A program made the position numbers and the translations under genes. Positions 1 through 64,000 of a stretch of 64,000 nt of DNA are shown here, in pieces. Source of the DNA: a virus; IMG/VR virus record IMGVR_UViG_3300046514_000858, positions 29,746-93,745 of that record; one strand, 5' to 3'. Numbering within the stretch: the stretch's first letter is position 1; the number at the start of each line of letters is the position of its first letter. The notes beneath the pieces were generated by a model. That model had not been told where the DNA came from and made no database searches. It saw only the letters and a list, made by a program, of their open reading frames with translations.

Positions 1-80
1 TGCAGGGGCAAGGGTGACGAACCACCGGCCGATGCCGGGTAACAGGCTGATCACTTAGGGGATTTTTGAATCGCTTTTCC

Positions 81-107
81 TGTCATACCCTCCTCGTTCG
101 GTCGTCT
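81..107 (+). promoter_or_regulatory. class I (early, ECF-sigma-like) promoter TGTCAT-N16-CGTCT
   Basis: One of 8 copies with an exact 16-nt spacer and T-rich upstream flank; precedes ORF at 120/132. Confidence 0.75.
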
Positions 108-131
108 CTAATACGGCTGATGAAAGGAGAA

Positions 132-407
132 ATGATGGGTGCCTCGCGACTGGTTCCGGTGATCGTGAAGTTCGTCTGCGCGGGAAACGTGGCTATGACG
201 CCTTCCGCGTGGCAGTCGAAGTACTGCGGCAAGCCCAACGACGCGAATCTGGCCAAGCACATCGACCACCTCTCGAAGTCCTTCTTGCCCGGCGGTGTCA
301 ACGAGCACTGCGGCCCCACCAAGATCGTGTCCGCCGAGGTCATCCGTCAGTCGACCGGTGAGGTGCTGGCGAAGTGGATGATGCCGATGTTCGAGGTGAT
401 CGCGTGA
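132..407 (+). CDS. hypothetical early phage protein
   Basis: AGGAG SD before ATG 132; in-frame ATG at 120. Confidence 0.7.
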   Translation: MMGASRLVPVIVKFVCAGNVAMTPSAWQSKYCGKPNDANLAKHIDHLSKSFLPGGVNEHCGPTKIVSAEVIRQSTGEVLAKWMMPMFEVIA

Positions 408-516
408 GCGCCCCGACCTGCGGATGTCCGGTCGACGCACCCGAGGCCGACTCGACCCAGTACCCGTGTCCCTGCGGGGATCATTGTCAGATTTGTAAGT
501 GAAGTCAGAGGACACT

Positions 517-696
517 ATGAACAGCCTCGACAAGCAGATCGCCGCAGCCGACCGAGTATGGCGCGCACACGGGCAGCGCCTACTCGCTGTAGGCGCGATC
601 TGGACACCCGTCCTGCAGCATCTCTTCGACATGAAGGAATACCTTGAATCCCAGCGTCGACATGCCCGGAAGTCCAAGCGTTCCTGTAAGAGTTGA
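517..696 (+). CDS. hypothetical protein
   Basis: GAGG SD before ATG 517; short ORF. Confidence 0.5.
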   Translation: MNSLDKQIAAADRVWRAHGQRLLAVGAIWTPVLQHLFDMKEYLESQRRHARKSKRSCKS

Positions 697-712
697 CTTC
701 TTTCCGCAACCG

Positions 713-751
713 CCCCCGGGATCGTACCACACACGATTCCGGGGGTTTTTT
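713..751 (+). terminator. intrinsic terminator
   Basis: CCCCCGGGATCGT/ACGATTCCGGGGG stem followed by T6. Confidence 0.75.
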
Positions 752-753
752 AT

Positions 754-780
754 TGTTACGCTCCGCGCGCCGGGTCGTCT
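754..780 (+). promoter_or_regulatory. class I promoter TGTTAC-N16-CGTCT
   Basis: Motif copy; GTG exactly 7 nt downstream (788). Confidence 0.8.
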
Positions 781-805
781 TACTCTCGTGATGAATGGAG
801 GAAAA

Positions 806-1018
806 ATGATCGTGAGCAAGGAAGCCAAGGCCGCCGCGCGCGCCGAGAAGGCGCTGGACAAGCAGATCGAGGCCGAGTACTACAAGCAGGGCTCGGGCGT
901 GATGGTCGACATCATGGACATCGGGAAAATCTTCCGCGACGTCAAGCTGGAGCTCGCCGCGGGGACGCCGTTGCCGACTGCCATTTCGGCAGCTATCGCC
1001 AAGTACCGCAAGAACTAG
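806..1018 (+). CDS. hypothetical early protein
   Basis: GGAGG SD, ATG 806; in-frame GTG/ATG at 788/791. Confidence 0.75.
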   Translation: MIVSKEAKAAARAEKALDKQIEAEYYKQGSGVMVDIMDIGKIFRDVKLELAAGTPLPTAISAAIAKYRKN

Positions 1019-1042
1019 ATTCCGTTTCCCGCGTCACTTTCC

Positions 1043-1069
1043 TGTTACGGCCGATACGGTGGGTCGTCT
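1043..1069 (+). promoter_or_regulatory. class I promoter TGTTAC-N16-CGTCT
   Basis: Motif copy; GTG 7 nt downstream (1077). Confidence 0.8.
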
Positions 1070-1076
1070 TACTTCC

Positions 1077-1175
1077 GTGATGAGAAAGATGATCGCGGCC
1101 CTGCGGGAGTGGTTCTCTGCGGGGCAGGTTGACCCGGCGGAGTTGAAGAAGGTGCTCGACGGGTTCTGGATCTAG
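1077..1175 (+). CDS. small peptide (MMRKMIAALREWF...), not in ORF track
   Basis: Starts at the GTG 7 nt after a class I promoter; 32 codons. Confidence 0.5.
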   Translation: MMRKMIAALREWFSAGQVDPAELKKVLDGFWI

Positions 1176-1191
1176 CGGAAGGGAGACTCGG

Positions 1192-1320
1192 ATGGAGATG
1201 AAGATGTCGGAAGGGGAGCTGCTGGTGATGGCGCTGGGCGGAGATCCGGCGGAAGCGTGGGAGCTGTTCGAGCCCGCCCCGGTGGCCCCCGCCCCGGCTC
1301 TGGTCTTGGTGGAAGCGTAA
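1192..1320 (+). CDS. small hypothetical peptide, not in ORF track
   Basis: GGGAG SD, ATG 1192; stop abuts the SD of the next gene. Confidence 0.5.
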   Translation: MEMKMSEGELLVMALGGDPAEAWELFEPAPVAPAPALVLVEA

Positions 1321-1330
1321 GGAGGATCGG

Positions 1331-2245
1331 ATGGCGAAGAAAGAAGAGAAGCTGACCCCGGGCCTCGACAAGGTGAAGGCATCGCTCGACGCGACCTTCG
1401 CCCGTATCGAGCCCAAGCTGAAGAGCATCCTGCAGGCGGCCTACCGCAAGGACGCGGATCGAGCCTTCGCGGCTCTGATGGAGTACGCGCCGAAGGCCAA
1501 GACGGGAGACCGACTGGGTGAGTACGGTTCCCCGTCGGAAAATTACTACCACTGGACCCAGTACGACAAGGACGCCGCCATGAAGGTGTGGTACGCGTCC
1601 TTCAAACGCACCGCCGACGACTCGGTGCCCGCCGCGGCTTACAAGACGATGCCTCCAGATCACATGCAGTCTTTCGCCGACATCGTGGAATGGGCCAAGT
1701 ACCTCTCGGTCAGCTACCACAACGCTGACAAGCGCGCGAAGGATTCCGTCGAGAACGCGCGGGACTCCTTCGTTCGGAAGAACGTCGCGAAGTTCGGCAA
1801 CGTCCTCGTCGCCTGCGACATCACCACGGTCGACGGTCGCGTCGAGTGGAAGGGTGGATACTTCGAGGGCTTTCTGAAGATCGGCCTGCCGACCGGCCTG
1901 ATCACGGCCGAGGTCTCCCTGAAGTACGTGCTGCGCCGGATCCCCCGGACGACGCCCTACTACCAGTATCCCCTGATCTTCCTCTGCGCCAAGATCGGCG
2001 AGAAGGAAATGAACCGTCCCTCGGAGGCCGAGCTCCGCGAGGCGCTCGGCAACGGCAAAGCCCCGACTCCCGCGGAGGTCTTCGCCGCCAAGGGCTACTG
2101 CCCCGGGTCCGGGAAGGAATCGCACCCGACGTTGAAGGCGTGGGGCCGCGACCGCAAGATTTGCAGCGAGTGCAAGGGCGTGTTCTACGCGAGCCCCACG
2201 TCCGGACTCGTGCGTGCCCACCGCGCCTACGTGAAGAAGAGCTAG
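1331..2245 (+). CDS. hypothetical protein with C-terminal Zn-ribbon
   Basis: GGAGG SD; CPGSG...CSEC...H motif; phage-like codon usage. Confidence 0.75.
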   Translation: MAKKEEKLTPGLDKVKASLDATFARIEPKLKSILQAAYRKDADRAFAALMEYAPKAKTGDRLGEYGSPSENYYHWTQYDKDAAMKVWYASFKRTADDSVPAAAYKTMPPDHMQSFADIVEWAKYLSVSYHNADKRAKDSVENARDSFVRKNVAKFGNVLVACDITTVDGRVEWKGGYFEGFLKIGLPTGLITAEVSLKYVLRRIPRTTPYYQYPLIFLCAKIGEKEMNRPSEAELREALGNGKAPTPAEVFAAKGYCPGSGKESHPTLKAWGRDRKICSECKGVFYASPTSGLVRAHRAYVKKS

Positions 2246-2254
2246 GAGGATTCA

Positions 2255-2527
2255 ATGAGTCGCTACGACGAGAATTCGCCGCGCGCGCTGATCGCCAAGA
2301 TCCGCGAGAGCTACAAGCAAAACTGCGTGATCGACATGCGCGGCTTCTGGATGCCCGCCGACGAGAGCGGCAAAGAGCCGGTGCAGCTCACGGACGAGCA
2401 GAAGCTCGCCGTCGAGACGCGTCTCAAGGACAACTTCCGGATCTGGTGGCAGACGTGGGTCGGCCCGCGGCTCGATATGATCGAAGACCGCGTCGTCAAG
2501 AATCGCAAGCCGATTCCTCCGGCCTAG
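2255..2527 (+). CDS. hypothetical protein
   Basis: GGAGG SD, operonic. Confidence 0.7.
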   Translation: MSRYDENSPRALIAKIRESYKQNCVIDMRGFWMPADESGKEPVQLTDEQKLAVETRLKDNFRIWWQTWVGPRLDMIEDRVVKNRKPIPPA

Positions 2528-2544
2528 TCGCGTTCTTAGATGGT

Positions 2545-2808
2545 ATGAACGTCACAAGGTGGTACAAGACCTTCGCAGCAATCGCCGGGTGGAAGAAGCG
2601 CCGCCTTCATGATCGTGCCGAGTACGTCGGCACCGACTTCCGCTGCTTCGTGGTGAATCACGACGCGCTGGTGAGCTGGTCGCGCAAGTTCAAGTTCGAT
2701 TTCTACATCAGCGACGACAAGGTGTCCATCCACGAGCCCGGACTCATCATCCACGCGGGCTGGATCGTCGCCGTGATCCGCTGGCCGTTCGGCCGTCGCA
2801 TCAGGTAG
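2545..2808 (+). CDS. hypothetical protein (leaderless, class II motif at 2530)
   Basis: GCGTTCTT then 7 nt then ATG. Confidence 0.6.
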   Translation: MNVTRWYKTFAAIAGWKKRRLHDRAEYVGTDFRCFVVNHDALVSWSRKFKFDFYISDDKVSIHEPGLIIHAGWIVAVIRWPFGRRIR

Positions 2809-3334
2809 GCTTGGCCGCGTAGCGTTCCAGCGCCCCGAGGCTGCGCTTGGCGCGCTTCAGTCGCGTGGTGAGAGCCTTGATCTTCCGCTCCAGTCCCTTG
2901 ATCTGCCGCTGGCGCTTCTCGATCTTCTTCGCCCGGATGTCAGCGATCAGCGGAGGAGGGATCGGCGGGAGCTCGGCTTTCTTCAGAGCGCCATTCATCC
3001 AGCCGTTCTTGATTGCCCATGCCCGCAGCTTCCGCTCGATCCGCGCGTGCACTTTCGAGTGGGGCCGCCCTCCGATCTTCTCGGTGTAGTACCAGTGCGA
3101 GAAGAGGTGGATCAGATCACCCCATCCCTTCTCGACGTTGACACGGAACTCGCTTCCGCGCAGCCACGTATAGCGGTTGCCGGAAGTCTCCGTGATCCGG
3201 TAGGGGAATTTGTGGCCGCTGAGATGTCGGTACATCTTCCGGACTGCTCGGGTGGCCTCGTCGAGGGTCAGTGGAGTGACCGGGTCGACCGGCTTGATCA
3301 GGTTCACTTTCTCGTACGCCTGCGCGATGTTCAC
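2801..3334 (-). CDS. hypothetical protein, HxxxH/His-rich with basic coiled-coil tail
   Basis: AGGAGG SD; IHLFSHW...PHSKVH. Confidence 0.7.
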   Translation of the reverse strand: MNIAQAYEKVNLIKPVDPVTPLTLDEATRAVRKMYRHLSGHKFPYRITETSGNRYTWLRGSEFRVNVEKGWGDLIHLFSHWYYTEKIGGRPHSKVHARIERKLRAWAIKNGWMNGALKKAELPPIPPPLIADIRAKKIEKRQRQIKGLERKIKALTTRLKRAKRSLGALERYAAKPT

Positions 3335-3343
3335 GCCGTCCTC

Positions 3344-3664
3344 CTAGAATTTCAACTGGCCGTTGATCTTGTCCCGTAGATTCCTCGCAGCCACGAGCCG
3401 CCCGCGGGAATCGACGTCGTTGTTATCGCTCGCGATATCGATGATGCTTCCGCAAACGGTCTCAGCCAACCACTTCGCATCGCGGTCATTCAACTCCAGC
3501 CACGACCGTGTCTCCTCCGCGCGCGCGAGGCGCGCGTACAGGTGCGTCGCATACCCCAGCGCGCAGGTCTTGTACTGCTCGACGCCCTCGTCTTCGATCC
3601 ATGCTTCGAGGTCGTTCCACACCGCGCGTTCCTGAGCCCGCGTGACTTTCACCCGCACCGTCAT
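3344..3664 (-). CDS. hypothetical protein
   Basis: AAGGAG SD before ATG 3664. Confidence 0.65.
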   Translation of the reverse strand: MTVRVKVTRAQERAVWNDLEAWIEDEGVEQYKTCALGYATHLYARLARAEETRSWLELNDRDAKWLAETVCGSIIDIASDNNDVDSRGRLVAARNLRDKINGQLKF

Positions 3665-3674
3665 ATCTCTCCTT

Positions 3675-3878
3675 CTAGCTCTGGGCCAGAACCGCCAGTC
3701 CGAACACGATGGCCTTGTCGAACGCGTCGTCGTCCAGTTTCTCCAGTTTCTCCCACGACTCCGCACTCACGAGGTACCCGTACTTCGGGATCACGCCCGA
3801 GGTTTTCGCGAAAATCTTGAAGCCCTTCTTGGTTTGCTGGGCTTTGAAATTCGCCGTCTCTTTCACCGCAACGCCCAT
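3675..3878 (-). CDS. hypothetical early protein
   Basis: AAGGAG SD; in-frame GTG at 3908 after a class I promoter. Confidence 0.7.
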   Translation of the reverse strand: MGVAVKETANFKAQQTKKGFKIFAKTSGVIPKYGYLVSAESWEKLEKLDDDAFDKAIVFGLAVLAQS

Positions 3879-3915
3879 GCCGATCTCCTTTCCACACGTA
3901 CCGATCACGTAATAT

Positions 3916-3942
3916 AGACGACCCACCCCGCCGATCATGACA
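3916..3942 (-). promoter_or_regulatory. class I promoter (minus strand) TGTCAT-N16-CGTCT
   Basis: Motif copy, divergent from the copy at 3967. Confidence 0.8.
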
Positions 3943-3966
3943 CGAAATCGCGATTATCATTTTCTT

Positions 3967-3993
3967 TGTTATACCCGCCCGGGTGCGGCGTCT
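3967..3993 (+). promoter_or_regulatory. class I promoter TGTTAT-N16-CGTCT
   Basis: Motif copy; GTG 7 nt downstream (4001). Confidence 0.8.
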
Positions 3994-4000
3994 TACTGTC

Positions 4001-4186
4001 GTGATGAGCGAAGGAGGTCGAGTGAGTGTGAAGCGCGGGCCCGGGAAGAAGAGCTACTGGCTGACCTGCTGGGCGATGAAGGCAAGCGCGGCTGGCATGC
4101 CCATGGAAGAGATCAAAGTGAAGATGGCGGAGATGAAGAAGAAGTCCATCGCCGAGATCATGGCGTGGACGAAGGAGAACTCATGA
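4001..4186 (+). CDS. small hypothetical early protein
   Basis: Leaderless GTG 4001, or SD-led GTG 4022 in the same frame. Confidence 0.65.
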   Translation: MMSEGGRVSVKRGPGKKSYWLTCWAMKASAAGMPMEEIKVKMAEMKKKSIAEIMAWTKENS

Positions 4187-4503
4187 AAGCGAAACTGAAG
4201 CGCCTCCCGGTGTACCGCTCGGCCCTCGGCGATTCCTCGAACGACGGGATCTCCGGGAAGGAATCCCACGTCTATCTGATCGAGCTCGACGGCTTGATCC
4301 CGCCCCAGATCCCGCTAGAGGCCGTCTTCCGCGCCGAACAGCGCGGTCCGAAGTACTTCGCCCTGATTCCCTTCGTGTCGCCCGTCAAGATGTGCGGCCC
4401 GATGTTCGGCGGGAACCTCGCCATGGACGAGGATTCCGGCCGGATCTACAAGATCCACGACCGCTTCGAGACGCCGGAGCTGAATGCACTGTTGAGTTCT
4501 TGA
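4183..4503 (+). CDS. conserved phage hypothetical (GPMFGGN...IHDRFE motif)
   Basis: AAGGAG SD, ATGA overlap; motif recognised from phage early proteins. Confidence 0.7.
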   Translation: MKAKLKRLPVYRSALGDSSNDGISGKESHVYLIELDGLIPPQIPLEAVFRAEQRGPKYFALIPFVSPVKMCGPMFGGNLAMDEDSGRIYKIHDRFETPELNALLSS

Positions 4504-4513
4504 CGCTTTTTCC

Positions 4514-4540
4514 TGTCACGGGCGTCGGGGTCGGGCGTCT
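4514..4540 (+). promoter_or_regulatory. class I promoter TGTCAC-N16-CGTCT
   Basis: Motif copy; GTG 7 nt downstream (4548). Confidence 0.8.
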
Positions 4541-4586
4541 CAGATACGTGGCGATGATGATCGGAAACTGCGGAAAGGAGATCGGT

Positions 4587-4967
4587 ATGAGCGAGCTGAA
4601 TCTGGTGGCCCTGTTCGGGAAGGCCCACGCGGCGGGGAACGCGGCGGCTGCGGCCTTGATCCCGGTTCCCATGATCGTCGCGGAGCACGCGAGTCCGCTG
4701 GATGACGCCTCCCCGGTGGTCCAGAGCTGGCAGGTGGAAGGCGGGGTGTGCGGCTTCGCGTGGGTGACGATCTCCCCCGGGACCTCGAAGGCAGCGCGGT
4801 TCGCGAAGGAGCACTACGGCGCGCGGAAGGGGTACTACGGCGGAATGGAGCTCCGGGTGTCCCAGTTCGGGCAGAGCATGCAGAAGAAGGAAGCCTACGC
4901 CGGAGCGTTCGCCGCGGTCCTGAGCGCCGCGGGGATCACGGCCTACTCCGGTTCTCGGATGGACTAA
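4587..4967 (+). CDS. conserved phage hypothetical (CGFAWV...QS..KKEAYA..FA...SRMD family)
   Basis: AAGGAG SD; widespread phage early-gene motif. Confidence 0.8.
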   Translation: MSELNLVALFGKAHAAGNAAAAALIPVPMIVAEHASPLDDASPVVQSWQVEGGVCGFAWVTISPGTSKAARFAKEHYGARKGYYGGMELRVSQFGQSMQKKEAYAGAFAAVLSAAGITAYSGSRMD

Positions 4968-5003
4968 GCGCATTTCTTCCGAGATCACGCGTTCTTGTCT
5001 GGT

Positions 5004-5465
5004 GTGAAATGTACGCAATGTCCCCGTATCGCGCAATACGATAGGCGACGTTGTCCTAAGTGTTTGGCAACTTCGCGCGCTTGTGCTAGGGCATATTATG
5101 CCGCCAACCCCGAACGTGCTCGTGCTGCGGTTCGAGCCTATCAGGCAACTCACAAGGCGGCGCTGAGACTCTACAACCGAAAGTGGCGCACCAAGAAATG
5201 TCGGGAGTACAATTCTTGGGCGTGCATGATTCAGCGTTGCACAAATTCCAAACACCATGCCTTTCACAACTACGGTGGCCGCGGCATTAAGGTCTGCGCG
5301 CGCTGGCGTAATTCCTTTGAGCACTTTCTCGCCGACATGGGTCCGCGGCCAAGTCCGAAGCATTCCATCGACCGCTTCCCCAACAACGACGGCGACTACG
5401 AGCCCGGCAACTGTCGCTGGGCTACGGCGAGAGAGCAGGCGCGTAATCAACGAGGGCGTGTATGA
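5004..5465 (+). CDS. HNH homing endonuclease
   Basis: W..MIQRC, YGGRGIKVC.RW, F..FLADMG.RP, SIDR..NNDGDYEPGNCRWAT; lower GC; GTG start 7 nt after a class II motif. Confidence 0.9.
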   Translation: MKCTQCPRIAQYDRRRCPKCLATSRACARAYYAANPERARAAVRAYQATHKAALRLYNRKWRTKKCREYNSWACMIQRCTNSKHHAFHNYGGRGIKVCARWRNSFEHFLADMGPRPSPKHSIDRFPNNDGDYEPGNCRWATAREQARNQRGRV

Positions 5466-5728
5466 CCATAAAATTTATCGACGTCGACCAGAAAGCCATC
5501 GCGGATCGGGACCCGAACCCCATCAACATCCGCATCCGGACGCCGATGCCATCTCCCCTCGGAGAGTTCGCGTGCCTGCGCGCGCGCGAGGTATTTATCT
5601 CCGGCCCCAGTGAGATCCGCTACTGCCCGGTTCATCCCCAGCCGTTCGGTGCGCGCGTCTGGGTTCAGACCGATTCACCGATCATGTACAAGTCCAGCGA
5701 ATTATTGGACTGGCAGCGAATCCCGTGA
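5462..5728 (+). CDS. conserved phage hypothetical
   Basis: I.GPSEI.Y.P..P...GARVW motif; overlapping stop/start. Confidence 0.65.
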   Translation: MTIKFIDVDQKAIADRDPNPINIRIRTPMPSPLGEFACLRAREVFISGPSEIRYCPVHPQPFGARVWVQTDSPIMYKSSELLDWQRIP

Positions 5729-6216
5729 ACTCCACGCTGGCCGCCCCGACCCTCGATCTCAAGGTTGAGCCGATCCTGCGACCCGACGGCAAGGCCCGGG
5801 CCTACGCCATCAACGGGCGCATGCACACGCTGATCGACCGGGACAACCAGCGCTATCTCTACCGCCTCGGGCGTTTCATCGTCAAGGTCGGCGTGCAGAG
5901 CAAGATGGAGGCCGCTCGCGCAGCCGGGTCGTGCGCCGGGTCGCCCTACTTCTGGCCGCTCGTCGGCTCGGGCAAGGTGAACGGCCTCAAGTACGACGAC
6001 GTCTGGTGGACCGCGCAGGAGATCCTGCCGTTGAAGCGCGCGATCTACACCTACGACCGGGACGAGTGGTGCGCGGCCTACCATGTGATCCTCGGGGTGG
6101 CCGCCGATCACCACATCTACGATATCGAGCTGGACGAATTCCCGGACGGCCTGATGAGGCCGCACAACTGGACCATTTTCCGGGACACCCCGGTCATCTA
6201 CGACTACGGCATGTAA
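5725..6216 (+). CDS. minimal protein-kinase-like fold protein
   Basis: IVK, then D...RPHNW...VIYDYG resembling the catalytic loop and DFG motif. Confidence 0.5.
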   Translation: MNSTLAAPTLDLKVEPILRPDGKARAYAINGRMHTLIDRDNQRYLYRLGRFIVKVGVQSKMEAARAAGSCAGSPYFWPLVGSGKVNGLKYDDVWWTAQEILPLKRAIYTYDRDEWCAAYHVILGVAADHHIYDIELDEFPDGLMRPHNWTIFRDTPVIYDYGM

Positions 6217-6226
6217 GGAGGACAAC

Positions 6227-6439
6227 ATGGGACAGCAGAAGAAAGACGCGCCCGTTCAGAAAACCCCCAAGAAGGGCAAGAGTGTGCACACGGTGCACTC
6301 CTCGGTGAAGTACGCCATCCGGCACGGCTACACGCCGGGATCGAGCCCGCGTCGCACGGGCAAGCGCTGGAATTCCGGCCGTCGCGAGCGCATGCTCAAC
6401 GCCCCGACGAAATCGGCGGGCCTGCCGAAGGTGCACTGA
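6227..6439 (+). CDS. small basic protein
   Basis: AGGAGG SD; K/R-rich. Confidence 0.6.
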   Translation: MGQQKKDAPVQKTPKKGKSVHTVHSSVKYAIRHGYTPGSSPRRTGKRWNSGRRERMLNAPTKSAGLPKVH

Positions 6440-6452
6440 CCGCCGCTTTTTC

Positions 6453-6479
6453 TGTTACGCCGCGCCTCCATGGTCGTCT
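6453..6479 (+). promoter_or_regulatory. class I promoter TGTTAC-N16-CGTCT
   Basis: Motif copy; GTG 7 nt downstream (6487). Confidence 0.8.
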
Positions 6480-6504
6480 CTATTACGTGATGAATGGAGG
6501 AAGC

Positions 6505-6975
6505 ATGGACGCCAAGGCAGCCGGTCCGATCAAGCAGGTCTGGGAAGGCGCGGTCGGGACGGCCAAGCGCTGTCGCGCGGTTCTAAAAGCCAAGTTCCCC
6601 GGCACCAAGTTCTCGGTCCGCTCCAAGACGTACTCCGGCGGATCCTCGGTTTACATCGACTGGACCGATGGTCCCCTGACGGAAGCTGTCGACAAGCTCG
6701 TGAAACCCTTCGAGGGCGCGTCCTTCGACGGCATGGTCGACCTGATGAGCTACGTCGACGTGGTCGTGGTGGATGAGTCCGGCGAGCTGGTTCAGATCCA
6801 CGGCGCGAACTACATCCTGACCCAGCGTTCCCGCTCGGCTGAGCGCGAGAAGCTGATCGAGGCGGAGCTCCGGCAGTACTGGTGCGAGAAGGAAGCAGAG
6901 GAAGCGATCAAGTTCCACGACTGCCGCCTGTACGCGGAGTCGGAAGCTCGGATGATGAAGGAGGGCAAGCTGTGA
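6505..6975 (+). CDS. LPD29 (large polyvalent protein domain 29) protein
   Basis: LK..FPGTKFSVRS..YSGGSS..I.WTDGP....V......F.G..FDGM.D. Confidence 0.8.
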   Translation: MDAKAAGPIKQVWEGAVGTAKRCRAVLKAKFPGTKFSVRSKTYSGGSSVYIDWTDGPLTEAVDKLVKPFEGASFDGMVDLMSYVDVVVVDESGELVQIHGANYILTQRSRSAEREKLIEAELRQYWCEKEAEEAIKFHDCRLYAESEARMMKEGKL

Positions 6976-7307
6976 TGGATCAAGCGAAGATGGTCGGCGT
7001 GCTGGTGCTGGCTCGGGTCGCCGCGGAGGACTCCGTGCGTCCGTTCTCGGACGGCGGGACCTGCAATATGGATTCCTGCGTGATCGTCGCCCCGCCGGAG
7101 GTGAACATGGCGCTGGCGTGCGCCGCGGCCGGGCTGGGCTCCTACTACCGCGGAGGCAGCAAGAAGCGCGACATGTGGGCCGGGAAGTGGTTTCTGCACG
7201 CGCCCAAGGGCGGGCAGGGCGACGCCCGCACGAAGCAGGCCGAGGCGATGGACAAGGTCATGAAGGAGTACGGCATCGAGTCGACGGTGTACTACCAGAT
7301 GGATTGA
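6975..7307 (+). CDS. conserved phage hypothetical (DGGTCN.D...GQG..RT..AEAM...YYQMD)
   Basis: TGATG coupling; recognisable phage family motif. Confidence 0.75.
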   Translation: MDQAKMVGVLVLARVAAEDSVRPFSDGGTCNMDSCVIVAPPEVNMALACAAAGLGSYYRGGSKKRDMWAGKWFLHAPKGGQGDARTKQAEAMDKVMKEYGIESTVYYQMD

Positions 7308-7323
7308 TGGTCCAAGAGGGTGC

Positions 7324-8073
7324 ATGTTGAAAGCGTCTCGTCCCAGTTCTCCCTTCGACGACCCCTTCCGTAAGGGCAACGCGAACTCCGGCAACCATGG
7401 CCATTCCGGTCGCCCGGGCCAAGTCGGAGGCAGCGCCCCCGGCGGCGGGCAGAACGCGGCGGTCAATCCCGTGATCCGGGCCCAGACCGAGCACGTCATG
7501 GCGCAGGCCCGGGCGATGGACAACAAGATCACGCCTCTGATCGCCATGACCGTCGACACGAGCGGTGGCCAGATGATCGGTCTCGAACATCGCATCAAGA
7601 CCTCGGCCGACCGCATCTCCCAGAAGATCGCCGAGAAGATGGCCACCGAGAATCTCACGCCTGAGCAGGCGCGTAACAACATCTACGACTCCCTCCGCTT
7701 CACGGCATCGTTCAGTCCGGACCAGTACACCGCCGGAGTGGAGAAGCTGTTGTCCAACCTCAAGGCGCAGGGTATCGAAGCAGCCCCGGGCAAGGACAAG
7801 AATTATTGGCCCCCGCCGCCCGGTGTCTACCACGGCCTCAACTACGTGATGACCGACAAGAGCGGCTTCAAGTTCGAGCTCCAGTTCCACACGCCCGAGA
7901 GCTTTGCCATCAAGCAGCAGAACCACACCGTCTACGAAGCATTCCGGAACGCGGGAGGCAGCAAGGAGCAGCGCCTCCAGCTCTGGAACGAGATGAACCA
8001 GCGCTGGGCTGGCGTGACCGTGCCGCCGGGCGTCAAGCGGCTCGGCCGGTCGGTGAATCAGGAACAGGCATGA
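7324..8073 (+). CDS. RelA/SpoT-domain toxin (Apk2/Tas1-like alarmone synthetase) with N-terminal SGNHGHxGRPG virion-protein motif
   Basis: RIKT...I..K, D.LRFT, KNYW, YHGLN, FELQFHT, NH.VYE; late motif GTCCAAG at 7310. Confidence 0.8.
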   Translation: MLKASRPSSPFDDPFRKGNANSGNHGHSGRPGQVGGSAPGGGQNAAVNPVIRAQTEHVMAQARAMDNKITPLIAMTVDTSGGQMIGLEHRIKTSADRISQKIAEKMATENLTPEQARNNIYDSLRFTASFSPDQYTAGVEKLLSNLKAQGIEAAPGKDKNYWPPPPGVYHGLNYVMTDKSGFKFELQFHTPESFAIKQQNHTVYEAFRNAGGSKEQRLQLWNEMNQRWAGVTVPPGVKRLGRSVNQEQA

Positions 8074-8083
8074 GGAGGATGGT

Positions 8084-8314
8084 ATGACGAAGATCCGCTA
8101 CTTCGAGTTGCAGCCCGCCACGGAACCCAAGCCGACCGGGATCCTGCGCCTCACGATCACGGACACCCAGCTCACGCTGGAGCACTACGATCCCAAGTCG
8201 GCCACATGGATCGATGACCCCAAGGCCCTCGACTTCCTCAACGGCGACGACGCCGACGCCGAGGAGATCCCGTCGGGCGAGGCCCTCAAGTTGATCTTGC
8301 AGCTCACCGTCTGA
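8084..8314 (+). CDS. probable immunity protein for the upstream toxin
   Basis: Small acidic ORF directly downstream; Y-F...LR...E.Y....W.DD...EEI...EA pattern. Confidence 0.6.
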   Translation: MTKIRYFELQPATEPKPTGILRLTITDTQLTLEHYDPKSATWIDDPKALDFLNGDDADAEEIPSGEALKLILQLTV

Positions 8315-8344
8315 TTTGTAGCATCTGGCGGCGTTCCTACAAGT

Positions 8345-9022
8345 ATGAGGATGCTGCTGGCCCTCCTATTCCTGATCCCGCAGGACTGCGAACAAGAGCA
8401 CCCCAACCGCGACGGCCTGAGTACGGACGATCTCGTCGAGGCCCTCGAAGCGGCCGATATAGACGCGGCCAACTGGCGGGCGTCGTACCATCGCATTGAC
8501 TTAGAGAACGACGAGATCATAGCGCGCATGTCGCTCGTCTCCGCCGAGTGGGAGTTCATGGTCAATGAGTGCGAGCGCGCGGGACAGGCCCACGTCCTGA
8601 ACACTCTTGAGCGCGTGCTGGTGCAGCGCTTTATCGAACCTCTCGATCTCTGGATGTCGAATCCCCATGTGACGGGCCATCCCTTCCCTCGCTTCGTCGA
8701 CGGCGAGTGCTGGTACGCCATCGTGATCCAGCCTCTGGACGCACTGAAGAGCGATCCGGTCTGGCTGAAGTTCCCGCTGGAGACGAAGAAATACGGCAGC
8801 GCCCTCGGTTATGGAGACGATAAGAACGAGAGCATCCTCCAGCTCCACTACAAGCGCACGATGCGCAAGAGCATCTTGGATTCGCTGGAGCACCATCTCG
8901 TGCTGCTATTGGACCAGCCCGAGTGCGTCACCACACTCATCACCGGAACGCCGCACCTCTACCGCCTGACCTTCCGGGAGAGCAACATAGAGCATCTCCG
9001 CAAGGAAGATCGGATCTATTGA
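8345..9022 (+). CDS. hypothetical protein with short N-terminal signal-like segment
   Basis: MRMLLALLFLIPQD; class II motif 6 nt upstream. Confidence 0.65.
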   Translation: MRMLLALLFLIPQDCEQEHPNRDGLSTDDLVEALEAADIDAANWRASYHRIDLENDEIIARMSLVSAEWEFMVNECERAGQAHVLNTLERVLVQRFIEPLDLWMSNPHVTGHPFPRFVDGECWYAIVIQPLDALKSDPVWLKFPLETKKYGSALGYGDDKNESILQLHYKRTMRKSILDSLEHHLVLLLDQPECVTTLITGTPHLYRLTFRESNIEHLRKEDRIY

Positions 9023-9474
9023 TGGGCGCGCACATCCTTGGCGATTTCCGCACGCAGCCGCACTGCGAATTGCCCGAGTCCTACTTCACCGGCCGAGACT
9101 GCTGGGTCGACTGTCGCGCGCCCGACATGTTGCACATCTCCCGGGACTGCAACATCGGCTGGGAGGCCCGGCTGGTCTGTCAGTCCCACAACCCGATGCC
9201 CGGCAAGTTCGGCGACGTGACCGCGCGCTCGATTATCATTCGGCCCAAGGCGTTTATCGCCGGGTTCGCGACGCTCTACAACTGCGAGATCGGCGAGGGG
9301 TCTGTCGTGGCGCTCGGGGCCGTGGTGAGAAGTCGGATCGTGCCGCCGTGGGTGATCGTCGAGGGGAATCCGGCGCGCATCGTGAGCAGCTTCGACCATG
9401 TGCTCGGGAAGTGGGTCGAGGTGCCGGGGGAATCAGGACTTGGGGAGAACCTTCCAATGCGTCATCGGCGGTAG
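9022..9474 (+). CDS. hexapeptide-repeat (LbH) acyltransferase
   Basis: IGEGSVVALGAVV...VPPWVIVEGNPARIV. Confidence 0.85.
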   Translation: MGAHILGDFRTQPHCELPESYFTGRDCWVDCRAPDMLHISRDCNIGWEARLVCQSHNPMPGKFGDVTARSIIIRPKAFIAGFATLYNCEIGEGSVVALGAVVRSRIVPPWVIVEGNPARIVSSFDHVLGKWVEVPGESGLGENLPMRHRR

Positions 9475-9984
9475 GACCTCGCCATCGGGCACGACGATCC
9501 CGTAGCCCGCGACCGGCACGGGCACCGAGTAGTCGGGCACGATCACCCGGCCGTACTGCTGGAGCACCGCGGGCGGGACCTTGTGGCATCCGGCCTGCCC
9601 GCAATCCAAGTCGACGTTGTTGACGTAGAGGATCCCTTCCGGGAAACGATTGTGGACGATAGCCAGCTCTTCGCCGAGCGGTCTCTCCGATCCCCACGTC
9701 GTGTCGAAGTAAAACACCGACGGCCGGGGCGCGTCGACCTCGCGCAGGTATTCAACGGAGCTGGCGACCTTGAGCTGCAGCCACGGGTACCGGCCCCGCG
9801 CGATCTCCAGCGTCTCGGCGTTGATGTCGCATCCCATCCCGATCTTGCCGGGCACGAGCTCCGAGAAGTACCCGACGGTCTCGCCCTCGTGCACGCCGAC
9901 CTCGACCCAACCCTTGATCTGGAACCGGCCGATCATCCAACCCGTGATGCACATGCGCTGGAAATTGTCTTGATGAGTGGTCAC
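9433..9984 (-). CDS. class I SAM-dependent methyltransferase
   Basis: VEVGVHEGET, GCDI, FYFD; GTG 5 nt after GTCCAAG. Confidence 0.7.
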   Translation of the reverse strand: MTTHQDNFQRMCITGWMIGRFQIKGWVEVGVHEGETVGYFSELVPGKIGMGCDINAETLEIARGRYPWLQLKVASSVEYLREVDAPRPSVFYFDTTWGSERPLGEELAIVHNRFPEGILYVNNVDLDCGQAGCHKVPPAVLQQYGRVIVPDYSVPVPVAGYGIVVPDGEVLPPMTHWKVLPKS

Positions 9985-9988
9985 GTAA

Positions 9989-10006
9989 TCTTGGACCAGT
10001 CCAAGA
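9989..10006. promoter_or_regulatory. back-to-back late motifs TCTTGGAC-CA-GTCCAAGA
   Basis: Palindrome of two GTCCAAG boxes between divergent methyltransferase genes. Confidence 0.7.
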
Positions 10007-10025
10007 GAATATCAAGGGAATAATT

Positions 10026-10631
10026 ATGATCGACAAAGGACTGCTGTGGGACGACACCAAGATGATGGGATTCTATCCCGTGATCGATCCCGTGTACGGC
10101 CCGGACTATTGGGCCAAGTACGAGGGCTACGGCAAGACGCCCATGGGCAAGGCCATCACCGCGTGCCGGGCGTGGTTCGTGGGCCAGTGCCTGAAGCCGG
10201 ACGAGCAGCTCCTTGACGTCGGCATCGGATCGGGCGACTTCGTTCGGTCCCGTCCTAACACGTTCGGGCAGGACGTGAACCCTGTCGCGCTGGCGTGGTT
10301 GCAGGGCCTCGACCTGCTCGGCAACTACGACGAGATCCCCAACTACAGTTTTTGGGACACGCTCGAACACATCTTGGACGCGAAGGGCGTCGTCGCCAAG
10401 ATCAAGAATTACTGCTTCGTCTCGCTCCCGATCTTCCGCGACCGCGAGCATGTCCTGAAGAGCAAGCACTTCCGGCCCGACGAGCATTACTGGTATTGGA
10501 CTGAAGTGGGTCTGATCAACTGGTTCGATGAGCAGGGCTTCGCTCTGCGCAGGATGACTTCGATTGAGTCAGTGCTCGGCCGCGAAGACATCATGAGCTA
10601 CGCCTTCCAGCGCTACGGCGTTCGGTCGTGA
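10026..10631 (+). CDS. SAM-dependent methyltransferase
   Basis: LLDVGIGSG, G.DVN, FWDTLEHI, KHFRPDEH. Confidence 0.85.
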   Translation: MIDKGLLWDDTKMMGFYPVIDPVYGPDYWAKYEGYGKTPMGKAITACRAWFVGQCLKPDEQLLDVGIGSGDFVRSRPNTFGQDVNPVALAWLQGLDLLGNYDEIPNYSFWDTLEHILDAKGVVAKIKNYCFVSLPIFRDREHVLKSKHFRPDEHYWYWTEVGLINWFDEQGFALRRMTSIESVLGREDIMSYAFQRYGVRS

Positions 10632-11329
10632 ACGCAGCCGTCCTTGTCCCTAGCTACGACAAGTACGCGGACGTCTGGCCCATCGCCGAGACGTGCTTCT
10701 CCCGCTTCTGGCCCGACCGCTCCATCCCCATGTACTGGATGACGAATGGGCTTCCGGTCCCGCGCATGGCCACGGGCGTGTGCGTGCCCGCGCGCGCGAG
10801 GCAAGAGTGGGGTGAGGGCATTGCTCAGGCGCTGGACTCCGTGCCCGAGGATCTGGTGCTCTTCTGGATCGAGGAGGTCTTGCTTCTCAGTCCCGTCCCC
10901 AATCAGCGGATCATGGAAGCCATTCGTCTGATGAACGAGGATCCCACCATTCAGGTCGTCAACGTCAACCGGTACTACTACGCCGCCGCTGCGGGCGATG
11001 GCTTCATTGACGCGCCCGACAAGATGTTCGACGTGATGGCGATGCCCGCGATCTACCGGAAGTCCGTGCTGAAGAGGCTGGTGTTAGAGAACCCGGACCC
11101 GCCGGAGTTCGAGCGCCGCTCGGCGATCAGCTTCCACAAGCTCTACCCCGACGGCCGAGTCCTGATCCCGGGCTCGAAGATGTTTCGCTTCTGCGACAAC
11201 CTCATGATCATCGGCCGCTGGCGGAAGTGTGCGCTGAATCACTTGCAGGAGTTGCAGATCCCGGTCGACGCGTCCATCCGCGGCGTCGCCGATGACGACT
11301 GTCGCTTCATGAACGGGACGGATCAATAA
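10628..11329 (+). CDS. putative glycosyltransferase (GT-A-like), paralog of 45282
   Basis: VLVPSYDKY.D.W...FWPD...W...LFWIEE, shared with the 45282 ORF. Confidence 0.6.
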   Translation: MNAAVLVPSYDKYADVWPIAETCFSRFWPDRSIPMYWMTNGLPVPRMATGVCVPARARQEWGEGIAQALDSVPEDLVLFWIEEVLLLSPVPNQRIMEAIRLMNEDPTIQVVNVNRYYYAAAAGDGFIDAPDKMFDVMAMPAIYRKSVLKRLVLENPDPPEFERRSAISFHKLYPDGRVLIPGSKMFRFCDNLMIIGRWRKCALNHLQELQIPVDASIRGVADDDCRFMNGTDQ

Positions 11330-11330
11330 T

Positions 11331-11419
11331 TGGTCGCAGGTGGAGGAGTCGAACCTCTGCCCACCGCCGGAGACTTGGCCTTGGGACACGGGAGCTACCC
11401 GTCCTCCGGATCACCCGCG
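11331..11419 (-). ncRNA. tRNA-like RNA / pseudo-tRNA with encoded CCA
   Basis: CGCGGGTG/CACCTGCG stem, GAGG-TTCGACT-CCTC T-arm, ACCA end; no canonical anticodon arm. Confidence 0.6.
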
Positions 11420-11594
11420 ATTTGTTGTGCACCGTATAGCTCTTCCGTCTATGCCCAGTAAAATTTACGACACTTGGGGTGCATCCGCACAAGGCCACAT
11501 TTGCTGGCGACCCACTTCCATCCCTCCCGGAGTCTGTTTCGACACAGCCAGCAGAGCGGCAGCCTTCGTTTTCTTTTAGACTTCTTCATAGCGT

Positions 11595-11930
11595 TCAATC
11601 GTGTGTCTGCTTACAAGCAGGGCACGGGTAACCGGGAACGTAGGCCGCCGCCTCGCACTTCGGGGTTGGACGAATCCGCTTTTCTGTTGCCGTCAGAATA
11701 TCTTCCATGCTGTTCGCGGCCTGCCGGATCGTGAACCAGTGGCGTTTTAGTTCGTCAATCTGCAGGTTTGCTGTGCGCAATTCGAGGGTTCGCGTATTGG
11801 CGAGATCCCACCCCTCCTTCGCGTGCTTCTTCATCAACTCCAATTCGGCCTTGTTGCAGTAGCTTTCCGGGTGTGGCTCATGCGGTAGAGACTTGCTCCC
11901 GCAAATCTTGCACGTTCTAAAGTCGCTCAT
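11595..11930 (-). CDS. hypothetical protein with Cys motifs and coiled coil
   Basis: CKICG...C, C...CPAC; lower GC. Confidence 0.55.
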   Translation of the reverse strand: MSDFRTCKICGSKSLPHEPHPESYCNKAELELMKKHAKEGWDLANTRTLELRTANLQIDELKRHWFTIRQAANSMEDILTATEKRIRPTPKCEAAAYVPGYPCPACKQTHD

Positions 11931-12400
11931 GCTTCGATCTCGTAGCGGTCGTGCCGCACCCAGCCCTTCTTGGTCCAGAACCCCCAGCTCCGGCGGATCG
12001 CGCCGCAGAAGACTAGAGTCACGATGGGGCGGCTGCTGACCCAAGTGATGGCGTGCCTGTCTTCGGCGCGCTTCCAGTTCACCCACCGGACGTGCCGCGG
12101 CTCACGGTCGGCATCACAGTCGTCGCACCGGCACGGGCCGCAGCAGGGTTCGGTCGGCACGTCCTCGACGTAGCTGCCCCAGAGCACGAGGGACAGGAAC
12201 GACCACGGATGGTCGTGCAGGTCCCGCTGCTGGTCCGGGCGGTAGATCAGGTGCAGCTTGATGGAGAACCACGGGGTGAGGAGAATGTTCAGGCGGCGCA
12301 TGTACACGCTGCGCCCGTCGCCGATGATCTTCCAGTACCACCAGCCCCACTTGCGAGCGGCCTTGGGGTCGGTCAGCTCGTCGCCTTCCAGCTTCTCCAT
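11927..12400 (-). CDS. cupin-fold protein
   Basis: LHDHPW.F.S.VL.G.Y.E...H.I; class II motif 6 nt upstream. Confidence 0.8.
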   Translation of the reverse strand: MEKLEGDELTDPKAARKWGWWYWKIIGDGRSVYMRRLNILLTPWFSIKLHLIYRPDQQRDLHDHPWSFLSLVLWGSYVEDVPTEPCCGPCRCDDCDADREPRHVRWVNWKRAEDRHAITWVSSRPIVTLVFCGAIRRSWGFWTKKGWVRHDRYEIEA

Positions 12401-12425
12401 GTCTACAAGAACGCGCGCATTTTCC

Positions 12426-12452
12426 TGTAATGCGCATGGGCGTGGGTCGTCT
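12426..12452 (+). promoter_or_regulatory. class I promoter TGTAAT-N16-CGTCT
   Basis: Motif copy; GTG 7 nt downstream (12460). Confidence 0.8.
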
Positions 12453-12477
12453 TATAGGCGTGATGAAAGGAGCCGAC

Positions 12478-12696
12478 ATGACCTGCGAAAACTGTGGGAA
12501 GCGCACGATCACCGCGACGTTCGTCTACTGTTGCGCCCGCGCGACTTTCCTGCCCATCGCCTGCTCGGCCAAGTGCCAGAAGGCCCTCGGCGGTGTCGAC
12601 CCGACCAAGGTCGCCGACTGCGGTGAACACTGTGCCTGCGGGGACTGCGTCGACTGTGATCTGGCGGCCCGCGACAAGGCCGCGCTCAAGAGCTAG
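12478..12696 (+). CDS. Cys-rich small (Zn-binding) protein
   Basis: AGGAG SD; multiple CxxC. Confidence 0.65.
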   Translation: MTCENCGKRTITATFVYCCARATFLPIACSAKCQKALGGVDPTKVADCGEHCACGDCVDCDLAARDKAALKS

Positions 12697-12705
12697 GAGA
12701 CTGCG

Positions 12706-13308
12706 ATGAAACAGTGGGATCTCCACCGGACCGAGCTACTTCAAGATCGCGAGTGGTCGAAGCTGAAGCGCTTCCTCGACGACGAGTCGGATCTCGCCGA
12801 GTTGAATGGCAACCGCACTGCCATCCAGAACCGCGTGATCTGTTACGTAGCGGTCTGGGCCGGGCTCCGGCGCGCCGAGATCGCGAGCCTCGACCTCGAC
12901 GACTTGTACCTGACGAACGACTCTCCCTTCCTCGTCGTGAAGGACGGCAAGGGCGGCAAGCGCCGGGAGGTCATGATCTCCCCGATCCTCCGGGCCATCC
13001 TTAAGAAGTTCATTCGCGGCATGGAACCGGGCCCCGTCTTCCGGCCCCAGCGCGGCGAGCGGTACACGGGCAACGGCCTCTGGCGCGTGTGGGCGGTCGC
13101 CTGCGCGGGCGCGGGGATCCTGCCTCGGTCGATCCACAAGGCCCGTCACTTCTACGGTCAGAAGCAGTACGAGGCGACCAACGATCTCCGCTTCGTCCAG
13201 AAGCAACTCGGCCACTCCCGGATCGTGACCACTCAGGTCTACGTCGAGATTTCCAATACGAAGGCGGTGGAGAATCTGGCGGGCCTCGACAAGGTGCTGC
13301 GGGCTTAG
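12706..13308 (+). CDS. tyrosine recombinase, catalytic domain only
   Basis: GLRRAE (R), GKGGK (K), HKAR (HxxR), LGHS, TTQVY. Confidence 0.9.
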   Translation: MKQWDLHRTELLQDREWSKLKRFLDDESDLAELNGNRTAIQNRVICYVAVWAGLRRAEIASLDLDDLYLTNDSPFLVVKDGKGGKRREVMISPILRAILKKFIRGMEPGPVFRPQRGERYTGNGLWRVWAVACAGAGILPRSIHKARHFYGQKQYEATNDLRFVQKQLGHSRIVTTQVYVEISNTKAVENLAGLDKVLRA

Positions 13309-13592
13309 GCTATTGCGGCCTGTGGGGTGCGGTTACCTTTTATCTTATTACATTTAGCGCAGAGAACCTGCAACTTCCCTTCCTTCTCCTCCTGCTCGTA
13401 GCGCCTCACGCGGCCGAGCTGGGAGAACGCCCGGAGGTACCAGTCCCGCGGCTTCTTGTGGTCGACTTCGAGCTTGTTCTTCTTCGAGCCCTTGGTGCCG
13501 CAGTGGACGCACTTCCGACCGAGGCGATCAATGATCGCTTCCCGGCGGACCTGCGCCCGCAACGCCCGCTGTCGTGTCTCTAGGTTGCCCAC
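13305..13592 (-). CDS. HNH endonuclease
   Basis: CVHCG...LEVDH...LQVLCAKCN..K. Confidence 0.85.
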   Translation of the reverse strand: MGNLETRQRALRAQVRREAIIDRLGRKCVHCGTKGSKKNKLEVDHKKPRDWYLRAFSQLGRVRRYEQEEKEGKLQVLCAKCNKIKGNRTPQAAIA

Positions 13593-13869
13593 TCTCTAAG
13601 GAATGCTCGGATCCTGCAGCTTTCAACGCCGCCATGATTTTCGCCATCTCTGTGGCGTCCTTGATCGTGCCCTGCTGGTCTCGCTCGGTGATGAGACGGT
13701 CGACGATCTGCCGCGGGCCCGGCCCCGGCAGGTCGACGTAGGCGTTCATGAAGAACTCCAGCGCCGCGGCGATCACCCGGCCCCGTCCCATGCGGGTGGC
13801 CGTGCACAGATGGACCAGCACGTCGTCGGCATCTCCCACCATTTGGATTGTTTCGAGTTCGTGCTTCAT
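13528..13869 (-). CDS. possible ribbon-helix-helix regulator
   Basis: L..LC..T.MGRGRVI.AALEFF pattern; class II motif 6 nt upstream. Confidence 0.5.
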   Translation of the reverse strand: MKHELETIQMVGDADDVLVHLCTATRMGRGRVIAAALEFFMNAYVDLPGPGPRQIVDRLITERDQQGTIKDATEMAKIMAALKAAGSEHSLESGQPRDTTAGVAGAGPPGSDH

Positions 13870-13907
13870 ATTTACAGGAACGCTTGTGTGCGCGCGTTCT
13901 TATTGGC

Positions 13908-14246
13908 ATGGAAGCAACGCCCAAAGAAATCGCGCTGAAGACCATCGCCCGGATGCGGCCCGAAGTCGCCCGCCGGTCGCTGCTGGTGGGCCGCTGGTAC
14001 AACGGCGGCTTCTACGTCGCGCCCGACTTCTCGTGCTGCTGCCCCTTCGGTGCTGGCGTGATCACCAATCCCCGCCACGCAACAGCCGAGTCCTACTGCG
14101 CGGTCGACGAGGAGGTCAGCCGCGCGTTCCGGATGGCCGGGTTCTACGACGCCGAGCAGATGCTCCTCTCCAAGTTCGTGGCCGGACTGCCCGAGCTCAC
14201 GCAGGAGGAGATCCGCGCGGCCATCGCGGAGGCGATGATCCAGTGA
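13908..14246 (+). CDS. hypothetical protein
   Basis: ATG 6 nt after class II motif (13894). Confidence 0.65.
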   Translation: MEATPKEIALKTIARMRPEVARRSLLVGRWYNGGFYVAPDFSCCCPFGAGVITNPRHATAESYCAVDEEVSRAFRMAGFYDAEQMLLSKFVAGLPELTQEEIRAAIAEAMIQ

Positions 14247-14518
14247 AGAAGATCGAGATGTTCTACGTCCAGCGCAGCACGGACGGCCACGTTTTGTACA
14301 TCCGCAAGGCTCCCAACAAGCGGTGGGAGGCGAAGATCGACCAGATCCACGGGTCGGCGTACCTGTTCGAAGACATCGCGCCGGGCACAGGGGGCTGGTA
14401 TTTTTTCGAGCCCGTCGTTTCTCCGACACAGATCAAGAACATCGACGTCACAGAAGTATCGCTCGTGGCGAAAGCGCCACACGGAAAAAGATTTCTATTG
14501 AAAGGAGATAGGTCATGA
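14243..14518 (+). CDS. hypothetical protein
   Basis: GGAGG SD, GTGA overlap. Confidence 0.6.
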   Translation: MKKIEMFYVQRSTDGHVLYIRKAPNKRWEAKIDQIHGSAYLFEDIAPGTGGWYFFEPVVSPTQIKNIDVTEVSLVAKAPHGKRFLLKGDRS

Positions 14519-14949
14519 AAAGAGGTTTCACGCTCTTTGAAGGCATGGTTGTCTTCGCCGCCGTCGCGATCCTCGCACTCCTCTTCCTGCCGTTCGTCCT
14601 GTGCCTCTTCCCGTCCGGCTGCGATCCGTCGTATTCCGACGGCGACCGGGTCGGAGTGGTGACGAAGCTGAGCCACAGGGGCCTCAGCATGAAGAGCTGG
14701 GAAGGCCAGCTCAACGTGGGGAGCACGAGTACCGACGGGAACGGTGTCGCCGTTCCCACCACATGGGCGTTCAGCGTCGAAGACGAGGCCGTCGTGCAGC
14801 GGCTCAAGGAGGTCGCCCAGACCGGCCAGCGAGCAACGCTCCACTACCACCAGTATCTGGTCAAACCGTGGCGATTCGACACGGAATACGTGATCGACAG
14901 CGTGGACGTCGAGAAACCGGACGGCACGAACAAGAGCCTCCGACACTGA
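14515..14949 (+). CDS. prepilin-type N-terminal (GFTLxE) membrane protein with conserved periplasmic domain
   Basis: MKRG|FTLFE plus hydrophobic helix; YSDG.RVG.V.KLS..G...KSWEG.L...FSV. Confidence 0.75.
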   Translation: MKRGFTLFEGMVVFAAVAILALLFLPFVLCLFPSGCDPSYSDGDRVGVVTKLSHRGLSMKSWEGQLNVGSTSTDGNGVAVPTTWAFSVEDEAVVQRLKEVAQTGQRATLHYHQYLVKPWRFDTEYVIDSVDVEKPDGTNKSLRH

Positions 14950-14964
14950 AGTACGAGTCAACCG

Positions 14965-15000
14965 AAGCCCGGGGATGCAAAGTCCCCGGGCTTTTTCTTT
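14965..15000 (+). terminator. intrinsic terminator closing the early region
   Basis: AAGCCCGGGGA/TCCCCGGGCTT stem plus T tract. Confidence 0.85.
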
Positions 15001-15037
15001 GCCCCGCACCCATACCGCAGGTGCGGTCCAAGATGGT

Positions 15038-15169
15038 ATGCTCCGCGCCATCGGTCGGAAGGTCGCCATCATCGCGGCGACCATCGTGCTCACCGCCTTC
15101 ATCTTCGCGTTCGCGACGGAGTTCTTCCGGGCCGTCTCGCGCACCAAGCAGGATCTGCAGGTGCCCTGA
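15038..15169 (+). CDS. small membrane peptide
   Basis: ATG 5 nt after GTCCAAG (15026); one TM helix; coupled to TerL. Confidence 0.55.
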   Translation: MLRAIGRKVAIIAATIVLTAFIFAFATEFFRAVSRTKQDLQVP

Positions 15170-16965
15170 TGAAGATCACCCCGCAGATCCTCGCCAACGA
15201 CGACCGCATGACGGCCGACGAGGTGGACAAGATCACCGCGGCCTACGCCGGGAAGACCCCCGCCCAGATCGTGGCCAAGGATGAGAAGATCCTCCTCCAC
15301 TACCTCAAGAATCCGCCCCAGCGCGAGATCGAGCTCTACACCTTCCTGACCGCGCTGACGCATGAGCCGATGCCGTGGCAGTCGATCTGTGAAGACCACT
15401 GCACGCCTTGGGATTTCATCTGGTACAGCTACCGGGTCGACCTGCCGCAGTTCCGGGAGAAGACGTCCCGCCATCTCATCTACGTCGGCCCCCGCGGGGG
15501 CTACAAGACCCTGTCCGTGGCGAAGCTGATCGCCGCCGAGCTCCTGCTCAAGCGCGGCTGTTGGACCGTCGGGATGGGTGCCATCGAAGCGCACGCCAAG
15601 CGCACGTACCAGTACGTTCAGCGCTACCTGTCCCACCCAGTGCTGCTGAGCCTCAAGGCCGCCGAGCTGATGACGATGGCCGAGACCAAGATGTGGAACG
15701 GCTCGGTCTACAATCAGGTCTGCGCGACGTGGGCGGGCGTGAACTCCCAGCACCCGCACAAGATGCGCACCGAGGAGAACGACCTCATCTCCGACCCCTT
15801 CATTCTAGAAGAGGCGAAGATGATGCCGAGCTCGCACGGCAAGCTGCGGGCGCACATGTCCTACGTCTCCTCGCGCAAGTTCGAGGACGGGATCATGGAC
15901 CAGCTCGTCGCCAACGCCGATGCCAAGGGCTACGACTACATGATCTCGTGCTACAAGGACTCGGCCGAGCAGTGCACCGAGGCTCGGCACGGTGAACGCG
16001 CCGTTGCGCCGCTGGAGGTCGAGGATCTGGAAGACCCCACCAAGACGGTCATTCTCCCGCCCGACAAGATTTTCAAAAACTGTGTAACCTGCCCGATCCT
16101 GCCGTCGTGTCAGGGCGACCTCGCGCGCGCGCACGGGGCCGTCGCCATCGACGACGTCATCTCCGACTGGCGCGTCCTCGACCGCGACGTCTGGATGTGG
16201 CAGAAGGAATGCAAGCGCACCCGGTCCTCCGCGACGTTCTTCCAGTTCTGGAACGAGCATGTGCAGGAGGGCGATTTCAACTTCCGGCCGGAGTGGGGCC
16301 CCGTCGATCTCTCCTTCGACTTCACCGGAGGCGGCGAGGATCCGACCGTCATGGGCGTCTGGCAGACCGACCCCGTGAACGACAACGATTTCATGATCGG
16401 CGAGAAGGTCTGGGACGGCGCGAAGCTGGCCGACTTCGTCTTCGCCGACGCCATCGAATATCTGCAGAAGCTGGGCGTGCAGTCCATCCGCAACATGATG
16501 GGCGACTCGGCCGCCCAGACGTGGATCAACGAGCTCAACAGCAAGATCAACCCGGCGACCGGCAAGGAGTTCTTCCACATCAAGCCGGTCAAGAAGATCG
16601 AGCGGGTCGAGGGCTGGAAGCTGATGCGCCAGCGGGTCCGGGACAATTCCGGCTGGCACCACATCTTCGCGAACAAGAAGGAGTGCCCGCTCTTCTGTGC
16701 TGAGGTCCGGCGGGCGAAGAAGCACAAGACCATCAAGGACGACATCCCCAAGAGCTGCTCCGACCACTCCCTCGACCAGTGCCGGTACCGGCTGGTGGAG
16801 CTACGGTACAGCGGTCTCCGGCAGCCCAACATCCGATTCGTGGGGGAGGGGCACACCTACCGAAGTGACCCCGCAGCCATCGCCGACCAGCGGTCCAAGG
16901 ATTCAGCGAGCGGTGCAGGTCTGACCCGCATGCTCCACCTTGACCCTGATCTGGACGACGAGTAA
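15169..16965 (+). CDS. terL: terminase large subunit
   Basis: Walker A GPRGGYKT; nuclease motifs FDF...D, GDSA, DHSLDQCRY; precedes portal. Confidence 0.85.
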   Translation: MKITPQILANDDRMTADEVDKITAAYAGKTPAQIVAKDEKILLHYLKNPPQREIELYTFLTALTHEPMPWQSICEDHCTPWDFIWYSYRVDLPQFREKTSRHLIYVGPRGGYKTLSVAKLIAAELLLKRGCWTVGMGAIEAHAKRTYQYVQRYLSHPVLLSLKAAELMTMAETKMWNGSVYNQVCATWAGVNSQHPHKMRTEENDLISDPFILEEAKMMPSSHGKLRAHMSYVSSRKFEDGIMDQLVANADAKGYDYMISCYKDSAEQCTEARHGERAVAPLEVEDLEDPTKTVILPPDKIFKNCVTCPILPSCQGDLARAHGAVAIDDVISDWRVLDRDVWMWQKECKRTRSSATFFQFWNEHVQEGDFNFRPEWGPVDLSFDFTGGGEDPTVMGVWQTDPVNDNDFMIGEKVWDGAKLADFVFADAIEYLQKLGVQSIRNMMGDSAAQTWINELNSKINPATGKEFFHIKPVKKIERVEGWKLMRQRVRDNSGWHHIFANKKECPLFCAEVRRAKKHKTIKDDIPKSCSDHSLDQCRYRLVELRYSGLRQPNIRFVGEGHTYRSDPAAIADQRSKDSASGAGLTRMLHLDPDLDDE

Positions 16966-19409
16966 TGCGCGCCATCGACTTCATCACCAACAGCGCCCGC
17001 CAGTACCTCGGAGCTCCGGAATCGATCCGTAAGGCCGCCCCACTCCCGCCGCCCGCCCCCGTGCGCGACACCCGCGAAGTCGAGCTGGAGAAGGCCCGGG
17101 AAGCACTGCGCTCGACGCAGGCGCAGATGGAGCGTCTGATCAAGGTCCAGCAGGGCCGCATCACCGACCCCAACGAGATTGAGCGGCACGAGCCGATGGA
17201 GGCTCCGCTCATCTCCGAGCGGTTCAGCTACGTCGACCTCCGCAACTTCCTCAAGCTCTACGGCAACCACGTCTGGACGTATCGCTGCTCCAGCGTGATC
17301 GCGGCGTCCTGCGCCTCGGTGAAGTTCGTCTGGAAAGAGAACGGCGACCCGGTCAAGCCCAACAAGCTGTCCGGATTCTACATCAAGCCGAACTCGTACA
17401 TGACGTGGCACGACCTGATCGAGGTCGCGTTCATCCACATGGAGCTGGCGGGCAACGCCTTCTGGGAAGTTCAGCGCGACTCCAAGGGTAAGATCGTCGC
17501 CATCTATCCCCTCCGCCCCGACCGCGTCCGCATCATCCCGGACGCCAAGAAGCGCATCAAGCGGTACGAATACTGGGTCCCGGGCGCGGCCGACTACATC
17601 AAGTACGAGCCGCAGGAGATCCTGCATCTGAAGTACGCCGACTCCATGTCGGAATACTATGGCATCCCTCCCTGCGCCGCCGCGCAGAACGACATCATCC
17701 AAGACCTGTACATGACGGCGTGGAACAAGAAGTTCTTCATCGAAGGAGCCACGCCCGGCGGCGTCCTGAAGACCCCGAACACGCTGACCGAGATCGCCTA
17801 CAACCGCCTCATGAAGGTGTTCGCGCGGAAGCACCGCGGGAACCCGGCGGAGATCGCGATCCTCGAAGAGGGTCTGGACTTCGTGCCCGTCGGATCCAAG
17901 CACACCGACATGCAGTACCTACAGGGCAAGGAACAGCAGCGCGACATCGTCATCGCCGCGTACGGCGTGCCCCCGGTGCTGGTGGGCGTCGTCGGCCGCT
18001 CGACGGGCGCGGTCAACGACGAGAAGAAGATTTTCTGGCAGCACAACATCATCCCGAAGATTCAGCGCTTCGAGAGTTTCCTGAACGACTTCCTCCTCCT
18101 GACCGGATTCCAGATCGACTTCATCACGAAGACGCTGGCGACGATCATTGAGGACGAGAAGATCAAGGCCGACATCGCCCAGTCGAACGTCACCCACGGC
18201 ATTTGGACCATCAACGAGGCGCGTCTCATTGAGTGGGACATGCCGCCGGTCGAATGGGGTGACTCGTGGTGGGCTCCGGTCGGCCTCTACGACGTCAAGA
18301 ACCCGACCAAGACCCATCCCACCGCCATCGCGGCCAAGTACGCCGCCCAGCAGGCGGCGGCAGCTCCGAGCGTGGGCAAGGATCCCATCGGCCGGGCGCA
18401 GCCCGGGGTCGGTGAGACCGCCGCCGCGGGGAGTCCGACGCAGGTCGCGAGTCTGCAGAAGCCTGTGGGGCGGCCCAAGACCAAGAGCGAGGACGACCAC
18501 ATCTGGATCGACAAGCGCGAGCTGGCCGAGCCGGACTGGACCAACCGCCAGCAAGTCGCGGACTACACAGAGTACCTCGTTTGGAAGCAGTCGGCCGGGC
18601 CGGACGAGCGCGAGCTGTACAAGCGCGTCCGCGGGCTCTTCGCCGATCAGGGCCAGCGGATCATCGCCTCCCTGAATAATCACTGGCCCTTCCGCAAGGC
18701 GGACGGAGAGAACGACGACCTGATCGTCGACGCTGTCTTCGACGCCCAGCAGGAGGACAACTCCACGCGCGTTGTGCTCATGGCGGGTGCGGAGAAGCTC
18801 CTCAAGAAGTACGGCTCGGCTCTGCTGAGCTCGCTCGGCATCAACAAGGACTTCCGCCTCACCAACGACCGCGTCCAGAAGTTCCTCGCGGACTACGCGG
18901 CCGAGAAGGTTCGGATCATCAACGAGACGACCCGCAACCTGCTGCGTGAGGCTCTGTCCGAGGCGTACAAGAACGAGACGCCGTACAAGGAGCTGATCGG
19001 GAAAATCGCCGACATCTTCGACGGCGACGTCTCCGTCAGCCGGGCCGAGCGGATCGCCCGCACGGAGATGGTCACGCTCACGAACACCGCGCGCTACGAG
19101 GCCGCGGTCGACAGCGGCGTCGTCCAGTACAAGCGTTGGATCAGCGAGCAGATCCCGACCACCCGCCAGCGTCCCGGCGGCGAGAACCACGTCATCCTGC
19201 ACGGCGTTGTGAAGGCACTCGACGAGCCCTTCGAGGCGCGCAGCCGGACGGGTGTGGACATGATGAGCGCCCCCGGCGATCTGAACGCGTCCGGCGAGAA
19301 CGTATGCGGCTGCTTGTGCATCGCCAGCTACTACTCGGGGACCTCGGAATTCGCCGACCTCCTCCTGCCGGACGGCGTTCCGGCGGCGGACTCGGGCGAA
19401 GCGCCCTAA
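16965..19409 (+). CDS. HK97-family portal protein fused to a MuF (minor head) domain
   Basis: L.GNAFW, IYPLRPDRV, EILHLK, YYGIPP, YGVPP.LVG, TINEAR; C-terminal RAERIARTE...KRW...H..LHG...PGD...ENVCGCLC. Confidence 0.92.
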   Translation: MRAIDFITNSARQYLGAPESIRKAAPLPPPAPVRDTREVELEKAREALRSTQAQMERLIKVQQGRITDPNEIERHEPMEAPLISERFSYVDLRNFLKLYGNHVWTYRCSSVIAASCASVKFVWKENGDPVKPNKLSGFYIKPNSYMTWHDLIEVAFIHMELAGNAFWEVQRDSKGKIVAIYPLRPDRVRIIPDAKKRIKRYEYWVPGAADYIKYEPQEILHLKYADSMSEYYGIPPCAAAQNDIIQDLYMTAWNKKFFIEGATPGGVLKTPNTLTEIAYNRLMKVFARKHRGNPAEIAILEEGLDFVPVGSKHTDMQYLQGKEQQRDIVIAAYGVPPVLVGVVGRSTGAVNDEKKIFWQHNIIPKIQRFESFLNDFLLLTGFQIDFITKTLATIIEDEKIKADIAQSNVTHGIWTINEARLIEWDMPPVEWGDSWWAPVGLYDVKNPTKTHPTAIAAKYAAQQAAAAPSVGKDPIGRAQPGVGETAAAGSPTQVASLQKPVGRPKTKSEDDHIWIDKRELAEPDWTNRQQVADYTEYLVWKQSAGPDERELYKRVRGLFADQGQRIIASLNNHWPFRKADGENDDLIVDAVFDAQQEDNSTRVVLMAGAEKLLKKYGSALLSSLGINKDFRLTNDRVQKFLADYAAEKVRIINETTRNLLREALSEAYKNETPYKELIGKIADIFDGDVSVSRAERIARTEMVTLTNTARYEAAVDSGVVQYKRWISEQIPTTRQRPGGENHVILHGVVKALDEPFEARSRTGVDMMSAPGDLNASGENVCGCLCIASYYSGTSEFADLLLPDGVPAADSGEAP

Positions 19410-19443
19410 GCCCGACGCGCGCGACCTGTCCAAGAGGATAGCA

Positions 19444-19629
19444 ATGAACTCATTGAACGCACTCGCCCCCTCCAAGAAATACCGCATCGTCTACCGCGGC
19501 AAATCCTACCTCGCCGACGTGATCGACTGGGACCAGTCGAGCGGCATCCTGACCTACGACGGCACCGCGATGATGATCTTCCGACCCGACGAGCTGGCCA
19601 TCCTGCGTACTGATCAGATTTCTCTCTGA
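19444..19629 (+). CDS. small hypothetical protein
   Basis: After GTCCAAG at 19428. Confidence 0.55.
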   Translation: MNSLNALAPSKKYRIVYRGKSYLADVIDWDQSSGILTYDGTAMMIFRPDELAILRTDQISL

Positions 19630-19646
19630 CATTGAAGGAACATCGC

Positions 19647-20051
19647 ATGTCCGACGACGCCTCGAAGTTCAAGCCGTTCAGCGCCAAGGGTCGTGAATTC
19701 TTCGAAGATGGTATCTGGATCCTCGTCGTGGTGGGCGGGGCCGAGTACTACGTCAAGGTCGACAAGGACAACCTGAAGGCGGCCTTCGAGGGCAAGTCCT
19801 TCGACGCGCACATGCCCATGGCGATCCAGCTCCAGCAGCCGCCGATCTTCATGCCGAAGCTCTACGGCACCATCGACGCCTTCCGGATCCACGGCGGTTC
19901 GTTCTCGACGACCGCGCTTGTCCATCCGGAGCTCTCGGCCGCGCTGGACAAGCAGCTCCAGCATGGCCTCTCGATCATCGACGTCGTGACGGAAGGTGAC
20001 GCTCCTCCTCCGCCGAAGCCCGGAGAGAAGGTGAAGCTCCACCTCACATGA
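19647..20051 (+). CDS. hypothetical protein
   Basis: AAGGA SD; codon usage. Confidence 0.65.
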   Translation: MSDDASKFKPFSAKGREFFEDGIWILVVVGGAEYYVKVDKDNLKAAFEGKSFDAHMPMAIQLQQPPIFMPKLYGTIDAFRIHGGSFSTTALVHPELSAALDKQLQHGLSIIDVVTEGDAPPPPKPGEKVKLHLT

Positions 20052-20079
20052 ACCGCCCGGCCCCGACCGGGGAGGGCGC

Positions 20080-20403
20080 ATGGAATACAGACTCCGATGG
20101 GGAGTGATTGAAGTTCGGGCGACCCTCGACGTTCAGGGCCTCCTGCACTTCGCCTGCCCGTTCTACGGGCGGGATACGTTCTTTCGACCCGATGACTTCC
20201 GCGCGAGCGCGCGCGAGATCCGGACGGTCGGGGTAGCACTGTGCGAATTCCGCGGATGTAACGTGCCGTACGAGATCGTGCACTCGTACTTCATGCCGTT
20301 GCGATTCGAGGACCTCAACAAAATGTGCATGTACCAGCAGTGGTACATGCCCGAGATGATGCACGCAGTCTGGAAGGCCCGCAATGAGCGACGACGCGAA
20401 TAA
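20080..20403 (+). CDS. hypothetical protein
   Basis: GGAGG SD. Confidence 0.55.
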   Translation: MEYRLRWGVIEVRATLDVQGLLHFACPFYGRDTFFRPDDFRASAREIRTVGVALCEFRGCNVPYEIVHSYFMPLRFEDLNKMCMYQQWYMPEMMHAVWKARNERRRE

Positions 20404-20662
20404 CATTGACTTCACCCTCGACAATCCCAAGACTAAGAAGCGCCGCCGCATGCTCTTCTTCAAGCGGCCGAAGGGATCGAGCATCCCCGTCGGCCTCAAG
20501 TGGACCTGCCTCTGCGGGACGGTGAACGTGCTCAACGACAAAGAAAAGCAGTACTGCGCCGACTGCGGGAGTTGCCTGCAGAATCAGGAGAACCTGAACC
20601 CGGCGCACACGTACTACACCCTCGTGATCGTCGCGCATTTCAACCCCGCAATTCGCCGCTGA
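20384..20662 (+). CDS. Zn-ribbon protein
   Basis: WTCLCGTVN...YCADCG. Confidence 0.6.
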   Translation: MSDDANNIDFTLDNPKTKKRRRMLFFKRPKGSSIPVGLKWTCLCGTVNVLNDKEKQYCADCGSCLQNQENLNPAHTYYTLVIVAHFNPAIRR

Positions 20663-20714
20663 GTATTTCGGTTCCTATGGTCCAAGGGAATAGACCGTAG
20701 GAGCTGAAATACCC

Positions 20715-21467
20715 ATGCGCAACATCAAGCTGTCGAGCGTTTCCTTCACCATCTCCAAGGCCGCGAAGGCCCCCAAGGCACCCCTGAGCGCCCCGTCCGG
20801 CGCGCCCACGGATGTCGTCGATCCGAACGATCCCGGCGACATGGATCAGTGCTGCGACGACCACGCCCCCACCTCCCCCGTCATGAAGGGCATGTCCCAC
20901 GTCGAAGCGTACGGCGTGCGCAAGCTCTGCAAGGCCGCGAAGGGCGAGCATTACCCCTTCAGCCAGTGCCTGATCGACCGCCAGAAGGACGGCTACTCGC
21001 AGGAGTCCGCCTCCAAAATCTGCGGTGCCATCAAGGCCGGGACCGTCGTGCACAAGAACGAGTTCATCGTCACCCCGAACGAGGATGGCTCGGTCAACTG
21101 GAAGCTCAACGTGGAGTTCACCAAGGTCGACGCCGAAGAGCGGATCGTCAAGGGCGTCGTCTACGAGCCCGACGTCGTCGATTCGCAGGGCGACAGCGCC
21201 TCCGCCGACGAGATCCGCAAGGCGTGTCACGGCTTCATGGCCGACTCGAAGACGCTCGGCGTGATGCACAAGGAGACCGCCGGACCCCGCGCGTCCATCG
21301 TCGAGAACTACATCACCGACAACGACCAACGAATCGGCAACCAGTCCGTCAAAAAGGGAACGTGGATGATGGCCGCGAAGGTCCACGACGACGAGCTGTG
21401 GAACGCGATCAAGAAGGGCGACATCACCGGTTTCTCCATGGGCGGGCGCGCGGAAAACGCGGACTGA
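20715..21467 (+). CDS. prohead maturation protease, XkdF-like serine protease
   Basis: EERIV.GVVYEPD.VDSQGD...EIRKA.H.F...MH...VE.YI...KKGTW...IKKG.ITGFSMGG. Confidence 0.88.
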   Translation: MRNIKLSSVSFTISKAAKAPKAPLSAPSGAPTDVVDPNDPGDMDQCCDDHAPTSPVMKGMSHVEAYGVRKLCKAAKGEHYPFSQCLIDRQKDGYSQESASKICGAIKAGTVVHKNEFIVTPNEDGSVNWKLNVEFTKVDAEERIVKGVVYEPDVVDSQGDSASADEIRKACHGFMADSKTLGVMHKETAGPRASIVENYITDNDQRIGNQSVKKGTWMMAAKVHDDELWNAIKKGDITGFSMGGRAENAD

Positions 21468-21517
21468 CGCGAAAAACAGAAGCACCGCGCGGGATGTGCT
21501 GTCCAAGAGAGTAGACC

Positions 21518-21880
21518 ATGAAACTCAAGAACATGCGAATCGACGAGGTGAGCCTCGTGGACAAGGCGGCCAACCGCCGGGCGTTCGCAGTCGTGAAGCG
21601 CGACCTGTCGAAGTCGGCGGAAGACGAGGCGGTCAAGGCGAAGGCGGAGGCCGATGCTAAGATCGCCGCGGAAAAGGCCGCGTCCGATAAGGCTGCCGCC
21701 GATAAGGTGGCCGCGGATGCGAAGGCCGAAGCCGACCGGAAGATCGCCGAGAAGATCCGACTTGAGACAGAAGAGGCTCAGCGTACCGCCGCGAAAGCGA
21801 AGGAAGACGCCGAGCTGAAGGAAGCGAACGAAACGCTTCAGGCCGCGAAGGCTTTGCTGGAGCTGGTCACGCAGCTCTGA
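21518..21880 (+). CDS. scaffold-like protein with EVSLVDKAAN motif
   Basis: KLKN..IDEVSLVDKAAN.R.F.VVK followed by an Ala/Lys/Glu coiled coil. Confidence 0.7.
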   Translation: MKLKNMRIDEVSLVDKAANRRAFAVVKRDLSKSAEDEAVKAKAEADAKIAAEKAASDKAAADKVAADAKAEADRKIAEKIRLETEEAQRTAAKAKEDAELKEANETLQAAKALLELVTQL

Positions 21881-21987
21881 GCCGCCCTCGCAAATTTTCA
21901 CATCGACACCTCATTGAACCAACCGCATAGCGGGTATGTGCCCGCGCGGTCACGTCCTTAGACTCCAAGCAGCCGACGAGAAAAATC

Positions 21988-23346
21988 ATGGACCTCAAGA
22001 AGATTCAGGACGAGATCGCGCAGACGATGGCCGAAGCGCGCAAGCAGATCGAGAAGAAGAACGCCGGTCAGGGCTCCTTCAACGCCGAGGCGTTCGAAGC
22101 GAAGTTCATGAAGGCGCTCGCCGACCGCGACGCCATCCACGCCGCCGAAAAGCGGAAGGCCCCCTTCATCATGGAAGAGGAGCCCACCAAGCCCCAGCCC
22201 CGCGTGCTTCTGGAGAAGTCCGAGCGGCCGGAGGTCAAGGAGTTCCAGAAGTTCAACGACGACTGCGTCATGCTGGCGTCGCTGACCCGGAAGCACCCCA
22301 CCACGCTGGAGTACTTCCAGAAGAACAAGGACCGCTTCCTCGACGAGCGCGGCAGCACCGAAGTCGCCAAGGCCATGGCCGCCGCGACCGGCGGCTCCGG
22401 CGCGGACTGGGTCCCGACCGAGTTCAGCTCCGATCTCTACGACCGCGTCCGGCTTGACGCCGTGATCGCGGGGCAGTTCGCCGAGATCCAGATGCCGACG
22501 CCCATCTACAAGCTGCCCACGGGCGACACCGATCCGACCACGTATCTCACGCCCGAGAACACGTCGGACACCCCGAACCTGTACCCGGCGTCCACGCCCT
22601 CGACGGGCAACGTCACCCTGACCGCGTCGAAGCTGACCACGAACATGGTCTTCAGCGACGAGATCACGGAGGACTCGATCATCCCGATTCTGGAGTACCT
22701 CAAGAACCGCCTCGCGAAGTCCATGATGTACACGCTGGAGGACGCCTACCTGAACGGCGACAACTCCACGACCCACATGGACGCCGACGTCACGGTTTCG
22801 ACCGACGCCCGCAAGGTCTGGAAGGGCCTGCGCAAGCTGGCGCTGGTCTCGAAGGACACGTCCTTCTCCTCGTGGGCTCCCGCGGTGGTCGCCACCGGCA
22901 TCGGCCTGCTCCGCTCCATGCGCTCGAAGATGGGTCGCTACGGCACCCTGCCCAGCAAGCTGGCCTACATGGTCGGCGTGCGCGGCCTGATCGCGCTGCT
23001 GAGCATGCCCGAGATCATGACGCTGGAGAAGTACGGCCCGCAGGCCACGATCCTGACCGGCGAGATCGGCAAGGTCGACAACATCTCGGTGCTCGTCTCC
23101 GAGAAGTTCCGCGAGGACCTGAACGCGTCCGGCTTCAACGACTCGACGACCAACGTCCGCGCGGCGATCCTGCTCGCCCACCTCCCCGCCTTCGTGCGCG
23201 GCACGCGGCGTGGACTCCGGGTCCGGCCGTGGGTCGACCCGCGCTCCGGCACCCAGAACCTCGTGCAGGACTGGCGCGGCGACTTCCAGCCGGTCTTCGC
23301 CACGGGCCAGCCCTACGTGGTCAAGGGCGTGGACTGGGGCATCTGA
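21988..23346 (+). CDS. major capsid protein (HK97 fold) with N-terminal delta-like domain
   Basis: G.D.VPTEFS..., VTLTASKL, S.E..EDS.I, A.LNGD, G.RK; position after protease. Confidence 0.9.
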   Translation: MDLKKIQDEIAQTMAEARKQIEKKNAGQGSFNAEAFEAKFMKALADRDAIHAAEKRKAPFIMEEEPTKPQPRVLLEKSERPEVKEFQKFNDDCVMLASLTRKHPTTLEYFQKNKDRFLDERGSTEVAKAMAAATGGSGADWVPTEFSSDLYDRVRLDAVIAGQFAEIQMPTPIYKLPTGDTDPTTYLTPENTSDTPNLYPASTPSTGNVTLTASKLTTNMVFSDEITEDSIIPILEYLKNRLAKSMMYTLEDAYLNGDNSTTHMDADVTVSTDARKVWKGLRKLALVSKDTSFSSWAPAVVATGIGLLRSMRSKMGRYGTLPSKLAYMVGVRGLIALLSMPEIMTLEKYGPQATILTGEIGKVDNISVLVSEKFREDLNASGFNDSTTNVRAAILLAHLPAFVRGTRRGLRVRPWVDPRSGTQNLVQDWRGDFQPVFATGQPYVVKGVDWGI

Positions 23347-23370
23347 TCCCGGCTCTGCAACCAAGTCACT

Positions 23371-23417
23371 AAGACCCCGGGTCTGTCCAAGTGGATGGAC
23401 CCGGGGTTTTTCTTTTT
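23371..23417 (+). terminator. strong terminator after the capsid gene, with GTCCAAG at the hairpin apex
   Basis: Roughly 18-bp stem followed by T-rich tract. Confidence 0.85.
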
Positions 23418-23433
23418 CATTGCAGAGCACCGC

Positions 23434-24240
23434 ATGACGCTATACGCCTGCCTGAACGTCTATCAGGAGGAAGCGCTCCTCCCTGACTGCCTCCGCTCAA
23501 TCCGTCACGTTCTTCCGCAGGCCAAGATCATCCTGATCGACGGGGCCTATGCGTCGTGGGTCCGGCACGTCCGGATCGAAGCCGCCGTCGAGCTGTCGCT
23601 CGGCAACACCGGCATCGGCAACGACATGCTGGCGCGCTTCGTCAGCGCCGAATCGACCGACCGCACCATTGAGATCGCCAAGTCCTTCGACGTCGAGCAC
23701 ATCGTGATGCCGAAGACCCAGTGCATGTGCGGCGGCAAGAAGTTCGACTACGGGTACTACGAGAAGGGCGCGTACCTGCCGTGGCCGACCGAGTGGGAGA
23801 AGCGCAATCGATTCTTCGAGTTCGGCAAGAACGGGGACTACTACTTCATCGTCGACGGCGACGAGCGCCTGCGCGGCACCCTGCCGGAGCTCAAGGAGGA
23901 CCACTACAACGTGATGCTCCAGCGCGACGACGAAATGGGGGCCTATCCCGTGCAGCGCGTCTTCAAACACCAGCCCGGCATCAAGATGGAGGGCGCGCAC
24001 ATGGCGGTCTGGGTCGACAGCCCCGCGGGCCCGCGGCTGCTGCGTCGCCTAGATCGCAAGGACAAGCAAGGCAACGTGATCGAGAAGTCCGACGCCCACC
24101 TCCTGCAGGGCATCACCATCGACCATCTCTTCAACGAGCGCGGCTCGACCGATCAGGTCCGGCACATGGCGAAGGGCGCGTATTACCGGCATGGCCTCAG
24201 CAAGGAAGAGGAAGGCTTCCGTCAGAAGTTCGACGTATGA
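23434..24240 (+). CDS. glycosyltransferase family 2
   Basis: NVYQEE.LL..CL.SI, IDG, STDRT.EIA, KRN, VDGDE (DxD). Confidence 0.85.
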   Translation: MTLYACLNVYQEEALLPDCLRSIRHVLPQAKIILIDGAYASWVRHVRIEAAVELSLGNTGIGNDMLARFVSAESTDRTIEIAKSFDVEHIVMPKTQCMCGGKKFDYGYYEKGAYLPWPTEWEKRNRFFEFGKNGDYYFIVDGDERLRGTLPELKEDHYNVMLQRDDEMGAYPVQRVFKHQPGIKMEGAHMAVWVDSPAGPRLLRRLDRKDKQGNVIEKSDAHLLQGITIDHLFNERGSTDQVRHMAKGAYYRHGLSKEEEGFRQKFDV

Positions 24241-24806
24241 CCGAGCCAATTTTCACGATTCAGGTCTCGGGCACGGTTGAGCTCATCGCCAAGCTGCAGC
24301 AGCTCGCGTACCTCCCGAAGTCGCCCCGCATGCGGGCGCTGCTGGAAGACGCGGGCAATGCATACGTCGTGCTCGCCATGCAGGACGTGCCCAAAGCGAC
24401 CCGCTTCCTGAAGGCGTCGATCAACCATCAAGTCGAGGGCTGGGGCAGCGACAACCCCGGCGTTCGGATCGGCGCGGGCGGCCCGGGCGCGGGCTACGCG
24501 TACTACGTCGAGGTCGGGACCCGGCCGTCGGTCCGCTTCGCTCGGCAGCGGCGCTTCATGCACTGGTTCATGGAGGGCGGCAAGACCCTGCAGGTCCCCT
24601 TCGGGCCCCGCGGCATGACCGCGTACGGCGTCTCCATCGCCAGCGGCTCGGCCGAGAGCGTCTTCGCCAAGAAGGTGCGCCACCCCGGCACCCGGCCCCA
24701 GCCGTTCTTCTTCAAGCAGATGGAGATCATCGGCCCGCGGTTCCTCGAAGCTCTGGCGCGCCTGATCAACGAAGACATGGCAGTCGGGGGACCCTCACCC
24801 TCCTGA
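24237..24806 (+). CDS. HK97 gp10-like neck/tail-completion protein
   Basis: VPKAT..LK.SI, YAYYVEVGTRP, FAKKVRHPGTRPQPF. Confidence 0.8.
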   Translation: MTEPIFTIQVSGTVELIAKLQQLAYLPKSPRMRALLEDAGNAYVVLAMQDVPKATRFLKASINHQVEGWGSDNPGVRIGAGGPGAGYAYYVEVGTRPSVRFARQRRFMHWFMEGGKTLQVPFGPRGMTAYGVSIASGSAESVFAKKVRHPGTRPQPFFFKQMEIIGPRFLEALARLINEDMAVGGPSPS

Positions 24807-24840
24807 AGAGGGTCCAAGGAAGTAGATCGTAGGAGCCGAT

Positions 24841-25422
24841 ATGACCGATTGGACCACCCTCGCGCGCGTGAAGCGTCATCTCAACCTCGACGCTGACAAC
24901 ACGGATCTGGACGACAAGATCAACGACCTGATCCCGGCCGCGTCCCTCGCGCTCGAACATCACATCGGCCACCCGCTCCATGAGGCGACCTACACGGAGT
25001 ACTACGACGGCGACCGCACGAACGAGATCATCCTCGACCACTATCCGGTCAGCGCGATCACCTCGATCAACGACGATCTGACGCGCGTCTTCGATGCCGC
25101 GTCTCTCCTGCTGCCCGCCAACTACGTGTACGACGCGAACGGCCAGCGCAACATCGGCAGCGTGCGCCTGTTTCAGGGCACGGCCACCTTCTTCCAGCGC
25201 GGCATCCAGAACGTGAAGGTCGTCTACGTCGCCGGGTACGCCACCCTCCCGGAAGACGCGGAGATGGCGGCGGTGCACCTCGTCGCGTGGCTGCTCAGCC
25301 GGTCCGGCTCCGAAGGCATGTCCGCGGCCACTCTCGGCGCGAAGAGCGAGAGCTACGAGCCCGATTCCATCCCGCCCTACATCAAGCGCATGGTGGCGGC
25401 CTACAAGAAGTACGCTGTCTGA
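24841..25422 (+). CDS. head-tail adaptor (gp6-like)
   Basis: TTLA.VK.HL, EYYDG, YPV..I, G.QNVKV.Y.AGY..LP.D. Confidence 0.85.
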   Translation: MTDWTTLARVKRHLNLDADNTDLDDKINDLIPAASLALEHHIGHPLHEATYTEYYDGDRTNEIILDHYPVSAITSINDDLTRVFDAASLLLPANYVYDANGQRNIGSVRLFQGTATFFQRGIQNVKVVYVAGYATLPEDAEMAAVHLVAWLLSRSGSEGMSAATLGAKSESYEPDSIPPYIKRMVAAYKKYAV

Positions 25423-25775
25423 TGAACTACCGCTCGCTGCACTTCTTCAACCAGAAGGCTCGCATCCTCCGTGCCAACTACATGGTGGACGTGACCACCA
25501 TTCGGGACCGCATCCTGACGGACTACTCGACCGTCAAGGACAAGGTGTCCTGCATGGTGCAGGATGGCGGCAACGACGTGATCAATCACCCGCTCGCGGG
25601 CATGATCTCCGTCGACCGCGCCGATGTCTACTTCCCGGGGAATTGTGGCGTGCTACCCAACGACCTCCTCTTGATCCGCGGCGTGTACTACGACGTCGGC
25701 CAGATGGACGATCATTCCTTCAACGGCTGGGAGATCGTCGCGCACTGCGTCAAGCGGAACATCCAGCGGAGCTGA
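25422..25775 (+). CDS. head closure protein
   Basis: Size, position, D.L.I.G..Y.V pattern. Confidence 0.6.
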   Translation: MNYRSLHFFNQKARILRANYMVDVTTIRDRILTDYSTVKDKVSCMVQDGGNDVINHPLAGMISVDRADVYFPGNCGVLPNDLLLIRGVYYDVGQMDDHSFNGWEIVAHCVKRNIQRS

Positions 25776-25776
25776 T

Positions 25777-26271
25777 ATGACGACCAACGCCTACCCCGTC
25801 CTGCCGATCTGGAACGAGCTCGCACGCCTGCTGGAAGCCGAGCTGAAGTCTTCGATGGGCCTGAAGTCCATCATCCAAGGCAGCTTTGCGTCCCAGCCCA
25901 CCCCGGGCCTTGCCACCCTCGTGCCCGGCATCTGGGTCCATCCCTCCCCGGCCATGACCGTCGAGGAGACGGAGATGCCCCGGGTCATGATCCAGAAGCA
26001 CAATTTCCGCCTCATCTACCTCCGCAAGATGGGGCTCAACGAGAACCCCACCCAGATCACGGCGGCCGACGCCGTCACCATCGCCAACATGCTGACGGCC
26101 AACTTCACCCTGCCCGCGGCCTCCATGCCCGCCAACGCCCAGATCCTCTGGATGATGGTCAGGACCGTGGAGTTCGAGCCGCAGGAGGACGATCTCGTCG
26201 CCACTATCTCGGCCGACGTCCGCGCGGCGGCCCTGCAGGTCGAGGTGACGGTCCGGGTTAACGCCCGCTGA
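25777..26271 (+). CDS. tail terminator protein
   Basis: Position before tail tube; size. Confidence 0.55.
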   Translation: MTTNAYPVLPIWNELARLLEAELKSSMGLKSIIQGSFASQPTPGLATLVPGIWVHPSPAMTVEETEMPRVMIQKHNFRLIYLRKMGLNENPTQITAADAVTIANMLTANFTLPAASMPANAQILWMMVRTVEFEPQEDDLVATISADVRAAALQVEVTVRVNAR

Positions 26272-26369
26272 GCCTGCAGAGCATCCTCGTACCTCCTGTC
26301 CAAGAGAATAGCCCCCGTCCTATGGGGATGGTCTCGTTTTACTCCACTCTTTGACAGGACATTAGGACC

Positions 26370-27350
26370 ATGGCGCAGAATGTTGGCCTCGGCATGCGGT
26401 CTCACATCGGCTTCGGAGACGAAGTCGTTTGGGGAAGCGCAGTCGCCCGCACCCACTTCATCGAACTCATCTCCGAAAGCATCTCGAAGCAGGTCGCGCG
26501 GATCGAGTCCAACTCCGTTCTCCGCCGCGGCGTCCTGAACGACCACGTCATCGCCGGGATGATCTCCGTGGCGGGCGATCTGGTCTTCGACGCGACGTAC
26601 GGCGGATGGCTCAAGATCGCCAAGCACGCCTTCGGCTCCGTCGACACGACCCAGCCGGACGTGACGAACGCGCCCACCGCGTACCAGCACGTCTTCACAA
26701 TCTCCGACACCCCGCTCGCGGGCATGACCATGGAGGTCTTCCGCGACAGCTCCCAGTTCGTGACGGAGCCCAACAAGGCGTTCGTCTACCGGGGCATGAA
26801 GGTGTCGAGCATCGAGTTCTCGTGCGGCGTCGACGAGATCCTGCGCGTGACCGCGAGCCTGATCGGCACCGACGAGACGCGCGAGGCGAAGAGCACGCCC
26901 TCGTACGGCACCTCGAAGGTCTCCGTCTACCATCAGGGCATCGTCAAGTGGAACGACGTCGACGTCGAAGTCGACCACTTCACCCTGAAGCTCGACAACG
27001 GCTTCGGCCCCCGTCCCAAGCTGGGGTCCCAGTACAGCCGCGAGCCGGTGCCCGAGAACAAGCTGTCCCTGTCCGGCTCCTTCGAGATGGAGTTCGCCTC
27101 GTGGGCCGAGTACGACGACTTCTCGGCGACGACCCAGCGCGAGTTCAAGGTCTCCTTCACGGGCGACCTCATCGCCGCGGGGGTCTACGAGGAGATCATC
27201 CTGACCTGCCCCGTCTCGCTGCTCGACAACGTGCGCGTCCTGATCGACAAGCCCGGCCGCATCAAGATCGCGGCCGACTTCAAGGCGTACCGCACCACGC
27301 TGGCGAACGAGTGCACCATGACCGTGCGCAACACGGACACCGTGATCTGA
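26370..27350 (+). CDS. major tail tube protein
   Basis: GFG.E..WG, SES, V.GD..F, AY.H.FT, Y.G.KV.S.EFS, L.LDNG, SGSFE..F. Confidence 0.85.
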   Translation: MAQNVGLGMRSHIGFGDEVVWGSAVARTHFIELISESISKQVARIESNSVLRRGVLNDHVIAGMISVAGDLVFDATYGGWLKIAKHAFGSVDTTQPDVTNAPTAYQHVFTISDTPLAGMTMEVFRDSSQFVTEPNKAFVYRGMKVSSIEFSCGVDEILRVTASLIGTDETREAKSTPSYGTSKVSVYHQGIVKWNDVDVEVDHFTLKLDNGFGPRPKLGSQYSREPVPENKLSLSGSFEMEFASWAEYDDFSATTQREFKVSFTGDLIAAGVYEEIILTCPVSLLDNVRVLIDKPGRIKIAADFKAYRTTLANECTMTVRNTDTVI

Positions 27351-27421
27351 ACCGGCTCGGGCCCCGCGGGACCTTGTAAGCCCCGGGGTCCAGCCGCCAT
27401 TGCTGAGTTTTTGAGGAACGT

Positions 27422-27838
27422 ATGGAAACCGCCAAAGAGACCCCCACCTCCGAGCTGCGCGAAATGGCCAAGGGCAGTCTCGTGACCGCTCCGGTCGTCA
27501 AGGATCGCGACGGCAAGGATTGGACCCTCCTTCCCCTCGACCTCTCCGATATCGTCGACTACGAAGAGTCGGTCGGTGATTCGCTGTTCAGCGAGTCGCT
27601 CGGACAGATCAAGGCCAAGAACATCATGTTTCTGATGTACCTCTCGCTCCGCAAGACCGGCTGCAGCGATGCCGATCTGGAAGCGAAGAAGTACGCCTTC
27701 CCCGGCTACCGCGCCTTCCTCCGCCGGTTCAACGTCGGAGCGTTCGTGGAGTCGGTCACGGCCCTGCCCGCGCTCCTGCAGATGTCGGGGCTGGATCAGG
27801 AGAAGAGTGCCGCAAACCCTCAGAAGGCGGACCAGTAA
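27422..27838 (+). CDS. tail assembly chaperone (G-like)
   Basis: Between tube and tape measure; slippery heptamer near the 3' end. Confidence 0.8.
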   Translation: METAKETPTSELREMAKGSLVTAPVVKDRDGKDWTLLPLDLSDIVDYEESVGDSLFSESLGQIKAKNIMFLMYLSLRKTGCSDADLEAKKYAFPGYRAFLRRFNVGAFVESVTALPALLQMSGLDQEKSAANPQKADQ

Positions 27839-28068
27839 AGCGGCGGCGCAAACTCAGGGACGCCACCATCGACTGGTTCGCCCTCTACAAGGGCCTCCGC
27901 AACGAACACATCGTTACGTCGCGCAGCGAGTTTATGCGACTGAACATCGGACAGATCCGCTTCTTCCTCCGTAAGCAGGACGAGCAGGCGGCGCTGAAGA
28001 AGAAGTCCAAGGAGCTGAACGACAAGCTGAAGGCGCAGGAGGCTGCGCGTAAGAAGCTGGACACATAA
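27814..28068 (+). CDS. -1 frameshift extension of the tail chaperone (GT-like), slip site A AAC CCT
   Basis: X XXY YYZ heptamer at 27814-27820 in the correct phase; -1 frame open for 83 codons to TAA 28066-68. Confidence 0.8.
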   Translation, partial: KPSEGGPVKRRRKLRDATIDWFALYKGLRNEHIVTSRSEFMRLNIGQIRFFLRKQDEQAALKKKSKELNDKLKAQEAARKKLDT

Positions 28069-28069
28069 G

Positions 28070-30571
28070 ATGGGCGTAACGAACGAACAGGTCCTGACCG
28101 CGGTCCTTCGCATGCGCGACGAGCTGTCGCCGGGCATGAAGAAGGCTCAGCAGGCGACCAGCGATTTCGACAAGACGATGGGCGGCGTCAAGAAGACGCT
28201 CATCACCCTCGGAACCATACTGGCCGGGCTACAGGTCGCCCAGTTCATCAAGAGCATCATCAACACCGCCAGCGAGCTCGAAAAGCTGTCGAAGCAGACG
28301 GGCGTCTCCACCACCAACCTGCAGAAGATCGCCGCGTCCGCCAAGTCCGCGGGCGGGGACATTCAAGACGTCGCGATGGGCTTCCGCACGCTCAGCATCA
28401 ACGCCCAGCAGGCCGCCGCGGGCAATGATGTGGCGCGGGCTAAGTTCGAAGGTCTCGGCATCAGCATTCGTGACGCCAGCGGCAAACTCAAGAGCGCCGA
28501 GATTCTCTTCGGTGAGGTCGCGGATGTCATCCACGACACCGAGAGCTCGACCCTGCGCATGACCATCGCTCAAGAGCTGTTCGGACACTCTGCCCTGCGC
28601 CTCCTCCCGACACTCGAACAGGGCCGGGATGGTCTGTACGCTGTCGGCGATGCAGCGGAGCGGTTCGGCGGGATCCTGAGCAAGGACTCGGTCAAGGCCC
28701 TCGACGATTTCGGGAATCAACTCACCGCGACCAAGGATGTCATGACGGCGGTGATCGGCAACTGGCTGGTCCAGTCGGGCGTCACCGTGCCCGCGATCAT
28801 CGACCTGTTCGGCAAGCTGGTGCAGGGCGTGCAGGGCGTCATGCTGGGCTGGAAGATCATTTTCAATTCCGCGTGGCAGACGATCAAGTTCTTCGCCAAC
28901 GCGGTCAATGATATCCTGACCGGCATTGTCACGACCATCGCGGTCTTTCTCGCCAAAGCCCTGCATCCTATGACCGAGTTCGCCAAGACTCTGCTCCAGT
29001 GGTTCGGCAAATACCTGCCGGATGGCATCAAGGATACCCTCGGCGGCCTGATTTCCTTCGCCGACAACCTTGCGGGCAAGGGACTCGTCGATCCGCTGCA
29101 GGAGACTATCTCCAAGATCGACAAAGGTTGGGAGCAGCTCGGCACGAACGTCGACAAGTACAACAACGAGACCGCGGCGAACACCGTCGAAAAGGTCGAC
29201 CTGACCCTCAACAAGCTCGAAGAGCTCAAGGCCGCCATCGGAGCGGTCAGCGGCACGGCTAAGAAGGCCGCCGCCACGCCTGTTCTGAGTGCTTCGGCCG
29301 CGCTCGACGATCTCCTCCGTCTCGGCGGCGAGGCGACAAACGCCGGACCGAACGGCAAGGTCTCGGATGCAGAGCGCGAGATCCGCATGAAGGAAGCCTC
29401 TCTGCGGAGCAAGCTGCAGGCTTTTCAGGAGGAAACCGGCATCAAGGTCACCACCGAACAGCTCCGCCAACTCGCTATCGCGGCGCAGCAGGGCGATGAG
29501 TCGCTCAAGAAGATGCTGGACGACATCAAGCGGATGGCGGAGGCCGACCCGTTCACCGGTTTCGAGCTGGCGATCTACGATCTGTCGAAGGCGTCCTACT
29601 CCTTCCGCGACGCGTGGACGGGGATTTTCAATGACCTGAAGTCTGGCTTCTCGGACATGTTCGCCAACGCCATCGAGGGCACGGACAGCTTCTCGAACGG
29701 CTTCAAGAAGGCGATGAAGTCCCTTAAGCACGACCTGATCAAAATGTTCACGGACTTCGCCACATCGTCGCTGTTCCAGTCGGCGGGCGGCGGCCTCCTC
29801 GGAATGCTGGGCCTCGGCGGGGGCGTGAGCGGAGCTCCGGGATCCACGACCGGCCCCGGCAGCAACAACATGGCGCAGCAGGGCACGAACATCGCCGGGC
29901 AGGCGCTCTCCTCCGGCGGCGTGACCATGTCCAACTTCACCACCGCTCTGGGCGGGGTCGGCATGAGCGCGGGATCGCTCGGTGCGGTGGCCGGGCTCGG
30001 CGCGGCCGGTACTGCGCTGGCGGTGAGCGGCGTCTCGAACGGCAACGTCACACAGGGCACGGTCGGCGGCATCGTGGCGGGCGCGAGCATGGGCGCTATC
30101 GTGGGATCCATCATCCCGGGCCTCGGCACCGTGGCGGGCGCGGTCATCGGTGGCATCATCGGCGGCGTCACGGGCTACCTCGGCTCCAGCCGCAAGAAGC
30201 GCAAGAAGGCGCGCGAGGCCGCCCGGCACGCGGCGGAGGCGCTGGCCGCCTACAACGCTGCCATCGCCAAGGCCCGCGTCGTCCTGAAGCAGGACATCCG
30301 GAATAAGATGGGCGGCGGGCTGGCGACCGAGGAAGCGGCCTCCGACTACGGGCGGCTCTTCTCCGGTGACCTCTCGGCCGACGAGATCATGGCCTTCGGC
30401 GATCCCGCCGCGGTGGCCGCGAAGGCGTCCGAGGTGAACCGGCAGACCAACGTCAACGCGCCCATCACGGTGAACGCGCAGATCACAGGCTCGTACGACG
30501 TTGCCGTTCTCGCGCAGGAGCTGAGCTACCATCTGCAGAATCAGATGGGCGGTTCGGCGGGAGGCATCTGA
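28070..30571 (+). CDS. tape measure protein
   Basis: 833 aa Ala/Gly-rich helical; LSKQTGVST..LQ, A.ELFG, LLP.L. Confidence 0.9.
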   Translation: MGVTNEQVLTAVLRMRDELSPGMKKAQQATSDFDKTMGGVKKTLITLGTILAGLQVAQFIKSIINTASELEKLSKQTGVSTTNLQKIAASAKSAGGDIQDVAMGFRTLSINAQQAAAGNDVARAKFEGLGISIRDASGKLKSAEILFGEVADVIHDTESSTLRMTIAQELFGHSALRLLPTLEQGRDGLYAVGDAAERFGGILSKDSVKALDDFGNQLTATKDVMTAVIGNWLVQSGVTVPAIIDLFGKLVQGVQGVMLGWKIIFNSAWQTIKFFANAVNDILTGIVTTIAVFLAKALHPMTEFAKTLLQWFGKYLPDGIKDTLGGLISFADNLAGKGLVDPLQETISKIDKGWEQLGTNVDKYNNETAANTVEKVDLTLNKLEELKAAIGAVSGTAKKAAATPVLSASAALDDLLRLGGEATNAGPNGKVSDAEREIRMKEASLRSKLQAFQEETGIKVTTEQLRQLAIAAQQGDESLKKMLDDIKRMAEADPFTGFELAIYDLSKASYSFRDAWTGIFNDLKSGFSDMFANAIEGTDSFSNGFKKAMKSLKHDLIKMFTDFATSSLFQSAGGGLLGMLGLGGGVSGAPGSTTGPGSNNMAQQGTNIAGQALSSGGVTMSNFTTALGGVGMSAGSLGAVAGLGAAGTALAVSGVSNGNVTQGTVGGIVAGASMGAIVGSIIPGLGTVAGAVIGGIIGGVTGYLGSSRKKRKKAREAARHAAEALAAYNAAIAKARVVLKQDIRNKMGGGLATEEAASDYGRLFSGDLSADEIMAFGDPAAVAAKASEVNRQTNVNAPITVNAQITGSYDVAVLAQELSYHLQNQMGGSAGGI

Positions 30572-31344
30572 TGGCCACTCCTTCGATCAAGTTCGATAGC
30601 GTCGACCTCGCCGAGTACATCGCGACGTGGGGCGAGAACGCCAACGCCCGCATCAACGCCGTCACGGTCCCCCGGCGGCACGGTGCCCTCATCACGGAAT
30701 CCGTGGTCGAGGACGCCCGGACCATCAACGTCGCGGGCCGGATCTCCGCCGACACCGCCTCGGGCCTGCGCGATCTGCTGGACGCTCTGTCCGAGCTCTT
30801 CACGCGCCGCGGCAAGCGTCTGCAGCTCTGGGACGACCGGTACATCGTGGCCTACAAGGCGACCTTTGCCTTCGCGTACGTGGTCGGCTCGGCCCTGCGG
30901 GCGGTCGACTTCACGCTCCAGTTCTTCTGCCCCGACCCGTTCTGGTACGGCACCTCGGCAGAGACCACGAACTACGACCTGACCGAGGCCGACGTCCCGC
31001 TCGACATCACCAACAACAAGTACCGCCGGACGATCACGATCAACAACCCCGGCAGCGCCTACATCTTCCCGCTCATCACGGTCACGACCGGCCTTGAGCC
31101 CCTGACCACGATTGTGGTGCGGAACATCACCAGCGGCCGGTATTTCGTGTACACCGGGACGCTTCCCATCGGCAAGGCGCTCGTGATCGACATGGCCAAT
31201 TTCACGGTCAACAACGACGGCGTCGAGGACCTGACCAACTTTCAGGGCGACTTCTTTGCCCTCCAGCCGGGGGACAACGAGATCCAGATCGAGGGCACCG
31301 CCCCGGCCAACTACCAGTTCGACTACCCCATCCGGTACAACTGA
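30571..31344 (+). CDS. distal tail protein (Dit-like)
   Basis: VP.RHG, R.I...G.I, F.CPDPFWYG, I.N.G.....P, G.FF.LQPG.NEI. Confidence 0.85.
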   Translation: MATPSIKFDSVDLAEYIATWGENANARINAVTVPRRHGALITESVVEDARTINVAGRISADTASGLRDLLDALSELFTRRGKRLQLWDDRYIVAYKATFAFAYVVGSALRAVDFTLQFFCPDPFWYGTSAETTNYDLTEADVPLDITNNKYRRTITINNPGSAYIFPLITVTTGLEPLTTIVVRNITSGRYFVYTGTLPIGKALVIDMANFTVNNDGVEDLTNFQGDFFALQPGDNEIQIEGTAPANYQFDYPIRYN

Positions 31345-32021
31345 TGAACCGGGAGGACTTCCTCTTCCCGGCCGGTACCGTCGCCGCCCGGCCCCGGCGG
31401 AGGGGTCTGGCCCGTATGATGGTGCTGGACCGCGCCACGGGCGATTTAACGCATCGTACGGTCCAAAACCTCCCAGAGTACCTTTCCGGCTGGGAAACGT
31501 GGGCAAACGCCTCCTACGCAGCGCAGCACCCCAATCCAGAGCTGCACCCCCTCTACGCCGCCGTTCCGGGGTCCCACGCCACCCCCAGCGCCGGGATCCC
31601 CCTGCCCGAGGATGTGGTCAAACGGCTGGAAATCAAGACGTTCACTCTCCACATCGGCGGTCCAAGAGATCAGCCGGACATTCGCCAAGGATTCAAGACC
31701 GGGGTGGGCTGGCGGGAATGGTACCAAATTCCCGCCCCGCCCAAGACCCCGGTCGCTGCCATCGGAACGACGGCGGTCAAGGCCATGGAGACGTGGGCTC
31801 GAACCGGCCAGCTTGAAGGCTGGAGCGACCTCTTCATCCAGCCCCCCTTCGAGTTCAAGGCTGTCGGGAAGCTGCTGACGAATTGGCACTTTCCCGGCGA
31901 GCCGCTGCTGGCGCTGACCTGCGCCTTCGGCGGATATGAATTTGTGCGTGAGGCATACGAGGCGGCTGTGGCCGAGAAGTATCTCTTCTCCTGCTACGGC
32001 GACCGCCTCCTGATCATCTGA
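31344..32021 (+). CDS. queA: QueA-like protein lacking the inserted beta-barrel domain
   Basis: A.RP...ARMMVLDR..G...H, YA..PGS.A.PSAG, TLHIG, AIGTT..KA.E, LFI.P, LLTNWH.P, AF.G....EAY..AV..KY.F..YGD.LLI; only 225 aa. Confidence 0.85.
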   Translation: MNREDFLFPAGTVAARPRRRGLARMMVLDRATGDLTHRTVQNLPEYLSGWETWANASYAAQHPNPELHPLYAAVPGSHATPSAGIPLPEDVVKRLEIKTFTLHIGGPRDQPDIRQGFKTGVGWREWYQIPAPPKTPVAAIGTTAVKAMETWARTGQLEGWSDLFIQPPFEFKAVGKLLTNWHFPGEPLLALTCAFGGYEFVREAYEAAVAEKYLFSCYGDRLLII

Positions 32022-35000
32022 TGAGTTGCACGGGTCCGGCCCCGACCTTCGCGGATATCGGCGATTGGGTCCTCTCTCACGACGGATCCGGTTGCGAGAA
32101 CACCGCCACCATCCACGTCAACGCCGAGTGCGGCTCGTCCGGCTACACCGTCAAGCTCATCCGCACCATCGACGGATCCGACACGACGGTCTACACGGCC
32201 TCCATCCCCAACGGACCTTTGACGGCGATGGCGTTCTCGTACGAGGACCTTCCGCCGTGCGGGCACAAGACCATCGAATACCGCTGGGAGATCCAGTGCG
32301 ACGGCGTCCTGCAGTCGACCAGCTACAACATGTCGACGGATCAGGGTGGCGGCCAGACCCTGACCGGGCACACGATCAATGTCTCCTCGTGCGAGGCCAC
32401 CGACCAGATCCGGGTGCAGCAGAATTGCGGCAACTGCGCGGCCACCCTCAAGCTCTATCGGTCGGCCATCAACTCCTCGGTCACCTTCGATCCGGGCGAG
32501 GTGATTTACACGGTTTCCGTCGGCGCGGGCGTGACCGACCAGACGTACTCGTACGGCGACACTCCGACCTGCGGCTACGGCCAGTACCACTACCAGTGGC
32601 GGCTCACGCCGTCCGATGACGCGGCGATCACGTCGGACGAGCAGACGTACGATCAGGAAACCGCCCCGACAGTCGACGGCTTCACGCTGACCCCCGCAGG
32701 TTGCGACAACGTTGCCAGCGTCCACGTTCTCCAACCCTGCGGCCGGTGCGGTGCGATCCTGAAACTATACCGCCACTTCAACGGCTCGGTGGCCTTCAGT
32801 CCCGACGAAGTCATCCACACGGAAGATGTGCCGCAGGGATTCTCCGATGCCACGTACAGCTACACCGACACGCCCTCTTGCGGTAAGGGAACGTGGCACT
32901 ACGCGTGGAAGCTGGAATGGGACAACGGCTCGACCGGCGTCGCGGAGCTCACGGCCGATGGCGCGCTCCCGGCAACCCTCGTCGATCACGAGATCGCCAA
33001 AGACGCCGAGTGCAACATCACCAACAAGATCAAGGTCACGAATCCCTGCCTCGCGTGCGCGGGCACGATCAAGCTCTATCGGAAGCTCAACTCCGCGCCC
33101 GCGGGCGTGCCGGGCGAGCTGATCTATACCGACGCCGTCCCGGCGGGGCTGATCGTCCACAAGCAGTACATCTACACCGAGCATCCGGGAGACGGGCACT
33201 GGTACTACGAGTGGTCGGTCGTGGATGTGGACGGCAACGTCGACGACACGCTGCCTCCCAAGGACATCACGGTCGACTGCACGGTCTACGTTCCCGCCCG
33301 GGTCACGCTGCCTTCGGATGCGTTCGAGAAGCAGGTCGTGCTCGTGCAGGTCACGGGATCCCCCGCGGGCGGGCTGATCTTCACCGACAAGCAGATTCTC
33401 AATCTCGCCGAGCAGCGGCTGGAGTGGTGGTACCACAAGAACGGCGGCTGTGCCTACTTCCGGATCCTGACCCACGAGTTCCTCGACGGCGCGGACTTCA
33501 CCGACGCGATGGATGAGTCGTGGGAGGTCCACGTCCGCATCAAGCTGGGCGGCGAGGACACGTACACGACGTGGTACCGCGGCGTCATCCGATCCATCAA
33601 GCAGCAGGAACAGGGCACCGACCTCTACATGGACGTCCGCGGCTACGGCTACGTCGAGATGCTCAACAACATCATGGTCCAGCGGGAGTATCCCGTGGGC
33701 ATGACGGTCAAAGAGATCGTCGACGACATCATCGACAAGGACGTCCGGCCGTGGACTCGCATCGTCCGGCCGAGCGACATCGACGTCACGAACGGCGACA
33801 GCGGCGTCGATCCGTCCGGCTATGCCATCAAAGACCGCGTCCACTTCGAGTGCTCCGCCCTCACCGCGATCAAGTTCCTCGCCGAGCTGCAGGGCGACCG
33901 TGAATGGGGAGTTGACGCCCTCCGGCGCTTCTACTTCCGGGCCAACAACTCGGATGTCGTGGCCAACTTCTTCCTGCTGAAGGACGTCATCGACCGCGTC
34001 GCGGGCGGCAAGATCCTCGGCCAGACCAACAGCTACAAGATGGCGGGCAAGTCCTTCGGCGCACGCGACTATCTCAAGGTGCGCGCGGACGTGACGGACG
34101 CCACCGCCGTGGGCCGCCGCGAGAAGGCAGTCGAGCTGCCGTGGCTGGAGGGCGACCTCGACGCCAGCCGCTGGGCCGACAACATCATCGGCATCAATCG
34201 GGGTGGGCAGCAGTGGGCCGTCATCACGAAGAAGCACGTCACCCAGCGCCTCGACGCCTCGCACCCGTTCGGCCGGGTCACCGTGTACGGCTCGGACATG
34301 TCGAACGACGTGCACACGTACGACATCGCCAAGATCCAGTACATCGAAGGCGGCCCGCGCGCGCCCGCGGAGGTGCGCGAGAAGGGCGTGCCCAAGAAGA
34401 CGGCCGACAACGACCAGCCGCTGAAGGTCCAGTATTACCTCGGCCACTACCCGAACGATCTGATCGACGAGCTCAAGGAAACCCTGCGCGACCAGATCGA
34501 GGCGCTCAAGGGCCGCCATAAGCAGTTCCGCTATCCCAACGACATCACGAACGAGGCGATTCTCATTCCGGGCAAGATCCCGGGCGAGATGAAGTTCTAC
34601 CACAAGGTTCCGGACGTCACGAACACGGATGTCCTGAACAGCGCCATCGACCTCTCGGACCCGACGAACCCCCGCGGCTCGCAGGTCGTCTGGATCGGCG
34701 GCCAGTGGGTGAAGGTCTCTGTCCGGCGCACGTTCACCTCCCTGTCCGGCGTCCGGGGCCTGTACATCGGCGAAGTCGCCTCGGTCATCACCGACATCAC
34801 CAACAGCTCGTTCGGTGTGATGTACTGGTGGAACGGGCTGGTCTGGGACGTGGTGGGCTCTGGAAGCGGCGGCGGTGGGGGCGGCGGGTCCTCCGTAGGT
34901 TCCGACCCTCCCACGACCATCCTTCCGGACGATGCGCCGAATCCCGGTGTGTCCGCGCTGGCCTCGCGCCAAGACCACCGTCACGGCATCGCCGCGGACG

Positions 35001-35368
35001 TCGCCGGGCCCATCGCGATTGGCGACAGCGCGGCCGAGGGCGTTGCGACCAGCTTCGCGCGTTCGGACCATCGGCACTCTGTGCCCGCGGGCACGCCGGT
35101 CGACATCACGAACGCGAACGCGGACGGCGTCGCCACGACGTTCGCGCGCTCCGATCACAGGCACCGCGGCATCCGTACCGTGAAGGTGAAGGGTCAGGCC
35201 GACATCGACGGCTACGTCGACATCACGGCCGGGCTCTACATCCGCGTCACGCAATCCGGTCAGACCCTTACGTTCGATGTTGATGATCTGGTGGCCTACA
35301 TCAACACGCTTGCTTTGGCCGCCTATAACCCGATCACCGATCCGGTGTTCTGGTCTCTCATGGGGTGA
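32021..35368 (+). CDS. large tail/baseplate protein: four Cys-rich repeats, Tal/hub-like middle, fibre-type C-terminus
   Basis: Repeated C..C...KLYR...D.P.CG units; GGC..F, W.G.I, GY...L, LAEL.G.REWGVD..R.FYFR; ARSDHRH repeats. Confidence 0.8.
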   Translation: MSCTGPAPTFADIGDWVLSHDGSGCENTATIHVNAECGSSGYTVKLIRTIDGSDTTVYTASIPNGPLTAMAFSYEDLPPCGHKTIEYRWEIQCDGVLQSTSYNMSTDQGGGQTLTGHTINVSSCEATDQIRVQQNCGNCAATLKLYRSAINSSVTFDPGEVIYTVSVGAGVTDQTYSYGDTPTCGYGQYHYQWRLTPSDDAAITSDEQTYDQETAPTVDGFTLTPAGCDNVASVHVLQPCGRCGAILKLYRHFNGSVAFSPDEVIHTEDVPQGFSDATYSYTDTPSCGKGTWHYAWKLEWDNGSTGVAELTADGALPATLVDHEIAKDAECNITNKIKVTNPCLACAGTIKLYRKLNSAPAGVPGELIYTDAVPAGLIVHKQYIYTEHPGDGHWYYEWSVVDVDGNVDDTLPPKDITVDCTVYVPARVTLPSDAFEKQVVLVQVTGSPAGGLIFTDKQILNLAEQRLEWWYHKNGGCAYFRILTHEFLDGADFTDAMDESWEVHVRIKLGGEDTYTTWYRGVIRSIKQQEQGTDLYMDVRGYGYVEMLNNIMVQREYPVGMTVKEIVDDIIDKDVRPWTRIVRPSDIDVTNGDSGVDPSGYAIKDRVHFECSALTAIKFLAELQGDREWGVDALRRFYFRANNSDVVANFFLLKDVIDRVAGGKILGQTNSYKMAGKSFGARDYLKVRADVTDATAVGRREKAVELPWLEGDLDASRWADNIIGINRGGQQWAVITKKHVTQRLDASHPFGRVTVYGSDMSNDVHTYDIAKIQYIEGGPRAPAEVREKGVPKKTADNDQPLKVQYYLGHYPNDLIDELKETLRDQIEALKGRHKQFRYPNDITNEAILIPGKIPGEMKFYHKVPDVTNTDVLNSAIDLSDPTNPRGSQVVWIGGQWVKVSVRRTFTSLSGVRGLYIGEVASVITDITNSSFGVMYWWNGLVWDVVGSGSGGGGGGGSSVGSDPPTTILPDDAPNPGVSALASRQDHRHGIAADVAGPIAIGDSAAEGVATSFARSDHRHSVPAGTPVDITNANADGVATTFARSDHRHRGIRTVKVKGQADIDGYVDITAGLYIRVTQSGQTLTFDVDDLVAYINTLALAAYNPITDPVFWSLMG

Positions 35369-35371
35369 TGC

Positions 35372-35704
35372 ATGGCTGGAACGCCGAAATGCCTGATTCA
35401 GTACCTGTTCACCAACGCGCTGACGACCGCCGTCACCGTCCCGGCGAACAAGCGTTGGACCGTGTCCATGATCCATGTGACGAACATCGACACGGTGCAG
35501 CGCACCTTCACGATCCATCACGTCGCGAGCGGAGACAGCGCGGCGGATAAGAACAAGCTCGCGAAGGCGGCGGCCCTCCCGGCGGCCGACTACTGCGAGT
35601 TCTTTGGCGGGGCCGTGATGGCGACGGGCGACTCGATTCAGGGTAACTCCGATGCCAACAACGGCATCTCGATTCAGGTCTACGGCATTGAGGAGTCCGT
35701 CTGA
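35372..35704 (+). CDS. small tail-associated beta protein
   Basis: TVPA.....V..I.VTN.D...GD.I.G...I..YG.E. Confidence 0.7.
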   Translation: MAGTPKCLIQYLFTNALTTAVTVPANKRWTVSMIHVTNIDTVQRTFTIHHVASGDSAADKNKLAKAAALPAADYCEFFGGAVMATGDSIQGNSDANNGISIQVYGIEESV

Positions 35705-36612
35705 TGCCTCGTGGTATCTCCCGTCATAGAGGAGCAGAAAAGCAGACGATCCTCGACTTGGATACGAGGACCATCACTGCTCTGGCGGCCGACACCGACG
35801 ACTGGGCTGACCTTCTGGTCGGCGCGGCGTTCGCCATCGGCTGCACCGGAGCCGACCGCACGGTCAAGGGCATCGCGGGCGGGCGCGAGGGACGCACCAT
35901 TGAGCTGATCAACGTGCTCGGCTACAACGTCTTCCTGCAGAACGAGGCCACGTCCTCGGTCGCCGGAAACCGCATCCTGACCGGCATGCCGAGCAACGCG
36001 TCCTTCCAGATCCCGCCGAACGGCGCGGTGTTCCTGACCTATAACAACACCGTCAATCGCTGGGTTGTTGCCCACGGGAACGTGAACTACTACCCCGAGA
36101 CGGATGCCAACGTCGCCGTGCTGTTCCGCAACAAGAAACCGAATCGCGCGGGCGGCATGATGACGCAGGGCACCTTCCTGCAACTGCTCGGCACGTCTCA
36201 GGGATTCCTCAAGCCGAAGTTCACCGCCAAGACCAGCGGCGACATCGGCAATCAGGCGTTCGGAGTGGTCTCTGGCGCTCAGGTATCCTTCACGATGCCC
36301 GCAGCCGGAGACGTGATTGTCGCTGTGCATGCCACTTCTAAATCCGGCACGCCCGGGGCGGTAGTGGCCATCGCTTCGGCTATCGGTGTAAGATTCGACT
36401 CTGATACGGCTCTGGTCTTGAACAGCGTGGACATGGTCAACGGCGGCGGCTCGGACTACATCAACGCCTTCCCTCTCTTTGGAGTGTGGGGCAAGTCGCT
36501 CGCTGCTGGCGCTCATACGGCTGATCTTTGTTGGGGAGACTCGTCCGGAAACTACGGCATGTACGCCGACGCGTCCCATCCTGCAGTCATCGCAGTTTTG
36601 TATCCGGGGTAA
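35704..36612 (+). CDS. tail fibre/receptor-binding-like protein
   Basis: I.GI.GG..G..I.L.N....L.NE...S...NRI...Y......W, then a beta-rich domain. Confidence 0.65.
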   Translation: MPRGISRHRGAEKQTILDLDTRTITALAADTDDWADLLVGAAFAIGCTGADRTVKGIAGGREGRTIELINVLGYNVFLQNEATSSVAGNRILTGMPSNASFQIPPNGAVFLTYNNTVNRWVVAHGNVNYYPETDANVAVLFRNKKPNRAGGMMTQGTFLQLLGTSQGFLKPKFTAKTSGDIGNQAFGVVSGAQVSFTMPAAGDVIVAVHATSKSGTPGAVVAIASAIGVRFDSDTALVLNSVDMVNGGGSDYINAFPLFGVWGKSLAAGAHTADLCWGDSSGNYGMYADASHPAVIAVLYPG

Positions 36613-36614
36613 GC

Positions 36615-37010
36615 ATGGGCATCACGCGATTCAATCAGTGGGAAGATCCGAGCCCCGTGATCGGCAAGGCTGATTTCGAGTGGTTCTACTCTGGCACTCT
36701 GCAGATCAACGACGACAACAAGATCCCGGTGAAGTCCAAGAGCATAGACGTCTACATCAACAAGCTGGAAGTGCTGCTGTACAGCGCGGCGGTCGATTCG
36801 GACGTCACAAACGGAGCCGTGGTCGTGAAGTTCTACAAGAACGCCGTCCTGATTGATCAAGTGCGCGTCGTAGGCGGGGCCGTGCAGGCTTCGACGACCA
36901 TCGCCCGCACTCTGGTCACGGCGGGCGACCGCATGACGGCGTCGATCACGCGCGTCGGCACGACCAATTACGGCATCACAGCTTCCATGTACGCGCGGGT
37001 GACGACGTGA
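36615..37010 (+). CDS. tail-associated beta-sandwich protein
   Basis: Beta-rich; AGD.MT..IT.VG. Confidence 0.6.
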   Translation: MGITRFNQWEDPSPVIGKADFEWFYSGTLQINDDNKIPVKSKSIDVYINKLEVLLYSAAVDSDVTNGAVVVKFYKNAVLIDQVRVVGGAVQASTTIARTLVTAGDRMTASITRVGTTNYGITASMYARVTT

Positions 37011-37816
37011 CGATTCCTTTCTTTCTCGACTCGACTCAGGTCCCGTTCAACTACACCGAGATTTACGGGATCACGGACGTCGAGACCGGCGGCGTGGGCA
37101 TCATCACGACGTTCCGGGCGCAGGCCGTCACTGGCCTCGGCTGGACCGAGCCTTCGGCCGCACTCTTCAAGACCCCAGTCGACGCGGCGAGTCGGTGGTT
37201 CGACGTCCTGCTGACCCGCATCTCGGCAACAGTCCTTGAGTTCCGGATGCGCAACTCTGCGGGCACCACGATCACGACGCGCCGCATCCAGATCACGTCG
37301 GGGTTCGCGGTCCGCTTCTTCACGAATACCATGGGATTCCTGATCGAAGCGCTGCAGGCTGACCCGGCGTCGTCCGAGACGTTGCAGGGTCATATGCTTG
37401 ATCAGAGTCCGAATCTGCAATCGGACGTGTCTAATTACGTCGTCATGGGCGGTCGTCGCAGCAACACGAGCACGGACGATGGAAGCGGCAACATTGTGGG
37501 TAACCTCGCGGCCATCGACAACGGCACGCCCGCGTTTGTGGCGGGACGGTTGCCCTCCTCTCTGAATCCGGCGAGTGCGGGTATCGCCTTACTGAACAGC
37601 CAACAGAGTGTTCTTCTGCGGGATCTGCTCATTCACATCAATCAGGCTGGCACGATCCGATGGAGTGGGCGCATCTGCCACGCGCTCCAAATTGATTCCG
37701 GTATTCCTCCCGGCTCGGATAGGGCGGTCAAAATCGACACCAGCACGACGGCGACATATCGGGTAACCGGCAACCCGCTATTCCAGACCGTCAGAATGTG
37801 CATGAGGAAATCCTAA
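37007..37816 (+). CDS. virion protein, paralog A
   Basis: GITDV, L.WTEP..ALF..PVD.A.R..D.L.TRI.AT..EFRMR, shared with the next ORF. Confidence 0.7.
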   Translation: MTIPFFLDSTQVPFNYTEIYGITDVETGGVGIITTFRAQAVTGLGWTEPSAALFKTPVDAASRWFDVLLTRISATVLEFRMRNSAGTTITTRRIQITSGFAVRFFTNTMGFLIEALQADPASSETLQGHMLDQSPNLQSDVSNYVVMGGRRSNTSTDDGSGNIVGNLAAIDNGTPAFVAGRLPSSLNPASAGIALLNSQQSVLLRDLLIHINQAGTIRWSGRICHALQIDSGIPPGSDRAVKIDTSTTATYRVTGNPLFQTVRMCMRKS

Positions 37817-38602
37817 ATGGCCTCTCCTGATTTCATCAACGACACGATCTGTCCGTGGTACTACCACCAGAGCACGGGCATCACGGACGTCAATACGATC
37901 ATTTCGGATCTACGGACGGCGCTTGTCACCAATCTCTCGTGGACCGAACCGACGACGGCGCTCTTCCAGTCCCCGGTCGATTCCGCCGGGCGTTTCATGG
38001 ACATTCTGTGCACGAGGATCACGGCAACCAACATCGAATTCCGGATGCGGGATTTCCGAGCTGGCGTGCTTGTCACTGAGCGTATCCAGATCGACGCGAC
38101 AGCGACCGTTAACTACTTCGCTGGGAAATATTACGTTGTCGTCGAATCACTCAGGGCCACTCCTGAACTGATGCGCATGTGGATTCTTGAGCAGACTCCA
38201 GACGCGGCAGGGTCGAGCGGAAACTATACCGCGGCGCACGCATACCGTACAAGCGGCGATGTCGCGGATGGAAGTGAATCGGCTTGGAGGTTTTTCGTTT
38301 TCGAGAACGGAGTCTCTACGGTTGCCCATCGCTCCCATCTCTCCAACAGCATGGCGGGCAGCGTCATCACGCTCACGGATGCCGCCGGATCTCTCATGTA
38401 TCTTGAGCCTGAAATTTATATCTCTCCTCAAGGCGTCGCCCGCTGGGCGGGCAGGCTGTATCAGGCGTTCATTTGCGATTCCGGCATCGCGTTTGGAACC
38501 GACAAAACGATCCCGGTAGACGACGCAGGAACGACGGCAGTATTCCGAGTCCTCGGCCTACCGTCGATCAATAATTATCGCATCTGTGTTAGGAAGGCAT
38601 GA
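37817..38602 (+). CDS. virion protein, paralog B
   Basis: Tandem paralog of 37007 along its full length. Confidence 0.7.
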   Translation: MASPDFINDTICPWYYHQSTGITDVNTIISDLRTALVTNLSWTEPTTALFQSPVDSAGRFMDILCTRITATNIEFRMRDFRAGVLVTERIQIDATATVNYFAGKYYVVVESLRATPELMRMWILEQTPDAAGSSGNYTAAHAYRTSGDVADGSESAWRFFVFENGVSTVAHRSHLSNSMAGSVITLTDAAGSLMYLEPEIYISPQGVARWAGRLYQAFICDSGIAFGTDKTIPVDDAGTTAVFRVLGLPSINNYRICVRKA

Positions 38603-38973
38603 TGCCGACGTTTCTCAATCTGCAAGCGCGAGCGACGGGCAGTCCAAAAAACGCCGTCGTGATTACTGCCGTTGCACACTGTGACCAAGTTCATACTGCC
38701 GACACTCTTGCTCATGTGGCAACTGACCGAACGTCGCTCTTGAAGACCCTATCTGGATCCGCAGCACAATCAGCTCCGCTCCTTATGAAACGGGAAACGT
38801 CGACCCCTAAGAACGCCGCGATCATCACGACGATAGGAGACGGGAATTGTGGCCTCTCTCTTGTGGATGTGGTCAGGCAAGAAAGCGGAACAAAAACCTT
38901 CGTTCATATGAAGGGCGACATGAACGGTAATTTCAAATCCGACCAAAAGCATCGCGGTGGCGTGGCTGGATGA
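38599..38973 (+). CDS. hypothetical protein with internal PKNA..IT repeat
   Basis: Overlapping start; lower GC. Confidence 0.55.
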   Translation: MMPTFLNLQARATGSPKNAVVITAVAHCDQVHTADTLAHVATDRTSLLKTLSGSAAQSAPLLMKRETSTPKNAAIITTIGDGNCGLSLVDVVRQESGTKTFVHMKGDMNGNFKSDQKHRGGVAG

Positions 38974-38988
38974 GTCCAAGGAGATACA

Positions 38989-39471
38989 ATGAAGAATTTC
39001 AAGAAGCATCACGCTGAGCATCTGGACGGGACCCGCGGGTCGTGGCGGCCTGCCTTGATCGGTGCGCTCGTTGGCGCGGATGGTCACTACGTCTCGTGGA
39101 AAGAGATCGTGGTCGTCTCCTGCCACAACTGCGGCCTGCAGTACGGCGTCGGTGGTGACGAGGCTCAGATCCAACCGGACGGCACGACCGACATCCCGGT
39201 CCGCTGCCACCACTGCGGCCTGACCGATCACATGACCTTCGACTCCCACGCCGCCCCCGCCGGGCGCGAGCACTTCGCCAAGATCAAGGCCGAGGCCGAG
39301 AAGGGCGTGCGAGATGCACGTCTGAACGCGCTGCACGAGAAGATCAAGGCCGACATGCAGGCCGACCTTCACGACCGGGCTCTGGCCGAAGCACGCAAGA
39401 TCCTGCCGGACGGAGCGACCAACGCGCAGGAACTCTTCAAGTCCGCGATGGGCAAGAAGTTCACGGGGTAA
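38989..39471 (+). CDS. Zn-finger protein with coiled coil
   Basis: CHNCG...CHHCG; GTCCAAG at 38974. Confidence 0.65.
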   Translation: MKNFKKHHAEHLDGTRGSWRPALIGALVGADGHYVSWKEIVVVSCHNCGLQYGVGGDEAQIQPDGTTDIPVRCHHCGLTDHMTFDSHAAPAGREHFAKIKAEAEKGVRDARLNALHEKIKADMQADLHDRALAEARKILPDGATNAQELFKSAMGKKFTG

Positions 39472-39518
39472 GGCTTCGAGTCTCGCTGTCCAAGATTGCG
39501 TACATCGCAGGACAGTGA

Positions 39519-40118
39519 ATGACCACGAAGCTGCATATCGGCTGCGGCACCGTTTATCTGGACGACTGGATCAACGTTGACGTGCCCTCCTCGGATTGTC
39601 ATCTCGCCACCGACCGCCCAGATCTCGTCGCCAAGTACCGCACCACGGCCGACGACTATTACGCCCGGCACAAGAAGACGGTCGAGGATCTTCGCAAGGG
39701 GCCGCTCCATCAGGAGTACGTCTGCGACCGCTACGGGTCGTACGAGTTCCTCCCCGCCGCGCCCGGCACGATCACCGAGATCCTCGCGCGACATAGTTTC
39801 GAGCACCTCTCCATCACGGAAGCCCGGCGTGCGCTCGTTCTTATGAATAGGGTTCTCGCGGCCGACGGACAGCTTGTGCTGGACGTGCCCGATCACGAGG
39901 CTACGCTCCGGCTCTACCGAGAGACCGGTGACGAGTTCTTCGTGCGCCATCTGCTCGGCCCACGGAGAAACGACTGGGGTTTTCATTGCATGAGCTACAC
40001 GCCGGAACGTCTGGACGGGCTCTTGCATGACTACGGCTTCTCCCTGATCGCCGACGAGCCCAACATCCACGTCTACCCCGCCTTCTGCCGTCGTTACGTG
40101 AAGCGCGAGGCGATCTGA
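39519..40118 (+). CDS. SAM-dependent methyltransferase
   Basis: KLHIGCG....DWINVD, HSFEHL, RVL...G.L...VPD. Confidence 0.85.
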   Translation: MTTKLHIGCGTVYLDDWINVDVPSSDCHLATDRPDLVAKYRTTADDYYARHKKTVEDLRKGPLHQEYVCDRYGSYEFLPAAPGTITEILARHSFEHLSITEARRALVLMNRVLAADGQLVLDVPDHEATLRLYRETGDEFFVRHLLGPRRNDWGFHCMSYTPERLDGLLHDYGFSLIADEPNIHVYPAFCRRYVKREAI

Positions 40119-40813
40119 TGGATCAGCCCCTTCTGAGCGTGATCGTCGGCACTATTGATCGCCCTCAGCACATCGCCAACTGCATCGAATCCGTCCGGCG
40201 GCACACGACCATTCCTTACGAGCTCATTGTCGGCGACGCATCCGAGCGGCATCCTCCACTGGTTTCCAGCGGCCCCCTACGCGTCGTACGGGAGAAGCCT
40301 CGTCTCGGCCACGCCAAGGGCTACAACCAGCTCTTCCGGCAGGCCCGCGGCAAGTGGGTCTGCTGGCTGAACGACGACGCGCGCGTCACGCCCGGCTGGG
40401 CCAACAACGCGGTCGCGTTCATGGAGTACACCCCATGGGTCGGCCTCGGGTGCTTCTACTACTCCGAGCACGGCTGCTGCTTCCACCTCTCCCAGTATCA
40501 GGATTTCATCTACGCCAACTTCGGGATCCTGTCGAAGCAATTCGGCGACCGCATCGGGTGGTTCGATGAGTGCGTCCGGATGTATGGGGCCGACAACTCC
40601 ATCACCTTCAAGACGATCCTCGCCGGGAAGGGCGTGTCCGGCATCCCCGGCGCGAAGATCATGCACGAGCCCATCTCGGACGACATTCGCCGCGGCAACA
40701 TGGCGGGACAAAAATCCGACGAGAAAGCGCTTTTGGACAAGTATCGACCGTTCATGTGGGAAATGAAGAAGTCCATGGCGCGCCTTCCGCAGTCACCATT
40801 GAGGATTCCATGA
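40118..40813 (+). CDS. glycosyltransferase family 2
   Basis: LSVIV.T.DR, YELIV.D, YN....ARG..V..LNDD, G.FDE....Y..D. Confidence 0.88.
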   Translation: MDQPLLSVIVGTIDRPQHIANCIESVRRHTTIPYELIVGDASERHPPLVSSGPLRVVREKPRLGHAKGYNQLFRQARGKWVCWLNDDARVTPGWANNAVAFMEYTPWVGLGCFYYSEHGCCFHLSQYQDFIYANFGILSKQFGDRIGWFDECVRMYGADNSITFKTILAGKGVSGIPGAKIMHEPISDDIRRGNMAGQKSDEKALLDKYRPFMWEMKKSMARLPQSPLRIP

Positions 40814-41226
40814 TCAAGAAGACGACGATCTCGTTCCACGATACCGGCGACCGCGGTGATCTCGCCGTCTTCGATCTGCCGGGCCCGGAGTGGCAGGGCG
40901 TCCGGACATGTCCATTCGAGCCCCGCCGGATCTTCTGGATCACGAACATGCAGCAGCTCGGCCGCCGGGGCGGCCACGCGCATCGCAAGGGCGAACAGTT
41001 CCTCTTCTGCCCGACCGGCGGCGTCCAGATCGCGTACCAGTGCCCGGAAGGCAAGGGGCTGGTGGTGCTGAAGGGCTCCAGCGTCGGCGCGTACGTCCCG
41101 CCTCTGCACTGGCTGGACATCCGGAACCTGCACACGAAGACGGTGCTCGTCGTGCTGGCCTCGAATCCGTATGACGAAGCGGACTATATCCGCGACCCCG
41201 AGGAGTTCAAGAGGCTCTGCAAGTGA
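40810..41226 (+). CDS. fdtA: dTDP-4-keto-6-deoxyhexose 3,4-isomerase (FdtA/QdtA, cupin)
   Basis: D.RG.L, PF..RRIFWI, RG.HAH....Q, YVPP..W, VLAS..YDEADYIRD. Confidence 0.88.
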   Translation: MIKKTTISFHDTGDRGDLAVFDLPGPEWQGVRTCPFEPRRIFWITNMQQLGRRGGHAHRKGEQFLFCPTGGVQIAYQCPEGKGLVVLKGSSVGAYVPPLHWLDIRNLHTKTVLVVLASNPYDEADYIRDPEEFKRLCK

Positions 41227-42299
41227 AGGTTCCCTACCACGACCTGCAGCCGATCCTCGACATCGAATCCTCCGCCATCGCGGACGCCATGGCTCGCGTC
41301 ATGAAGTCGGGCCGCCTGATCCTCGGGCCGGAAGTGGAAGCATTCGAGTACGAGCTCGCCGAGCGGATGGGATACGCCCACGCCATCGGAGTGGCCAACG
41401 GCACGGACGCCATTGAGCTCGTGCTGGCCCAGCGCCCCTCACACGGCGGCAACGAGGTGCTAGTCCCGGCCAACAGCGCGCCCGCGACGGTGACCGCGGT
41501 CATGCGCGCCGGATGCAGGCCGGTATACTGCGAGGTCCAGCGCAACGGGATTATCAACCCGGAGAAGCTGGGCTACTTCCTGACGCCCCAGACCTTCGCC
41601 GTGCTGGCAGTGGACCTGTATGGACAGCCCTGCGACTACCGGGCGCTGGCCAACTTCGCACACGCGCGCCAGCTCGCGCTCTACTCCGACGGCGCGCAGG
41701 CGTTCGGATCTCAGAGCACCGCCCGACTCTACGTCAACGCCCAGACCATCAGCTTCTACCCGACCAAGGCGCTCGGCGCGCTTGGGGACGGGGGCGCGAT
41801 CCTGACCAACGATCAGGGTCTGATGCTCGACCTCCGGGCCCGGCGCTTCTACGGGATCTACGACCGCCGCACCCTGCAGCAGGACTTCCTCGGCTGCAAC
41901 TCCCGGCTGGACGAGCTGCAGGCCGCGATCCTGCGTGAGCGCATGGATGTCGCCGAGAAGTGGTGCGAGGTCCGCCGCGCGGTGGCGTGGTTCTACCACA
42001 AGTGGATCCGGACCGATCTCCAGCGCCGCTCCTACGACCACAACCAGAACTACCACATCTTCAACATCCACTGCCAAGATCGGGACGGATCCCGCGAGCG
42101 GCTGGCCGGGCGAGAGATCGAGACGGCCATCCATTATCCGATCCCGGCGCACCGCCAGTCCCCCAGCGCCGCGCCGTATCGCGACTTGCCGATCACTGAA
42201 GACTTCTGTCGGACGACGCTGTCACTACCGATCTGGGTCGGGATGTCCGACGACCAGATCCATAGTGTAGTGGGCGGCGTCAACGAGTTGTGCAAATGA
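41223..42299 (+). CDS. DegT/DnrJ/EryC1/StrS PLP sugar aminotransferase (FdtB-like)
   Basis: LGPEVEAFE, VANGTDA, DLYGQ, D.AQA, SFYPTK.LGA.GDGG, NSRLDELQAA, IHYP.P.H. Confidence 0.93.
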   Translation: MKVPYHDLQPILDIESSAIADAMARVMKSGRLILGPEVEAFEYELAERMGYAHAIGVANGTDAIELVLAQRPSHGGNEVLVPANSAPATVTAVMRAGCRPVYCEVQRNGIINPEKLGYFLTPQTFAVLAVDLYGQPCDYRALANFAHARQLALYSDGAQAFGSQSTARLYVNAQTISFYPTKALGALGDGGAILTNDQGLMLDLRARRFYGIYDRRTLQQDFLGCNSRLDELQAAILRERMDVAEKWCEVRRAVAWFYHKWIRTDLQRRSYDHNQNYHIFNIHCQDRDGSRERLAGREIETAIHYPIPAHRQSPSAAPYRDLPITEDFCRTTLSLPIWVGMSDDQIHSVVGGVNELCK

Positions 42300-43351
42300 A
42301 GATCGCCTTCGTCGACACCTACTATCCTGACGTCCTCGTCGGGCGTGACAAGGTCTCGTACGCGTCGCGCATGGCCGATCTGATGCGCCTCCACTTCGGG
42401 ACGGCGTACTACTACTCCGACGCGTTCAAGAAGATGGGCTGGACAGCCATCGACATCATCGGGAACGACACGGATGGCCGCAAGCTCTGGTGCGCCGAGG
42501 CGGGCCTCACGTACGAGAACGATCAGGCGTCCGTCATCGACCAGCTCGTCATCTTCGAGCCGGACATCGTTTACATGCAGGACCTCGGCTTCTTCGAACC
42601 CACCCAGATCGCGGGTCTCAAGAAGCGCCTGTACTGGAAGTTTGTGTCCCAGCACTCCTGCCCGTGGGCCGGAGACAACCGCATTAAGGCGTTCGACGCC
42701 GTCTTCTCGTCCTTCCCGCACTACCTTCCGCGGATCTCCGCGCTGGGCGTTCAGACGTCCATGCTGCCCATCGCTTTCGGCCACCGCGTGCTGGAGCACA
42801 TCAAGCCCCAGCGCCGCGACCTACCCGTGACGTTCGTCGGGGGTCTGAACGGCACGAGCGGGCACTGGGCGCAGGGCACTGTGATGATGGAGCATGTCGC
42901 TGCCGAGGTCCCGGCCTTCAAGTGGTGGGGCTACTTCATCGGCGAGCCGCGCAACTACCCGGCGCTCCAGCGCACCTATCAAGGCCCGGCGTGGGGCATG
43001 AAGATGTACAACGTCTACGCCCGGTCGCAGATGGTGATCAATCGCCACGGCGAGGTTGCCGAAGGCTACTCCAACAACATGCGCATGTTCGAGGCGACCG
43101 GCTGCGGCGCGCTTCTGCTCACCGAGCAGTCGAAGAACCTGCACGATTACTTCGCGCCGGGCATGGAATGCGTCGCGTACCGTGAGCCCGCGGAGCTGGT
43201 CGACATTATCAACAAGCAACTCCTCTGGCAGCCCGAGCTGGTGGCCGACATCGCGAAGCGCGGACAGGCTCTCACGCTGGAGAACCACACGTACGAAAAG
43301 CGGCTCGCCCAGATCGAACCCTTCCTGCAGAAGATCGCGGCGGGCAAATGA
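42296..43351 (+). CDS. GT-B glycosyltransferase (CgeB/Glyco_trans_1_2-like)
   Basis: V.FVG, WG..MY.VYARS..VIN.H, NMRMFEATGCG..LLT, HTY..R. Confidence 0.88.
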   Translation: MKIAFVDTYYPDVLVGRDKVSYASRMADLMRLHFGTAYYYSDAFKKMGWTAIDIIGNDTDGRKLWCAEAGLTYENDQASVIDQLVIFEPDIVYMQDLGFFEPTQIAGLKKRLYWKFVSQHSCPWAGDNRIKAFDAVFSSFPHYLPRISALGVQTSMLPIAFGHRVLEHIKPQRRDLPVTFVGGLNGTSGHWAQGTVMMEHVAAEVPAFKWWGYFIGEPRNYPALQRTYQGPAWGMKMYNVYARSQMVINRHGEVAEGYSNNMRMFEATGCGALLLTEQSKNLHDYFAPGMECVAYREPAELVDIINKQLLWQPELVADIAKRGQALTLENHTYEKRLAQIEPFLQKIAAGK

Positions 43352-44274
43352 AGCACTACTGCACGCTGTTCGATCTGAACTACGCCGCCAAGGGCCTCGC
43401 CCTGTACGAGTCCATCGCCCGTCACTCTTCGGAGGACTTCATCCTCTGGACCGTGCCGATGAACGACAAGACGTGGGATTTCCTGCAGCACACCAAGAAT
43501 CTCCGACCGAACATGGCGGTCTTCCGCGACAGCGAGGTTTTCAACGACCGCTTCTGCAAGGCGGCATATGATCGAGAGATCAGCTACCGCTGCTTCATGG
43601 CGGCCCCTTGGCTACTACACCATCTCCTCGACATGCCGAGCATCGACGAGGCGACCTACCTTGACGCCGATCTGGGATTCTACGCCGACCCCAAGATCGC
43701 GCACGACGAGATGGGCGACAACTCCGTCGGCATCGTGCCTCACCGCTTCATGCCGCACGACGTCGCCCGGCTGTCGCCCAACGGCTGGTTCAACGTCTCT
43801 TGGGTCACGGTGAAGCGCGACAAGTGGGGGATGCCGATCCTGTCGCGCTGGCGCGAGCAGACGCTGGAGAAGTGCGACCGCGAAAGCTGCGGCGATCAGA
43901 AGTACCTAAACGAGTGGCCGACCTTCTGGAACGAAGACGGCGACGGCGTGCACATCTTCAGCCATGAAGGCATTGGCGTCGCTCCGTGGAACGCCATGAA
44001 ATATCGTTTCTTCCCGGGCCCCAAGATCGCGCTGCAGGACGGCCCGGGGTTCGGATCGTGGCAGAAAAAGGAGATCGTCTTCTACCACTACCACGAGCTG
44101 AAGCGCCGCGCGAAGAACGATTATCAACTGACCGGCTACCCGCTACCCGAGGCGTGCAAGGAGCTGATCTACAAGCCGTACATAGCCCAACTTGAGGTGG
44201 GCGAGGATCTCATCACCGAATACGAAAGGACATCGCCATGGTCAAAATCCACTCCCTCCGCACCGACGACCTGA
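43348..44274 (+). CDS. GT-A glycosyltransferase
   Basis: YCTLFD.NY...GLALY.S, YLDADL.F, G.FN...V, GDQKYL..WP, APWN, FYH.H. Confidence 0.85.
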   Translation: MKHYCTLFDLNYAAKGLALYESIARHSSEDFILWTVPMNDKTWDFLQHTKNLRPNMAVFRDSEVFNDRFCKAAYDREISYRCFMAAPWLLHHLLDMPSIDEATYLDADLGFYADPKIAHDEMGDNSVGIVPHRFMPHDVARLSPNGWFNVSWVTVKRDKWGMPILSRWREQTLEKCDRESCGDQKYLNEWPTFWNEDGDGVHIFSHEGIGVAPWNAMKYRFFPGPKIALQDGPGFGSWQKKEIVFYHYHELKRRAKNDYQLTGYPLPEACKELIYKPYIAQLEVGEDLITEYERTSPWSKSTPSAPTT

Positions 44275-45188
44275 AGCTCCTCGGATACACCCAGTTCTCC
44301 GGGCTCAACTTCAAGGGCGCGACGATGGTCGACACCATCGAAGAGGCCGATGCCGTCTTCATCCCGCTCCCGACCCGACCCGTGCTCGACCCGAGCCAGC
44401 GCGGCATCCACATGGGCGCGCCGGAGCTGCAGGAGATCATCACCAAGTTCGGGCTGGAGGAGAAGCGCGTCATCACGTACGATTGCAGCGACTTCACGGC
44501 GGACTACACCGCCACCAACCCCAACTGCATCTTCATCCGCTGCAGCGCAAAGGGCTGGTACGTCCGGCAGATGCCGCGGACCATCTCGTGGCCGTGGCCC
44601 GTCGAAAACTGGGCCGACGTCGTCCCGATGCCGGAAGGTGGATTCAAGTACGACGTCTCCGGCCACATGTGGCTCAGCTCCTCCACCCGAGTGAACGCCA
44701 TCGACAGCGTCCGGGAGACCTTCGGCGCGCGGGCGGACCTCGTGACCCGCAAGGAGTTCTGGGGCTACCTCGAACGCGACGACCTCGCCCGGGCCATGCC
44801 TATGAAGGTCGCCATGAAGAAGTCCATGCAGGAGAGCCGAGTCTCCCTCTGCCCGGCGTCGATCCCCAACGTCTTCCCGTACCGGTTCTTCGAGGCTCTG
44901 AGCGCCGGACGCGTGCCTGCGCTGTTCTGCTCCGACTACGTCCTACCGTTCGGCACCAAGGTGAAGTACAACGACTTCTGCCTGATGTTCGGCGAGGAGG
45001 ACAGCAGGCAGGCCGGGCCTCTGATCAAGGAGTGGCTGTCGCGTCACACAGACGACGAGATCATCGCCATGGGCCTGCGCGGGCGCGAGGCGTTCCAGCA
45101 GTGGCTCAACGTGCGTGATCGCGGCGACGAGCTCATGACGTACGCTATCGAAGAGGCGCTGCGATACGACGGGCTACTCAAGCCCTAA
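44238..45188 (+). CDS. exostosin (GT47)-like glycosyltransferase
   Basis: M..S...LCP......YRFFEALSAGRVP......VLPF. Confidence 0.75.
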   Translation: MVKIHSLRTDDLKLLGYTQFSGLNFKGATMVDTIEEADAVFIPLPTRPVLDPSQRGIHMGAPELQEIITKFGLEEKRVITYDCSDFTADYTATNPNCIFIRCSAKGWYVRQMPRTISWPWPVENWADVVPMPEGGFKYDVSGHMWLSSSTRVNAIDSVRETFGARADLVTRKEFWGYLERDDLARAMPMKVAMKKSMQESRVSLCPASIPNVFPYRFFEALSAGRVPALFCSDYVLPFGTKVKYNDFCLMFGEEDSRQAGPLIKEWLSRHTDDEIIAMGLRGREAFQQWLNVRDRGDELMTYAIEEALRYDGLLKP

Positions 45189-45281
45189 GACCCGCGGGTG
45201 GTATGTACCCGACCAAGTCCGGTCGGGGAGGACCGGGATTCCCGCCGCCGGACAACACCGGCTTCTAGGGTCCAAGATGGC

Positions 45282-45968
45282 GTGCACATCGTAGTCGCAT
45301 CGACTGCATCGTACTCAGACGCGTGGGGCCCGTTTCAGGCGCTCTTCCGGATGTTCTGGAAGGACTGTCCGTTCCCGGTCACGCTCGTCACCGACCGCGG
45401 CACAGAACCGTGGGATCTCGGCCAGCGCTTCGACGTCGGTGATGATCGAGGATGGTGCAAGAACCTCCTCGCCTTCGTGAAGGACGTGCCCGAGGACAAG
45501 GTCCTCCTCCTGCAGGAAGACTTCTGGCTCAACTTCCCGACCGACACGGCGTTTATCAATCGCGCCGTCGCAGCTATGAATGCCGACCCCAAGATCGCGG
45601 CGTTCCGCATCTATCCCTGCCCCGGGCCAGAGGGACCGATCAACGAGGAGTATGGTCTTCTCCGGCCGGGCTCGGCCTACCGCGTGAGCTGTCAGGCCAC
45701 GATCTGGCGCAAGGACGAGCTCGTCAACCTCCTCGAACGATTCGATCACCCGCGGGACTTCGAGATCCAAGGCACCATCTACGCCAACGCCGAGCGCGCA
45801 CACTTGAAGTACGTCGCCGTCGAGGAGCGCGATCCGAACAAGTGGCCGATCCAGTATTACTGCTCCGCCATCACCCGCGGAGAGTTCGACCGGGGCGCGC
45901 TGGAGTTCTGCAAGAAAATGGGCGTGCCGGTGCATGAAGGCCGCCCCATCATGGGCGGTCCAAGGTAA
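45282..45968 (+). CDS. putative glycosyltransferase, paralog of 10628
   Basis: GTG 5 nt after GTCCAAG (45270); VAS..SY.D.W..F..LF..FW.DCPF, LLLQEDF.L, YR.S.QA.IW.K, FE..G. Confidence 0.7.
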   Translation: MHIVVASTASYSDAWGPFQALFRMFWKDCPFPVTLVTDRGTEPWDLGQRFDVGDDRGWCKNLLAFVKDVPEDKVLLLQEDFWLNFPTDTAFINRAVAAMNADPKIAAFRIYPCPGPEGPINEEYGLLRPGSAYRVSCQATIWRKDELVNLLERFDHPRDFEIQGTIYANAERAHLKYVAVEERDPNKWPIQYYCSAITRGEFDRGALEFCKKMGVPVHEGRPIMGGPR

Positions 45969-45984
45969 TAGCAACGGATTGCCC

Positions 45985-46272
45985 ATGACTTCAGACGAAA
46001 AACTTGACCGTCTCAGCAACGAAGTACACCAGCTCGGACTCGGGCTCGCCCGAGTCGAAGGCGGGATCACGGCACAGAACGCCTTGCTGGGCCAGTACCG
46101 ACACGAGATCGCAGAGGCCAAGACCCAGACCAACAAGCTCGAAGGCCGCATCTGGGGCATCGTGATCGCCGTCGCCGGGTTCGGCCTCTCGTCCATCGCC
46201 GCCCTCGTCATGTCCGCCACCCTGCATACCAAAGCCCATGAGGCCGTCGCCATGGTGGCGCGGCTCTTTTGA
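45985..46272 (+). CDS. coiled-coil plus C-terminal TM protein (possible lysis-related)
   Basis: After GTCCAAG 45958; IWGIVIAVAGFGL TM segment. Confidence 0.55.
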   Translation: MTSDEKLDRLSNEVHQLGLGLARVEGGITAQNALLGQYRHEIAEAKTQTNKLEGRIWGIVIAVAGFGLSSIAALVMSATLHTKAHEAVAMVARLF

Positions 46273-46283
46273 TTGGAGTGACC

Positions 46284-46862
46284 ATGAACCGCTTCGCCCG
46301 CGTCCTGCCTCTTCTCGCTCTCCTGTGCCTGTTCGCCCTGTCCCTCACGGGATGCGGCCTGCTGGATACCTTCTTCCTCGGGGATCCGACCGATCCGACC
46401 TCGGTCTCGAATCCGCCCGCGAAGCAGTTCGCGGACGCGATCAGCGTTCTTATCCCGGTATGGGGTCCCATCTCCGCCACGGCCCTGACCGGATTCGGCT
46501 GGCTCTATGCTCACCTGCGCGGCAAGAAGCGCGAGTCGGCGTTCCCGGCGCTGGTCCTCGACATCATCAACGCGGTGATGGCGGCCAAGGGCGGCACGTT
46601 GAACTACGATCTCCTCTACACGACCCTCAAGGATGCGACCACTCTGTTCGCCAACAAGGACAAGTTCGTCAAGCTGGTGGACGATGTGCAGGCGTCGCTG
46701 AAGCAGGTACTCGCTGATGGGTTCCAGCCGGAAGACATCGGGAAGGTCGTCGACGCCGTCAAGGCCGACTTCGTTGACGTCGCGGCCATTCCCAGCGCAC
46801 CTGCTGCGCCCGTCGCCCCCGCCGCCCCCGCCCCGGAAGCCCCGGCAGCGCCGAGCGCCTAA
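46284..46862 (+). CDS. lipoprotein with TM segment (holin/spanin-like candidate)
   Basis: Lipobox LSLTGC; second hydrophobic helix; Pro/Ala tail. Confidence 0.6.
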   Translation: MNRFARVLPLLALLCLFALSLTGCGLLDTFFLGDPTDPTSVSNPPAKQFADAISVLIPVWGPISATALTGFGWLYAHLRGKKRESAFPALVLDIINAVMAAKGGTLNYDLLYTTLKDATTLFANKDKFVKLVDDVQASLKQVLADGFQPEDIGKVVDAVKADFVDVAAIPSAPAAPVAPAAPAPEAPAAPSA

Positions 46863-47322
46863 GCTCGGCCCCGGCGGCTGGCGCTTCAAAGAGAAGCGCG
46901 AGAACGCCGAATACTGGCTCTGTTCCGAAGGGACGATCTTCTGCGGTGGAGAATACCGTCCGGGACTGGGCCTGTGCACCAACTGCCGCACGCGCCGCTA
47001 CCATCAGAAAAAAGGGAAGGACACGCGCCGCAATGTCTGGACGTTCATCCGGTATCACGATCAGAGCGGCGCGCGGTCCGGCGGTGGTGGCCACCTCTTC
47101 ATCCGGTACTCTCCTGCCCTATTCCAAAACAAGAAGCGTCGCAATCTCTCGTACGCGCGCGTTCTTTATGAAAGGGTGATGAGGACAACATTGTCACCCG
47201 ATCAAGTGGTCGTTTATCTGGGGGCTGGGTCAGTGCCAACGTTTGAAGAGCTCCATGTCGTGGGTCGTGACCAGACTCATGACGCTCAACTGACCAAAGT
47301 TCTCATGTACCGCGGATTCTAA
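46717..47322 (+). CDS. degenerate HNH-like protein (start uncertain)
   Basis: ARVLYE.VM...L...QVV.Y..G......L.V....H resembles an HNH core without catalytic H/N; CxxC. Confidence 0.4.
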   Translation: MGSSRKTSGRSSTPSRPTSLTSRPFPAHLLRPSPPPPPPRKPRQRRAPKLGPGGWRFKEKRENAEYWLCSEGTIFCGGEYRPGLGLCTNCRTRRYHQKKGKDTRRNVWTFIRYHDQSGARSGGGGHLFIRYSPALFQNKKRRNLSYARVLYERVMRTTLSPDQVVVYLGAGSVPTFEELHVVGRDQTHDAQLTKVLMYRGF

Positions 47323-47332
47323 GGAGATCACC

Positions 47333-48232
47333 TTGAAGAGCCTGAAAGTTGAGCTGGAGCCCGCAAAGAACGGCTGGGCAGAGATCGACGTCACGTCGTG
47401 CCTCCACTTCGGTCATGCCTGCCATCTTCGTGAGCAGACGCTCGCGCTCTTCGACGAGGTGATGCAGACCCCCGGGCGTTACCTGTGGTCGCTCGGCGAC
47501 AATCAGGACAACGGCACCAAGAACTCCCCCGGGGCAAGCGTGTACGAGAACACGCACAACCCCAAGCAGCAGCTCATCCTCTCGGCCGCCATGTACCGCC
47601 CGCTCGTGAAGGCGGACAAGGTCGTCATGTTCCAAGACTCGAACCACTCCGCCCGGATCATGAAGGACGTCGGCTTCATCACGTCGGAAGACGCGATGTA
47701 CCGTCTCCTGACCGGCGACGCGCTGTCGAAGCGCGACTGGAAGGTCGTGGAGAAGTACGCCATCGGCGGCTTCGCCGGGCGCGACAAGGCGCAGGCCGAG
47801 AAGTGGATCGTCGACCTCGCCGCCGACTGCCCGGACGTGCGCACTCGGAAGCCTCTCTGGGGCGGCTGGCAGGCCATCACCGAGGTCAAGGTCGGATCCC
47901 AGACGTACACCGTCCACTCCATGCACGGCGAGGGCGCGGGCACCGCGTCGGCGTCGGCGCTGCAGGCCGTCATGAAGCAGCAGGAGATCGCCCACGCCGA
48001 CCTATTCCTCCGCGGCCACCACCACAAGCGCGTGCTGGCCGATGCGGACTACGCGCACTTCACCTCGCACGGGCAGGACGCGGAGATGCGCCGGATCGGA
48101 TACCTGACCACGGGCTGCATGCTCGGCTACCACAACTCGTACGGCGAGGCCAAGGGCTACCGTCCGACGTCGCCCGGCATGGCCCGCCTCCACCTGAACG
48201 CCAAGGAGCACCGTTTCCGTCTGTCAATGTAA
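47333..48232 (+). CDS. calcineurin-like metallophosphoesterase
   Basis: S.LH.GH, LGD..D, NH, HG.G, GHHH, TGC.L.Y...Y.E.KG. Confidence 0.8.
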   Translation: MKSLKVELEPAKNGWAEIDVTSCLHFGHACHLREQTLALFDEVMQTPGRYLWSLGDNQDNGTKNSPGASVYENTHNPKQQLILSAAMYRPLVKADKVVMFQDSNHSARIMKDVGFITSEDAMYRLLTGDALSKRDWKVVEKYAIGGFAGRDKAQAEKWIVDLAADCPDVRTRKPLWGGWQAITEVKVGSQTYTVHSMHGEGAGTASASALQAVMKQQEIAHADLFLRGHHHKRVLADADYAHFTSHGQDAEMRRIGYLTTGCMLGYHNSYGEAKGYRPTSPGMARLHLNAKEHRFRLSM

Positions 48233-48342
48233 TCCCCGGCGGATCGGGGTGTGATCGACTTGTGCCTGCTTATTCCGGGCGCTCGCCGTGAGGCCCAGAA
48301 GCCGCCACCCTGATCCGTCGATTATCAACGCTTGAGGAATCT

Positions 48343-48909
48343 ATGAGCCGCGAAACCATGAAGCCCTGTAAGTCCTGCGGGTCCACCTGCGATGGACAGT
48401 TCAGCGCCTTCTGCTCCACCAAGTGCAAGACCGGCCAGCAGGCCGTCGAGCAGCTCGGCACCCAGCTCATCAACCTGAAGCCCGCCGCCGTGAAGCACAT
48501 CTACTTCTACGACTTCGCGTTCGGCGACCTCTGCGATCTGTTCACGACGTACCTGATCAAGCATCTGAACGCCTCCGACCTGACGAAGCAGCGGGTCATC
48601 CTGCGCGCGCTGGAACGCGTCGAGCGGGCGATCACGACCAAGCTGGACAAGTGGAATCCCGCCCCCGCGATCCGCAAGACGATCAAGGACGAGATCGAGG
48701 CGCTGTACCACGCCAACATGCTGATCTGGCGGTGGAAGGATGAGCACTTCACTCATGGCCCGGAGTATCGCCTCCAGACTCCCACCGACGAAACGTGGGC
48801 CGACTTCGTGGACGCCTACGCCCTGCGTGACGCCGCGCGCCGTCAGCTCGACCGTCTCGTCGAAGGTTTCACCATGACGGACAAAACCTATGATCAGCCC
48901 CGATCCTAA
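48343..48909 (+). CDS. hypothetical protein with N-terminal Zn-finger
   Basis: CKSCG...FCS.KC; helical C-terminus. Confidence 0.6.
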   Translation: MSRETMKPCKSCGSTCDGQFSAFCSTKCKTGQQAVEQLGTQLINLKPAAVKHIYFYDFAFGDLCDLFTTYLIKHLNASDLTKQRVILRALERVERAITTKLDKWNPAPAIRKTIKDEIEALYHANMLIWRWKDEHFTHGPEYRLQTPTDETWADFVDAYALRDAARRQLDRLVEGFTMTDKTYDQPRS

Positions 48910-49849
48910 GAGAGTCCTCGTCACTGGGGGCTACGGATTCGTCGGCCGCAACCTTCTTGGCTACCTGAAGCAGAACCATCCTGAAGTCAACGCCATGTAC
49001 TTCAGCTCCAAGAAGTACGACCTGACGGATCTCGCCGAGACGCGCGCCCTCTTCAAATTCTCCAAGCCCGACGCCGTCATCCATCTCGCGGCGACGTGCG
49101 GCGGGATCTTCGCCAACATGATGAACCCGGCGACGTTCTGGGGAGAGAATCTACGCATGGGCCAGAACATCCTCGACGCGTCGGTCGAGTTCGGTGTCCA
49201 GAAGCTGGTCATGATGGGCTCGGTCTGCAGCTATCCCAAGGAGCCCGCCACGATGCCATTCGCCGAGGACCAGCTCTGCATGGGCTGGCCCGAGATCACC
49301 AACCGGCCGTACGGGATTGCCAAGCTGGCGCTGCTGGAAGGCTGCCGCGCGTACAACGCCCAGCACAACCTCCAGTACACCTACCTTATCCCGACGAACA
49401 TGTACGGCCCGGCCGACAACTTCGAGCTGGAGTCGAGCCATGTCATCCCGGCGATGATGCGCAAGTTCCACGAGGCCGTGGCCTTGAAACGGAGCGAGGT
49501 GGTGCTCTGGGGCGACGGCACCCCCTCCCGGGACTTCCTGTACGTCCACGACTGCGCCCGGGCGATCTACAAGGCGCTGGACACGGACACCGGCACCCAG
49601 CCCCTCAATCTGGGCAGCGGGCAGGAGACCACCATGACCGGCCTCGTCCAGATGCTGCGGTCCGTGACCGGCTTCGAGGGCGACGTGGTCTGGAACCTCG
49701 ACCGCCCAAACGGACAGCCCCGGCGGTTCATCGACTACCGGGAGGCCCAGCGGGTCATGCACTGGACGCCCCTGACCACCACTTTCGAGGGGATCCAGAA
49801 GACCTACGCGTGGTACCGCAAAAACGGTGCCATGACCCTCCCGAACTAA
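48890..49849 (+). CDS. fcl: GDP-L-fucose synthase family epimerase/reductase
   Basis: VTGG.GFVG, IHLAA..GGI.AN, GSVCSYPK, YGIAK, N.YGP.DNF....SHVIPA, WGDG.P.RDFLYV.D, PNGQPRR. Confidence 0.93.
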   Translation: MISPDPKRVLVTGGYGFVGRNLLGYLKQNHPEVNAMYFSSKKYDLTDLAETRALFKFSKPDAVIHLAATCGGIFANMMNPATFWGENLRMGQNILDASVEFGVQKLVMMGSVCSYPKEPATMPFAEDQLCMGWPEITNRPYGIAKLALLEGCRAYNAQHNLQYTYLIPTNMYGPADNFELESSHVIPAMMRKFHEAVALKRSEVVLWGDGTPSRDFLYVHDCARAIYKALDTDTGTQPLNLGSGQETTMTGLVQMLRSVTGFEGDVVWNLDRPNGQPRRFIDYREAQRVMHWTPLTTTFEGIQKTYAWYRKNGAMTLPN

Positions 49850-49973
49850 GCCGGACGGGCGTTCTTACATGGCAAGGCCCTTCCGGCTGCGCCAGAGGCC
49901 CGCTGTGGGCCCGTACGGACGAGGGATGACCTAGAACACCAACCTGACCCGTTTGACGCGCTGGAGGGCATCT

Positions 49974-51479
49974 GTGAAGGCCGTAGTGAAGCCTGTCTGG
50001 ACGTACCTGCAAGATGTCTCCCTTTTGGAGCAGGACCGGCTGGACAAGGCTTTTGCCATCCCCATCCCCGGGGTGATGTTCCAGCCCCGCATGCGCAGAA
50101 TGATCCAGCAGAAGCTCTGGGACGGCTGCTTCCACTTCTACGACAAGAAGCAGGCCCGGATCCAGTCCGGCCTCCTCCAGAAGCTCCGGCAGGCGTTCCC
50201 GCAGGTCGTGGTGGAAAACCACTGCCTCGACAACCACCTCCAGCAGTGGGCCGACGCCAAGGTGGCGGCGCGCACCGTCGAGATCAACGGCATCACCTTC
50301 TCGACCGACCAGCGCAACAGCATCATCTCCGCCGTCGAGAACGTCCGGGGCATTCAGAAGCTGGCCACCAACGCGGGCAAGACCGAGGTCGGGGCCGGAC
50401 TGATCAAGGCGCTGCAGCTCAAGGCTCTCTGGGTGATCCACCTGAAGGGTCTCCTCCACCAGACGGCCGAGCGGCTGGAGCTCCGCCTCGGCATGCCGGT
50501 CGGTCGGATCGGGGACGGCATCGACAAGCCGCAGGCGTTGGTCGACGTCGCCATGATGCAGTCCATCCGCCCCAAGACGAAGGCGGGACGCGAGCGGCTG
50601 GCCCAGTACGACGTGATCCTGTTCGACGAGGCGCACCACCTCTGCAGCGACACCCAGCAGAGCATCGCCAAGGCGTGCGTCAATGCCCCCTTCCGGTACG
50701 CGTTCGGTGGATCCTTCCCGAAGGAGGACATCAAGCGCCTCAAGATCATGGCCGCGACCGATGCCACCGTCCTCTACGATCTAACCAACAAGGACCTGAT
50801 CGCCAGCGGCTGGAGCGCGAGCCCGACCGTCCACATCCAGACGATCCAGCACAAAGACTTCGACGACAAGAAGTACCTGATCGAGCAGGAGATCCCGGCC
50901 GACATGGACGGAGATCCGGAGGATGAGGAGGCGGAGACCGATACGATCCGCCGGGTGCTCTACCACAAGGTGGATGAGGATCTGATTTCCAACAACCCCA
51001 AGGTCGACGAGGTCGTGCTGACCGAGATCGAGAAGTATTTCATGAAGGGCATGACAACACTGGTGCTGGTCGACCGGCTCGCGCACGGGGAGCGACTTGG
51101 CCGGAAGCTGGGCGGCAAGGGCATCAACTACGAGTTCCTGAACGGATCGCACAACAGCGCCTTCCGGGAAGCCAAGCTGCGGGAGTTCAAGAAAGGTACC
51201 CTGCCCGTCATCATCGCCACCAGCATCCTCGACGAGGGCATCGATGTCCCCCGCGTGCAGTGCGTCGTACTCGCGGGCGGCGGCAAGTCGAGCGTGAAGC
51301 TCCTGCAGCGGCTCGGCCGCGCGCTGCGTCGGAAGCAGGGCATCGGCGAGAACGTCGCCCACATCGTCGACTTTTTCCACTTCGGATCTAAGTATTCCTC
51401 CAAGCACGCGCGCGAGCGGGAGAAGGTCTACAAGTCCGAAGAGTTCGAGATCGTTCGAGAAGGGACAACCACTCTGTGA
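49974..51479 (+). CDS. superfamily 2 helicase (UvsW-like)
   Basis: ATNAGKT, DEAHH, ATSILDEGID.P, QRLGRALR. Confidence 0.9.
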   Translation: MKAVVKPVWTYLQDVSLLEQDRLDKAFAIPIPGVMFQPRMRRMIQQKLWDGCFHFYDKKQARIQSGLLQKLRQAFPQVVVENHCLDNHLQQWADAKVAARTVEINGITFSTDQRNSIISAVENVRGIQKLATNAGKTEVGAGLIKALQLKALWVIHLKGLLHQTAERLELRLGMPVGRIGDGIDKPQALVDVAMMQSIRPKTKAGRERLAQYDVILFDEAHHLCSDTQQSIAKACVNAPFRYAFGGSFPKEDIKRLKIMAATDATVLYDLTNKDLIASGWSASPTVHIQTIQHKDFDDKKYLIEQEIPADMDGDPEDEEAETDTIRRVLYHKVDEDLISNNPKVDEVVLTEIEKYFMKGMTTLVLVDRLAHGERLGRKLGGKGINYEFLNGSHNSAFREAKLREFKKGTLPVIIATSILDEGIDVPRVQCVVLAGGGKSSVKLLQRLGRALRRKQGIGENVAHIVDFFHFGSKYSSKHAREREKVYKSEEFEIVREGTTTL

Positions 51480-52807
51480 TGAAAACCCCATTTACCGTCG
51501 AGTTCGAGCAGGCCGTGCTGGTCTGTCTCGTGCAGGATCAGAAGTTCATGCGCGAGGCTCTGTCGGTTCTCAGGCCGGAGTATTTCGTCGAGGCCCTACA
51601 CGCGTCCGCCTGCGCCTGTATCTCCTCGGCCTACGTCAAGACCAAGCTGCCGCCCAGCAAGGTAGGGCTGCTGTCAGGGCTCGTCGAGGCGGAGCGCCAG
51701 CGGCTGCGCTCGAAGAAGAACTCCGAGGAGGAGATTATCATCGAGCCGTGCCGGAAGCTGGTGGACGTTCTCTATGCTCCGCACAACGCCATGGCCGACG
51801 TCCAGCAGCGCTTCCTCGAATTCTGCCGCCAGCGCGAGATGGAGAACGTCATCCTCGAACAGCACGAGAAGCTGGAGAAGGGCGAGATCGGACCGGCCGA
51901 GGTCGCCGACGCCGTCCGCCGCACGCACCAGCGTCTGTCGTCGAAGTCTCAGGGCGGCAGCAACTTCTTCATGGACCTGATGAACCTGCCCGCGGAGATC
52001 ATGGAGCAGCGCGGCAAGATGTGGACGACCGGCTTCCCCGGCCTCGACGAGAAGATGGGCGGCGGCGTCAGCGCGGGCACGCTGGCCGTCGTGCTGGCCG
52101 GGCCCAAGGGCGGCAAGTCCACCGTCCTCCGCAACACGGGCTACAAGAACATGGCGCGCCAGAAGACCAAGGTCGTGCACTTCACCTGCGAGATCAGCGA
52201 GAAGAAGACCAAGAAGTGGTACGCCTCACGGATGAGCAGGATTCCGTACCACAAGCTGCACGAGCAGCCCGACCTGATGGTCCAGCGCTGCGCCGAGTTC
52301 TGGGAGAAGAACGAGTCCATGCTGATCGTCAAGGGCTACCCGGCGGCGACCGCAACCTGCGACGACTTCCGGTCGTACCTCTACTGGCTGGAGCTGGACC
52401 AGAACATCAAGGCCGATCTCGTCATCATCGACTACGGCGACGAGGTGCTGCCTATCGAGAAGAAGGGCGAGGTCCGTCACGACCTCGGGCAGGTCTACAA
52501 GGAGATGCGTGTCCTCGCCGACGAGTTCGCCGTGCCCGTGGTGACCGCGTCCCAGACCAACCGCGAGTCGCTCGACAAGCAGGTCATCACGATGAAGGAC
52601 ATCTCGGAGTCGATCCAGAAGGTGCAGGTCGCCGATCACATCTTCTCGGTGTGCATGACCGACGAGGAGCGCAAGCAGGGCAAGGGTCGCCTGTTCTTCG
52701 CCGGATCCCGCGAGGCCGAGACCGGCGGGCAGATCAACATCGTCCACGACTTCGGGACCAGCTTCATGGAGCAGGCCCGGGACCAGCTCATTATCACCCA
52801 CAACTGA
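51479..52807 (+). CDS. dnaB: DnaB-like replicative helicase
   Basis: TG...LD...GG, GPKGGKST, F.CE, IIDY.D, TASQ.NR. Confidence 0.9.
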   Translation: MKTPFTVEFEQAVLVCLVQDQKFMREALSVLRPEYFVEALHASACACISSAYVKTKLPPSKVGLLSGLVEAERQRLRSKKNSEEEIIIEPCRKLVDVLYAPHNAMADVQQRFLEFCRQREMENVILEQHEKLEKGEIGPAEVADAVRRTHQRLSSKSQGGSNFFMDLMNLPAEIMEQRGKMWTTGFPGLDEKMGGGVSAGTLAVVLAGPKGGKSTVLRNTGYKNMARQKTKVVHFTCEISEKKTKKWYASRMSRIPYHKLHEQPDLMVQRCAEFWEKNESMLIVKGYPAATATCDDFRSYLYWLELDQNIKADLVIIDYGDEVLPIEKKGEVRHDLGQVYKEMRVLADEFAVPVVTASQTNRESLDKQVITMKDISESIQKVQVADHIFSVCMTDEERKQGKGRLFFAGSREAETGGQINIVHDFGTSFMEQARDQLIITHN

Positions 52808-53742
52808 TGAGCTCCATTCTCGACGTCTTGGATCGCAACGGAGTGACCGCCCGGCCGACCGGCAAAGCGTCGGAGTACGTCGTCACTTGTCCTGTATGTG
52901 CCAAGCCCAAGTTGTACGTCAACGTGGAGAAGAAGGTCTGGGTCTGCTACGTCTGCGGAGATGGCGGCTACGCATCGAAGCTCTTCAAGCTCTTCGGCAT
53001 CAAGCACCGCGAAGCCTTCAAGCCGGACCTCGACACGCTTCGCCAGCGGGCGCACGACAAGATGGCCGCCAAGCATGGGGTCGTCGAGGCGGTGGAGGAG
53101 ATCCATCCGCTGCCCGACGAGTTCAAGCCCATCATCCCGGGGTTCGCCGCCATGGGCATCGTCGGCACCACGATCTACGAGTACCTCCTTCGCCGCGGCA
53201 TGACGAACGAGCAGATCCTATCGTGGAAGGTGGGCTACTGCGCCGAGGGCCGGTACCGCGGCTGCTGCATCATCCCGGTCACCGACAAGTCCGGCGCGGT
53301 CGTGACCTTCCAAGGCCGCCGCGTCATGGGAGTCGGCCAGAAGAACGCCAACCCTCCGGGCGGTGGGGGCTTCCTGTTCAACACCGAGTTCGCGCAGGGA
53401 CACATGGGGATCGTGGTAGTCGAGGGTCCCTTCGACGCGGCATCGATCCACACGCGCCTCAGCAAGACGATGGGGATCTCCAGCATCGCTCTACTCCGGC
53501 ACAGTATCGCCGAGGAGGGCGCGGCCTACATCGCGAGGATTATCAAGCCCAAGATCGTCTGGGTCGGACTCGACCCGGACGTCGAGAACACGTACATGCA
53601 CAAAGTTGGGGGAGCGCTTCGGGCGAACGGGTGCCCGGAGGTCTTTGTCGCGCTCTTCCCGCAGGACCCCGATGAGCTACCGACTGATGCGCTGCTGGAC
53701 TGCCTCGACAAGGCCAAGCCCGCGCGCCAACTGAGGAAATGA
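52807..53742 (+). CDS. DNA primase (Zn finger plus TOPRIM)
   Basis: CPVC...CYVC, YL..RG, IIP, FQGR, VVEGPFDA, LDPD, DP.E. Confidence 0.88.
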   Translation: MSSILDVLDRNGVTARPTGKASEYVVTCPVCAKPKLYVNVEKKVWVCYVCGDGGYASKLFKLFGIKHREAFKPDLDTLRQRAHDKMAAKHGVVEAVEEIHPLPDEFKPIIPGFAAMGIVGTTIYEYLLRRGMTNEQILSWKVGYCAEGRYRGCCIIPVTDKSGAVVTFQGRRVMGVGQKNANPPGGGGFLFNTEFAQGHMGIVVVEGPFDAASIHTRLSKTMGISSIALLRHSIAEEGAAYIARIIKPKIVWVGLDPDVENTYMHKVGGALRANGCPEVFVALFPQDPDELPTDALLDCLDKAKPARQLRK

Positions 53743-54557
53743 TGAGCGACAAGAAGATTGTGGAAGTGATCGGCCTCGGCGAGATCGGCGGCGCAGTATT
53801 CGGCGAGCTCCTGAACGGTCTCAACAAATTCGACCTGATCGGCGTGGACGTCAACCCGGCCAAGTTCGACACCACGCTCGGCGGAGTGGCCTACTACACC
53901 GAGCCCGTCCCGGCCGACGTGTACATCATCTCGGTCTGGACGATGGACCAGCTCATGAAGGTGATCGATCAAGTCGGGCCGGACGCGCAGAAGCGCAATG
54001 CGCTGGTCGTGATCGAGAGCACCATCGAGATCGCTCGCCTCGACGAGATCGCCGACAAGATGCAGTACTACGGACTTCTGGACTGCCTCGTCACCATGCC
54101 GCATCGCTGGAATCCGGGCGATCCCCACCACGGCGTGTTCAACCAGAACCGTGTGCTAGGCACATTCACGACAGCGGCGGCGACGAAGGCTATCAACTTC
54201 TACACCCACTTCATGCCGATCACCAACATCCATGTCACGGACTTCTGGACCGCGGCGGCGTCGAAGGTGGCGGAGAACGCATGGCGGGCGCTGGAGATTA
54301 TCATGTCGCAGGAACTCCTGCTGTCGTGCGCCCGCAACGGCTACGACTTCGTCCGGCTGCGCAAGGCGATGAACACCAAGTGGAACATCGACGTCAAGGA
54401 GGCTCGGGACGGGGTGAAGGGCAAGTGCCTGCCGAAGGATCTCGCCTTCTTCTGCGATGCCTTCCCTGACCACACACTGGCGCGGATCTCCAAGCTCCTC
54501 AACGAGGACTACATTCAGAAGTGGAAGCCGAATGATTTGGGGTCTCCGCGTTCATGA
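53739..54557 (+). CDS. UDP-glucose/GDP-mannose dehydrogenase family protein lacking the C-terminal domain
   Basis: IGLGEIG, IEST, P.R..PG, K..EN, G..GKCLPKD. Confidence 0.8.
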   Translation: MMSDKKIVEVIGLGEIGGAVFGELLNGLNKFDLIGVDVNPAKFDTTLGGVAYYTEPVPADVYIISVWTMDQLMKVIDQVGPDAQKRNALVVIESTIEIARLDEIADKMQYYGLLDCLVTMPHRWNPGDPHHGVFNQNRVLGTFTTAAATKAINFYTHFMPITNIHVTDFWTAAASKVAENAWRALEIIMSQELLLSCARNGYDFVRLRKAMNTKWNIDVKEARDGVKGKCLPKDLAFFCDAFPDHTLARISKLLNEDYIQKWKPNDLGSPRS

Positions 54558-54600
54558 TGGTGTCCAAGAGATTGGACGACTGCTCTCTGAAAAGAAGATT

Positions 54601-54694
54601 GCTCCCGTAGTTCAACAGCTAGAACCGCGTCAAAGGTCGCTGCACAAAAACAGTGGACATGAAGCTAATGCAGGTTCAAATCCCGCCGGGGGCT
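54601..54694 (+). ncRNA. tRNA-like RNA with elongated anticodon arm
   Basis: GCTCCCG/CGGGGGC acceptor, GTTC/GAAC D-arm, GCAGG-TTCAAAT-CCCGC T-arm; ~39-nt hairpin in the anticodon position; no CCA. Confidence 0.65.
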
Positions 54695-54837
54695 CTTAGA
54701 AAAGCTGGGGCAGAACGGGTGCAACTCCCGGACCACAATGGACGTGAAAGCGTTCGTGGATGGTGTAACAGCAGCACTCCCCACACTCTAGATTTTACCC
54801 ATCCTGTGCTTGGGAGTGTGGCAGGCACAGGACTTAT

Positions 54838-54911
54838 CGGTGGGTCGTCTAAGATAGGACGCCGGGGTTCAGCTCCGGCAATGCAGGTCTCGATTCCTGC
54901 CCCATCGACCA
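54838..54911 (+). tRNA. atypical tRNA, anticodon TCA (UGA-reading)
   Basis: Full cloverleaf CGGTGGG/CCCATCG, GTCT/GGAC, CCGGG-GTTCAGC-TCCGG, GCAGG/CCTGC, ACCA; 8-nt T-loop, D-loop lacks GG. Confidence 0.7.
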
Positions 54912-55021
54912 ATATTTATACTTTCTGAGACCGGCCGCGTGTATGTCGGCCAAATCTTGGAGCGAGCGGTGCCCGACCGGCCATGCGACGCGGTAGCACT
55001 AACGGTCTCGCACAAACAATC

Positions 55022-55067
55022 AACCCCGGATCGGCTCGCGAGAGTCGCCCCGGGGTTCTTTGTTTTT
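55022..55067 (+). terminator. intrinsic terminator after the RNA cluster
   Basis: AACCCCGG/CCGGGGTT stem plus T tract. Confidence 0.75.
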
Positions 55068-55106
55068 CATGCTCGCCTCCGTCTCCATTGTCCAAGGGTA
55101 TAGCAC

Positions 55107-55253
55107 ATGAAACTGACAAAAGAAGAAGCTGCGAAAGAACTCAACAACTTACGACTTGCTGCTGACCCAACACCAAACAACGAACGACTGATCTCTTCAC
55201 TTGAACTAGCCATCAAAATTCTCACTCCATCTCCGAAGCGCAAGCGTTCTTAA
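55107..55253 (+). CDS. 48-aa peptide (MKLTKEEAAKELNNL...), not in ORF track
   Basis: ATG 10 nt after GTCCAAG (55090). Confidence 0.55.
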   Translation: MKLTKEEAAKELNNLRLAADPTPNNERLISSLELAIKILTPSPKRKRS

Positions 55254-55346
55254 AGACATCGGGGCATTAGGCTCATCGGACTCAGGTCCTCAACCGCCGT
55301 TCGCCCTACCACGACATTTTCACATTTCGTCACCGGTCTCTGAAAA

Positions 55347-55673
55347 TCTGGAAGTGGTGATAGGACCAAGCGCCGACCGAGGCAATAGCACTCGACCGCG
55401 CGGGGAGCCGGAGATCCTACGGAATAGGATCGCCTCAGTGGCCGACCGCCTGAACCTCAAGGTTCTGCCTAACGTGGAATACACCCGGATGCAATCCCGA
55501 GGTGCCACGGGGGACTCTGATCTATCTCGTAAAGCAAGGCCACATGGGGGCCGAGCGAGAGACGCGCAATACGTAGGGCCTGCGCGCGCGACAGCGTGAG
55601 ACTGAGACCGACGCCGATGACAGGGGATTGAGAATATCCCTAGAAGGCTACGTCCGAAATTTCCACTTCCAGA
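55347..55673 (+). ncRNA. putative ~330-nt structured RNA
   Basis: 11-bp closing stem TCTGGAAGTGG/CCACTTCCAGA with nested hairpins; no credible ORF; strand inferred. Confidence 0.55.
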
Positions 55674-55819
55674 GTCCAACCCTCCTTCCCACCGCGTCGT
55701 GCGGGGCTGGGGGAACTCTCTGCCTCTGACATCTCTGCTTCTTTCCGAGAAGAATCAGAGTTCTCTCTCTTTAAGTGCTGAGTAGAAGCATTCATGAGAG
55801 AGTGTTAGGAGACAGCGAC

Positions 55820-56503
55820 ATGAGCAACAAGTACGACGCCCCCTGTCGGGGCAGCGAATCCCTGAACCACTGCGCCGAGCACATGCAGTCGATCTTCAAG
55901 TGTTCGGAGGAGAAGGACGCCCTACTGCGTCTCTCCCACGCCGCGACCGAAGCATCCCAGAAGGCCCATGGCGACGACCTGCTGAAGGTCAGCAAGATGC
56001 TCGTCGACAAGGCCGTCCCCGCCCACAACGCGAAGGTCCGTGAGATGGCCGCCCTGCGCCTCATCAACGCCGATCTGGAGGTCAAGCTCAGCGATCACAA
56101 GGCCGCCGTGGGCGAGCTGGAGGACGAAAAGGACGACGTCCACATCGATCTGTGCGAGCAGAACCGCAGCCTGCAGCGCATCGTCGAGCAGCAGAACACC
56201 GAGCTGGCCGAAGATGCCAAGCTGATCGAGGAGGCCACCGCCGCCCTCAACTCGGTGAGCGACGCGCTCGACAAGGCCAACGAGCAGGCCGCGGAGCTCA
56301 TGGCGTTCATCGTCACCAACGAGCTGCTCGACAAGATGTCGAAGGAGGAGCAGTCCAAGGATCCCATGGACGTGGAGCTGCCCGACCGCGGCTTCGCGTC
56401 CGAGGTCGAAGACGCCCTGCAGTCCGACCAACCCCCGCCGCCCGATCCGGAGCAGGATCCGCGCCCGGAGCCCCCGGCCATCGACGGCGAAGGGCCGATC
56501 TAA
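55820..56503 (+). CDS. acidic coiled-coil protein
   Basis: AGGAG SD; heptad pattern; Pro-rich tail. Confidence 0.7.
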   Translation: MSNKYDAPCRGSESLNHCAEHMQSIFKCSEEKDALLRLSHAATEASQKAHGDDLLKVSKMLVDKAVPAHNAKVREMAALRLINADLEVKLSDHKAAVGELEDEKDDVHIDLCEQNRSLQRIVEQQNTELAEDAKLIEEATAALNSVSDALDKANEQAAELMAFIVTNELLDKMSKEEQSKDPMDVELPDRGFASEVEDALQSDQPPPPDPEQDPRPEPPAIDGEGPI

Positions 56504-56510
56504 GCCGACC

Positions 56511-56651
56511 ATGCGCCTCCCAGAGCGTCTGAACGCCGTGCTCACTGTGATCGCCTGTCTCCTCGCGGTGCTGGGCGCTCTGGGAGTTGTCGAGCTGGTG
56601 TGGTACTGGTTCATCCGATCCCTGTTCATCATGTGCGGAGGCAGCCCATGA
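56511..56651 (+). CDS. small membrane peptide
   Basis: Long hydrophobic stretch; ATGA overlap with next ORF. Confidence 0.5.
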   Translation: MRLPERLNAVLTVIACLLAVLGALGVVELVWYWFIRSLFIMCGGSP

Positions 56652-56893
56652 CCATCACGAAGATCGACCTCGCGCTCTGGACGCCCATGGGAGAGTGCGA
56701 CAGGCCCCACCGCCGGTCGTTGTGTGTGAACGGCAACTGGTACCACAAGGCTGGGAACGTGTTCGTGCATCTGGAGGGTTCCTTCACCCAGACCGAGCGC
56801 GGAGAGAAAGCGGCGCTCGTCGCGAAGGCGCTCGGCTACACGGTATTCACGTTCTCGCACAGTACGATTCAGTCCGAGGACGCGCGTTCCTAA
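56648..56893 (+). CDS. hypothetical protein
   Basis: GGAGG SD. Confidence 0.55.
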   Translation: MTITKIDLALWTPMGECDRPHRRSLCVNGNWYHKAGNVFVHLEGSFTQTERGEKAALVAKALGYTVFTFSHSTIQSEDARS

Positions 56894-57042
56894 TAACAAG
56901 GGAAACCGCGACTGAGTCAGGGGCCGCTTATGTGCAGGACTGACGGGATCGCGTGTAAGACTGAGCATCCGGCCCGCATGACGGCATCCGCGGACTACGT
57001 GAGCGGGACAGCTCGTGCTCCTTTAATTTTTTGAGGTGTGAG

Positions 57043-57468
57043 ATGGCGCGCGTGCAGACGATCATGACGACCGACCAGTACGAGAAGCTGGCGGCTACGC
57101 CGAGAGCCAAGCGCCCCGCGAAGGCGCGAGCCTTCAAGATGGTGTACGGCAACTTCTACTCGCACAAAGTGAGCCGCAAGGGCCACAACATCATGTATCG
57201 GATCGGGGAAACCGTGCGCAATCCGGACGGCGTAGACCGCGGAAGGTATCGGGAGTGCTCGTTCGGTCTCAACATTGCCTCCCTTCAGTGGCTGGCTCTC
57301 CACCCCCGCGCCAATATTTTGTCCAGCCATGCGACCACGCTCATGCTGATGGTCGAGTTCGATCCGCGCAAGGCTGTCTTCCCTGTCTACTCGGGCGGCA
57401 AGTTCCGCGTCGCCAAGCTGCGCGTGCTCGGGCTTGTCTCCAAAGGCACCGGCAAATTGAAGAGGTGA
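57043..57468 (+). CDS. hypothetical phage protein (ECS.GL.....W...GKFRV family)
   Basis: GAGG SD; motif. Confidence 0.65.
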   Translation: MARVQTIMTTDQYEKLAATPRAKRPAKARAFKMVYGNFYSHKVSRKGHNIMYRIGETVRNPDGVDRGRYRECSFGLNIASLQWLALHPRANILSSHATTLMLMVEFDPRKAVFPVYSGGKFRVAKLRVLGLVSKGTGKLKR

Positions 57469-57471
57469 ACC

Positions 57472-57720
57472 ATGGCCGATCAGATCGTGCACAAGATGAC
57501 GATGAAGCGCGGGGCCCAGCCTGCGCAGTATCGTCTCCACCATCCGACCGATCCCGCGAAGTCGCCGAGCATGCTCAGCCAGATCCACGCGGCCGTGACT
57601 CTCGACGCGGTGGACAAGCTGGAGCGGCAGGCCGCGGGCATGACCGGCGCGAGCGCGAAGACGCGGCGGAGCTGGCAGCGGGCGATGGACGCCCGTCGTC
57701 GGGCTCTGGTGAAGCTGTAG
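57472..57720 (+). CDS. hypothetical protein
   Basis: GAGG SD. Confidence 0.6.
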   Translation: MADQIVHKMTMKRGAQPAQYRLHHPTDPAKSPSMLSQIHAAVTLDAVDKLERQAAGMTGASAKTRRSWQRAMDARRRALVKL

Positions 57721-57812
57721 ATCCAGTACGTAGCAGGACTCACTCCTCCGGGGCCGCACCCCGCTGAACCTGTCAGCACGACGAAGATGAGATAAGGTCG
57801 TGCCCAAATCTT

Positions 57813-57939
57813 GAGCGACCGGACAAGTGCGGCGCGCCGAGCAGCGCGCGGCGACGCATCTGAAGCTCGGACAGGCCCACACGGATTCTGAGCATGTGGC
57901 CGTGGGGGATAGCAGGTTCAAATCCTGCGCCGGTCGCTC
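57813..57939 (+). ncRNA. tRNA-like RNA (acceptor stem plus T-arm, novel core)
   Basis: GAGCGACCGG/CCGGTCGCTC closing stem adjacent to perfect T-arm GCAGG-TTCAAAT-CCTGC. Confidence 0.65.
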
Positions 57940-58046
57940 GTTATTCTGGAGTGCTTCTGGGCTGGGTCACTGACACGCGGTGCGGTGCTGAAACACCAGA
58001 ACCATCCGTTTCAGCGGACAGGTCAGTGACCCGACTCCGGCGCACT

Positions 58047-58787
58047 TCAGCGGTCGAGGAAGCTGATGATGTCGAGCGGGTGGACGGCGTAGTTGACGTG
58101 GGTGATCGGATGCTCGCGGTGCGGATCGACCAGCTTGACATGCTTCATGATCGCCACCAGAGTCCAGTGGCCGCTGATCTTCACCCAGCACCCGCCCCCG
58201 CTGTTGCCGTACGTGATCGGCGCGGACGTGCTGATCGACCGCATCTTGGCTTCCAGATCGGAGATGTAGCCCGCGGTGAGGTGTGCGGCGTCGACGAAGC
58301 CCGCACCATCCGGATGACCCAGCGTCGCCGGGTATCCCATCACGAGGCACGGCAAGTAGACGCAGATGTCCTGCCCGTACTGTCGCTCCGTCAGGACCCG
58401 CGCCACTCCCGGGAAGCCGGACTTGCCTTCGAGAAGGGCCAGATCCTTCACGACGTCAAATGTTACGATTTTCATTTGACTATTCCAATTTGAATGATAC
58501 ATTCCATTATGATACGAGACGGTCGCCTCGGTGGATCCGCGCACGACATGATAGCACGTCAGGACTCGCGCGACCAGATCATCTTGATAGACGACCACGC
58601 CGCTACCCCCGCCTCCTTCCGGCGTCTCGATCAGCACGGTTGCCCGGGCGATCTCCTTGTCAATCTGGAAGGCCGCCTGCACTTCGGCCGACGGACTCGG
58701 GCCCGTGATCACGGCACCCGCCCCGAACATCACAACCGACGCCAGAGCCATCGCCACGTAGAGCCAGTGGGCTTTTAGGAAATTCAT
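58047..58787 (-). CDS. exported trypsin-like serine protease
   Basis: N-terminal TM/signal; GSGVV, LTCYHV, DLALL, GNSGG; GTCCAAG at 58805-58811 (-). Confidence 0.88.
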   Translation of the reverse strand: MNFLKAHWLYVAMALASVVMFGAGAVITGPSPSAEVQAAFQIDKEIARATVLIETPEGGGGSGVVVYQDDLVARVLTCYHVVRGSTEATVSYHNGMYHSNWNSQMKIVTFDVVKDLALLEGKSGFPGVARVLTERQYGQDICVYLPCLVMGYPATLGHPDGAGFVDAAHLTAGYISDLEAKMRSISTSAPITYGNSGGGCWVKISGHWTLVAIMKHVKLVDPHREHPITHVNYAVHPLDIISFLDR

Positions 58788-58844
58788 GATGCACCTCACA
58801 ATTCCTTGGACATCGAGCATTCATATATCTGCAGTGAAAAATAG

Positions 58845-58872
58845 GTGTAACTAAAAAGGTTACACGAAGTCT
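58845..58872 (+). promoter_or_regulatory. variant class I promoter TGTAAC-N16-AGTCT overlapped by inverted repeat GTGTAAC-N7-GTTACAC
   Basis: Exact 16-nt spacer; perfect 7-bp IR in AT-rich intergenic DNA upstream of the sigma-like gene. Confidence 0.6.
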
Positions 58873-58973
58873 CTGAATTATCGCTGTAGGCGCAACAACG
58901 GTAGTTACGGGTGGTGGGCAGCCGGGTGTTCCGGCTGACGCAGTTCTGATGGACAGGTAGAGGGAACAAAATC

Positions 58974-59534
58974 ATGGCCAATCCGACGAATCTTGGAGTC
59001 TGCCCGAAGAGTTCCAATTTGCACTCCGGCCCGATCCCGCGCCACGACTTCGCCGCCCTGCTGGAGTTCTACCGGCTGTACATCCAGAAGATCGCCCAGA
59101 AGCACGCCGGGCCGCACCCCTACTGCTCCATGGAGGACATCTTCCAAGAGCTGAGCATGGTGCTCTGGCAGGTCCAGCAGAAGTACCCCACCAAGCCCGA
59201 CTCGGAGTTCCATGACATTCTCGTCAGCAGTCTCATCAACAAGATCGTCGCCCACTTCCGGGTGAAGCGCGTCGGCCGGGACAACGCCATGGTCCGGCTG
59301 GACGCCGACGCGGGCGGCGACGGTTCCCACGGCTCGCGGCGCGACCCCTACCCCATCGTCCGGACGGAGCAGTCCGAGGACTTCTACCGCGCCGGGATCT
59401 TCGAGCTGGTCGACACGTTGCCGCCGGAGACGAAGCAGGCCGCGCTCGACGCGATGGACCCGGCCAACCGCGGCCATGTCGGCGGCTCCAAGAAGGCGTA
59501 CCATGTCGTGAAGAACGCACTCAATGGCGTCTGA
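58974..59534 (+). CDS. sigma70/ECF-like factor, region 2 clear and region 4 degenerate
   Basis: F..L...Y...I..IA...EDIFQEL...LW.....Y......F...L...L.NKI....R; later LV..LP. Confidence 0.7.
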   Translation: MANPTNLGVCPKSSNLHSGPIPRHDFAALLEFYRLYIQKIAQKHAGPHPYCSMEDIFQELSMVLWQVQQKYPTKPDSEFHDILVSSLINKIVAHFRVKRVGRDNAMVRLDADAGGDGSHGSRRDPYPIVRTEQSEDFYRAGIFELVDTLPPETKQAALDAMDPANRGHVGGSKKAYHVVKNALNGV

Positions 59535-59922
59535 GAACCCAGCGCGTCCCAACTGCTTTGCACGTCTGCACGATCCGCAGAACGGGTTGTGTCAGGCGTG
59601 CGCGGTCATGGTGACCTGCGGCGTCGCGCGCATGAAGACGTGGTTGCTTGAAGGTCCGATGCCGACGATCCGCACGCCGCAGGTCCGCGTCAACGACTGG
59701 CCGCCGGGCACCTGCCGCTGGGCCGCCCGGGAGGCGATCAACCGACTCGACGGCACCTTCACCGAGATGGACGTGATCATCCCGTATCACGCCATCTGCC
59801 GTTCGATCAAGCATCGCCCGGGTAACCCCGAGCGCACAATCCGCCGGGTCGTCTCGGATCTCGTGCGCGCAGGCGTTCTTATCAGAACAGCGAAGGCGAA
59901 GCTACAACATGGATCTCACTGA
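59524..59922 (+). CDS. Cys-motif plus winged-helix-like protein
   Basis: CF...D....CQ.C.....C; P..TIRR...DL...G.L.R. Confidence 0.6.
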   Translation: MASENPARPNCFARLHDPQNGLCQACAVMVTCGVARMKTWLLEGPMPTIRTPQVRVNDWPPGTCRWAAREAINRLDGTFTEMDVIIPYHAICRSIKHRPGNPERTIRRVVSDLVRAGVLIRTAKAKLQHGSH

Positions 59923-62900
59923 TCAGGACTACACCGACCTGCACGTCCACTCGACGTACAGCCTCCTCGACGGTACCGCTGATCCTTCGCAGCTCCTCGA
60001 AGCGACCAAGAAGCTCGGCCGGAAGCAGATGGCCCTCACCGACCACGGGTCCATCGACGGCTGGCTCCGGTTCCAGAAGGCCGCGCAGAAGATGGGCGTG
60101 CAGCCCATCTTCGGATGCGAGCTCTACATGCTGGAGAATTTCGAGGAGCGCGAGTCTGGCAAGCACAAGAACCTTCACCTCTCGGCGATTGCCAAAACCC
60201 CGGAGGGCGCGGGCAAGCTGATTCAGGCGCTCGGCTACGCCAACATGGAGGGCATGGGCAAGCACGGCTTCGCCGCGCGTCCGTTCCTTCCGCTCGACTA
60301 CCCCATCGCCCACAACTGGGGTGGCGACGTGATCATCATGACCGGCTGCGCGAGCTCGCCGTTCTGGAATGCGGTCGGCGGGGACGAGCTGCTCGGATTC
60401 TACAAGGACCACTTCAAGGACGACCTGTACGCCGAGATCATGCCGATCCACGACTGGGTCGATCCGCTGCTGCCTCCATCCGATCCGGCCCATCTCGTGC
60501 AGGGCGCGATCAACCGGAAGGCTCTTGCGGCGTGCGACCGGTTCGGCATCAAGCCCGTCGTGACCAGTGATATCCATTACGTCACGCCGGAGGATGGCCA
60601 GTTCCACGAAGTCGTTCTTGGTCTCGGCCAGAAGTACATGACGTGGAACAATCCGAAGAGGTGGAAGTTCGAGACGCACTGCAGCTTCGTCCATACGGTT
60701 TCCGGCCTGCAGGAATCGCTTTTCAAGATGGGGCACGATCATGATCTCTCATGCGCCGCCATTCGGAACACGCGCGAGGTGGGAGAGAAGTGCTTCCACA
60801 AAATTCACCAGCCCACCATCAAGCTCCCTGCGGTCATCGGCGAGATGTCCGACGAGGAAGAGCGCGAGCGTTTTCTTCAGCTCGTCATGGCGGGTCTTCG
60901 GGCCAGAGGAGTCGCAGATCGCCCGGGATATCTTGAACGCGTTGCGACCGAGTACGACGTCATCGCACCGAAGGGCTTCGTACGATACATGCTCATGGTG
61001 TGGGATGTCGTCAAGTGGGCCAAGACCCACGGCGTGCTCATCGGCCCTGCCCGCGGTTCGGTGGGCGGTTCTCTCGTGGCTTTCGCCCTTGGGATCACTG
61101 ATCTCGACCCTATTGTCCACCGTCTGTGGTTTGAACGGTTCATCGACCCGGAGCGCAACGACCTCCCCGACATCGACATCGACATCGAAGATAGGAACCG
61201 GCACCTCGTCGAGCAGTACCTGAAGGAGAAGTACGGCGCGTACAACGTCGCGCACGTCTCCACTTTCTCAACCATGCTCGGGAAGACCGCCATCAAGGAC
61301 GTGTCCCGCCTGTTCGAGGTCCCACTCGTCGAAGCCCAGCGCATGTGCAACTGCATTCCCAAGATCCACGAGTCCGATGCGCGGGCCCACTTCACGATCA
61401 AGGACACCATCGAAGGGGGAGATCCCGATGCCAAAGCGTTCGCGTCCAAGTATCCTCATGTCGTTCAGCACGCGGCCCAGCTTGAGGGGCAAATTCGCGG
61501 GTGCGGCATTCACGCGGCTGGCTTTGTTGTGTCGGCGGATGATCTTAGAACGTCTGCGAGAGCACATCTTGTCACTCGACACGGCAAGGTCTCGATCAAC
61601 TGGGACAAGAACGACGCCGAGTCCATGGGATTCGTCAAGCTCGACCTGCTAGGAATCTCTACGCTTTCAGCGGTCGCTGAGGCGGTTCGCCTTGTCGAAG
61701 CGCGGCACGCCCGGAAAATCGAAATGACCGAGCTGCCGCTGACCGATCCCAAGACGTACGAGATGATCGGCCGGGGCGAGACGGCGACGTGCTTCCAGAT
61801 CAACACCGCGGGTACGACGAAGTATTGCAAGAAGCTGAAGCCCGACAACTTCGAGCACCTCGCGGCGATTACGGCTCTGTGGCGGCCCGGCCCTATCGCG
61901 TCGGGGGCGACCGAGATGTACGCCAAGTGCAAGAACGGCGAGGTCCCGATCTCGTACATCAACGACGCGTGGCGCGACATCACCGAGATCAGCTACGGCC
62001 AGATCATCTATCAGGAACAGATGGCCCAGATGCTGATGAAGCTCGCGGGCTACACGTTCGCTCAGGCCGACAAGGTCCGGAAGATCGTCTCGAAGAAGGG
62101 CGGCGTGCAGGCGTGGGACGATGAGGAACCGAAGTTCGCGGCCGGGTGCGCGAAGATGGGGCTCATCGATCAAGACTCCGCCCACAAGCTCTGGCAGGAG
62201 TCGAAGATGTTCGCCCTGTACGCGTTCAATCGCGCCCACTCGGTCGGGTACGGCATGCTGTCCTACTGGACCGCGTACCTCAAGGCCAACTACCCGGGTG
62301 AATGGCTCTGCGCATTCCTGAACTACGGCAACGCGGAGCGCGAGGAGCACGGCATCATGAATCGCGACGTCGCGCTCAAGGAGGCGCTGCGTCTCGGGAT
62401 CGACATTCTCCCGCCGGACATCAACAACAGCGAGGTCATCTGGGGCGTGGAGACGAATCAGTACGGGCGTTCCGTCCTGCGCGTCGGCCTGAAGGACGTC
62501 AAGTATCTCGGCGAGACCGCGGTCGAGGAGATCCAGAAGCTCAAGAGCCGCGTGAGGCGGATCGAGTCCATTGAGTTCTTCATGGAGAACGTCGACCGGC
62601 GCATCTGCAACAGCAAGGTCGTCAAGGCCCTCCTCTTCTGCGGCGCGTTCGATTCACTCCTTCCGCCGGAGGAGCGCACCCGCTGGATCAAGCAGTTCGA
62701 GCAGATGTACTCCACCTTCGAGCACGACAAGAAGCGGACCGAGCTCCTGCTGTGCCCCGAGCCCGACACCAACGCCGACGACATCATCGCGCGCGAGCGG
62801 AAGGTGTACCTGCGCTTCGATCCTCTGACACTGGACGGCGTGCATGCGCCCGAGCGGATTGCCAAGATCATCGGTGCGACGCTGGACCTCGATCTCGACG

Positions 62901-63565
62901 AGCCCGTCCTGCGCCGCGGCACGAAGACGTGGCTGGTTACCGACGCGATGGCCGGACTCCTGCCGGGTGCCAATGGCGTCATGTCCGGCGCTGAGGCAAA
63001 CATCTCCGACATCGTCGACAAGATTACCAAGTGCAAGCTGTGCGAGCTCCGAGATAGCTGTAAGAAACCAGTGCGGCCCGAGAAGGGCGTGCTTCGGGCG
63101 ATGATCGTATCCGAGACGCCCAGCACGTATGAGGACAAGTTCGGTCGGGCGTTGATCGGAGACTCCGGCGGCGAGTTCTGGCCGAGGCTGGAGCAGGCCG
63201 GGATCCTGCGCACCGACGTACACGTCACCAACGTGGTGAAGTGCGCCGCTCCGAAGAAGACCAAGCCCACGGCCGACCAGATCGATGGATGCATGCACCT
63301 CGAAGAAGAGATCAAGCGCGTGCAACCGCTGTGCATCCTCGCTCTCGGCAACCCCAGTCTCTACTGGTTCACCGGTCGCGAGGGCGGCGTCATGTCGGCG
63401 AACGGCCGGACGGAGTGGTCCACCAAGGCCAATGCGTGGGTCACCTTCTGCATCTCGCCGTCCAATCTCGTGTACGCCCGGGAAGAGGACGAGTACACCG
63501 AGCGGGCGGGGCTGCTCACCGCGGCCATTCAAGAATTCGCGCGGTGTATCGGGCAGTTCGTCTAA
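59909..63565 (+). CDS. dnaE: DNA polymerase III alpha (PHP + Pol) fused to a C-terminal family-4 UDG-like domain
   Basis: LHVHS.YSLLDG, ALTDHG, GPARGS.GGSLV, PDIDID, HAAG, KLDLLG, YQEQ, FNRAHS, LPPDIN; C-terminal CKLCEL, V.E.P, TNVVKC, ALGN. Confidence 0.95.
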   Translation: MDLTDQDYTDLHVHSTYSLLDGTADPSQLLEATKKLGRKQMALTDHGSIDGWLRFQKAAQKMGVQPIFGCELYMLENFEERESGKHKNLHLSAIAKTPEGAGKLIQALGYANMEGMGKHGFAARPFLPLDYPIAHNWGGDVIIMTGCASSPFWNAVGGDELLGFYKDHFKDDLYAEIMPIHDWVDPLLPPSDPAHLVQGAINRKALAACDRFGIKPVVTSDIHYVTPEDGQFHEVVLGLGQKYMTWNNPKRWKFETHCSFVHTVSGLQESLFKMGHDHDLSCAAIRNTREVGEKCFHKIHQPTIKLPAVIGEMSDEEERERFLQLVMAGLRARGVADRPGYLERVATEYDVIAPKGFVRYMLMVWDVVKWAKTHGVLIGPARGSVGGSLVAFALGITDLDPIVHRLWFERFIDPERNDLPDIDIDIEDRNRHLVEQYLKEKYGAYNVAHVSTFSTMLGKTAIKDVSRLFEVPLVEAQRMCNCIPKIHESDARAHFTIKDTIEGGDPDAKAFASKYPHVVQHAAQLEGQIRGCGIHAAGFVVSADDLRTSARAHLVTRHGKVSINWDKNDAESMGFVKLDLLGISTLSAVAEAVRLVEARHARKIEMTELPLTDPKTYEMIGRGETATCFQINTAGTTKYCKKLKPDNFEHLAAITALWRPGPIASGATEMYAKCKNGEVPISYINDAWRDITEISYGQIIYQEQMAQMLMKLAGYTFAQADKVRKIVSKKGGVQAWDDEEPKFAAGCAKMGLIDQDSAHKLWQESKMFALYAFNRAHSVGYGMLSYWTAYLKANYPGEWLCAFLNYGNAEREEHGIMNRDVALKEALRLGIDILPPDINNSEVIWGVETNQYGRSVLRVGLKDVKYLGETAVEEIQKLKSRVRRIESIEFFMENVDRRICNSKVVKALLFCGAFDSLLPPEERTRWIKQFEQMYSTFEHDKKRTELLLCPEPDTNADDIIARERKVYLRFDPLTLDGVHAPERIAKIIGATLDLDLDEPVLRRGTKTWLVTDAMAGLLPGANGVMSGAEANISDIVDKITKCKLCELRDSCKKPVRPEKGVLRAMIVSETPSTYEDKFGRALIGDSGGEFWPRLEQAGILRTDVHVTNVVKCAAPKKTKPTADQIDGCMHLEEEIKRVQPLCILALGNPSLYWFTGREGGVMSANGRTEWSTKANAWVTFCISPSNLVYAREEDEYTERAGLLTAAIQEFARCIGQFV

Positions 63566-63593
63566 CTCCCGCGCAGCGGCATTCTTATAGTGT

Positions 63594-64000
63594 ATGACCG
63601 ACAAGTTGAAAGTGACGCTGACAGTCGACGGAGTGGTGGCCAGCCTGACCCTCCCCGACGACCTGAACATCCACGAGGCCACCCTCAACCGTGACCTGTC
63701 GAATCAGCCCGGCGCGTACGCGTTCTTCGGCATGATCTCCACGCGACTGGGTCTCCACCGTGATCGTGTCTCCCAGACGTTGCGCGACACCACCTCCGCC
63801 GCATCGATTCGAGTGCGTGCTAACGCCGCCGCGCTCGGCGAGAAGACCACCGAGGACAAGATCGCCGCGAAGGTTTCGCTGGAGCCCGACGTCGTCAAGG
63901 CGCGGGAGGCGCTGCAGGTCGCCGAGCGCCAGAGCTCGGAGGCGGCCCTGATCAAGGACGCCTATTACCATCGCCTTCAGGCGCTCATCAGCCTGTCCGC
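63594..64000 (+). CDS. UvsY-like recombination mediator (partial, runs off the window)
   Basis: I.E..L..D...QP..YA.., K.TE..I.A.V, A..HR...LISL; ATG 7 nt after class II motif 63579. Confidence 0.65.
   Translation, partial: MTDKLKVTLTVDGVVASLTLPDDLNIHEATLNRDLSNQPGAYAFFGMISTRLGLHRDRVSQTLRDTTSAASIRVRANAAALGEKTTEDKIAAKVSLEPDVVKAREALQVAERQSSEAALIKDAYYHRLQALISLS

Follow-up and report, generated by a model that had tools for sequence, protein, structure and literature searches.

Results

Promoter Copies and Start Codons in the Window

The window, that is, the whole stretch of 64,000 nt analyzed here, is part of the 93.7-kb genome of an uncultured phage. Genome-wide, 19 copies of an ECF-sigma-type promoter were found, in which TGTNAY or TGAAAC is separated from CGTCT or CGTCC by a spacer of exactly N16, in agreement with the −35 ending in AAC, the 16–17 nt spacer and the −10 CGTC of the ECF type (PMC5758882). 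Eight copies lie in the window, all with TGTNAY exactly 16 nt 5′ of CGTCT; positions are those of the window unless given as genome positions. The preliminary description had placed a GTG exactly 7 nt after CGTCT in seven of the eight, and all of its coordinates were confirmed.

The first copy (81–137, plus strand; TGTCAT 81–86, CGTCT 103–107) carries GGC at its predicted +1 (G115) and no start codon there; its ATG 120 shares the frame of ATG 132, as already described, and also that of ATG 135, with an SD (AGGAG) at 125–129 and the gene ending at 407. In the second (754–808, plus; TGTTAC 754–759, CGTCT 776–780), GTGATGA at 788 is followed by the SD GGAGG (797–801) and an in-frame ATG at 806, 18 nt from the GTG, the ORF ending at 1018; the only clear intrinsic terminator (712–746) lies directly 5′ of this copy. 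The third (1043–1091, plus; TGTTAC 1043–1048, CGTCT 1065–1069, genome 30810) has GTGATGA at 1077 and no SD, the next in-frame ATG standing 12 nt on at 1089; judged from its sequence, translation of the 32-codon ORF, which runs to 1175, probably starts only at the 5′ end.

The fourth copy is on the minus strand (3876–3942; TGTCAT 3942–3937, CGTCT 3920–3916), with GTG 3908–3906, SD AGGAG 3889–3885 and an in-frame ATG 30 nt on (3878–3876) whose ORF ends at 3675. All others are on the plus strand. The fifth (3967–4024; TGTTAT 3967–3972, CGTCT 3989–3993) has GTGATGA at 4001, SD AGGAGG at 4012–4017 and, as its second start, an in-frame GTG at 4022 (21 nt), with the ORF ending at 4186. The sixth (4514–4589; TGTCAC 4514–4519, CGTCT 4536–4540) has GTG 4548 followed in frame by ATG 4554 and ATG 4557, then SD AGGAG 4576–4580 and ATG 4587, also in frame at 39 nt (ORF end 4967). 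The seventh (6453–6507; TGTTAC 6453–6458, CGTCT 6475–6479) and the eighth (12426–12480; TGTAAT 12426–12431, CGTCT 12448–12452) carry GTGATGA at 6487 and 12460, SDs at 6496–6500 (GGAGG) and 12468–12472 (AGGAG), and in-frame ATGs at 6505 and 12478, both 18 nt on; the former ORF ends at 6975 and encodes an LPD29 domain, and the latter ends at 12696. The seven GTG leaders thus measure 18, 12, 30, 21, 39, 18, and 18 nt and are free of stops up to their downstream starts; the multiples of 3 between 12 and 39 nt noticed earlier hold, and the pattern extends beyond the window.

The Predicted Transcription Start Falls on the GTG

At the seventh and eighth bases past the −10 motif, a pyrimidine–purine step is preserved in 19/19 copies of the phage and in 7/7 copies of G001, the only reachable relative with this promoter (terminase 55% identical). 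In ECF promoters, CG stands just 5′ of the −10 element, and the TSS follows after a short spacer (PMC6372665). Because the step is kept in 26/26 copies and the ECF geometry is compatible with it, the TSS is most likely the conserved purine 8 nt past CGTCT, and the start codon is predicted to lie within 0–1 nt of the mRNA 5′ terminus. The published geometry permits a TSS 1–2 nt to either side, the −10-to-TSS distance in PMC6372665 being ambiguous as its text does not fix the end of the "−10 region"; an A stands two bases before the GTG at 7/14 sites.

The conserved purine opens a GTG in 14/19 phage copies, the five others being without, and an RTG occupies this position in 5/7 copies of G001. 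In nine phage copies it is doubled to GTGATG. CGTCT-N7-GTG gave 10 matches vs. 3.1 ± 1.7 in shuffles, while GTGATGA by itself is not promoter-specific, nine of its 19 plus-strand occurrences being at the +1 of a promoter copy. Since G001 has ATGAAC or GTGAAC where the phage has GTGATGA, only the start codon is common to both phages; GUGAU as a piece of an extended SD, complementary to 16S …GAUCAC, was rejected on the same observation. Over their first 50 nt, the predicted mRNAs folded at −10.1 vs. −13.0 kcal/mol for random 50-mers, that is, slightly less structured, but this is not decisive.

Neither the phage nor G001 gave a match above cut-off to Sigma70_r2 or r4_2, so the promoter is probably read by an ECF sigma of the host. 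A DnaE look-up in the protein atlas returned no usable host.

The GTG Keeps the Frame of the Downstream Gene

In the whole genome, the +1 GTG was open into the downstream gene in 14/14 copies. Its frame was the coding frame by GC3 (0.75–0.94) in 13/14, the profile being flat for the copy at genome 21028; at the window sites GC3 was 0.83–0.94 in the GTG frame vs. ≤0.65 in the other two, which agrees with the earlier frame assignments. An SD-led start lies 18–39 nt (6–13 codons) past the GTG in 10/14 copies, always at a multiple of 3 (18, 18, 18, 21, 21, 24, 30, 30, 30, and 39 nt); six distinct leader lengths were counted. In these ten leaders AGGAG or GGAGG is found 4–6 nt before an ATG or GTG, within the first 13 codons. 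For every SD-bearing leader, an automatic SD-plus-start finder chose the in-frame start, and it found no SD at 1089, giving the same result as the preliminary description, which had seen the SD within the intervening codons everywhere except there.

These SDs bear on a reading in which translation truly starts at the +1 GTG alone, any SD-like purine tract and the ATG or GTG after it being an internal part of the coding sequence. Mycobacterial transcripts that open with ATG or GTG are reportedly taken in general as translated from that codon, with downstream in-frame starts as misannotations (a view said to be that of Shell and colleagues in 2015), and four genes of the phage are of this pure type. 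However, an SD plus start in 10/14 leaders, and weaker ones in three leaders of G001, greatly exceeds the few per cent that chance would give, and the copies with GGAGG at +1 described below point to strong SDs in use by the host. We therefore consider it improbable that the GTG is the sole start throughout.

For ≥14 of 15 SD-led leaders to be in frame, the probability is 2e-6 with p = 1/3 and ~4e-4 with a deliberately harsh baseline of 0.49; in a crude control, 49% of upstream RTGs were in frame for other genes, a figure inflated by misplaced starts. The leader copies are not independent, because they fall into about five sequence families (for example genome 30521/36220; 13503/33734; 21606/27477/33665(−)/34281). 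When only the six distinct leader lengths were counted, p was 1.4e-3, and 0.014 at the harsh baseline.

The grouping into few families would also suit the absence of any translation from the 5′ end, with GTGATGA acting near the promoter at the DNA or RNA level (as an initial transcribed sequence, an operator, or a protein or RNase site) and the frame simply inherited with copied promoter-leader-start cassettes. Except for one pair, the promoter-proximal genes show no relationship to one another, as expected of cassettes spread by recombination, and the TG could in principle reflect RNA polymerase core contacts at the start site (T+1/G+2, PMC6372665). Yet each of the six distinct lengths is divisible by 3, one leader family contains indels of 6 and 9 nt that preserve the frame, G001 shares the start codon only and not GTGATGA, and, as shown below, genes without an SD need a start codon there, while the frame is not kept where the promoter copy lacks one. 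The polymerase-contact variant is unlikely in itself, as the RNA would have to start with U. Little probability is thus left for inherited cassettes around an untranslated element.

Four Genes Have No SD

The automatic finder detected no SD in four genes served by the same promoter, at genome 12432(−), 21028, 25765, and 30810. In the product of 12432(−), the HD_4 domain (Pfam) begins at residue 11 counted from the GTG, and in the gene at 21028 the GTG is the sole start codon within the first 10 codons. Like leaderless genes, all four lack an SD and would have to be translated from the 5′ end. Since they depend on the 5′ start, this route would be productive in the host, whose capacity for GUG-initiated leaderless translation is deduced solely from these four genes. 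The gene at 25765 has a paralogue at 21606 (47% identical); their leaders are 9 nt without SD and 30 nt with SD, respectively, a 21-nt difference.

Copies Without a +1 Start Codon and Leaders of the Relative

Copies without a start codon at +1 served as controls. Their leaders were a multiple of 3 in 3/7 cases vs. 14/15 for those with one (Fisher p = 0.02). Four of these copies (type B) place GGAGG at +1 and have no 5′ start codon, which by their sequence indicates that strong SDs are used by the host. Because they and window copy 103 work without it, a +1 start codon is not obligatory.

In G001, ATG or GTG occupies the same position in five of seven promoter copies, 4/5 being in frame. Three 21-nt leaders are in frame, with a GGAG, AGGA or GGGA core 6–7 nt before the ATG, and one gene is SD-less. 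The remaining copy, at 51518, has a 20-nt leader, in which the GTG and six further codons form a 7-codon uORF whose TGA overlaps the main ATG in GGATGA; this ATG opens a 482-codon ORF with a GC3 of 0.93, and a stop–start overlap was found for this copy only. The preliminary description had expected homologous leaders to be free of frame-breaking indels. One G001 leader does carry such a 1-nt deletion, so the expectation did not hold strictly, but with the stop overlapping the main ATG the leader still fits loading of ribosomes at the 5′ end.

These copies could also be seen as mere damage control: the polymerase would prefer a C/G step and tolerate TG, initiation at the 5′ GUG would be noise kept in frame or stop–start coupled, and the SD-led start alone would matter for output. 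Type-B copies, which need no 5′ start codon, the GGC of copy 103, the tolerated frame-broken G001 leader, and the extension peptides between the two starts, in which no conservation was found, all speak for such a view. On the other side, four genes without SD depend on the 5′ start, and RTG at 14/19 and 5/7 copies, with the doubled GTGATG in nine, exceeds what tolerance predicts. Damage control alone is accordingly judged rather unlikely.

The leader comparison comprises two genomes, the phage and G001, and paralogous leaders only, because the promoter-proximal proteins of the phage had no tblastn match in G001. Among isolated phages, no relative was found by megablast of 12.5 kb or tblastn of the terminase. 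A single-protein terminase scan of viral contigs gave no match, promoter-pattern scans of viral contigs gave chance matches or G001 only, and terminase-profile scans of viral, genome and metagenome contigs and a DnaE-profile scan yielded no promoter-bearing relative beyond G001. In the fetched stretches of more distant relatives (terminase 40–50% identical, other GC content), neither this promoter nor any repeated intergenic motif was present.

Discussion

The kept frame, the SD-less genes, the start codons of G001 and the frame-loose control copies partly support the +1 GTG as an in-frame start, as judged from sequence. We regard it as fairly likely that the 5′ start codon is in fact used for translation and that the leaders are selected so that 5′-loading ribosomes still make the gene product. 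Transcription would begin at the purine that is the G of the GTG, so the mRNA would open with one or two start codons, and ribosomes would load on this 5′-terminal start without an SD by leaderless initiation, on which four genes would rely alone. The ten other genes would add an SD and a second start 6–13 codons on. As both starts share one frame with no stop between them, the products of the two routes would be one protein, differing at most by a short N-terminal extension. Selection would hold the leader at a multiple of 3, keeping 5′-loaded ribosomes productive instead of making junk or occluding the SD; in the G001 exception, the leader would end in a stop overlapping the main ATG instead.

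The preliminary description had proposed redundant initiation. Its core stands, in that the GTG at the predicted +1 has the features of a start codon in frame with the SD-led start; the purpose given to it, a benefit in hosts that are stressed or use SDs poorly, finds no support in this analysis. We infer a simpler reason: the SD-led start is probably kept because the majority of these genes would also be contained in read-through transcripts from upstream promoter copies, in which the GTG would be internal and without an SD. A terminator is clear upstream of only 1/8 window promoters.

It is very doubtful that the two starts constitute a switch, by which early messages would stay translatable via the 5′ GUG or AUG when the phage or the infected cell shuts down SD-dependent initiation in infection, or would change over from the short isoform to the long one. 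Candidate effectors of such a switch would be nearby short terminator-capped pyrimidine-rich RNAs, namely the anti-SD-like CCACCTCCTT tract at genome 28866 and a 12-mer at window 697–708 that pairs with the TGYGGAAAGGAG leader family. The predicted pairing of the RNA at genome 28866 with early leaders was no better than with other SD regions, and it was rejected.

The proposed dual reading has several known counterparts. Beck, Fleming and Janssen (2016, PMC4965119) demonstrated for Escherichia coli 5′-uAUG mRNAs that 70S ribosomes bind to the 5′ AUG and translate it, and that this AUG can affect the gene downstream. The phage mRNAs predicted here likewise combine a 5′-terminal start codon with an SD-led start downstream, and rhaB of E. 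coli has an ATGA stop–start overlap like the G001 exception. However, the E. coli examples are dispersed ones that were selected for being out of frame, in-frame "longer isoforms" being set aside (PMC4965119), whereas in the phage a whole promoter regulon with an ECF-type promoter is nearly always in frame and mostly uses GUG, often GUGAUG, on sequence evidence.

The lambda cI gene, when transcribed from PRE, has an SD-bearing leader. From PRM it is leaderless (PMC10491246). This parallel, leaderless on one transcript and SD-led on a longer one from an upstream promoter, offers a rationale for both signals here, but lambda cI uses the same AUG by both routes, whereas the phage would use two starts 6–13 codons apart, with two N-termini, in >10 genes.

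In leaderless genes reported from Actinobacteria and Deinococcus-Thermus (PMC7148126, PMC8485053, PMC12340547), the position of the −10 element makes the first base of the ATG or GTG the transcription start, GTG being accepted as a leaderless start codon. The four SD-less phage genes resemble them; there the promoters are of the housekeeping-sigma type and SDs are lacking, whereas the phage uses an ECF-type promoter and mostly adds an SD-led start.

The promoter itself resembles those of B. subtilis sigma M/W/X/V, tgaAAC … CGTC/CGTA (PMC5758882), and accords with the M. tuberculosis sigma L structure (PMC6372665) in type: it has a −35 that ends in AAC or TAC and is flanked by T-rich sequence, a 16-nt spacer, and CGTC as the −10, with the CG dinucleotide typical of the ECF type. 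Unlike these, it occurs in ~19 copies in a phage without a recognizable sigma gene, the reading sigma being presumably the host's.

The arrangement is thus a large natural case of a known oddity and not a new mechanism. If 5′ mapping agrees, it would provide >10 natural mRNAs whose single frame is contested by leaderless (70S) and SD-led (30S) initiation, with built-in controls in the 18–39-nt leaders, the SD-less copies, the copies without a 5′ start codon and one stop–start-coupled copy. They would form a test set for the interaction of a 5′-terminal start codon with an SD, and for the in-frame 5′-uAUG effect that was left out by the E. coli study. For annotation, promoter-proximal start codons in this lineage would be ambiguous and two N-termini would be expected. 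More generally, conservation of frame relative to the promoter could reveal leaderless initiation from the genome sequence itself.

Promoter Copies and the Predicted Transcription Start

The virus record, of which the window covers bases 29746–93745, is 93,745 bp long with 62% GC and carries direct terminal repeats of 127 bp. The genes of the window include those for a terminase, a MuF-domain portal, a capsid protein, and a DnaE-type polymerase to which a uracil-DNA glycosylase domain is fused. No close relative was found among isolated phages. The polymerase gene (window 59909–63565) comprises PHP, pol3 alpha, finger and HHH domains followed by the C-terminal uracil-DNA glycosylase superfamily domain. 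At window 54601–54695, ARAGORN predicted a tRNA-Pro with the anticodon AGG, whose length of 95 nt is unusual.

The eight promoter sites of the window share the layout TGTNAY, exactly 16 nt, CGTCT, 7 nt and G, and their coordinates in the preliminary description all proved correct on re-checking. GTG occupies the last position at seven of them, and the eighth, at window 103, has GGC at the +1 position with ATG 120, five bases on, in the coding frame. The window contains 10 matches to CGTCT-N7-GTG, vs. 3.1 ± 1.7 in shuffled sequences, and seven of the 10 are the promoters. In the whole genome 19 copies were found, and in 14 of them the 8th base following CGTCT or CGTCC opens a GTG. Four copies located before the window (genome 21280, 22997, 23538, and 26174; L116:10280–15190), referred to as type B, have the -35 TGAAAC, then CGTCTCATCTNT, with GGAGG rather than GTG exactly at the predicted +1; the predicted 5′ UTRs of their messages are only 7–12 nt long and open with the Shine-Dalgarno (SD) site. 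By its motifs, the promoter of this phage is an ECF-type promoter, with AAC closing a -35 that has a T-rich flank, and with CGTC as the -10 (PMC5758882).

A pyrimidine at the 7th base past the -10 motif and a purine at the 8th are present in all 19 copies, and in 7/7 copies of G001, a related phage. Such a pyrimidine-purine step is the usual start-site signature. ECF promoters have a CG dinucleotide directly upstream of the -10 element, and in a structural study of sigma L, function was best when a short spacer of 6 nt led to the downstream duplex, the start lying 2 nt upstream of that duplex (PMC6372665). This geometry would put the start within about 2 bases of the G, the published text leaving the exact base unfixed. 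The start should be no further downstream than the +1 base because the type B SD begins exactly there, and an A two bases upstream of GTG makes an alternative start possible in 7/14 GTG copies, giving a 2-nt leader. Transcription probably starts at the purine, the 8th base after the -10 motif.

The Leaders Behind GTG Keep the Frame of the Downstream Gene

Each GTG had been described as in frame with a downstream start, and the distances between them (18, 12, 30, 21, 39, 18, and 18 nt) and the absence of intervening stop codons were confirmed. As several frames are often open in GC-rich DNA, the coding frame was tested independently by third-position GC, which at the seven window sites was 0.83–0.94 in the GTG frame vs. 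≤0.65 in the other two. Over the genome, all 14 GTGs open into the downstream gene, and in 13 cases third-position GC identifies the GTG frame as the coding one. Third-position GC is flat across the short gene at 21028, yet no frame of that gene other than the GTG frame has a usable start codon. In 10 of the 14 GTG copies, AGGAG or GGAGG is followed after 4–6 nt by ATG or GTG, every one in the GTG frame, with leaders of 18, 18, 18, 21, 21, 24, 30, 30, 30, and 39 nt. Those sharing TGYGGAAAGGAG are 24, 30, 30, 30, and 39 nt long, therefore the indels come in threes.

In the two phages together, 14 of the 15 SD-led leaders behind ATG or GTG (RTG) are in frame (p = 2e-6 if the chance rate is 1/3). 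In contrast, only 3/7 copies without a start codon at +1 have a leader length divisible by 3 (yes for 21280, 23538, and G001 63271; no for 22997, 26174, 29848, and G001 15045), a difference with a Fisher's p of 0.02. Promoter copies are not independent, as the leaders form about five sequence families; the six distinct leader lengths of this genome alone give p = 1.4e-3. In a crude control of 172 other genes, 49% of upstream RTGs were in frame, a figure inflated by starts set too far downstream, and when this baseline was taken at face value, the probabilities became ~4e-4 for 14/15 and 0.014 for the six lengths. We consider the frame signal, which is based on two genomes, to be real.

Four Genes Lack an SD Site

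No SD was found in 4 of the 14 GTG copies, at genome 12432 (minus strand), 21028, 25765, and 30810 (window 1065), and these four genes, as far as their sequences tell, are without another route of translation than the 5′ codon. In detail, the Pfam HD_4 domain of the gene at 12432 begins at residue 11 counting from GTG, while the gene at 21028 is a Cys-rich ORF of 61 codons occupying exactly the interval up to the next promoter, its GTG being the sole start codon among the first ten codons. The paralogues at 25765 and 21606 are 47% identical; the leader of one is 9 nt long and SD-less, that of the other is 30 nt long and includes an SD, and the two lengths differ by 21 nt. The SD-less gene at genome 11881–12420 (minus strand; L116:878–1420) encodes a protein of 180 aa with the HD_4 (RelA/SpoT-type hydrolase) domain.

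Conservation in a Related Phage

Profile scans with terminase and DnaE identified one related phage carrying the promoter, G001, a 96.8-kb record with 63% GC that is syntenic with this phage, the terminase being 55% and DnaE 69% identical. The DnaE identity applies to the full length, and the alignment extends through the C-terminal uracil-DNA glycosylase region. No promoter-proximal genes common to the two phages were found. The G001 promoters read TGTAAC or GGTAAC, N16, CGTCT and N7, followed by ATGAAC or GTGAAC; the position and identity of the start codon (A or G, then TG) are kept, while the next bases differ from GTGATGA.

The expectation that homologous leaders keep the frame held in part: three G001 leaders, each 21 nt long, keep it, and no SD was found for a fourth gene (ATGATGAAC), but a fifth, homologous leader lacks one base (20 nt) and thereby carries what the preliminary description would count as a frame-breaking indel; it consists of GTG, six codons, and a TGA that overlaps the main ATG as GGATGA. 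However, this arrangement is a classical stop-start overlap, which would again bring a 5′-loaded ribosome to the gene. At about 51,420–51,560 of G001 (L035), two back-to-back promoter copies serve divergent genes, one with a 21-nt in-frame leader and the other with the 20-nt stop-start-overlap leader.

Candidate RNAs Near the Promoters

A different promoter-like motif, ATTTC-N13-CGTTCCT, lies at genome 28831–28925 (L116:17831–17925), ~820–915 bases before the window start, and no ORF follows it. In place of an ORF there is a tract similar to the 16S anti-SD, CCACCTCCTTCTCTCCTCTG, and behind it a GC hairpin ending in a run of T; this could be a short RNA, whose predicted pairing with the putatively early leaders was not stronger than that with the genome's other SD regions. 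A second tract, CTTCTTTCCGCA, at window 697–708, is directly after a stop codon and before a terminator at 712–746. Its sequence is complementary to the leader and SD region with TGYGGAAAGGAG that the putatively early genes at genome 21606, 27477, 33665 (minus strand), and 34281 share, and it is predicted to pair well also with the 33734 leader; the predicted duplexes have -18 to -22 kcal/mol vs. -11.2 ± 1.6 for other SD regions.

Proposed Translation From Two In-Frame Starts

The mRNAs from these promoters would start with GUG, often GUGAUG, and ribosomes would initiate at this 5′ GUG without an SD, which would be the sole route for four genes. Most genes would have an extra SD-led start 6–13 codons downstream in the same frame, and the proteins made from the two starts would differ in nothing but a short, unconserved N-terminal extension. 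From the leader sequences, the 5′ codon is most likely read as a start, alongside the SD-led start in most genes; alternatively, it may be unavoidable noise that selection merely makes harmless.

As to why the SD-led start is kept, the preliminary description invoked redundancy for hosts that are stressed or make poor use of SDs, a possible reason for which the analysis gave no support. The likeliest explanation appears to be transcript architecture. The promoter-led genes are arranged head to tail, and a simple scan, which is weak evidence, found a clear terminator upstream of only 1/8 window promoters, therefore most genes should also lie within longer read-through RNAs, where the GTG would be internal and without an SD.

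In Actinobacteria and Deinococcus-Thermus, leaderless genes that have GTG or ATG at +1 are common. Lambda cI offers a parallel to the proposed phage design: its PRM transcript is leaderless, and its PRE transcript has an SD-led start. The nearest described case is that of E. coli mRNAs in which a 5′-terminal AUG precedes an SD-led gene, where 70S ribosomes bind the 5′ AUGs and translate from them (PMC4965119). However, the cases in that study were out of frame by choice, in-frame ones that "could produce longer isoforms" being set aside (PMC4965119), whereas the phage leaders are almost always in frame. What is unusual here is that an entire phage promoter regulon would be of this design, almost always in frame, behind an ECF-type promoter and with internal controls.

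Follow-up and report, generated by a model that had tools for sequence, protein, structure and literature searches.

Sugar-gene modules linked to the late genes of an uncultured tailed phage point to possible virion glycosylation

The window analysed here comprises 64,000 nucleotides (bases 29746-93745) of a 93,745-bp IMG/VR contig from an uncultured, tailed phage with 127-bp direct terminal repeats. An earlier note had described a near-complete, phage-encoded glycan pathway spread over five loci. The gene inventory and layout given there, including the position of the main block after the tail genes, are correct, and each of the seven glycosyltransferase (GT) calls is upheld, with strong to moderate support from Pfam, profiles, folds and orthologues. 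The five sugar loci do not amount to one demonstrated pathway but represent two or more systems that can be separated. Two modules stand apart, a GT2 gene in the head operon and a six-gene cassette.

The major capsid protein gene (21988-23346, + strand; PHROG major head protein, 7.8e-26) encodes a protein that is 24% identical to T5-like capsids and that carries a Ser/Thr-rich loop at residues ~186-208 (conserved in alignment A3). This protein is a candidate glycan acceptor. An intrinsic terminator with an 18-pair stem and a T-run (23371-23410, + strand) lies past the capsid gene and contains a GTCCAAG box at 23385, an arrangement that fits catalytic, not stoichiometric, expression of the next gene. 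That gene (23434-24240, + strand) encodes a divergent GT2 enzyme of the GT-A class, identified by profile and fold. It has no direct Pfam match; its family profile matches GmaR at 1.5e-5, and distant members of the family bear the Pfam GT2 domain. Foldseek searches with its AlphaFold model (pLDDT 91.8) return SunS/ThuS as the top matches (1e-7), and a catalytic DxDE motif and a His are invariant across 30 distant members. Sequence and model together make it a candidate protein-directed glycosyltransferase.

The GT2 gene had been reported to directly follow the capsid gene, and this order proves to be conserved. In 8 of 8 loci of the phage clade (this phage, G001, L012, L013, L014, L015, L016 and L017), capsid and neck genes flank it; it begins 41-105 nt past the capsid gene, ahead of the connector genes, across GC contents of 41-62% and capsid identities down to 34%. 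The gene for the Neck1/tail-completion protein (24237-24806, + strand; PHROG phrog_5, 4.8e-13) is ATGA-coupled to it, such that the Neck1 start overlaps the GT2 stop codon. A tblastn search of 50,697 phage records with the GT2 protein gave no match. Two complete phages that bear the six-gene cassette, G006 and G010, lack the head-operon GT2, and the two modules therefore need not share one product.

A coupled seven-gene operon at 39519-45188, together with the gene at 45282-45968, holds this conserved cassette, which consists of a methyltransferase and five GTs (GT2, GT1-like, GT8-like, GT47-like and GT-A) and into which an FdtA/DegT amino-sugar pair is inserted. The operon is headed by a GTCCAAG late box at 39488-39494 (+ strand). 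Its methyltransferase gene (39519-40118, + strand) yields only weak, below-cut-off matches to Pfam Methyltransf_23/11; 7 of 9 orthologues match Methyltransf_23 and the best Methyltransf_11 match reaches 7.9e-9. This is also the best-conserved cassette gene, with 53-64% identity across lineages. The cassette GT2 (40118-40813, + strand; Pfam Glycos_transf_2, 1.6e-14) and the GT1-like GT-B enzyme (42296-43351, + strand; Glyco_trans_1_2, 3.6e-28) each have orthologues in 9 loci. Between them lie the previously proposed FdtA-type cupin, an NDP-4-keto-6-deoxyhexose 3,4-ketoisomerase (40810-41226, + strand; Pfam FdtA, 7.3e-28), and a DegT/DnrJ/EryC1 PLP sugar aminotransferase (41223-42299, + strand; 5.6e-74). 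Both of these assignments stand, and the genes start at ATGA and GTGA overlaps, respectively, the former with the upstream GT2 gene.

The remaining cassette enzymes are more divergent. The GT8/Nucleotid_trans-like GT-A enzyme (43348-44274, + strand) is matched in the ESM Atlas at 0.98 by features and at TM 0.88 by structure; it bears a DXD motif (YLDADLGFY), and two to three orthologues have weak Pfam matches. The GT47 (exostosin)/RXYLT1-like enzyme (44238-45188, + strand) alone matches Exostosin_GT47 at only 2.3e-5, whereas 11 of 11 orthologues match this domain (best 2.2e-10) and nine match RXYLT1_C. The last gene, which has its own GTCCAAG box at 45270, encodes a GT-A fold transferase with a QEDF motif (45282-45968, + strand). 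Its AlphaFold model (pLDDT 93.5) resembles B4GALNT1, SpsA, GnT-I and TarS, and also KdsB, in Foldseek searches, and its ~39 homologues lack any Pfam domain. This protein and its paralogue at 10628 may alternatively be KdsB-like nucleotidyltransferases, judging from the models.

The region at 9022-11329 has the gene content of an accessory tailoring locus, with a predicted acetyltransferase, two methyltransferases and the GT-A paralogue. The first gene (9022-9474, + strand), which starts at a TGATG overlap, encodes the left-handed beta-helix (hexapeptide) acyltransferase of the earlier note, an assignment confirmed by an NCBIfam WcaF-family match (9.7e-9). It is closest to sugar O-acetyltransferases (WcaF, WbbJ and maltose O-acetyltransferase); Pfam Hexapep is under cut-off (0.0025). 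Its orthologue in the sister phage G001 is 56% identical and lies behind a GTCCAAG box there. The three methyltransferases proposed for this DNA are likewise upheld by folds and orthologue Pfam matches, with the detail that the one at 9433-9984 is on the minus strand, 6 nt downstream of a GTCCAAG box. It has no Pfam or NCBIfam match; in the ESM Atlas, its structure matches clusters of class I methyltransferases and of RMNT_CmcI (TM 0.83-0.84), which indicates a class I SAM-dependent enzyme with a CmcI/rhamnosyl-O-methyltransferase-like fold, and G001 has a 57% identical orthologue. The other class I SAM methyltransferase (10026-10631, + strand; motif I LDVGIGSGDF) follows a box at 9999, matches Methyltransf_23 below the cut-off (1.9e-4) and has no detectable paralogy to 39519. 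The GT-A fold transferase (10628-11329, + strand) matches 45198-45968 at 7e-12 by BLASTP and is included in alignment A2, for which the model shows the GT-A fold. G001 keeps the sugar genes at 46-73% identity, except for 10026, which has no match there.

Two further sugar genes lie amid exonuclease, helicase, DnaB and primase genes and carry no late box. The first, in the replication module (48890-49849, + strand), encodes the sole short-chain dehydrogenase/reductase (SDR) of the phage, a GDP-L-fucose synthase-like 3,5-epimerase/4-reductase (Pfam Epimerase, 1e-57). The claim of a GDP-fucose synthase holds insofar as an Fcl-like reductase is present (NCBIfam GDPFucSynFcl, 4.9e-83); its score of 279 bits falls below the 500-bit equivalog cut-off, and its nucleotide and sugar specificity is thus only inferred. 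The proposed NDP-sugar dehydrogenase (53739-54557, + strand), ATGA-coupled to the primase gene, does match Pfam UDPG_MGDP_dh (4.8e-11), but it is a truncated protein of 272 amino acids. It spans positions 95-279 of the 413 in the TIGR03026 profile and keeps the GKCLPKD catalytic-Cys motif, whereas the C-terminal nucleotide-binding domain is missing.

The phage encodes no NTP_transferase/nucleotidyltransferase and no 4,6-dehydratase (RmlA, RmlB and Gmd are all absent), so 'near-complete' overstated the pathway. Both sugar branches must consequently begin from host intermediates, namely dTDP- and GDP-4-keto-6-deoxyhexoses. The assignments to these branches are backed by gene neighbours in a jumbo-phage contig (L022), where FdtA-DegT lies beside RmlB- and RmlA-like genes and Fcl is directly followed by Gmd.

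The GTCCAAG box occurs 25 times versus 6.95 expected, a count reached by 0 of 100 shuffles. It heads protease, scaffold, adaptor and tail-tube genes as well as 23434, 39519, 45282, 9433 (minus strand) and 10026. As had been noted, most sugar genes lie behind it: box-headed units hold 12 of the 16, with 9022, 48890 and 53739 not among them. Judged from position alone, it is taken to be a putative late promoter.

The cassette recurs in at least 10 other viral contigs, unrelated lineages among them, and its phages range from 39 to 62% GC. In G010, a complete and unrelated phage, it lies between genes for the portal and a collagen-like fibre and genes for the tail chaperone and fibre. Searches (tblastn) of the 50,697 phage records, which represent cultured phages, with 39519, 42296, 43348 and 44238 returned no match.

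We consider it moderately probable, and the most likely explanation, that the phage decorates its own virion proteins by membrane-independent cytoplasmic glycosylation, for which the support is circumstantial. The conserved capsid-GT-neck synteny with GT2-Neck1 translational coupling, the box common to sugar and structural genes, and the location of the cassette inside the structural module of G010 all point in this direction, as does the analogy with the nearest solved relatives of the head GT2, which glycosylate proteins or peptides. As claimed earlier, export and lipid-carrier parts are missing from the phage proteins: Bac_transf was not found, and the tape measure protein is the only multi-pass membrane protein. 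The absence of export machinery and of any enzyme making a DNA acceptor base is consistent with a virion target. Because the sugar genes are wired into the late genes and membrane export parts are missing, the particle is most likely sugar-coated. FdtA and DegT would turn host-provided dTDP-4-keto-6-deoxyglucose into a dTDP-3-amino-3,6-dideoxyhexose, and the Fcl-like enzyme would convert host GDP-4-keto-6-deoxymannose to GDP-L-fucose. Soluble GTs could then assemble the chain directly on a protein acceptor late in infection, with the capsid (through its Ser/Thr-rich loop) and tail proteins as candidate acceptors and one GT as primer, for which the head-operon GT2 is a candidate in its own clade. 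Capping by methyl and acetyl groups would give a methylated, possibly acetylated hetero-oligosaccharide with 6-deoxy and amino-deoxy sugars.

Some aspects of the layout run against a virion target. The main block is placed where the tail genes meet the replication genes, a common position for accessory 'moron' genes, and the Fcl-like and dehydrogenase genes are coupled to replication genes outside the late box. A temperate lifestyle is also possible, since the phage has a gene for a 200-aa protein with a tyrosine-recombinase domain.

Und-PP-linked pathways in which the host provides the enzymes for initiation and export also employ soluble GTs. The substrate of the phage enzymes might be a lipid-linked intermediate of the host (Und-PP-linked O-antigen, capsule, teichoic-acid or arabinogalactan-type), with the host contributing the initiating transferase, the ligase and a flippase or ABC transporter, and the altered surface would block superinfection or switch serotype. 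We regard this remodelling of the host envelope as unlikely, although surface-polysaccharide GTs are mostly soluble or peripheral and the missing membrane proteins hence do not exclude it. O-antigen and capsule loci typically contain FdtA/DegT, Fcl, WcaF-like acetyltransferases and NDP-sugar dehydrogenases, the end of the tail module is a usual accessory-gene site, and the recombinase and the occurrence of the 45282 family in a few Bacteroidota MAGs also favour it. However, the phage lacks an initiating phosphoglycosyl transferase, a flippase, a polymerase and any Gtr-type protein; expression from the structural-gene box would come too late to aid lytic infection; one GT is locked in the head operon; and hosts across the entire GC range would all need Wzx/Wzy or ABC exporters fitting one foreign glycan. 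The cassette is, moreover, essentially missing from the cellular genomes of ~185,000 species (5 lone matches, one gene).

Glycosylation of a modified base in the phage DNA, a means of evading restriction in T-even phages and in the MT/5mYOX/GT clusters of Pyle et al., appears highly improbable. Phage GT-A and GT-B enzymes related to LPS/teichoic-acid GTs can glycosylate 5hmC with mono- to trisaccharides, and certain of these clusters adjoin structural genes (bioRxiv 10.1101/2023.12.21.572611). A report on Yersinia phage YerA41 describes a ~1 kDa thymidine substitution (PMC9023294), and the Fcl-like and dehydrogenase genes here are embedded among replication genes. Nevertheless, the genome has no thymidylate-synthase (ThyS) homologue that could serve as a hydroxymethylase, no Tet_JBP dioxygenase occurs across five cassette-bearing phages (two complete), and a C5 DNA methyltransferase is lacking in this phage and G006 and lies far from the cassette elsewhere. 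The GT genes bear the structural-gene box rather than a replication-gene context, and no DNA glycan described so far involves as many as five to seven different GTs. Without multi-pass membrane proteins, Bac_transf, ThyS or TET/JBP, both surface-polysaccharide export and DNA glycosylation are disfavoured. It is also rather doubtful that the glycan goes to a protein outside the virion (a phage effector or a target in the host), a small molecule or a lipid, or that the GT2 is a GT-fold capsid decoration protein and the cassette unrelated. The modules are separable, the phage has a toxin-like ADP-ribosyltransferase gene, the top structural match, SunS, modifies with sugar a secreted bacteriocin whose gene is carried by a prophage, and decoration proteins are typically encoded just past the capsid gene. 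On the other hand, the invariant catalytic residues suggest an active enzyme, the upstream terminator speaks against production in the stoichiometric quantities of a structural protein, neither a gene for a glycocin-like precursor peptide nor an export gene adjoins the GT2, and structural modules of two unrelated lineages contain the cassette.

Virion glycosylation in mycobacteriophages has reportedly been described by Freeman et al. (2023, Cell Host Microbe). Known examples are Che8 gp108-110, Corndog gp35-38 and Myrna, as covered by four papers (PMC12363180, PMC11256854, PMC12619734, PMC13313380). According to those papers, soluble phage GTs, some with a methyltransferase, likewise lie in or beside virion structural genes, and assembly is cytoplasmic and free of export machinery, with capsid and tail tube as known acceptors; two to four GTs are involved, compared with the seven predicted here. 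Unlike those systems, to which five genes of our phage show no BLAST-level homology (50,697 phage records), the present one adds FdtA, DegT, an Fcl-like enzyme and a dehydrogenase, has two separable modules with one cassette common to unrelated lineages, and has a capsid without an obvious C-terminal glycan tail.

Pyle et al. described DNA-hypermodification clusters (MT/5mYOX/GT) in uncultured phages, which resemble our system in their GT-A/GT-B enzymes related to LPS/teichoic-acid GTs and, in some cases, in epimerases, second GTs and structural-gene proximity (bioRxiv 10.1101/2023.12.21.572611). Our phage has none of the base-activating enzymes that define those clusters, ThyS or 5mYOX, whether or not accompanied by a C5 methyltransferase. 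The dTDP-3-amino-3,6-dideoxyhexoses are made by RmlA, RmlB, FdtA/QdtA, FdtB/QdtB and FdtC/QdtC, and GDP-L-fucose by Gmd and Fcl. The adjacent, coupled FdtA cupin and DegT genes and the Fcl-like SDR match these pathways, whereas the sole acyltransferase here is remote and O-acetyltransferase-like, not FdtC.

GmaR is the Listeria flagellin O-GlcNAc transferase, and SunS/ThuS are glycocin S-glycosyltransferases. Like the head GT2, these enzymes are built on a GT-A core bearing a DxD motif, and they are soluble and work directly on polypeptide; identities to the head GT2 are just 11-14%, with TM values of ~0.4. The head GT2 family differs in its own insertion and C-terminal helical region, and the TPR domain of GmaR is presumably missing from it.

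In giant viruses, virion proteins receive complex, methylated glycans within the cytoplasm, as exemplified by chlorovirus PBCV-1 Vp54 and by Mimivirus fibrils with virus-made amino-deoxy sugars. These viruses encode many GTs together with nucleotide-sugar enzymes, among them those for Fcl/Gmd-type and aminotransferase steps. Our phage shares this combination of virus-encoded nucleotide-sugar enzymes and many GTs; however, giant viruses have eukaryotic hosts, far larger genomes and complete sugar pathways, whereas the phage holds late steps only. Complete versions of the pathways do occur in the jumbo-phage contig L022, and in comparison our phage needs the 4-keto intermediates of its host.

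The main new result of this analysis is comparative: the sugar genes of this phage fall into two modules, a glycosyltransferase (GT) gene set into the head operon (23434-24240) and a multi-gene cassette placed after the tail genes (39519 onward). What is distinctive is this two-module architecture, together with a cassette that is common to unrelated phage lineages. All sugar genes listed in the earlier note are indeed present, as established by Pfam/NCBIfam matches, profiles, folds and orthologue sets, and its placement of a GT2 gene directly after the capsid gene and of the main block after the tail genes was likewise borne out.

The source contig is 93,745 bp long, with the window as its bases 29746-93745; it has 127-bp direct terminal repeats and a GC content of about 62%, and IMG/VR holds one sister genome (G001, 96.8 kb). 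The structural module comprises terminase (15169), a portal-MuF fusion (16965), protease (20715), a scaffold-like protein (21518), major capsid protein (21988-23346; only 24% identity to T5-like capsids), Neck1 (24237), adaptor (24841), tail tube (26370), tape measure (28070), Dit (30571) and hub (32021). Replication genes come after it, namely an exonuclease (47333), an SF2 helicase (49953), DnaB (51476), a DnaG-type primase with zinc finger and TOPRIM domains (52807-53742, inside a longer 664-aa ORF overlapping dnaB) and a DnaE-type polymerase (59909). A 262-aa ORF at 52887-53675 was discarded as an out-of-frame artefact, the true gene there being the primase. Further genes within the genome's first 30 kb encode gp32-like SSB, RecA/UvsX-like, SbcC-like and Dam-like methyltransferase proteins; there is also, outside the window at genome positions 10744-11505 (locus L002), a gene for an ADP-ribosyltransferase exoenzyme-type protein (PF03496, 4e-17). 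A 200-aa protein encoded at 12706-13308 consists almost entirely of the catalytic domain of a tyrosine recombinase (PF00589, 9.7e-22; 51% conserved in the sister phage). It could represent what is left of an integrase, or else a dimer resolvase or an invertase, and it is compatible with a temperate lifestyle.

The 23434 protein does not match Pfam directly, and its 17 homologues likewise carry no Pfam domain; a profile built from them matches Listeria GmaR. Searching 1.84 billion representatives with this profile recruited 453 clusters, and among 30 distant members sampled, PF00535 was detected in 10 (best 2.6e-34) and PF13704 in six. The signature D154-x-D156-E157 is invariant in the family, and the DG and DxDE motifs plus two His residues are kept among the 30 distant members. 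An alignment-based structure model (pLDDT 91.8) retrieved only GT-A/GT2 enzymes in a Foldseek search, with SunS and ThuS ranked first. The modelled Rossmann-like fold, the DxD motif and the family homology to Pfam GT2 models thus mark 23434 as a predicted GT2 enzyme of the GT-A type.

The capsid-GT-Neck1 gene order was observed in 8 of 8 loci. At the seven loci beyond this phage, which span GC contents of 41 to 62% and capsid identities of 34 to 47%, the GT2 gene begins 41-105 nt past the capsid gene and is followed by connector genes. In this phage the Neck1 start codon overlaps the GT2 stop codon, and an intrinsic terminator of 18 pairs, whose hairpin contains a GTCCAAG box, separates the GT2 gene from the capsid gene (23344-23436). 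A capsid-GT fusion produced by read-through of one stop was rejected as a general mechanism because the frame is not conserved across loci: the two genes are in frame over one TGA in this phage and over one TAA in its sister, share that frame with two stops in locus L012, and occupy other frames in L014-L017. A predicted complex of the capsid protein with the adjacent GT2 gave a median score of 0.04 against a mark of 0.32, which counts neither way.

Assignments for the remaining enzymes vary in directness. The cassette GT2 (40118) and the Glyco_trans_1_2 protein (42296) are clear by Pfam/NCBIfam. For 10628, 23395, 43348, 45198 and 9433 (minus strand), querying Pfam, PHROG, NCBIfam and PDB sequences directly produced no match, so these were called through profiles, folds and orthologue sets. 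The 43348 protein carries a YLDADLGFY motif and resembles GT8/Nucleotid_trans-like viral clusters (Atlas), and 44238, weak by itself, belongs to a set in which 11 of 11 orthologues match Exostosin_GT47. The paralogues 45282 and 10628 share a family model (pLDDT 93.5) with a GT-A fold that matches SpsA, GnT-I, B4GALNT1 and TarS; the family profile found no match among PDB sequences. Cytidylyltransferases of the KdsB type match the same model as well, which makes this pair putative transferases. In the accessory locus, 9433 (minus strand) has a class I methyltransferase fold, and the LbH acetyltransferase-like protein starting at 9022 resembles sugar O-acetyltransferases. A paralogous relationship between the 10026 and 39519 methyltransferases was considered and dropped, as none is detectable.

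When all gene calls were compared with the sister phage by tblastn, the sugar genes proved syntenic and 46-73% identical, with the 10026/10628 pair, specific to this phage, as the sole exception. The cassette recurs in the same gene order at eight other viral loci (L020, L021, L022, L023, L026, L027, L028 and L030) and in part at two more (L024 and L029). The shared order is GT2, methyltransferase, GT1-like, GT8-like, GT47-like and GT-A, with the methyltransferase and GT2 inverted in this phage and its sister; the FdtA/DegT and Fcl genes are optional. For most of these contigs, the fetched flanks have no other detectable similarity to this phage. The cassette of G010, a 58.8-kb phage that is complete and terminally repeated, is flanked on one side by the portal and collagen-like fibre protein genes and on the other by tail chaperone/fibre genes. 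The head-operon GT2 family is absent from both G010 and G006, a second complete cassette-bearing phage, and the two modules are therefore separable. Both GT families are apparently present on contigs of 98.8 and 83.9 kb; genomes G002-G005 are fragments (18-53% complete) and uninformative on cassette presence.

In a set of 50,697 records of cultured phages, megablast with the main sugar block (39000-55000) gave no match, and tblastn searches found none for 23434, 39519, 42296, 43348 or 44238 and only two weak, unannotated matches for 40118. Among about 185,000 GTDB species, the 45282 family occurs alone, in five Bacteroidota MAGs.

The cassette is interrupted by genes for an FdtA-type 3,4-ketoisomerase cupin (40810; PF05523, 7.3e-28) and a DegT PLP aminotransferase (41223; PF01041, 5.6e-74) joined by a GTGA overlap. 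This is the adjacent FdtA/QdtA-aminotransferase pair of the dTDP-3-amino-3,6-dideoxyhexose (Fuc3N/Qui3N) pathway, with C3 specificity putative: PseC and DesI rank highest among the NCBIfam matches of 41223, none of which reaches its cut-off, and C3 and C4 regiochemistry are both compatible. The sole candidate for an FdtC/QdtC-type N-acyltransferase is the LbH protein at 9022, 31 kb distant, which is nearer to the O-acetyltransferase WcaF (9.7e-9) than to NeuD/PglD-type enzymes (0.0099). Among the replication genes, the Fcl-like/Epimerase protein (48890) is clear by Pfam/NCBIfam as a family member and is a putative Fcl equivalog, scoring 279 bits with the Fcl model against a 500-bit cut-off. 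A putative NDP-sugar dehydrogenase (UDPG_MGDP_dh; 53739-54557), whose start overlaps the primase stop codon, retains the N-terminal and central domains, the Rossmann motif and the catalytic-Cys motif GKCLPKD. However, compared with the three-domain architecture of UDP-glucose/GDP-mannose dehydrogenases, this 272-aa short form lacks the C-terminal nucleotide-binding domain (it covers profile positions 95-279 of 413); it is kept in the sister phage, where the orthologue aligns over 240 aa. The 48343-48909 product was rejected as a pathway enzyme, since it is of zinc-ribbon/helical type and bears none of the signatures of sugar enzymes, although it accompanies the Fcl-like gene in locus L021.

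The description of this pathway as near-complete was overstated. Six-frame searches of this phage revealed no NTP_transferase/RmlA (PF00483) and no 4,6-dehydratase of the RmlB or Gmd type, the sole SDR being the Fcl-like protein. Both branches would therefore start from host-made NDP-4-keto-6-deoxyhexoses. The placement of the Fcl-like and dehydrogenase genes in the replication module fits an early build-up of precursors. In the jumbo-phage locus L022, RmlB-like and RmlA-like genes come after FdtA-DegT, and Gmd (1.4e-114) comes directly after the Fcl-like gene, a gene order that supports the putative dTDP and GDP-fucose branch assignments made here. The L022 contig itself (IMGVR_UViG_3300029288_005873, 441.9 kb) has a tubulin/PhuZ-like gene. 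Its glycan island of at least 18 kb (1-20651) is complete for both the dTDP branch (RmlA/RmlB-like, FdtA, DegT) and the GDP-fucose branch (Gmd, Fcl); it also encodes the cassette families seen here and a 1129-aa protein in which GT1 and GT2 are fused.

Most of the sugar genes may also share regulatory wiring with the structural genes. The GTCCAAG box occurs 25 times where 6.95 copies are expected, a count reached in none of 100 shuffles, and has the extended form GTCCAAG-RRRR-TAG/TA. It lies upstream of structural genes and, as had been proposed for most of the sugar genes, ahead of 23434, 39519, 45282, 9433 (minus strand) and 10026; no box was found upstream of 9022, 48890 or 53739. Within the cassette, start/stop overlaps couple the genes end to end over 39519-45188. 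Three small conserved genes follow at 45970-47322 behind a box at 45958; none gave a family hit, two products (45934-46272 and 46269-46862) have one hydrophobic segment each, and a late role in lysis or at the membrane is possible. A box also directly precedes a tRNA-Pro gene with the unusual anticodon AGG (54562-54695).

On balance, we consider glycosylation of virion proteins the probable role of this system. A protein target, most likely on the virion, is suggested by the conserved position and coupling of the head-operon GT2, by the identity of its nearest solved relatives as protein/peptide glycosyltransferases, by the box common to GT2 and structural genes, and by the location of the cassette within structural modules of two unrelated lineages. 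A published study cautions that proximity to structural genes does not by itself make a GT cluster protein-directed, and reports that 65% of phage GT contigs lack a nearby base-modifying enzyme (bioRxiv 10.1101/2023.12.21.572611); gene neighbourhood therefore supports a protein target but does not decide the matter. Remodelling of the host envelope appears unlikely. As had been remarked earlier, export parts are absent: the predicted proteins include no initiating transferase of the Bac_transf family (PF02397), no flippase, transporter, polymerase or GtrA/B/C-type membrane protein, and, except for the tape measure, none with several hydrophobic segments (for the WecA/MraY family, PF00953, the criterion was hydropathy).

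DNA as the glycan target is the least probable reading, kept alive at low odds by the location of the Fcl-like and dehydrogenase genes in the replication module. Known DNA-glycan clusters are defined by ThyS, 5mYOX/TET and C5 methyltransferase enzymes (bioRxiv 10.1101/2023.12.21.572611). This phage has no ThyS homologue (PF00303), TET/JBP dioxygenase (PF12851) is absent from five cassette phages (G000, which is this phage, and G001, G006, G007 and G010), and C5 methyltransferase (PF00145) is absent from this phage and G006 and elsewhere remote from the cassette. Some other acceptor is improbable, though less so than DNA. The earlier interpretation of a virion glycan is supported in part, by position, relatives, shared box and the absence of export and DNA-base enzymes, and loses its near-complete pathway.

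If virion proteins are indeed the target, the genomes offer several acceptor leads. The motif D[VI]TN occurs eight times in this phage (0.41 expected), always in tail proteins, and ten times in the sister phage (0.42 expected). The sites, at 26658-36812, are residue 97 of the tail tube, 145 of Dit, 588, 841, 865, 925 and 1028 of the hub, and 92 of the 36528-37010 product; the surrounding sequence is otherwise unrelated from protein to protein. The tail tube and Dit sites fall at the same residue in G001 and L012, both are found in L016, and only the Dit site in L014. As a sequon of the cassette the motif was rejected, since G010 and G006 carry the cassette with zero copies. It tracks instead the head-operon-GT2 clade and could be a candidate acceptor site for that clade-specific GT2, or a structural motif. 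The capsid protein has a conserved Ser/Thr-rich loop, a candidate acceptor lead only. Spores and giant viruses have glycosylated proteins of the collagen-like type, and collagen-like (G-X-Y repeat) fibre genes lie just upstream of the cassette in L023 (5-373), L027 (5-139 and 3055-3642) and L028 (1961-2911). Because this arrangement is confined to those three loci, such fibres were dropped as a universal acceptor; they are candidate acceptors, by analogy, in these lineages.

A more specific proposal is possible but doubtful. The cassette might be a mobile, self-contained 'glycocalyx kit' common to soil and aquatic tailed phages, in which six genes (five GTs of four or five families plus a methyltransferase) act in the cytoplasm to assemble, straight onto virion proteins, a single defined oligosaccharide that is methylated. 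Diversity would come from plug-in modules (FdtA/DegT, Fcl alone or with Gmd, and RmlA/B), and the head-operon GT2 would be a lineage-specific protein primer in this clade, with the capsid Ser/Thr-rich loop or D[VI]TN in tail proteins as the site it may read. Were this correct, glycosylating the virion in an elaborate way would be a trait widespread among phages and exchanged horizontally between them, and not an actinophage peculiarity. If the particle is the target, ordinary-sized tailed phages would perform far more elaborate, giant-virus-like glycan synthesis, built from a cassette moving between unrelated lineages, and a protein-directed GT2 could become a fixed component of a head operon. 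Such a system would be relevant to the surface chemistry of phages, to receptor and immune recognition, to stability in the environment and to phage engineering, and enzymologists would gain new soluble GTs along with a small gene set suited to reconstitution. The comparative data also provide a practical rule: the presence of ThyS or 5mYOX separates DNA-directed from protein-directed phage GT clusters.

The closest known system is virion glycosylation in mycobacteriophages, which shields particles from antibodies; to our knowledge, chemical proof of phage virion glycosylation exists for only a few of these phages. There, the glycans are bound covalently to subunits of the capsid and tail tube. 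The glycosyltransferases of Che8, Corndog and Myrna have no homology detectable at the BLAST level to 23434, 39519, 42296, 43348 or 44238. The present system, as predicted from its genes, is larger and modular and includes sugar-tailoring enzymes, with a scope similar to that of giant-virus glycosylation. The logic is nonetheless the same as in the mycobacteriophages, with GTs in or next to virion structural genes, as seen in the capsid-GT-Neck1 order at all eight loci, in the cassette that follows the tail genes and in the arrangement of G010.

Follow-up and report, generated by a model that had tools for sequence, protein, structure and literature searches.

A D-[VIP]-T-N motif recurring in the tail proteins of an uncultivated siphophage

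Introduction

The tetrapeptide D-[VI]-T-N recurs in tail proteins of an uncultivated phage known from an IMG/VR record of ~94 kb (93,745 bp), and a cluster of glycan and glycosyltransferase (GT) genes, already recognised when the motif was noticed, does lie just downstream of the tail genes. The question is whether the motif is an acceptor site for these transferases, as originally predicted, or has another role in the tail. The analysis centred on a 64 kb stretch of the record, referred to as the window.

Results

Six-frame translation of the window and of the whole record gave eight copies of D[VI]TN, all on the + strand and all in frame, at exactly the coordinates given in the original prediction (Table 1). 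The carriers are four tail genes, encoding the tail tube protein, the distal tail protein (Dit), the tail hub/Tal-like protein (Tal), which has five copies, and a 131-aa protein; the capsid has none. The motif had been described as confined to the tail and none was found elsewhere in the 93,745 bp by six-frame search. The near-matches noted at the same time, DLTN (Dit residue 220), DPTN (Tal 880) and NITN (Tal 332), are also present.

The flanks of the copies show 7% identity over ±12 residues and the codons vary; the motif is therefore a protein-level one and not a DNA repeat, in agreement with the original prediction. A DNA signal was ruled out as well, the flanks being unrelated and the codons tracking genome GC; in a relative with 43.5% GC the motif codons are AT-rich. 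The degenerate DNA word encoding the motif was found in frame in tail genes only. An internal protein repeat in Tal was rejected on the flank identity and because self-BLAST gave no off-diagonal matches.

Table 1 Positions in the window of the motif copies, their carrier genes and the glycan genes
Feature	Position	Strand	Basis or context
Major tail tube protein, 326 aa	26370..27350	+	PF18906, AF2, Foldseek
Tube DVTN	26658-26669	+	residues 97-100
Distal tail protein (Dit), 257 aa	30571..31344	+	PF22768 and PF05709 matches
Dit DITN	31003-31014	+	residues 145-148
Dit DLTN	31228-31239	+	residues 220-223
Tail hub/Tal-like protein, 1115 aa	32021..35368	+	AF2, Foldseek, phrog_196
Tal 588, DVTN, within DIDVTNGDSGVD	33782..33793	+	ordered loop after helix 584-587, pLDDT ~82
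Tal 690, DVTD	34088..34099	+	DVTDxTN in several homologues
Tal 841, DITN, within RYPNDITN	34541..34552	+	low-pLDDT region just past helix 814-836
Tal 865, DVTN, then TDVLN	34613..34624	+	conserved column
Tal 880, DPTN	34658..34669	+	DITN, DLTN or DYTN in homologues
Tal 925, DITN	34793..34804	+	end of strand 919-925, turn to strand 930-937 (AF2)
Tal 1028, DITN, between two SDHRH fibre repeats	35102..35113	+	conserved column
131-aa tail/baseplate protein, no known family	36615..37010	+	motif-bearing ORF
131-aa protein DVTN	36801-36812	+	residues 63-66
Glycan/glycosyltransferase cluster A	39519..45968	+	Pfam and NCBIfam matches
GT2, cluster A	40118-40813	+	Pfam/NCBIfam
DegT aminotransferase, cluster A	41223-42299	+	Pfam/NCBIfam
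GT1-like gene, cluster A	42290-43351	+	Pfam/NCBIfam
GT47-like gene, cluster A	44238-45188	+	Pfam/NCBIfam
Fcl-like reductase	48890-49849		Pfam/NCBIfam

From the composition of each protein, 0.32 copies of D[VI]TN are expected in 84 proteins, against the eight observed. For Tal alone the expectation is 0.043 against five, in line with the earlier rough estimate of well under one chance copy. When all tetrapeptides in which one position may be either of two residues are ranked by over-representation, D[VI]TN comes first (nominal p = 2e-9); 300 shuffled proteomes gave nothing as extreme, the best of them reaching 6.5e-9. A chance pattern at a nominal 8e-9 was seen in the real proteome of the relative G003, so the family-wise p for the window alone is about 0.003-0.01. 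When the motif is fixed from Tal, the p-value of the three copies outside Tal is 0.003 with all remaining proteins as the reference and 9e-5 with the remaining tail proteins. In three genomes, with GC contents between 43% and 63%, no pattern ranks higher than the motif. Glu does not replace Asp (observed/expected 1.4), whereas Ser in place of Thr is tolerated (12-fold).

A general bias of tail proteins was ruled out using 64 loci of distant phages that have the tube loop QPDxTNAPT and show no enrichment: over 105,000 aa of their downstream tail proteins there are 12 copies (2.2 expected), all but one of them from three relatives of the present phage. On the sequence evidence, D-[VIP]-T-N, with D-x-T as its core and the Asn less strict, is a real protein-level motif, conserved within one uncultivated siphophage lineage.

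The tube protein matched PF18906 (Phage_tube_2; E = 1e-27, 97.6 bits, cut-off 27) and is built of two tube domains, as are P74-26 and T5 pb6. The best Foldseek matches of its AF2 model (pLDDT 96.8) were 8ed0 (TM-score 0.82) and T5 pb6, which supports the assignment to this family. In the model the motif is in loop 95-104 (pLDDT 98), between strands 89-94 and 105-111. This loop, as QPD[PVIA]TNAPT, recurs in 17 of 96 homologues and is present in tube proteins at ≤48% identity from phages without other copies. Judged by this distribution, it is clearly older than the Tal sites and independent of them. The equivalent loop of the P74-26 tube protein is acidic (EDDPDGDG) and is not described in the P74-26 tail tube paper.

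The Dit pattern xD[IVFY]T.N is retained in 37 of 39 homologues; in remote Dits the motif hairpin of ~14 aa is absent, or an insertion of ~230 aa is found at the same place. In the 131-aa protein, D[VIL]T[NG]G is retained in 13 of 18 homologues and the other five have a 5-aa deletion.

The gene order is TMP, Dit, a QueA-like ORF and then Tal. AF2 predicts that Tal consists of beta-sandwich repeats (residues 1-420), a gp27/VgrG-like hub (430-780), a helix (814-836), a "neck" (837-947) and a fibre with SDHxH repeats (947-1115). Foldseek matched the model to VgrG, T4 gp27, Mu gp44 and siphophage Tal chains (E = 4e-13 to 1e-7), and there was a weak match to phrog_196 (baseplate hub). A hub fold encoded downstream of TMP and Dit supports its assignment as a gp27/VgrG-like hub. 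At the C-terminus, [RS]xDHxH repeats occur ~31 aa apart; the motif is not part of this repeat, as more than 40 proteins with such repeats are without D-x-T-N.

Counted as D-[VIP]-T-N with a less strict Asn, Tal has six to eight copies, mostly in the neck beyond the coiled-coil helix. The Tal sites are at homologous columns in ~20-22 homologues (32-62% identity over the full alignment), surrounded by conserved blocks (RYPNDVTN, ELQDITNPRG and DxDPTNGDSGVD). None of the 22 homologues departs from D690 or T692, and D841, D880, T882 and D925 are likewise invariant; conservation is at least 90% for D588, T590, T843, D865, T867, N868, N883 and T927. At Tal 588, where position 2 is V, I or P, the motif is missing from L004, L007, L008 and L034; DIDVTNGDSGVD is an acidic 12-residue stretch with D at positions 1, 3, 8 and 12. 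L008 has a run of DIT/DVT units inserted at 690. The TDVLN that follows site 865 is DVTN in most homologues, giving a tandem DVTNxDVTN, and this segment is deleted in L004 and L034. VD[IV]TNxNAEG is conserved around 1028 in close homologues.

From phage to phage the sites also come and go independently: in G004/L034 those of the tube, Dit and the 131-aa protein are kept and Tal has none, and G002 has many Tal sites and none in Dit. G001 and L023 have PDITN in a further family, a 164-aa protein encoded upstream of the tube, and G001 has additional Tal C-terminal sites and one copy in a 553-aa tail protein. Sites are gained and lost via small loop indels and tandem copies, and position 2 alternates between V/I and P at one and the same site. 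Remote homologues can still be aligned around Tal 588, 841, 865 and 925 and around the sites of the tube, Dit and the 131-aa protein, yet lack the motif, usually with shorter loops (2 aa shorter at Tal 841); it is therefore apparently not required by the folds. The original view of the motif as a convergently inserted tag is not supported, as every copy is at a position conserved among homologues, including the distant tube loop. On these alignments, the copies are of long standing and kept by selection, each as part of its own protein family. As to the surface-loop location that the original prediction proposed to check, the models place the sites in loops, a hairpin turn and the low-confidence neck, exposure being judged from secondary structure and pLDDT.

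No match was found among INPHARED phages by megablast and tblastn, in IMG/VR queried with the single Tal protein, or in PDB sequences with a Tal profile. The Tal alignment found no match in 185,000 prokaryote genomes and so gave no prophage relatives and no clue to the host. For the Tal neck, the ESM Atlas offered no more than a weak lead (0.79).

Homologues of cluster A were found in G001, G002 and L007; in G004 only the GT2 is seen, at the contig end. In each of the five relatives with cluster A one or more sites persist; two of these relatives (L007 and G004) are without any Tal site. G003 is the one relative with a different cluster, of GT and methyltransferase genes, and its sites in the tube, Dit and the 131-aa protein have been lost jointly, for which a rough estimate under independence is ~0.01; this comparison depends on a single contrasting genome, and phylogeny is a confounding factor. 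On the co-occurrence of motif and cluster that the original prediction proposed to check, the G003 swap speaks in favour and the Tal proteins of L007 and G004 speak against. With the evidence mixed in this way, it is only suggestive of a link to glycosylation.

Discussion

We tentatively favour, as the most likely reading, a structural role as a polar turn or strand cap, in which the Asp would share one face of an extended or Asx-turn-like segment with the Thr two positions further on. The motif would stabilise exposed loops and the oligomer-dependent neck of Tal. One Tal subfamily would have multiplied it, and the copies in the tube loop, the peripheral Dit hairpin and the 131-aa loop would be separate conserved structural elements rather than tags for one enzyme. 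This is preferred because the Tal sites are conserved inside larger conserved blocks, because swaps of V/I to P at position 2 fit an extended or turn conformation, because the tube loop is common to distant phages without enrichment downstream, because sites vary independently between phages and because known sequons do not fit and the capsid has no copy. However, the folds of remote homologues apparently do without the motif, five protein families of one virion module carry the same sharp tetrapeptide, and neither unrelated tails nor the remaining proteins of the phage are enriched in it. The occurrence in several families, the sharpness of D over E, the triple loss in G003 and the tandem copies suggest one shared trans-acting reader, which argues against a structural role.

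Possible, though rather unlikely, is a role of D-x-T-N as an acceptor sequon: cluster A and the Fcl-like gene would provide a cytoplasmic, phage-encoded glycosylation system acting on exposed loops of tube, Dit, hub and baseplate, and the motif would co-evolve with the cluster. The Thr would be O-glycosylated or, less likely, the Asn modified, and old sites would be kept by selection across the lineage. Virion O-glycosylation by phage-encoded enzymes has a precedent in mycobacteriophages (Freeman 2023, as cited in PMC12619734 and PMC13445384), but the motif matches no known sequon (PMC8550257) and a literature search gave no report of DVTN, DITN, DPTN or DxTN as a motif. The predicted placing of the sites in loops, a hairpin turn, a peripheral insertion point of Dit and the low-confidence neck would suit an acceptor, as would the demand for D and not E and for T more often than S, although at several sites the flanks are conserved as strongly as the motif. 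The restriction to the tail, with top rank in three genomes, and the turnover of sites by loop indels and tandem copies are likewise consistent with a sequon, but the capsid, the largest surface, has no copy and the tube loop is common among phages that have no further copies. The presence of sites in all five cluster A relatives and the loss of three in G003, where the cluster is swapped, are offset by the cluster A genes of L007 and G004, whose Tal has no sites, and DNA or host surface glycans could be the target of the cluster instead.

A shared docking or ion site would also fit the lineage-specific spread over several families and the joint loss in G003. The side chains of D, T and N in exposed loops would bind one lineage-specific partner: Ca2+/Mg2+, a protein of the decoration or side-fibre kind, or another post-translational enzyme. 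The stretch at Tal 588 resembles an EF-hand-like DxDxDG loop and the P74-26 counterpart of the tube loop is acidic; however, such a context occurs at one site only, no candidate partner was found and the sites are in rings of differing symmetry and radius, making this distinctly improbable. More doubtful still is coincidence, that is, a family-specific Tal motif matched by chance in the single tube, Dit and 131-aa copies and picked out post hoc. The corrected significance for the window alone is modest (best shuffle 6.5e-9 vs 2e-9, with 8e-9 by chance in G003) and the tube loop predates the Tal sites, but the non-Tal copies are significant once the motif is fixed from Tal, and G001 and L023 add copies in further proteins.

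If the motif does prove to be a structural turn or cap, it would mark a recurrent polar element in the tail hub neck, a useful if unsurprising annotation. A sequon would be the first defined for bacteriophage virion glycosylation; it would make glycosylation sites of virions predictable from phage genomes, provide a portable tag for glycoengineering phage tails and tie glycan-cluster swaps to site turnover. Under either reading the motif is a clean signature of the present Tal subfamily.

Comparison with known systems

Phage fibres contain short repeated polar motifs, an example being the HxH metal sites in the tip of T4 gp37. Tal is similar in that DHxH repeats flank one DITN and the neck has closely spaced copies; unlike fibre repeats, D-x-T-N also occurs singly in the non-fibrous tube and Dit folds. 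In the EF-hand-like DxDxDG loop the ligands are at positions 1, 3, 5 and 12 with Gly at 6. DIDVTNGDSGVD has D1, D3, T5 and D12, but N6 in place of the Gly.

The N-glycosylation sequons, N-x-S/T and, for Campylobacter PglB, D/E-x-N-x-S/T, likewise contain Asp, Asn and Thr, but here the Thr precedes the Asn and Pro is tolerated at position 2. One of the eight copies fits (DITNSS, Tal 925); from the Asn on, the other seven read NGD, NEA, NTD, NAN, NAP, NGA and NNK. The general O-glycosylation motif of Bacteroidota, D-(S/T)-(A/I/L/V/M/T) (PMC8550257), is also short and Asp-anchored, combines a hydroxyl with an aliphatic residue and is found in many unrelated surface proteins. There, however, the Ser/Thr directly follows the Asp and modification is periplasmic, whereas here the order is D-aliphatic/Pro-T-N, with V or I after the Asp and T at +2 in all eight copies, and tail proteins fold in the cytoplasm.

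The closest precedent for a sequon is the virion O-glycosylation of mycobacteriophages Che8, Corndog and Myrna (Freeman et al. 2023, Cell Host Microbe, as cited in PMC12619734 and PMC13445384). According to the citing papers, the glycans are at the C-termini of capsid and tube subunits (PMC12619734), and an internal tetrapeptide sequon is not reported in them; in the present phage the C-termini of capsid and tube are not Ser/Thr-rich. The present phage is known as an uncultivated IMG/VR record, and its capsid is without the motif. The two are alike in that the GTs are phage-encoded and structural proteins including the tail tube are proposed targets: the present phage encodes GT2, GT1-like and GT47-like proteins, together with a DegT aminotransferase and an Fcl-like reductase.

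Genome and tail module

The window (GC ~62%) covers bases 29746-93745 of an IMG/VR virus record of 93,745 bp that has direct terminal repeats, and carries a siphophage tail module. The tube protein is of the fused two-domain type, as are those of P74-26 and T5 (pb6), an analogy suggesting that the tail tube is probably built of trimeric, pseudo-hexameric rings. The QueA-like ORF was found at the equivalent position in the related phages G001 (67% identity), L034 (32%) and L092 (30%); it is missing from G002, G003, L007 and L008. The 269-aa and 261-aa paralogues both match the same regions of loci L003 and L004 and probably arose by duplication of a receptor-binding or baseplate protein.

Features of the tail module and adjoining genes (window positions)
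Feature	Position	Strand	Remarks
Tail tube, two-domain	26370-27350	+	PF18906; fold like P74-26 gp93 and T5 pb6
Tape measure protein	28070-30571		Between tube and Dit genes
Dit (distal tail protein)	30571-31344	+	Next after tape measure gene
QueA-like ORF, truncated, 225 aa	31344-32021	+	PF02547, E = 6e-39; between Dit and hub gene
Hub protein (Tal), 1115 aa	32021-35368	+	
Tal residues 1-420	32021-33280		
Tal fibre, residues ~947-1115	~34860-35368		
131-aa ORF	36615-37010	+	Among small proteins without known family, downstream of hub gene
Paralogous adjacent pair, 269 and 261 aa	37007-37816 and 37817-38602	+	
Glycan cluster (cluster A)	39519-49849		GT2, DegT aminotransferase, GT1-like, GT47-like, Fcl-like reductase

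Enrichment of the motif

The tetrapeptide D-[VI]-T-N had been proposed as a glycosylation sequon of the tail proteins. Six-frame translation of the window and the whole genome gave exactly the eight occurrences reported, and no others. From the composition of each protein only 0.32 copies are expected overall and 0.043 in Tal, so that the excess originally estimated was confirmed. In an unbiased scan of all tetrapeptides with one two-residue position permitted, the pattern not being chosen beforehand, D[VI]TN ranked first (nominal p = 2e-9); none of 300 shuffled proteomes reached this value. Since the best null was 6.5e-9 and a meaningless pattern scored 8e-9 in the real proteome of one relative, the corrected p for the window alone is ~0.003-0.01. 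When the motif was fixed from Tal, the three non-Tal copies gave p = 0.003, or p = 9e-5 among tail proteins. D[VI]TN was also the top-ranked pattern in G001 (63% GC) and G002 (43.5% GC). The enrichment is a genuine statistical feature, and it is replicated.

Flank identity between copies is only 7% and the motif codons track the GC content of each genome, in agreement with the differing codons and unrelated flanks noted originally. In 69 Tal-related proteins the observed/expected ratio was 35 for D[VI]TN and 24 for DPTN; it fell to 12 with Ser in place of Thr (D[VI]SN) and to 1.4 with Glu in place of Asp (E[VI]TN). The motif is one of protein sequence, and the forms tolerated are D-[VIP]-T-N.

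Enrichment as a general property of tail proteins was ruled out by a survey of 64 IMG/VR loci with tube homologues (105,000 aa of downstream tail ORFs). D[VIP]TN occurred 12 times against 2.2 expected, 11 of these copies coming from the relatives G002, L034 and L023; the other loci gave 1 copy against ~1.9 expected. These non-enriched loci include phages with the QPDxTNAPT loop in the tube, so the tube copy is independent of the cluster of sites in Tal.

Conservation of the sites

The tube DVTN lies within loop 95-104 (pLDDT 98 in the model). A broad subfamily of tube proteins conserves this loop as QPD[PVIA]TNAPT. D.TN is found there in 17 of 96 homologues (≤48% identity), and in many others the loop is 3-8 aa shorter. 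In Dit, xD[IVFY]T.N is conserved in 37 of 39 homologues; the proteins of G002, G003 and L008 are 2 aa shorter at the site and are without the motif. Remote Dits either miss the whole hairpin or have a ~230-aa insertion at that point, marking the hairpin as a peripheral insertion site. The 131-aa protein retains D[VIL]T[NG]G in 13 of 18 homologues, with a 5-aa deletion in the other 5. A fifth family is that of a 164-aa protein whose gene lies upstream of the tube gene: it reads PDITN in G001 and L023, and PAASM in the window phage.

The AF2 model of Tal comprises beta-sandwich repeats (1-420), a gp27/VgrG-like hub (430-780) and a long helix (814-836), followed by a neck (837-947) and a fibre, both modelled at low confidence. 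Relatives for site comparison were drawn from protein searches plus IMG/VR and metagenome loci. Across ~20 homologues (32-62% identity) columns 588, 690, 841, 865, 870, 880, 925 and 1028 are strongly conserved; D841, D880, T882 and D925 are invariant and position 2 of the sites interchanges V, I, P, L and Y. The Tal proteins of L004, L007, L008 and L034 (31-41% identity), still alignable across the motif region, have no motif at 588, 841, 865/870 and 925 (deletions of 2 aa and ~18 aa); all that remains in them is D-[VP]-T at columns 690 and 880.

Because sites are conserved among homologues in Tal, tube, Dit and the 131-aa protein, the copies are old and conserved. The alignments argue against recent convergent insertion, and the original prediction was wrong on this point; gain and loss of sites does occur, via small loop indels.

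Three further observations were made on Tal. In the homologue at L008:9668-11509 a ~40-aa insertion at the 690 position consists of repeated DIT/DVT units (…IDITDVTDITYDQPGDITQ…DITERDITDDIT…). The fibre bears [RS]xDHxH motifs, with a period of ~31 aa in related proteins; this repeat, present in 5-26 copies each in >40 large metagenomic proteins (26 in P0021), could be a fibre repeat of the His-x-His type that binds metal. The region upstream of the hub holds several confidently modelled beta-sandwich domains with conserved Cys pairs (consensus KPCGEC...) and an internal duplication of ~120 aa (tblastn against L002).

Co-occurrence with the glycan cluster

The relatives tabulated here all carry a GT cluster, of the A or G003 type.

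Glycan clusters and motif sites in related phages
Phage	Cluster	Tube	Dit	131-aa protein	Tal
G001	A	yes	yes	gene absent	yes
G002	A	DPTS	no	gene absent	many
L007	A	yes	yes	not seen	none
G004/L034	A (GT2 alone seen, at contig end)	yes	yes	yes	none
G003	different; GT + methyltransferase genes	no	no	no	almost none

The expected co-occurrence of motif and cluster held in part: G003, with a different cluster, is without the tube, Dit and 131-aa sites, but L007 and G004/L034 have cluster A and no Tal sites. For the triple loss in G003 the probability under independence is ~0.01, a rough, post hoc figure confounded by phylogeny. GT genes and motifs are both lacking in G010 and G011, two small, nearly complete genomes of remote relatives that are too distant to be informative.

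The G003 cluster (L009:823-10135) occupies the same position as cluster A, between tail genes and helicase, and encodes GT2, GT1 and GT1-like enzymes together with three SAM methyltransferases, of which one is a fusion with a GT2. The glycan cassette is swapped at a fixed locus in G003 relative to the window phage.

Interpretation of the motif

We tentatively favour a polar turn or cap, in which case the motif would be a structural element in each tail protein. Pointing this way are the strong conservation reaching into conserved flanking blocks, the exchange of V/I and Pro at position 2, the well ordered and widespread tube loop and the independent variation of sites between phages. So do the absence of the motif from the capsid and its failure to fit any known sequon, that of Bacteroidota included (PMC8550257); N-x-S/T is satisfied by one of the eight copies. 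A glycosylation sequon is a testable minority hypothesis that we consider rather unlikely. The sharp residue requirements, the spread of the motif over five protein families within a single module, the location of sites in loops and their concerted loss do, however, point to a common reader, for example a glycosyltransferase. That the sites instead bind a shared partner or ion is improbable, and coincidence more improbable again.

Comparison with known virion glycosylation

In mycobacteriophages, virion glycosylation is directed at the C-terminal ends of the capsid and tube subunits (as cited in PMC12619734 and PMC13445384); the capsid and tube C-termini of the window phage are not Ser/Thr-rich. 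An internal stretch rich in Ser, Thr and Pro lies at residues ~175-218 of its major capsid protein (window ~22510-22640; …TDPTTYLTPENTSDTPNLYPASTPSTGNVTLTASK…), and should the cluster glycosylate virions, that stretch would be a more conventional target for O-glycosylation.
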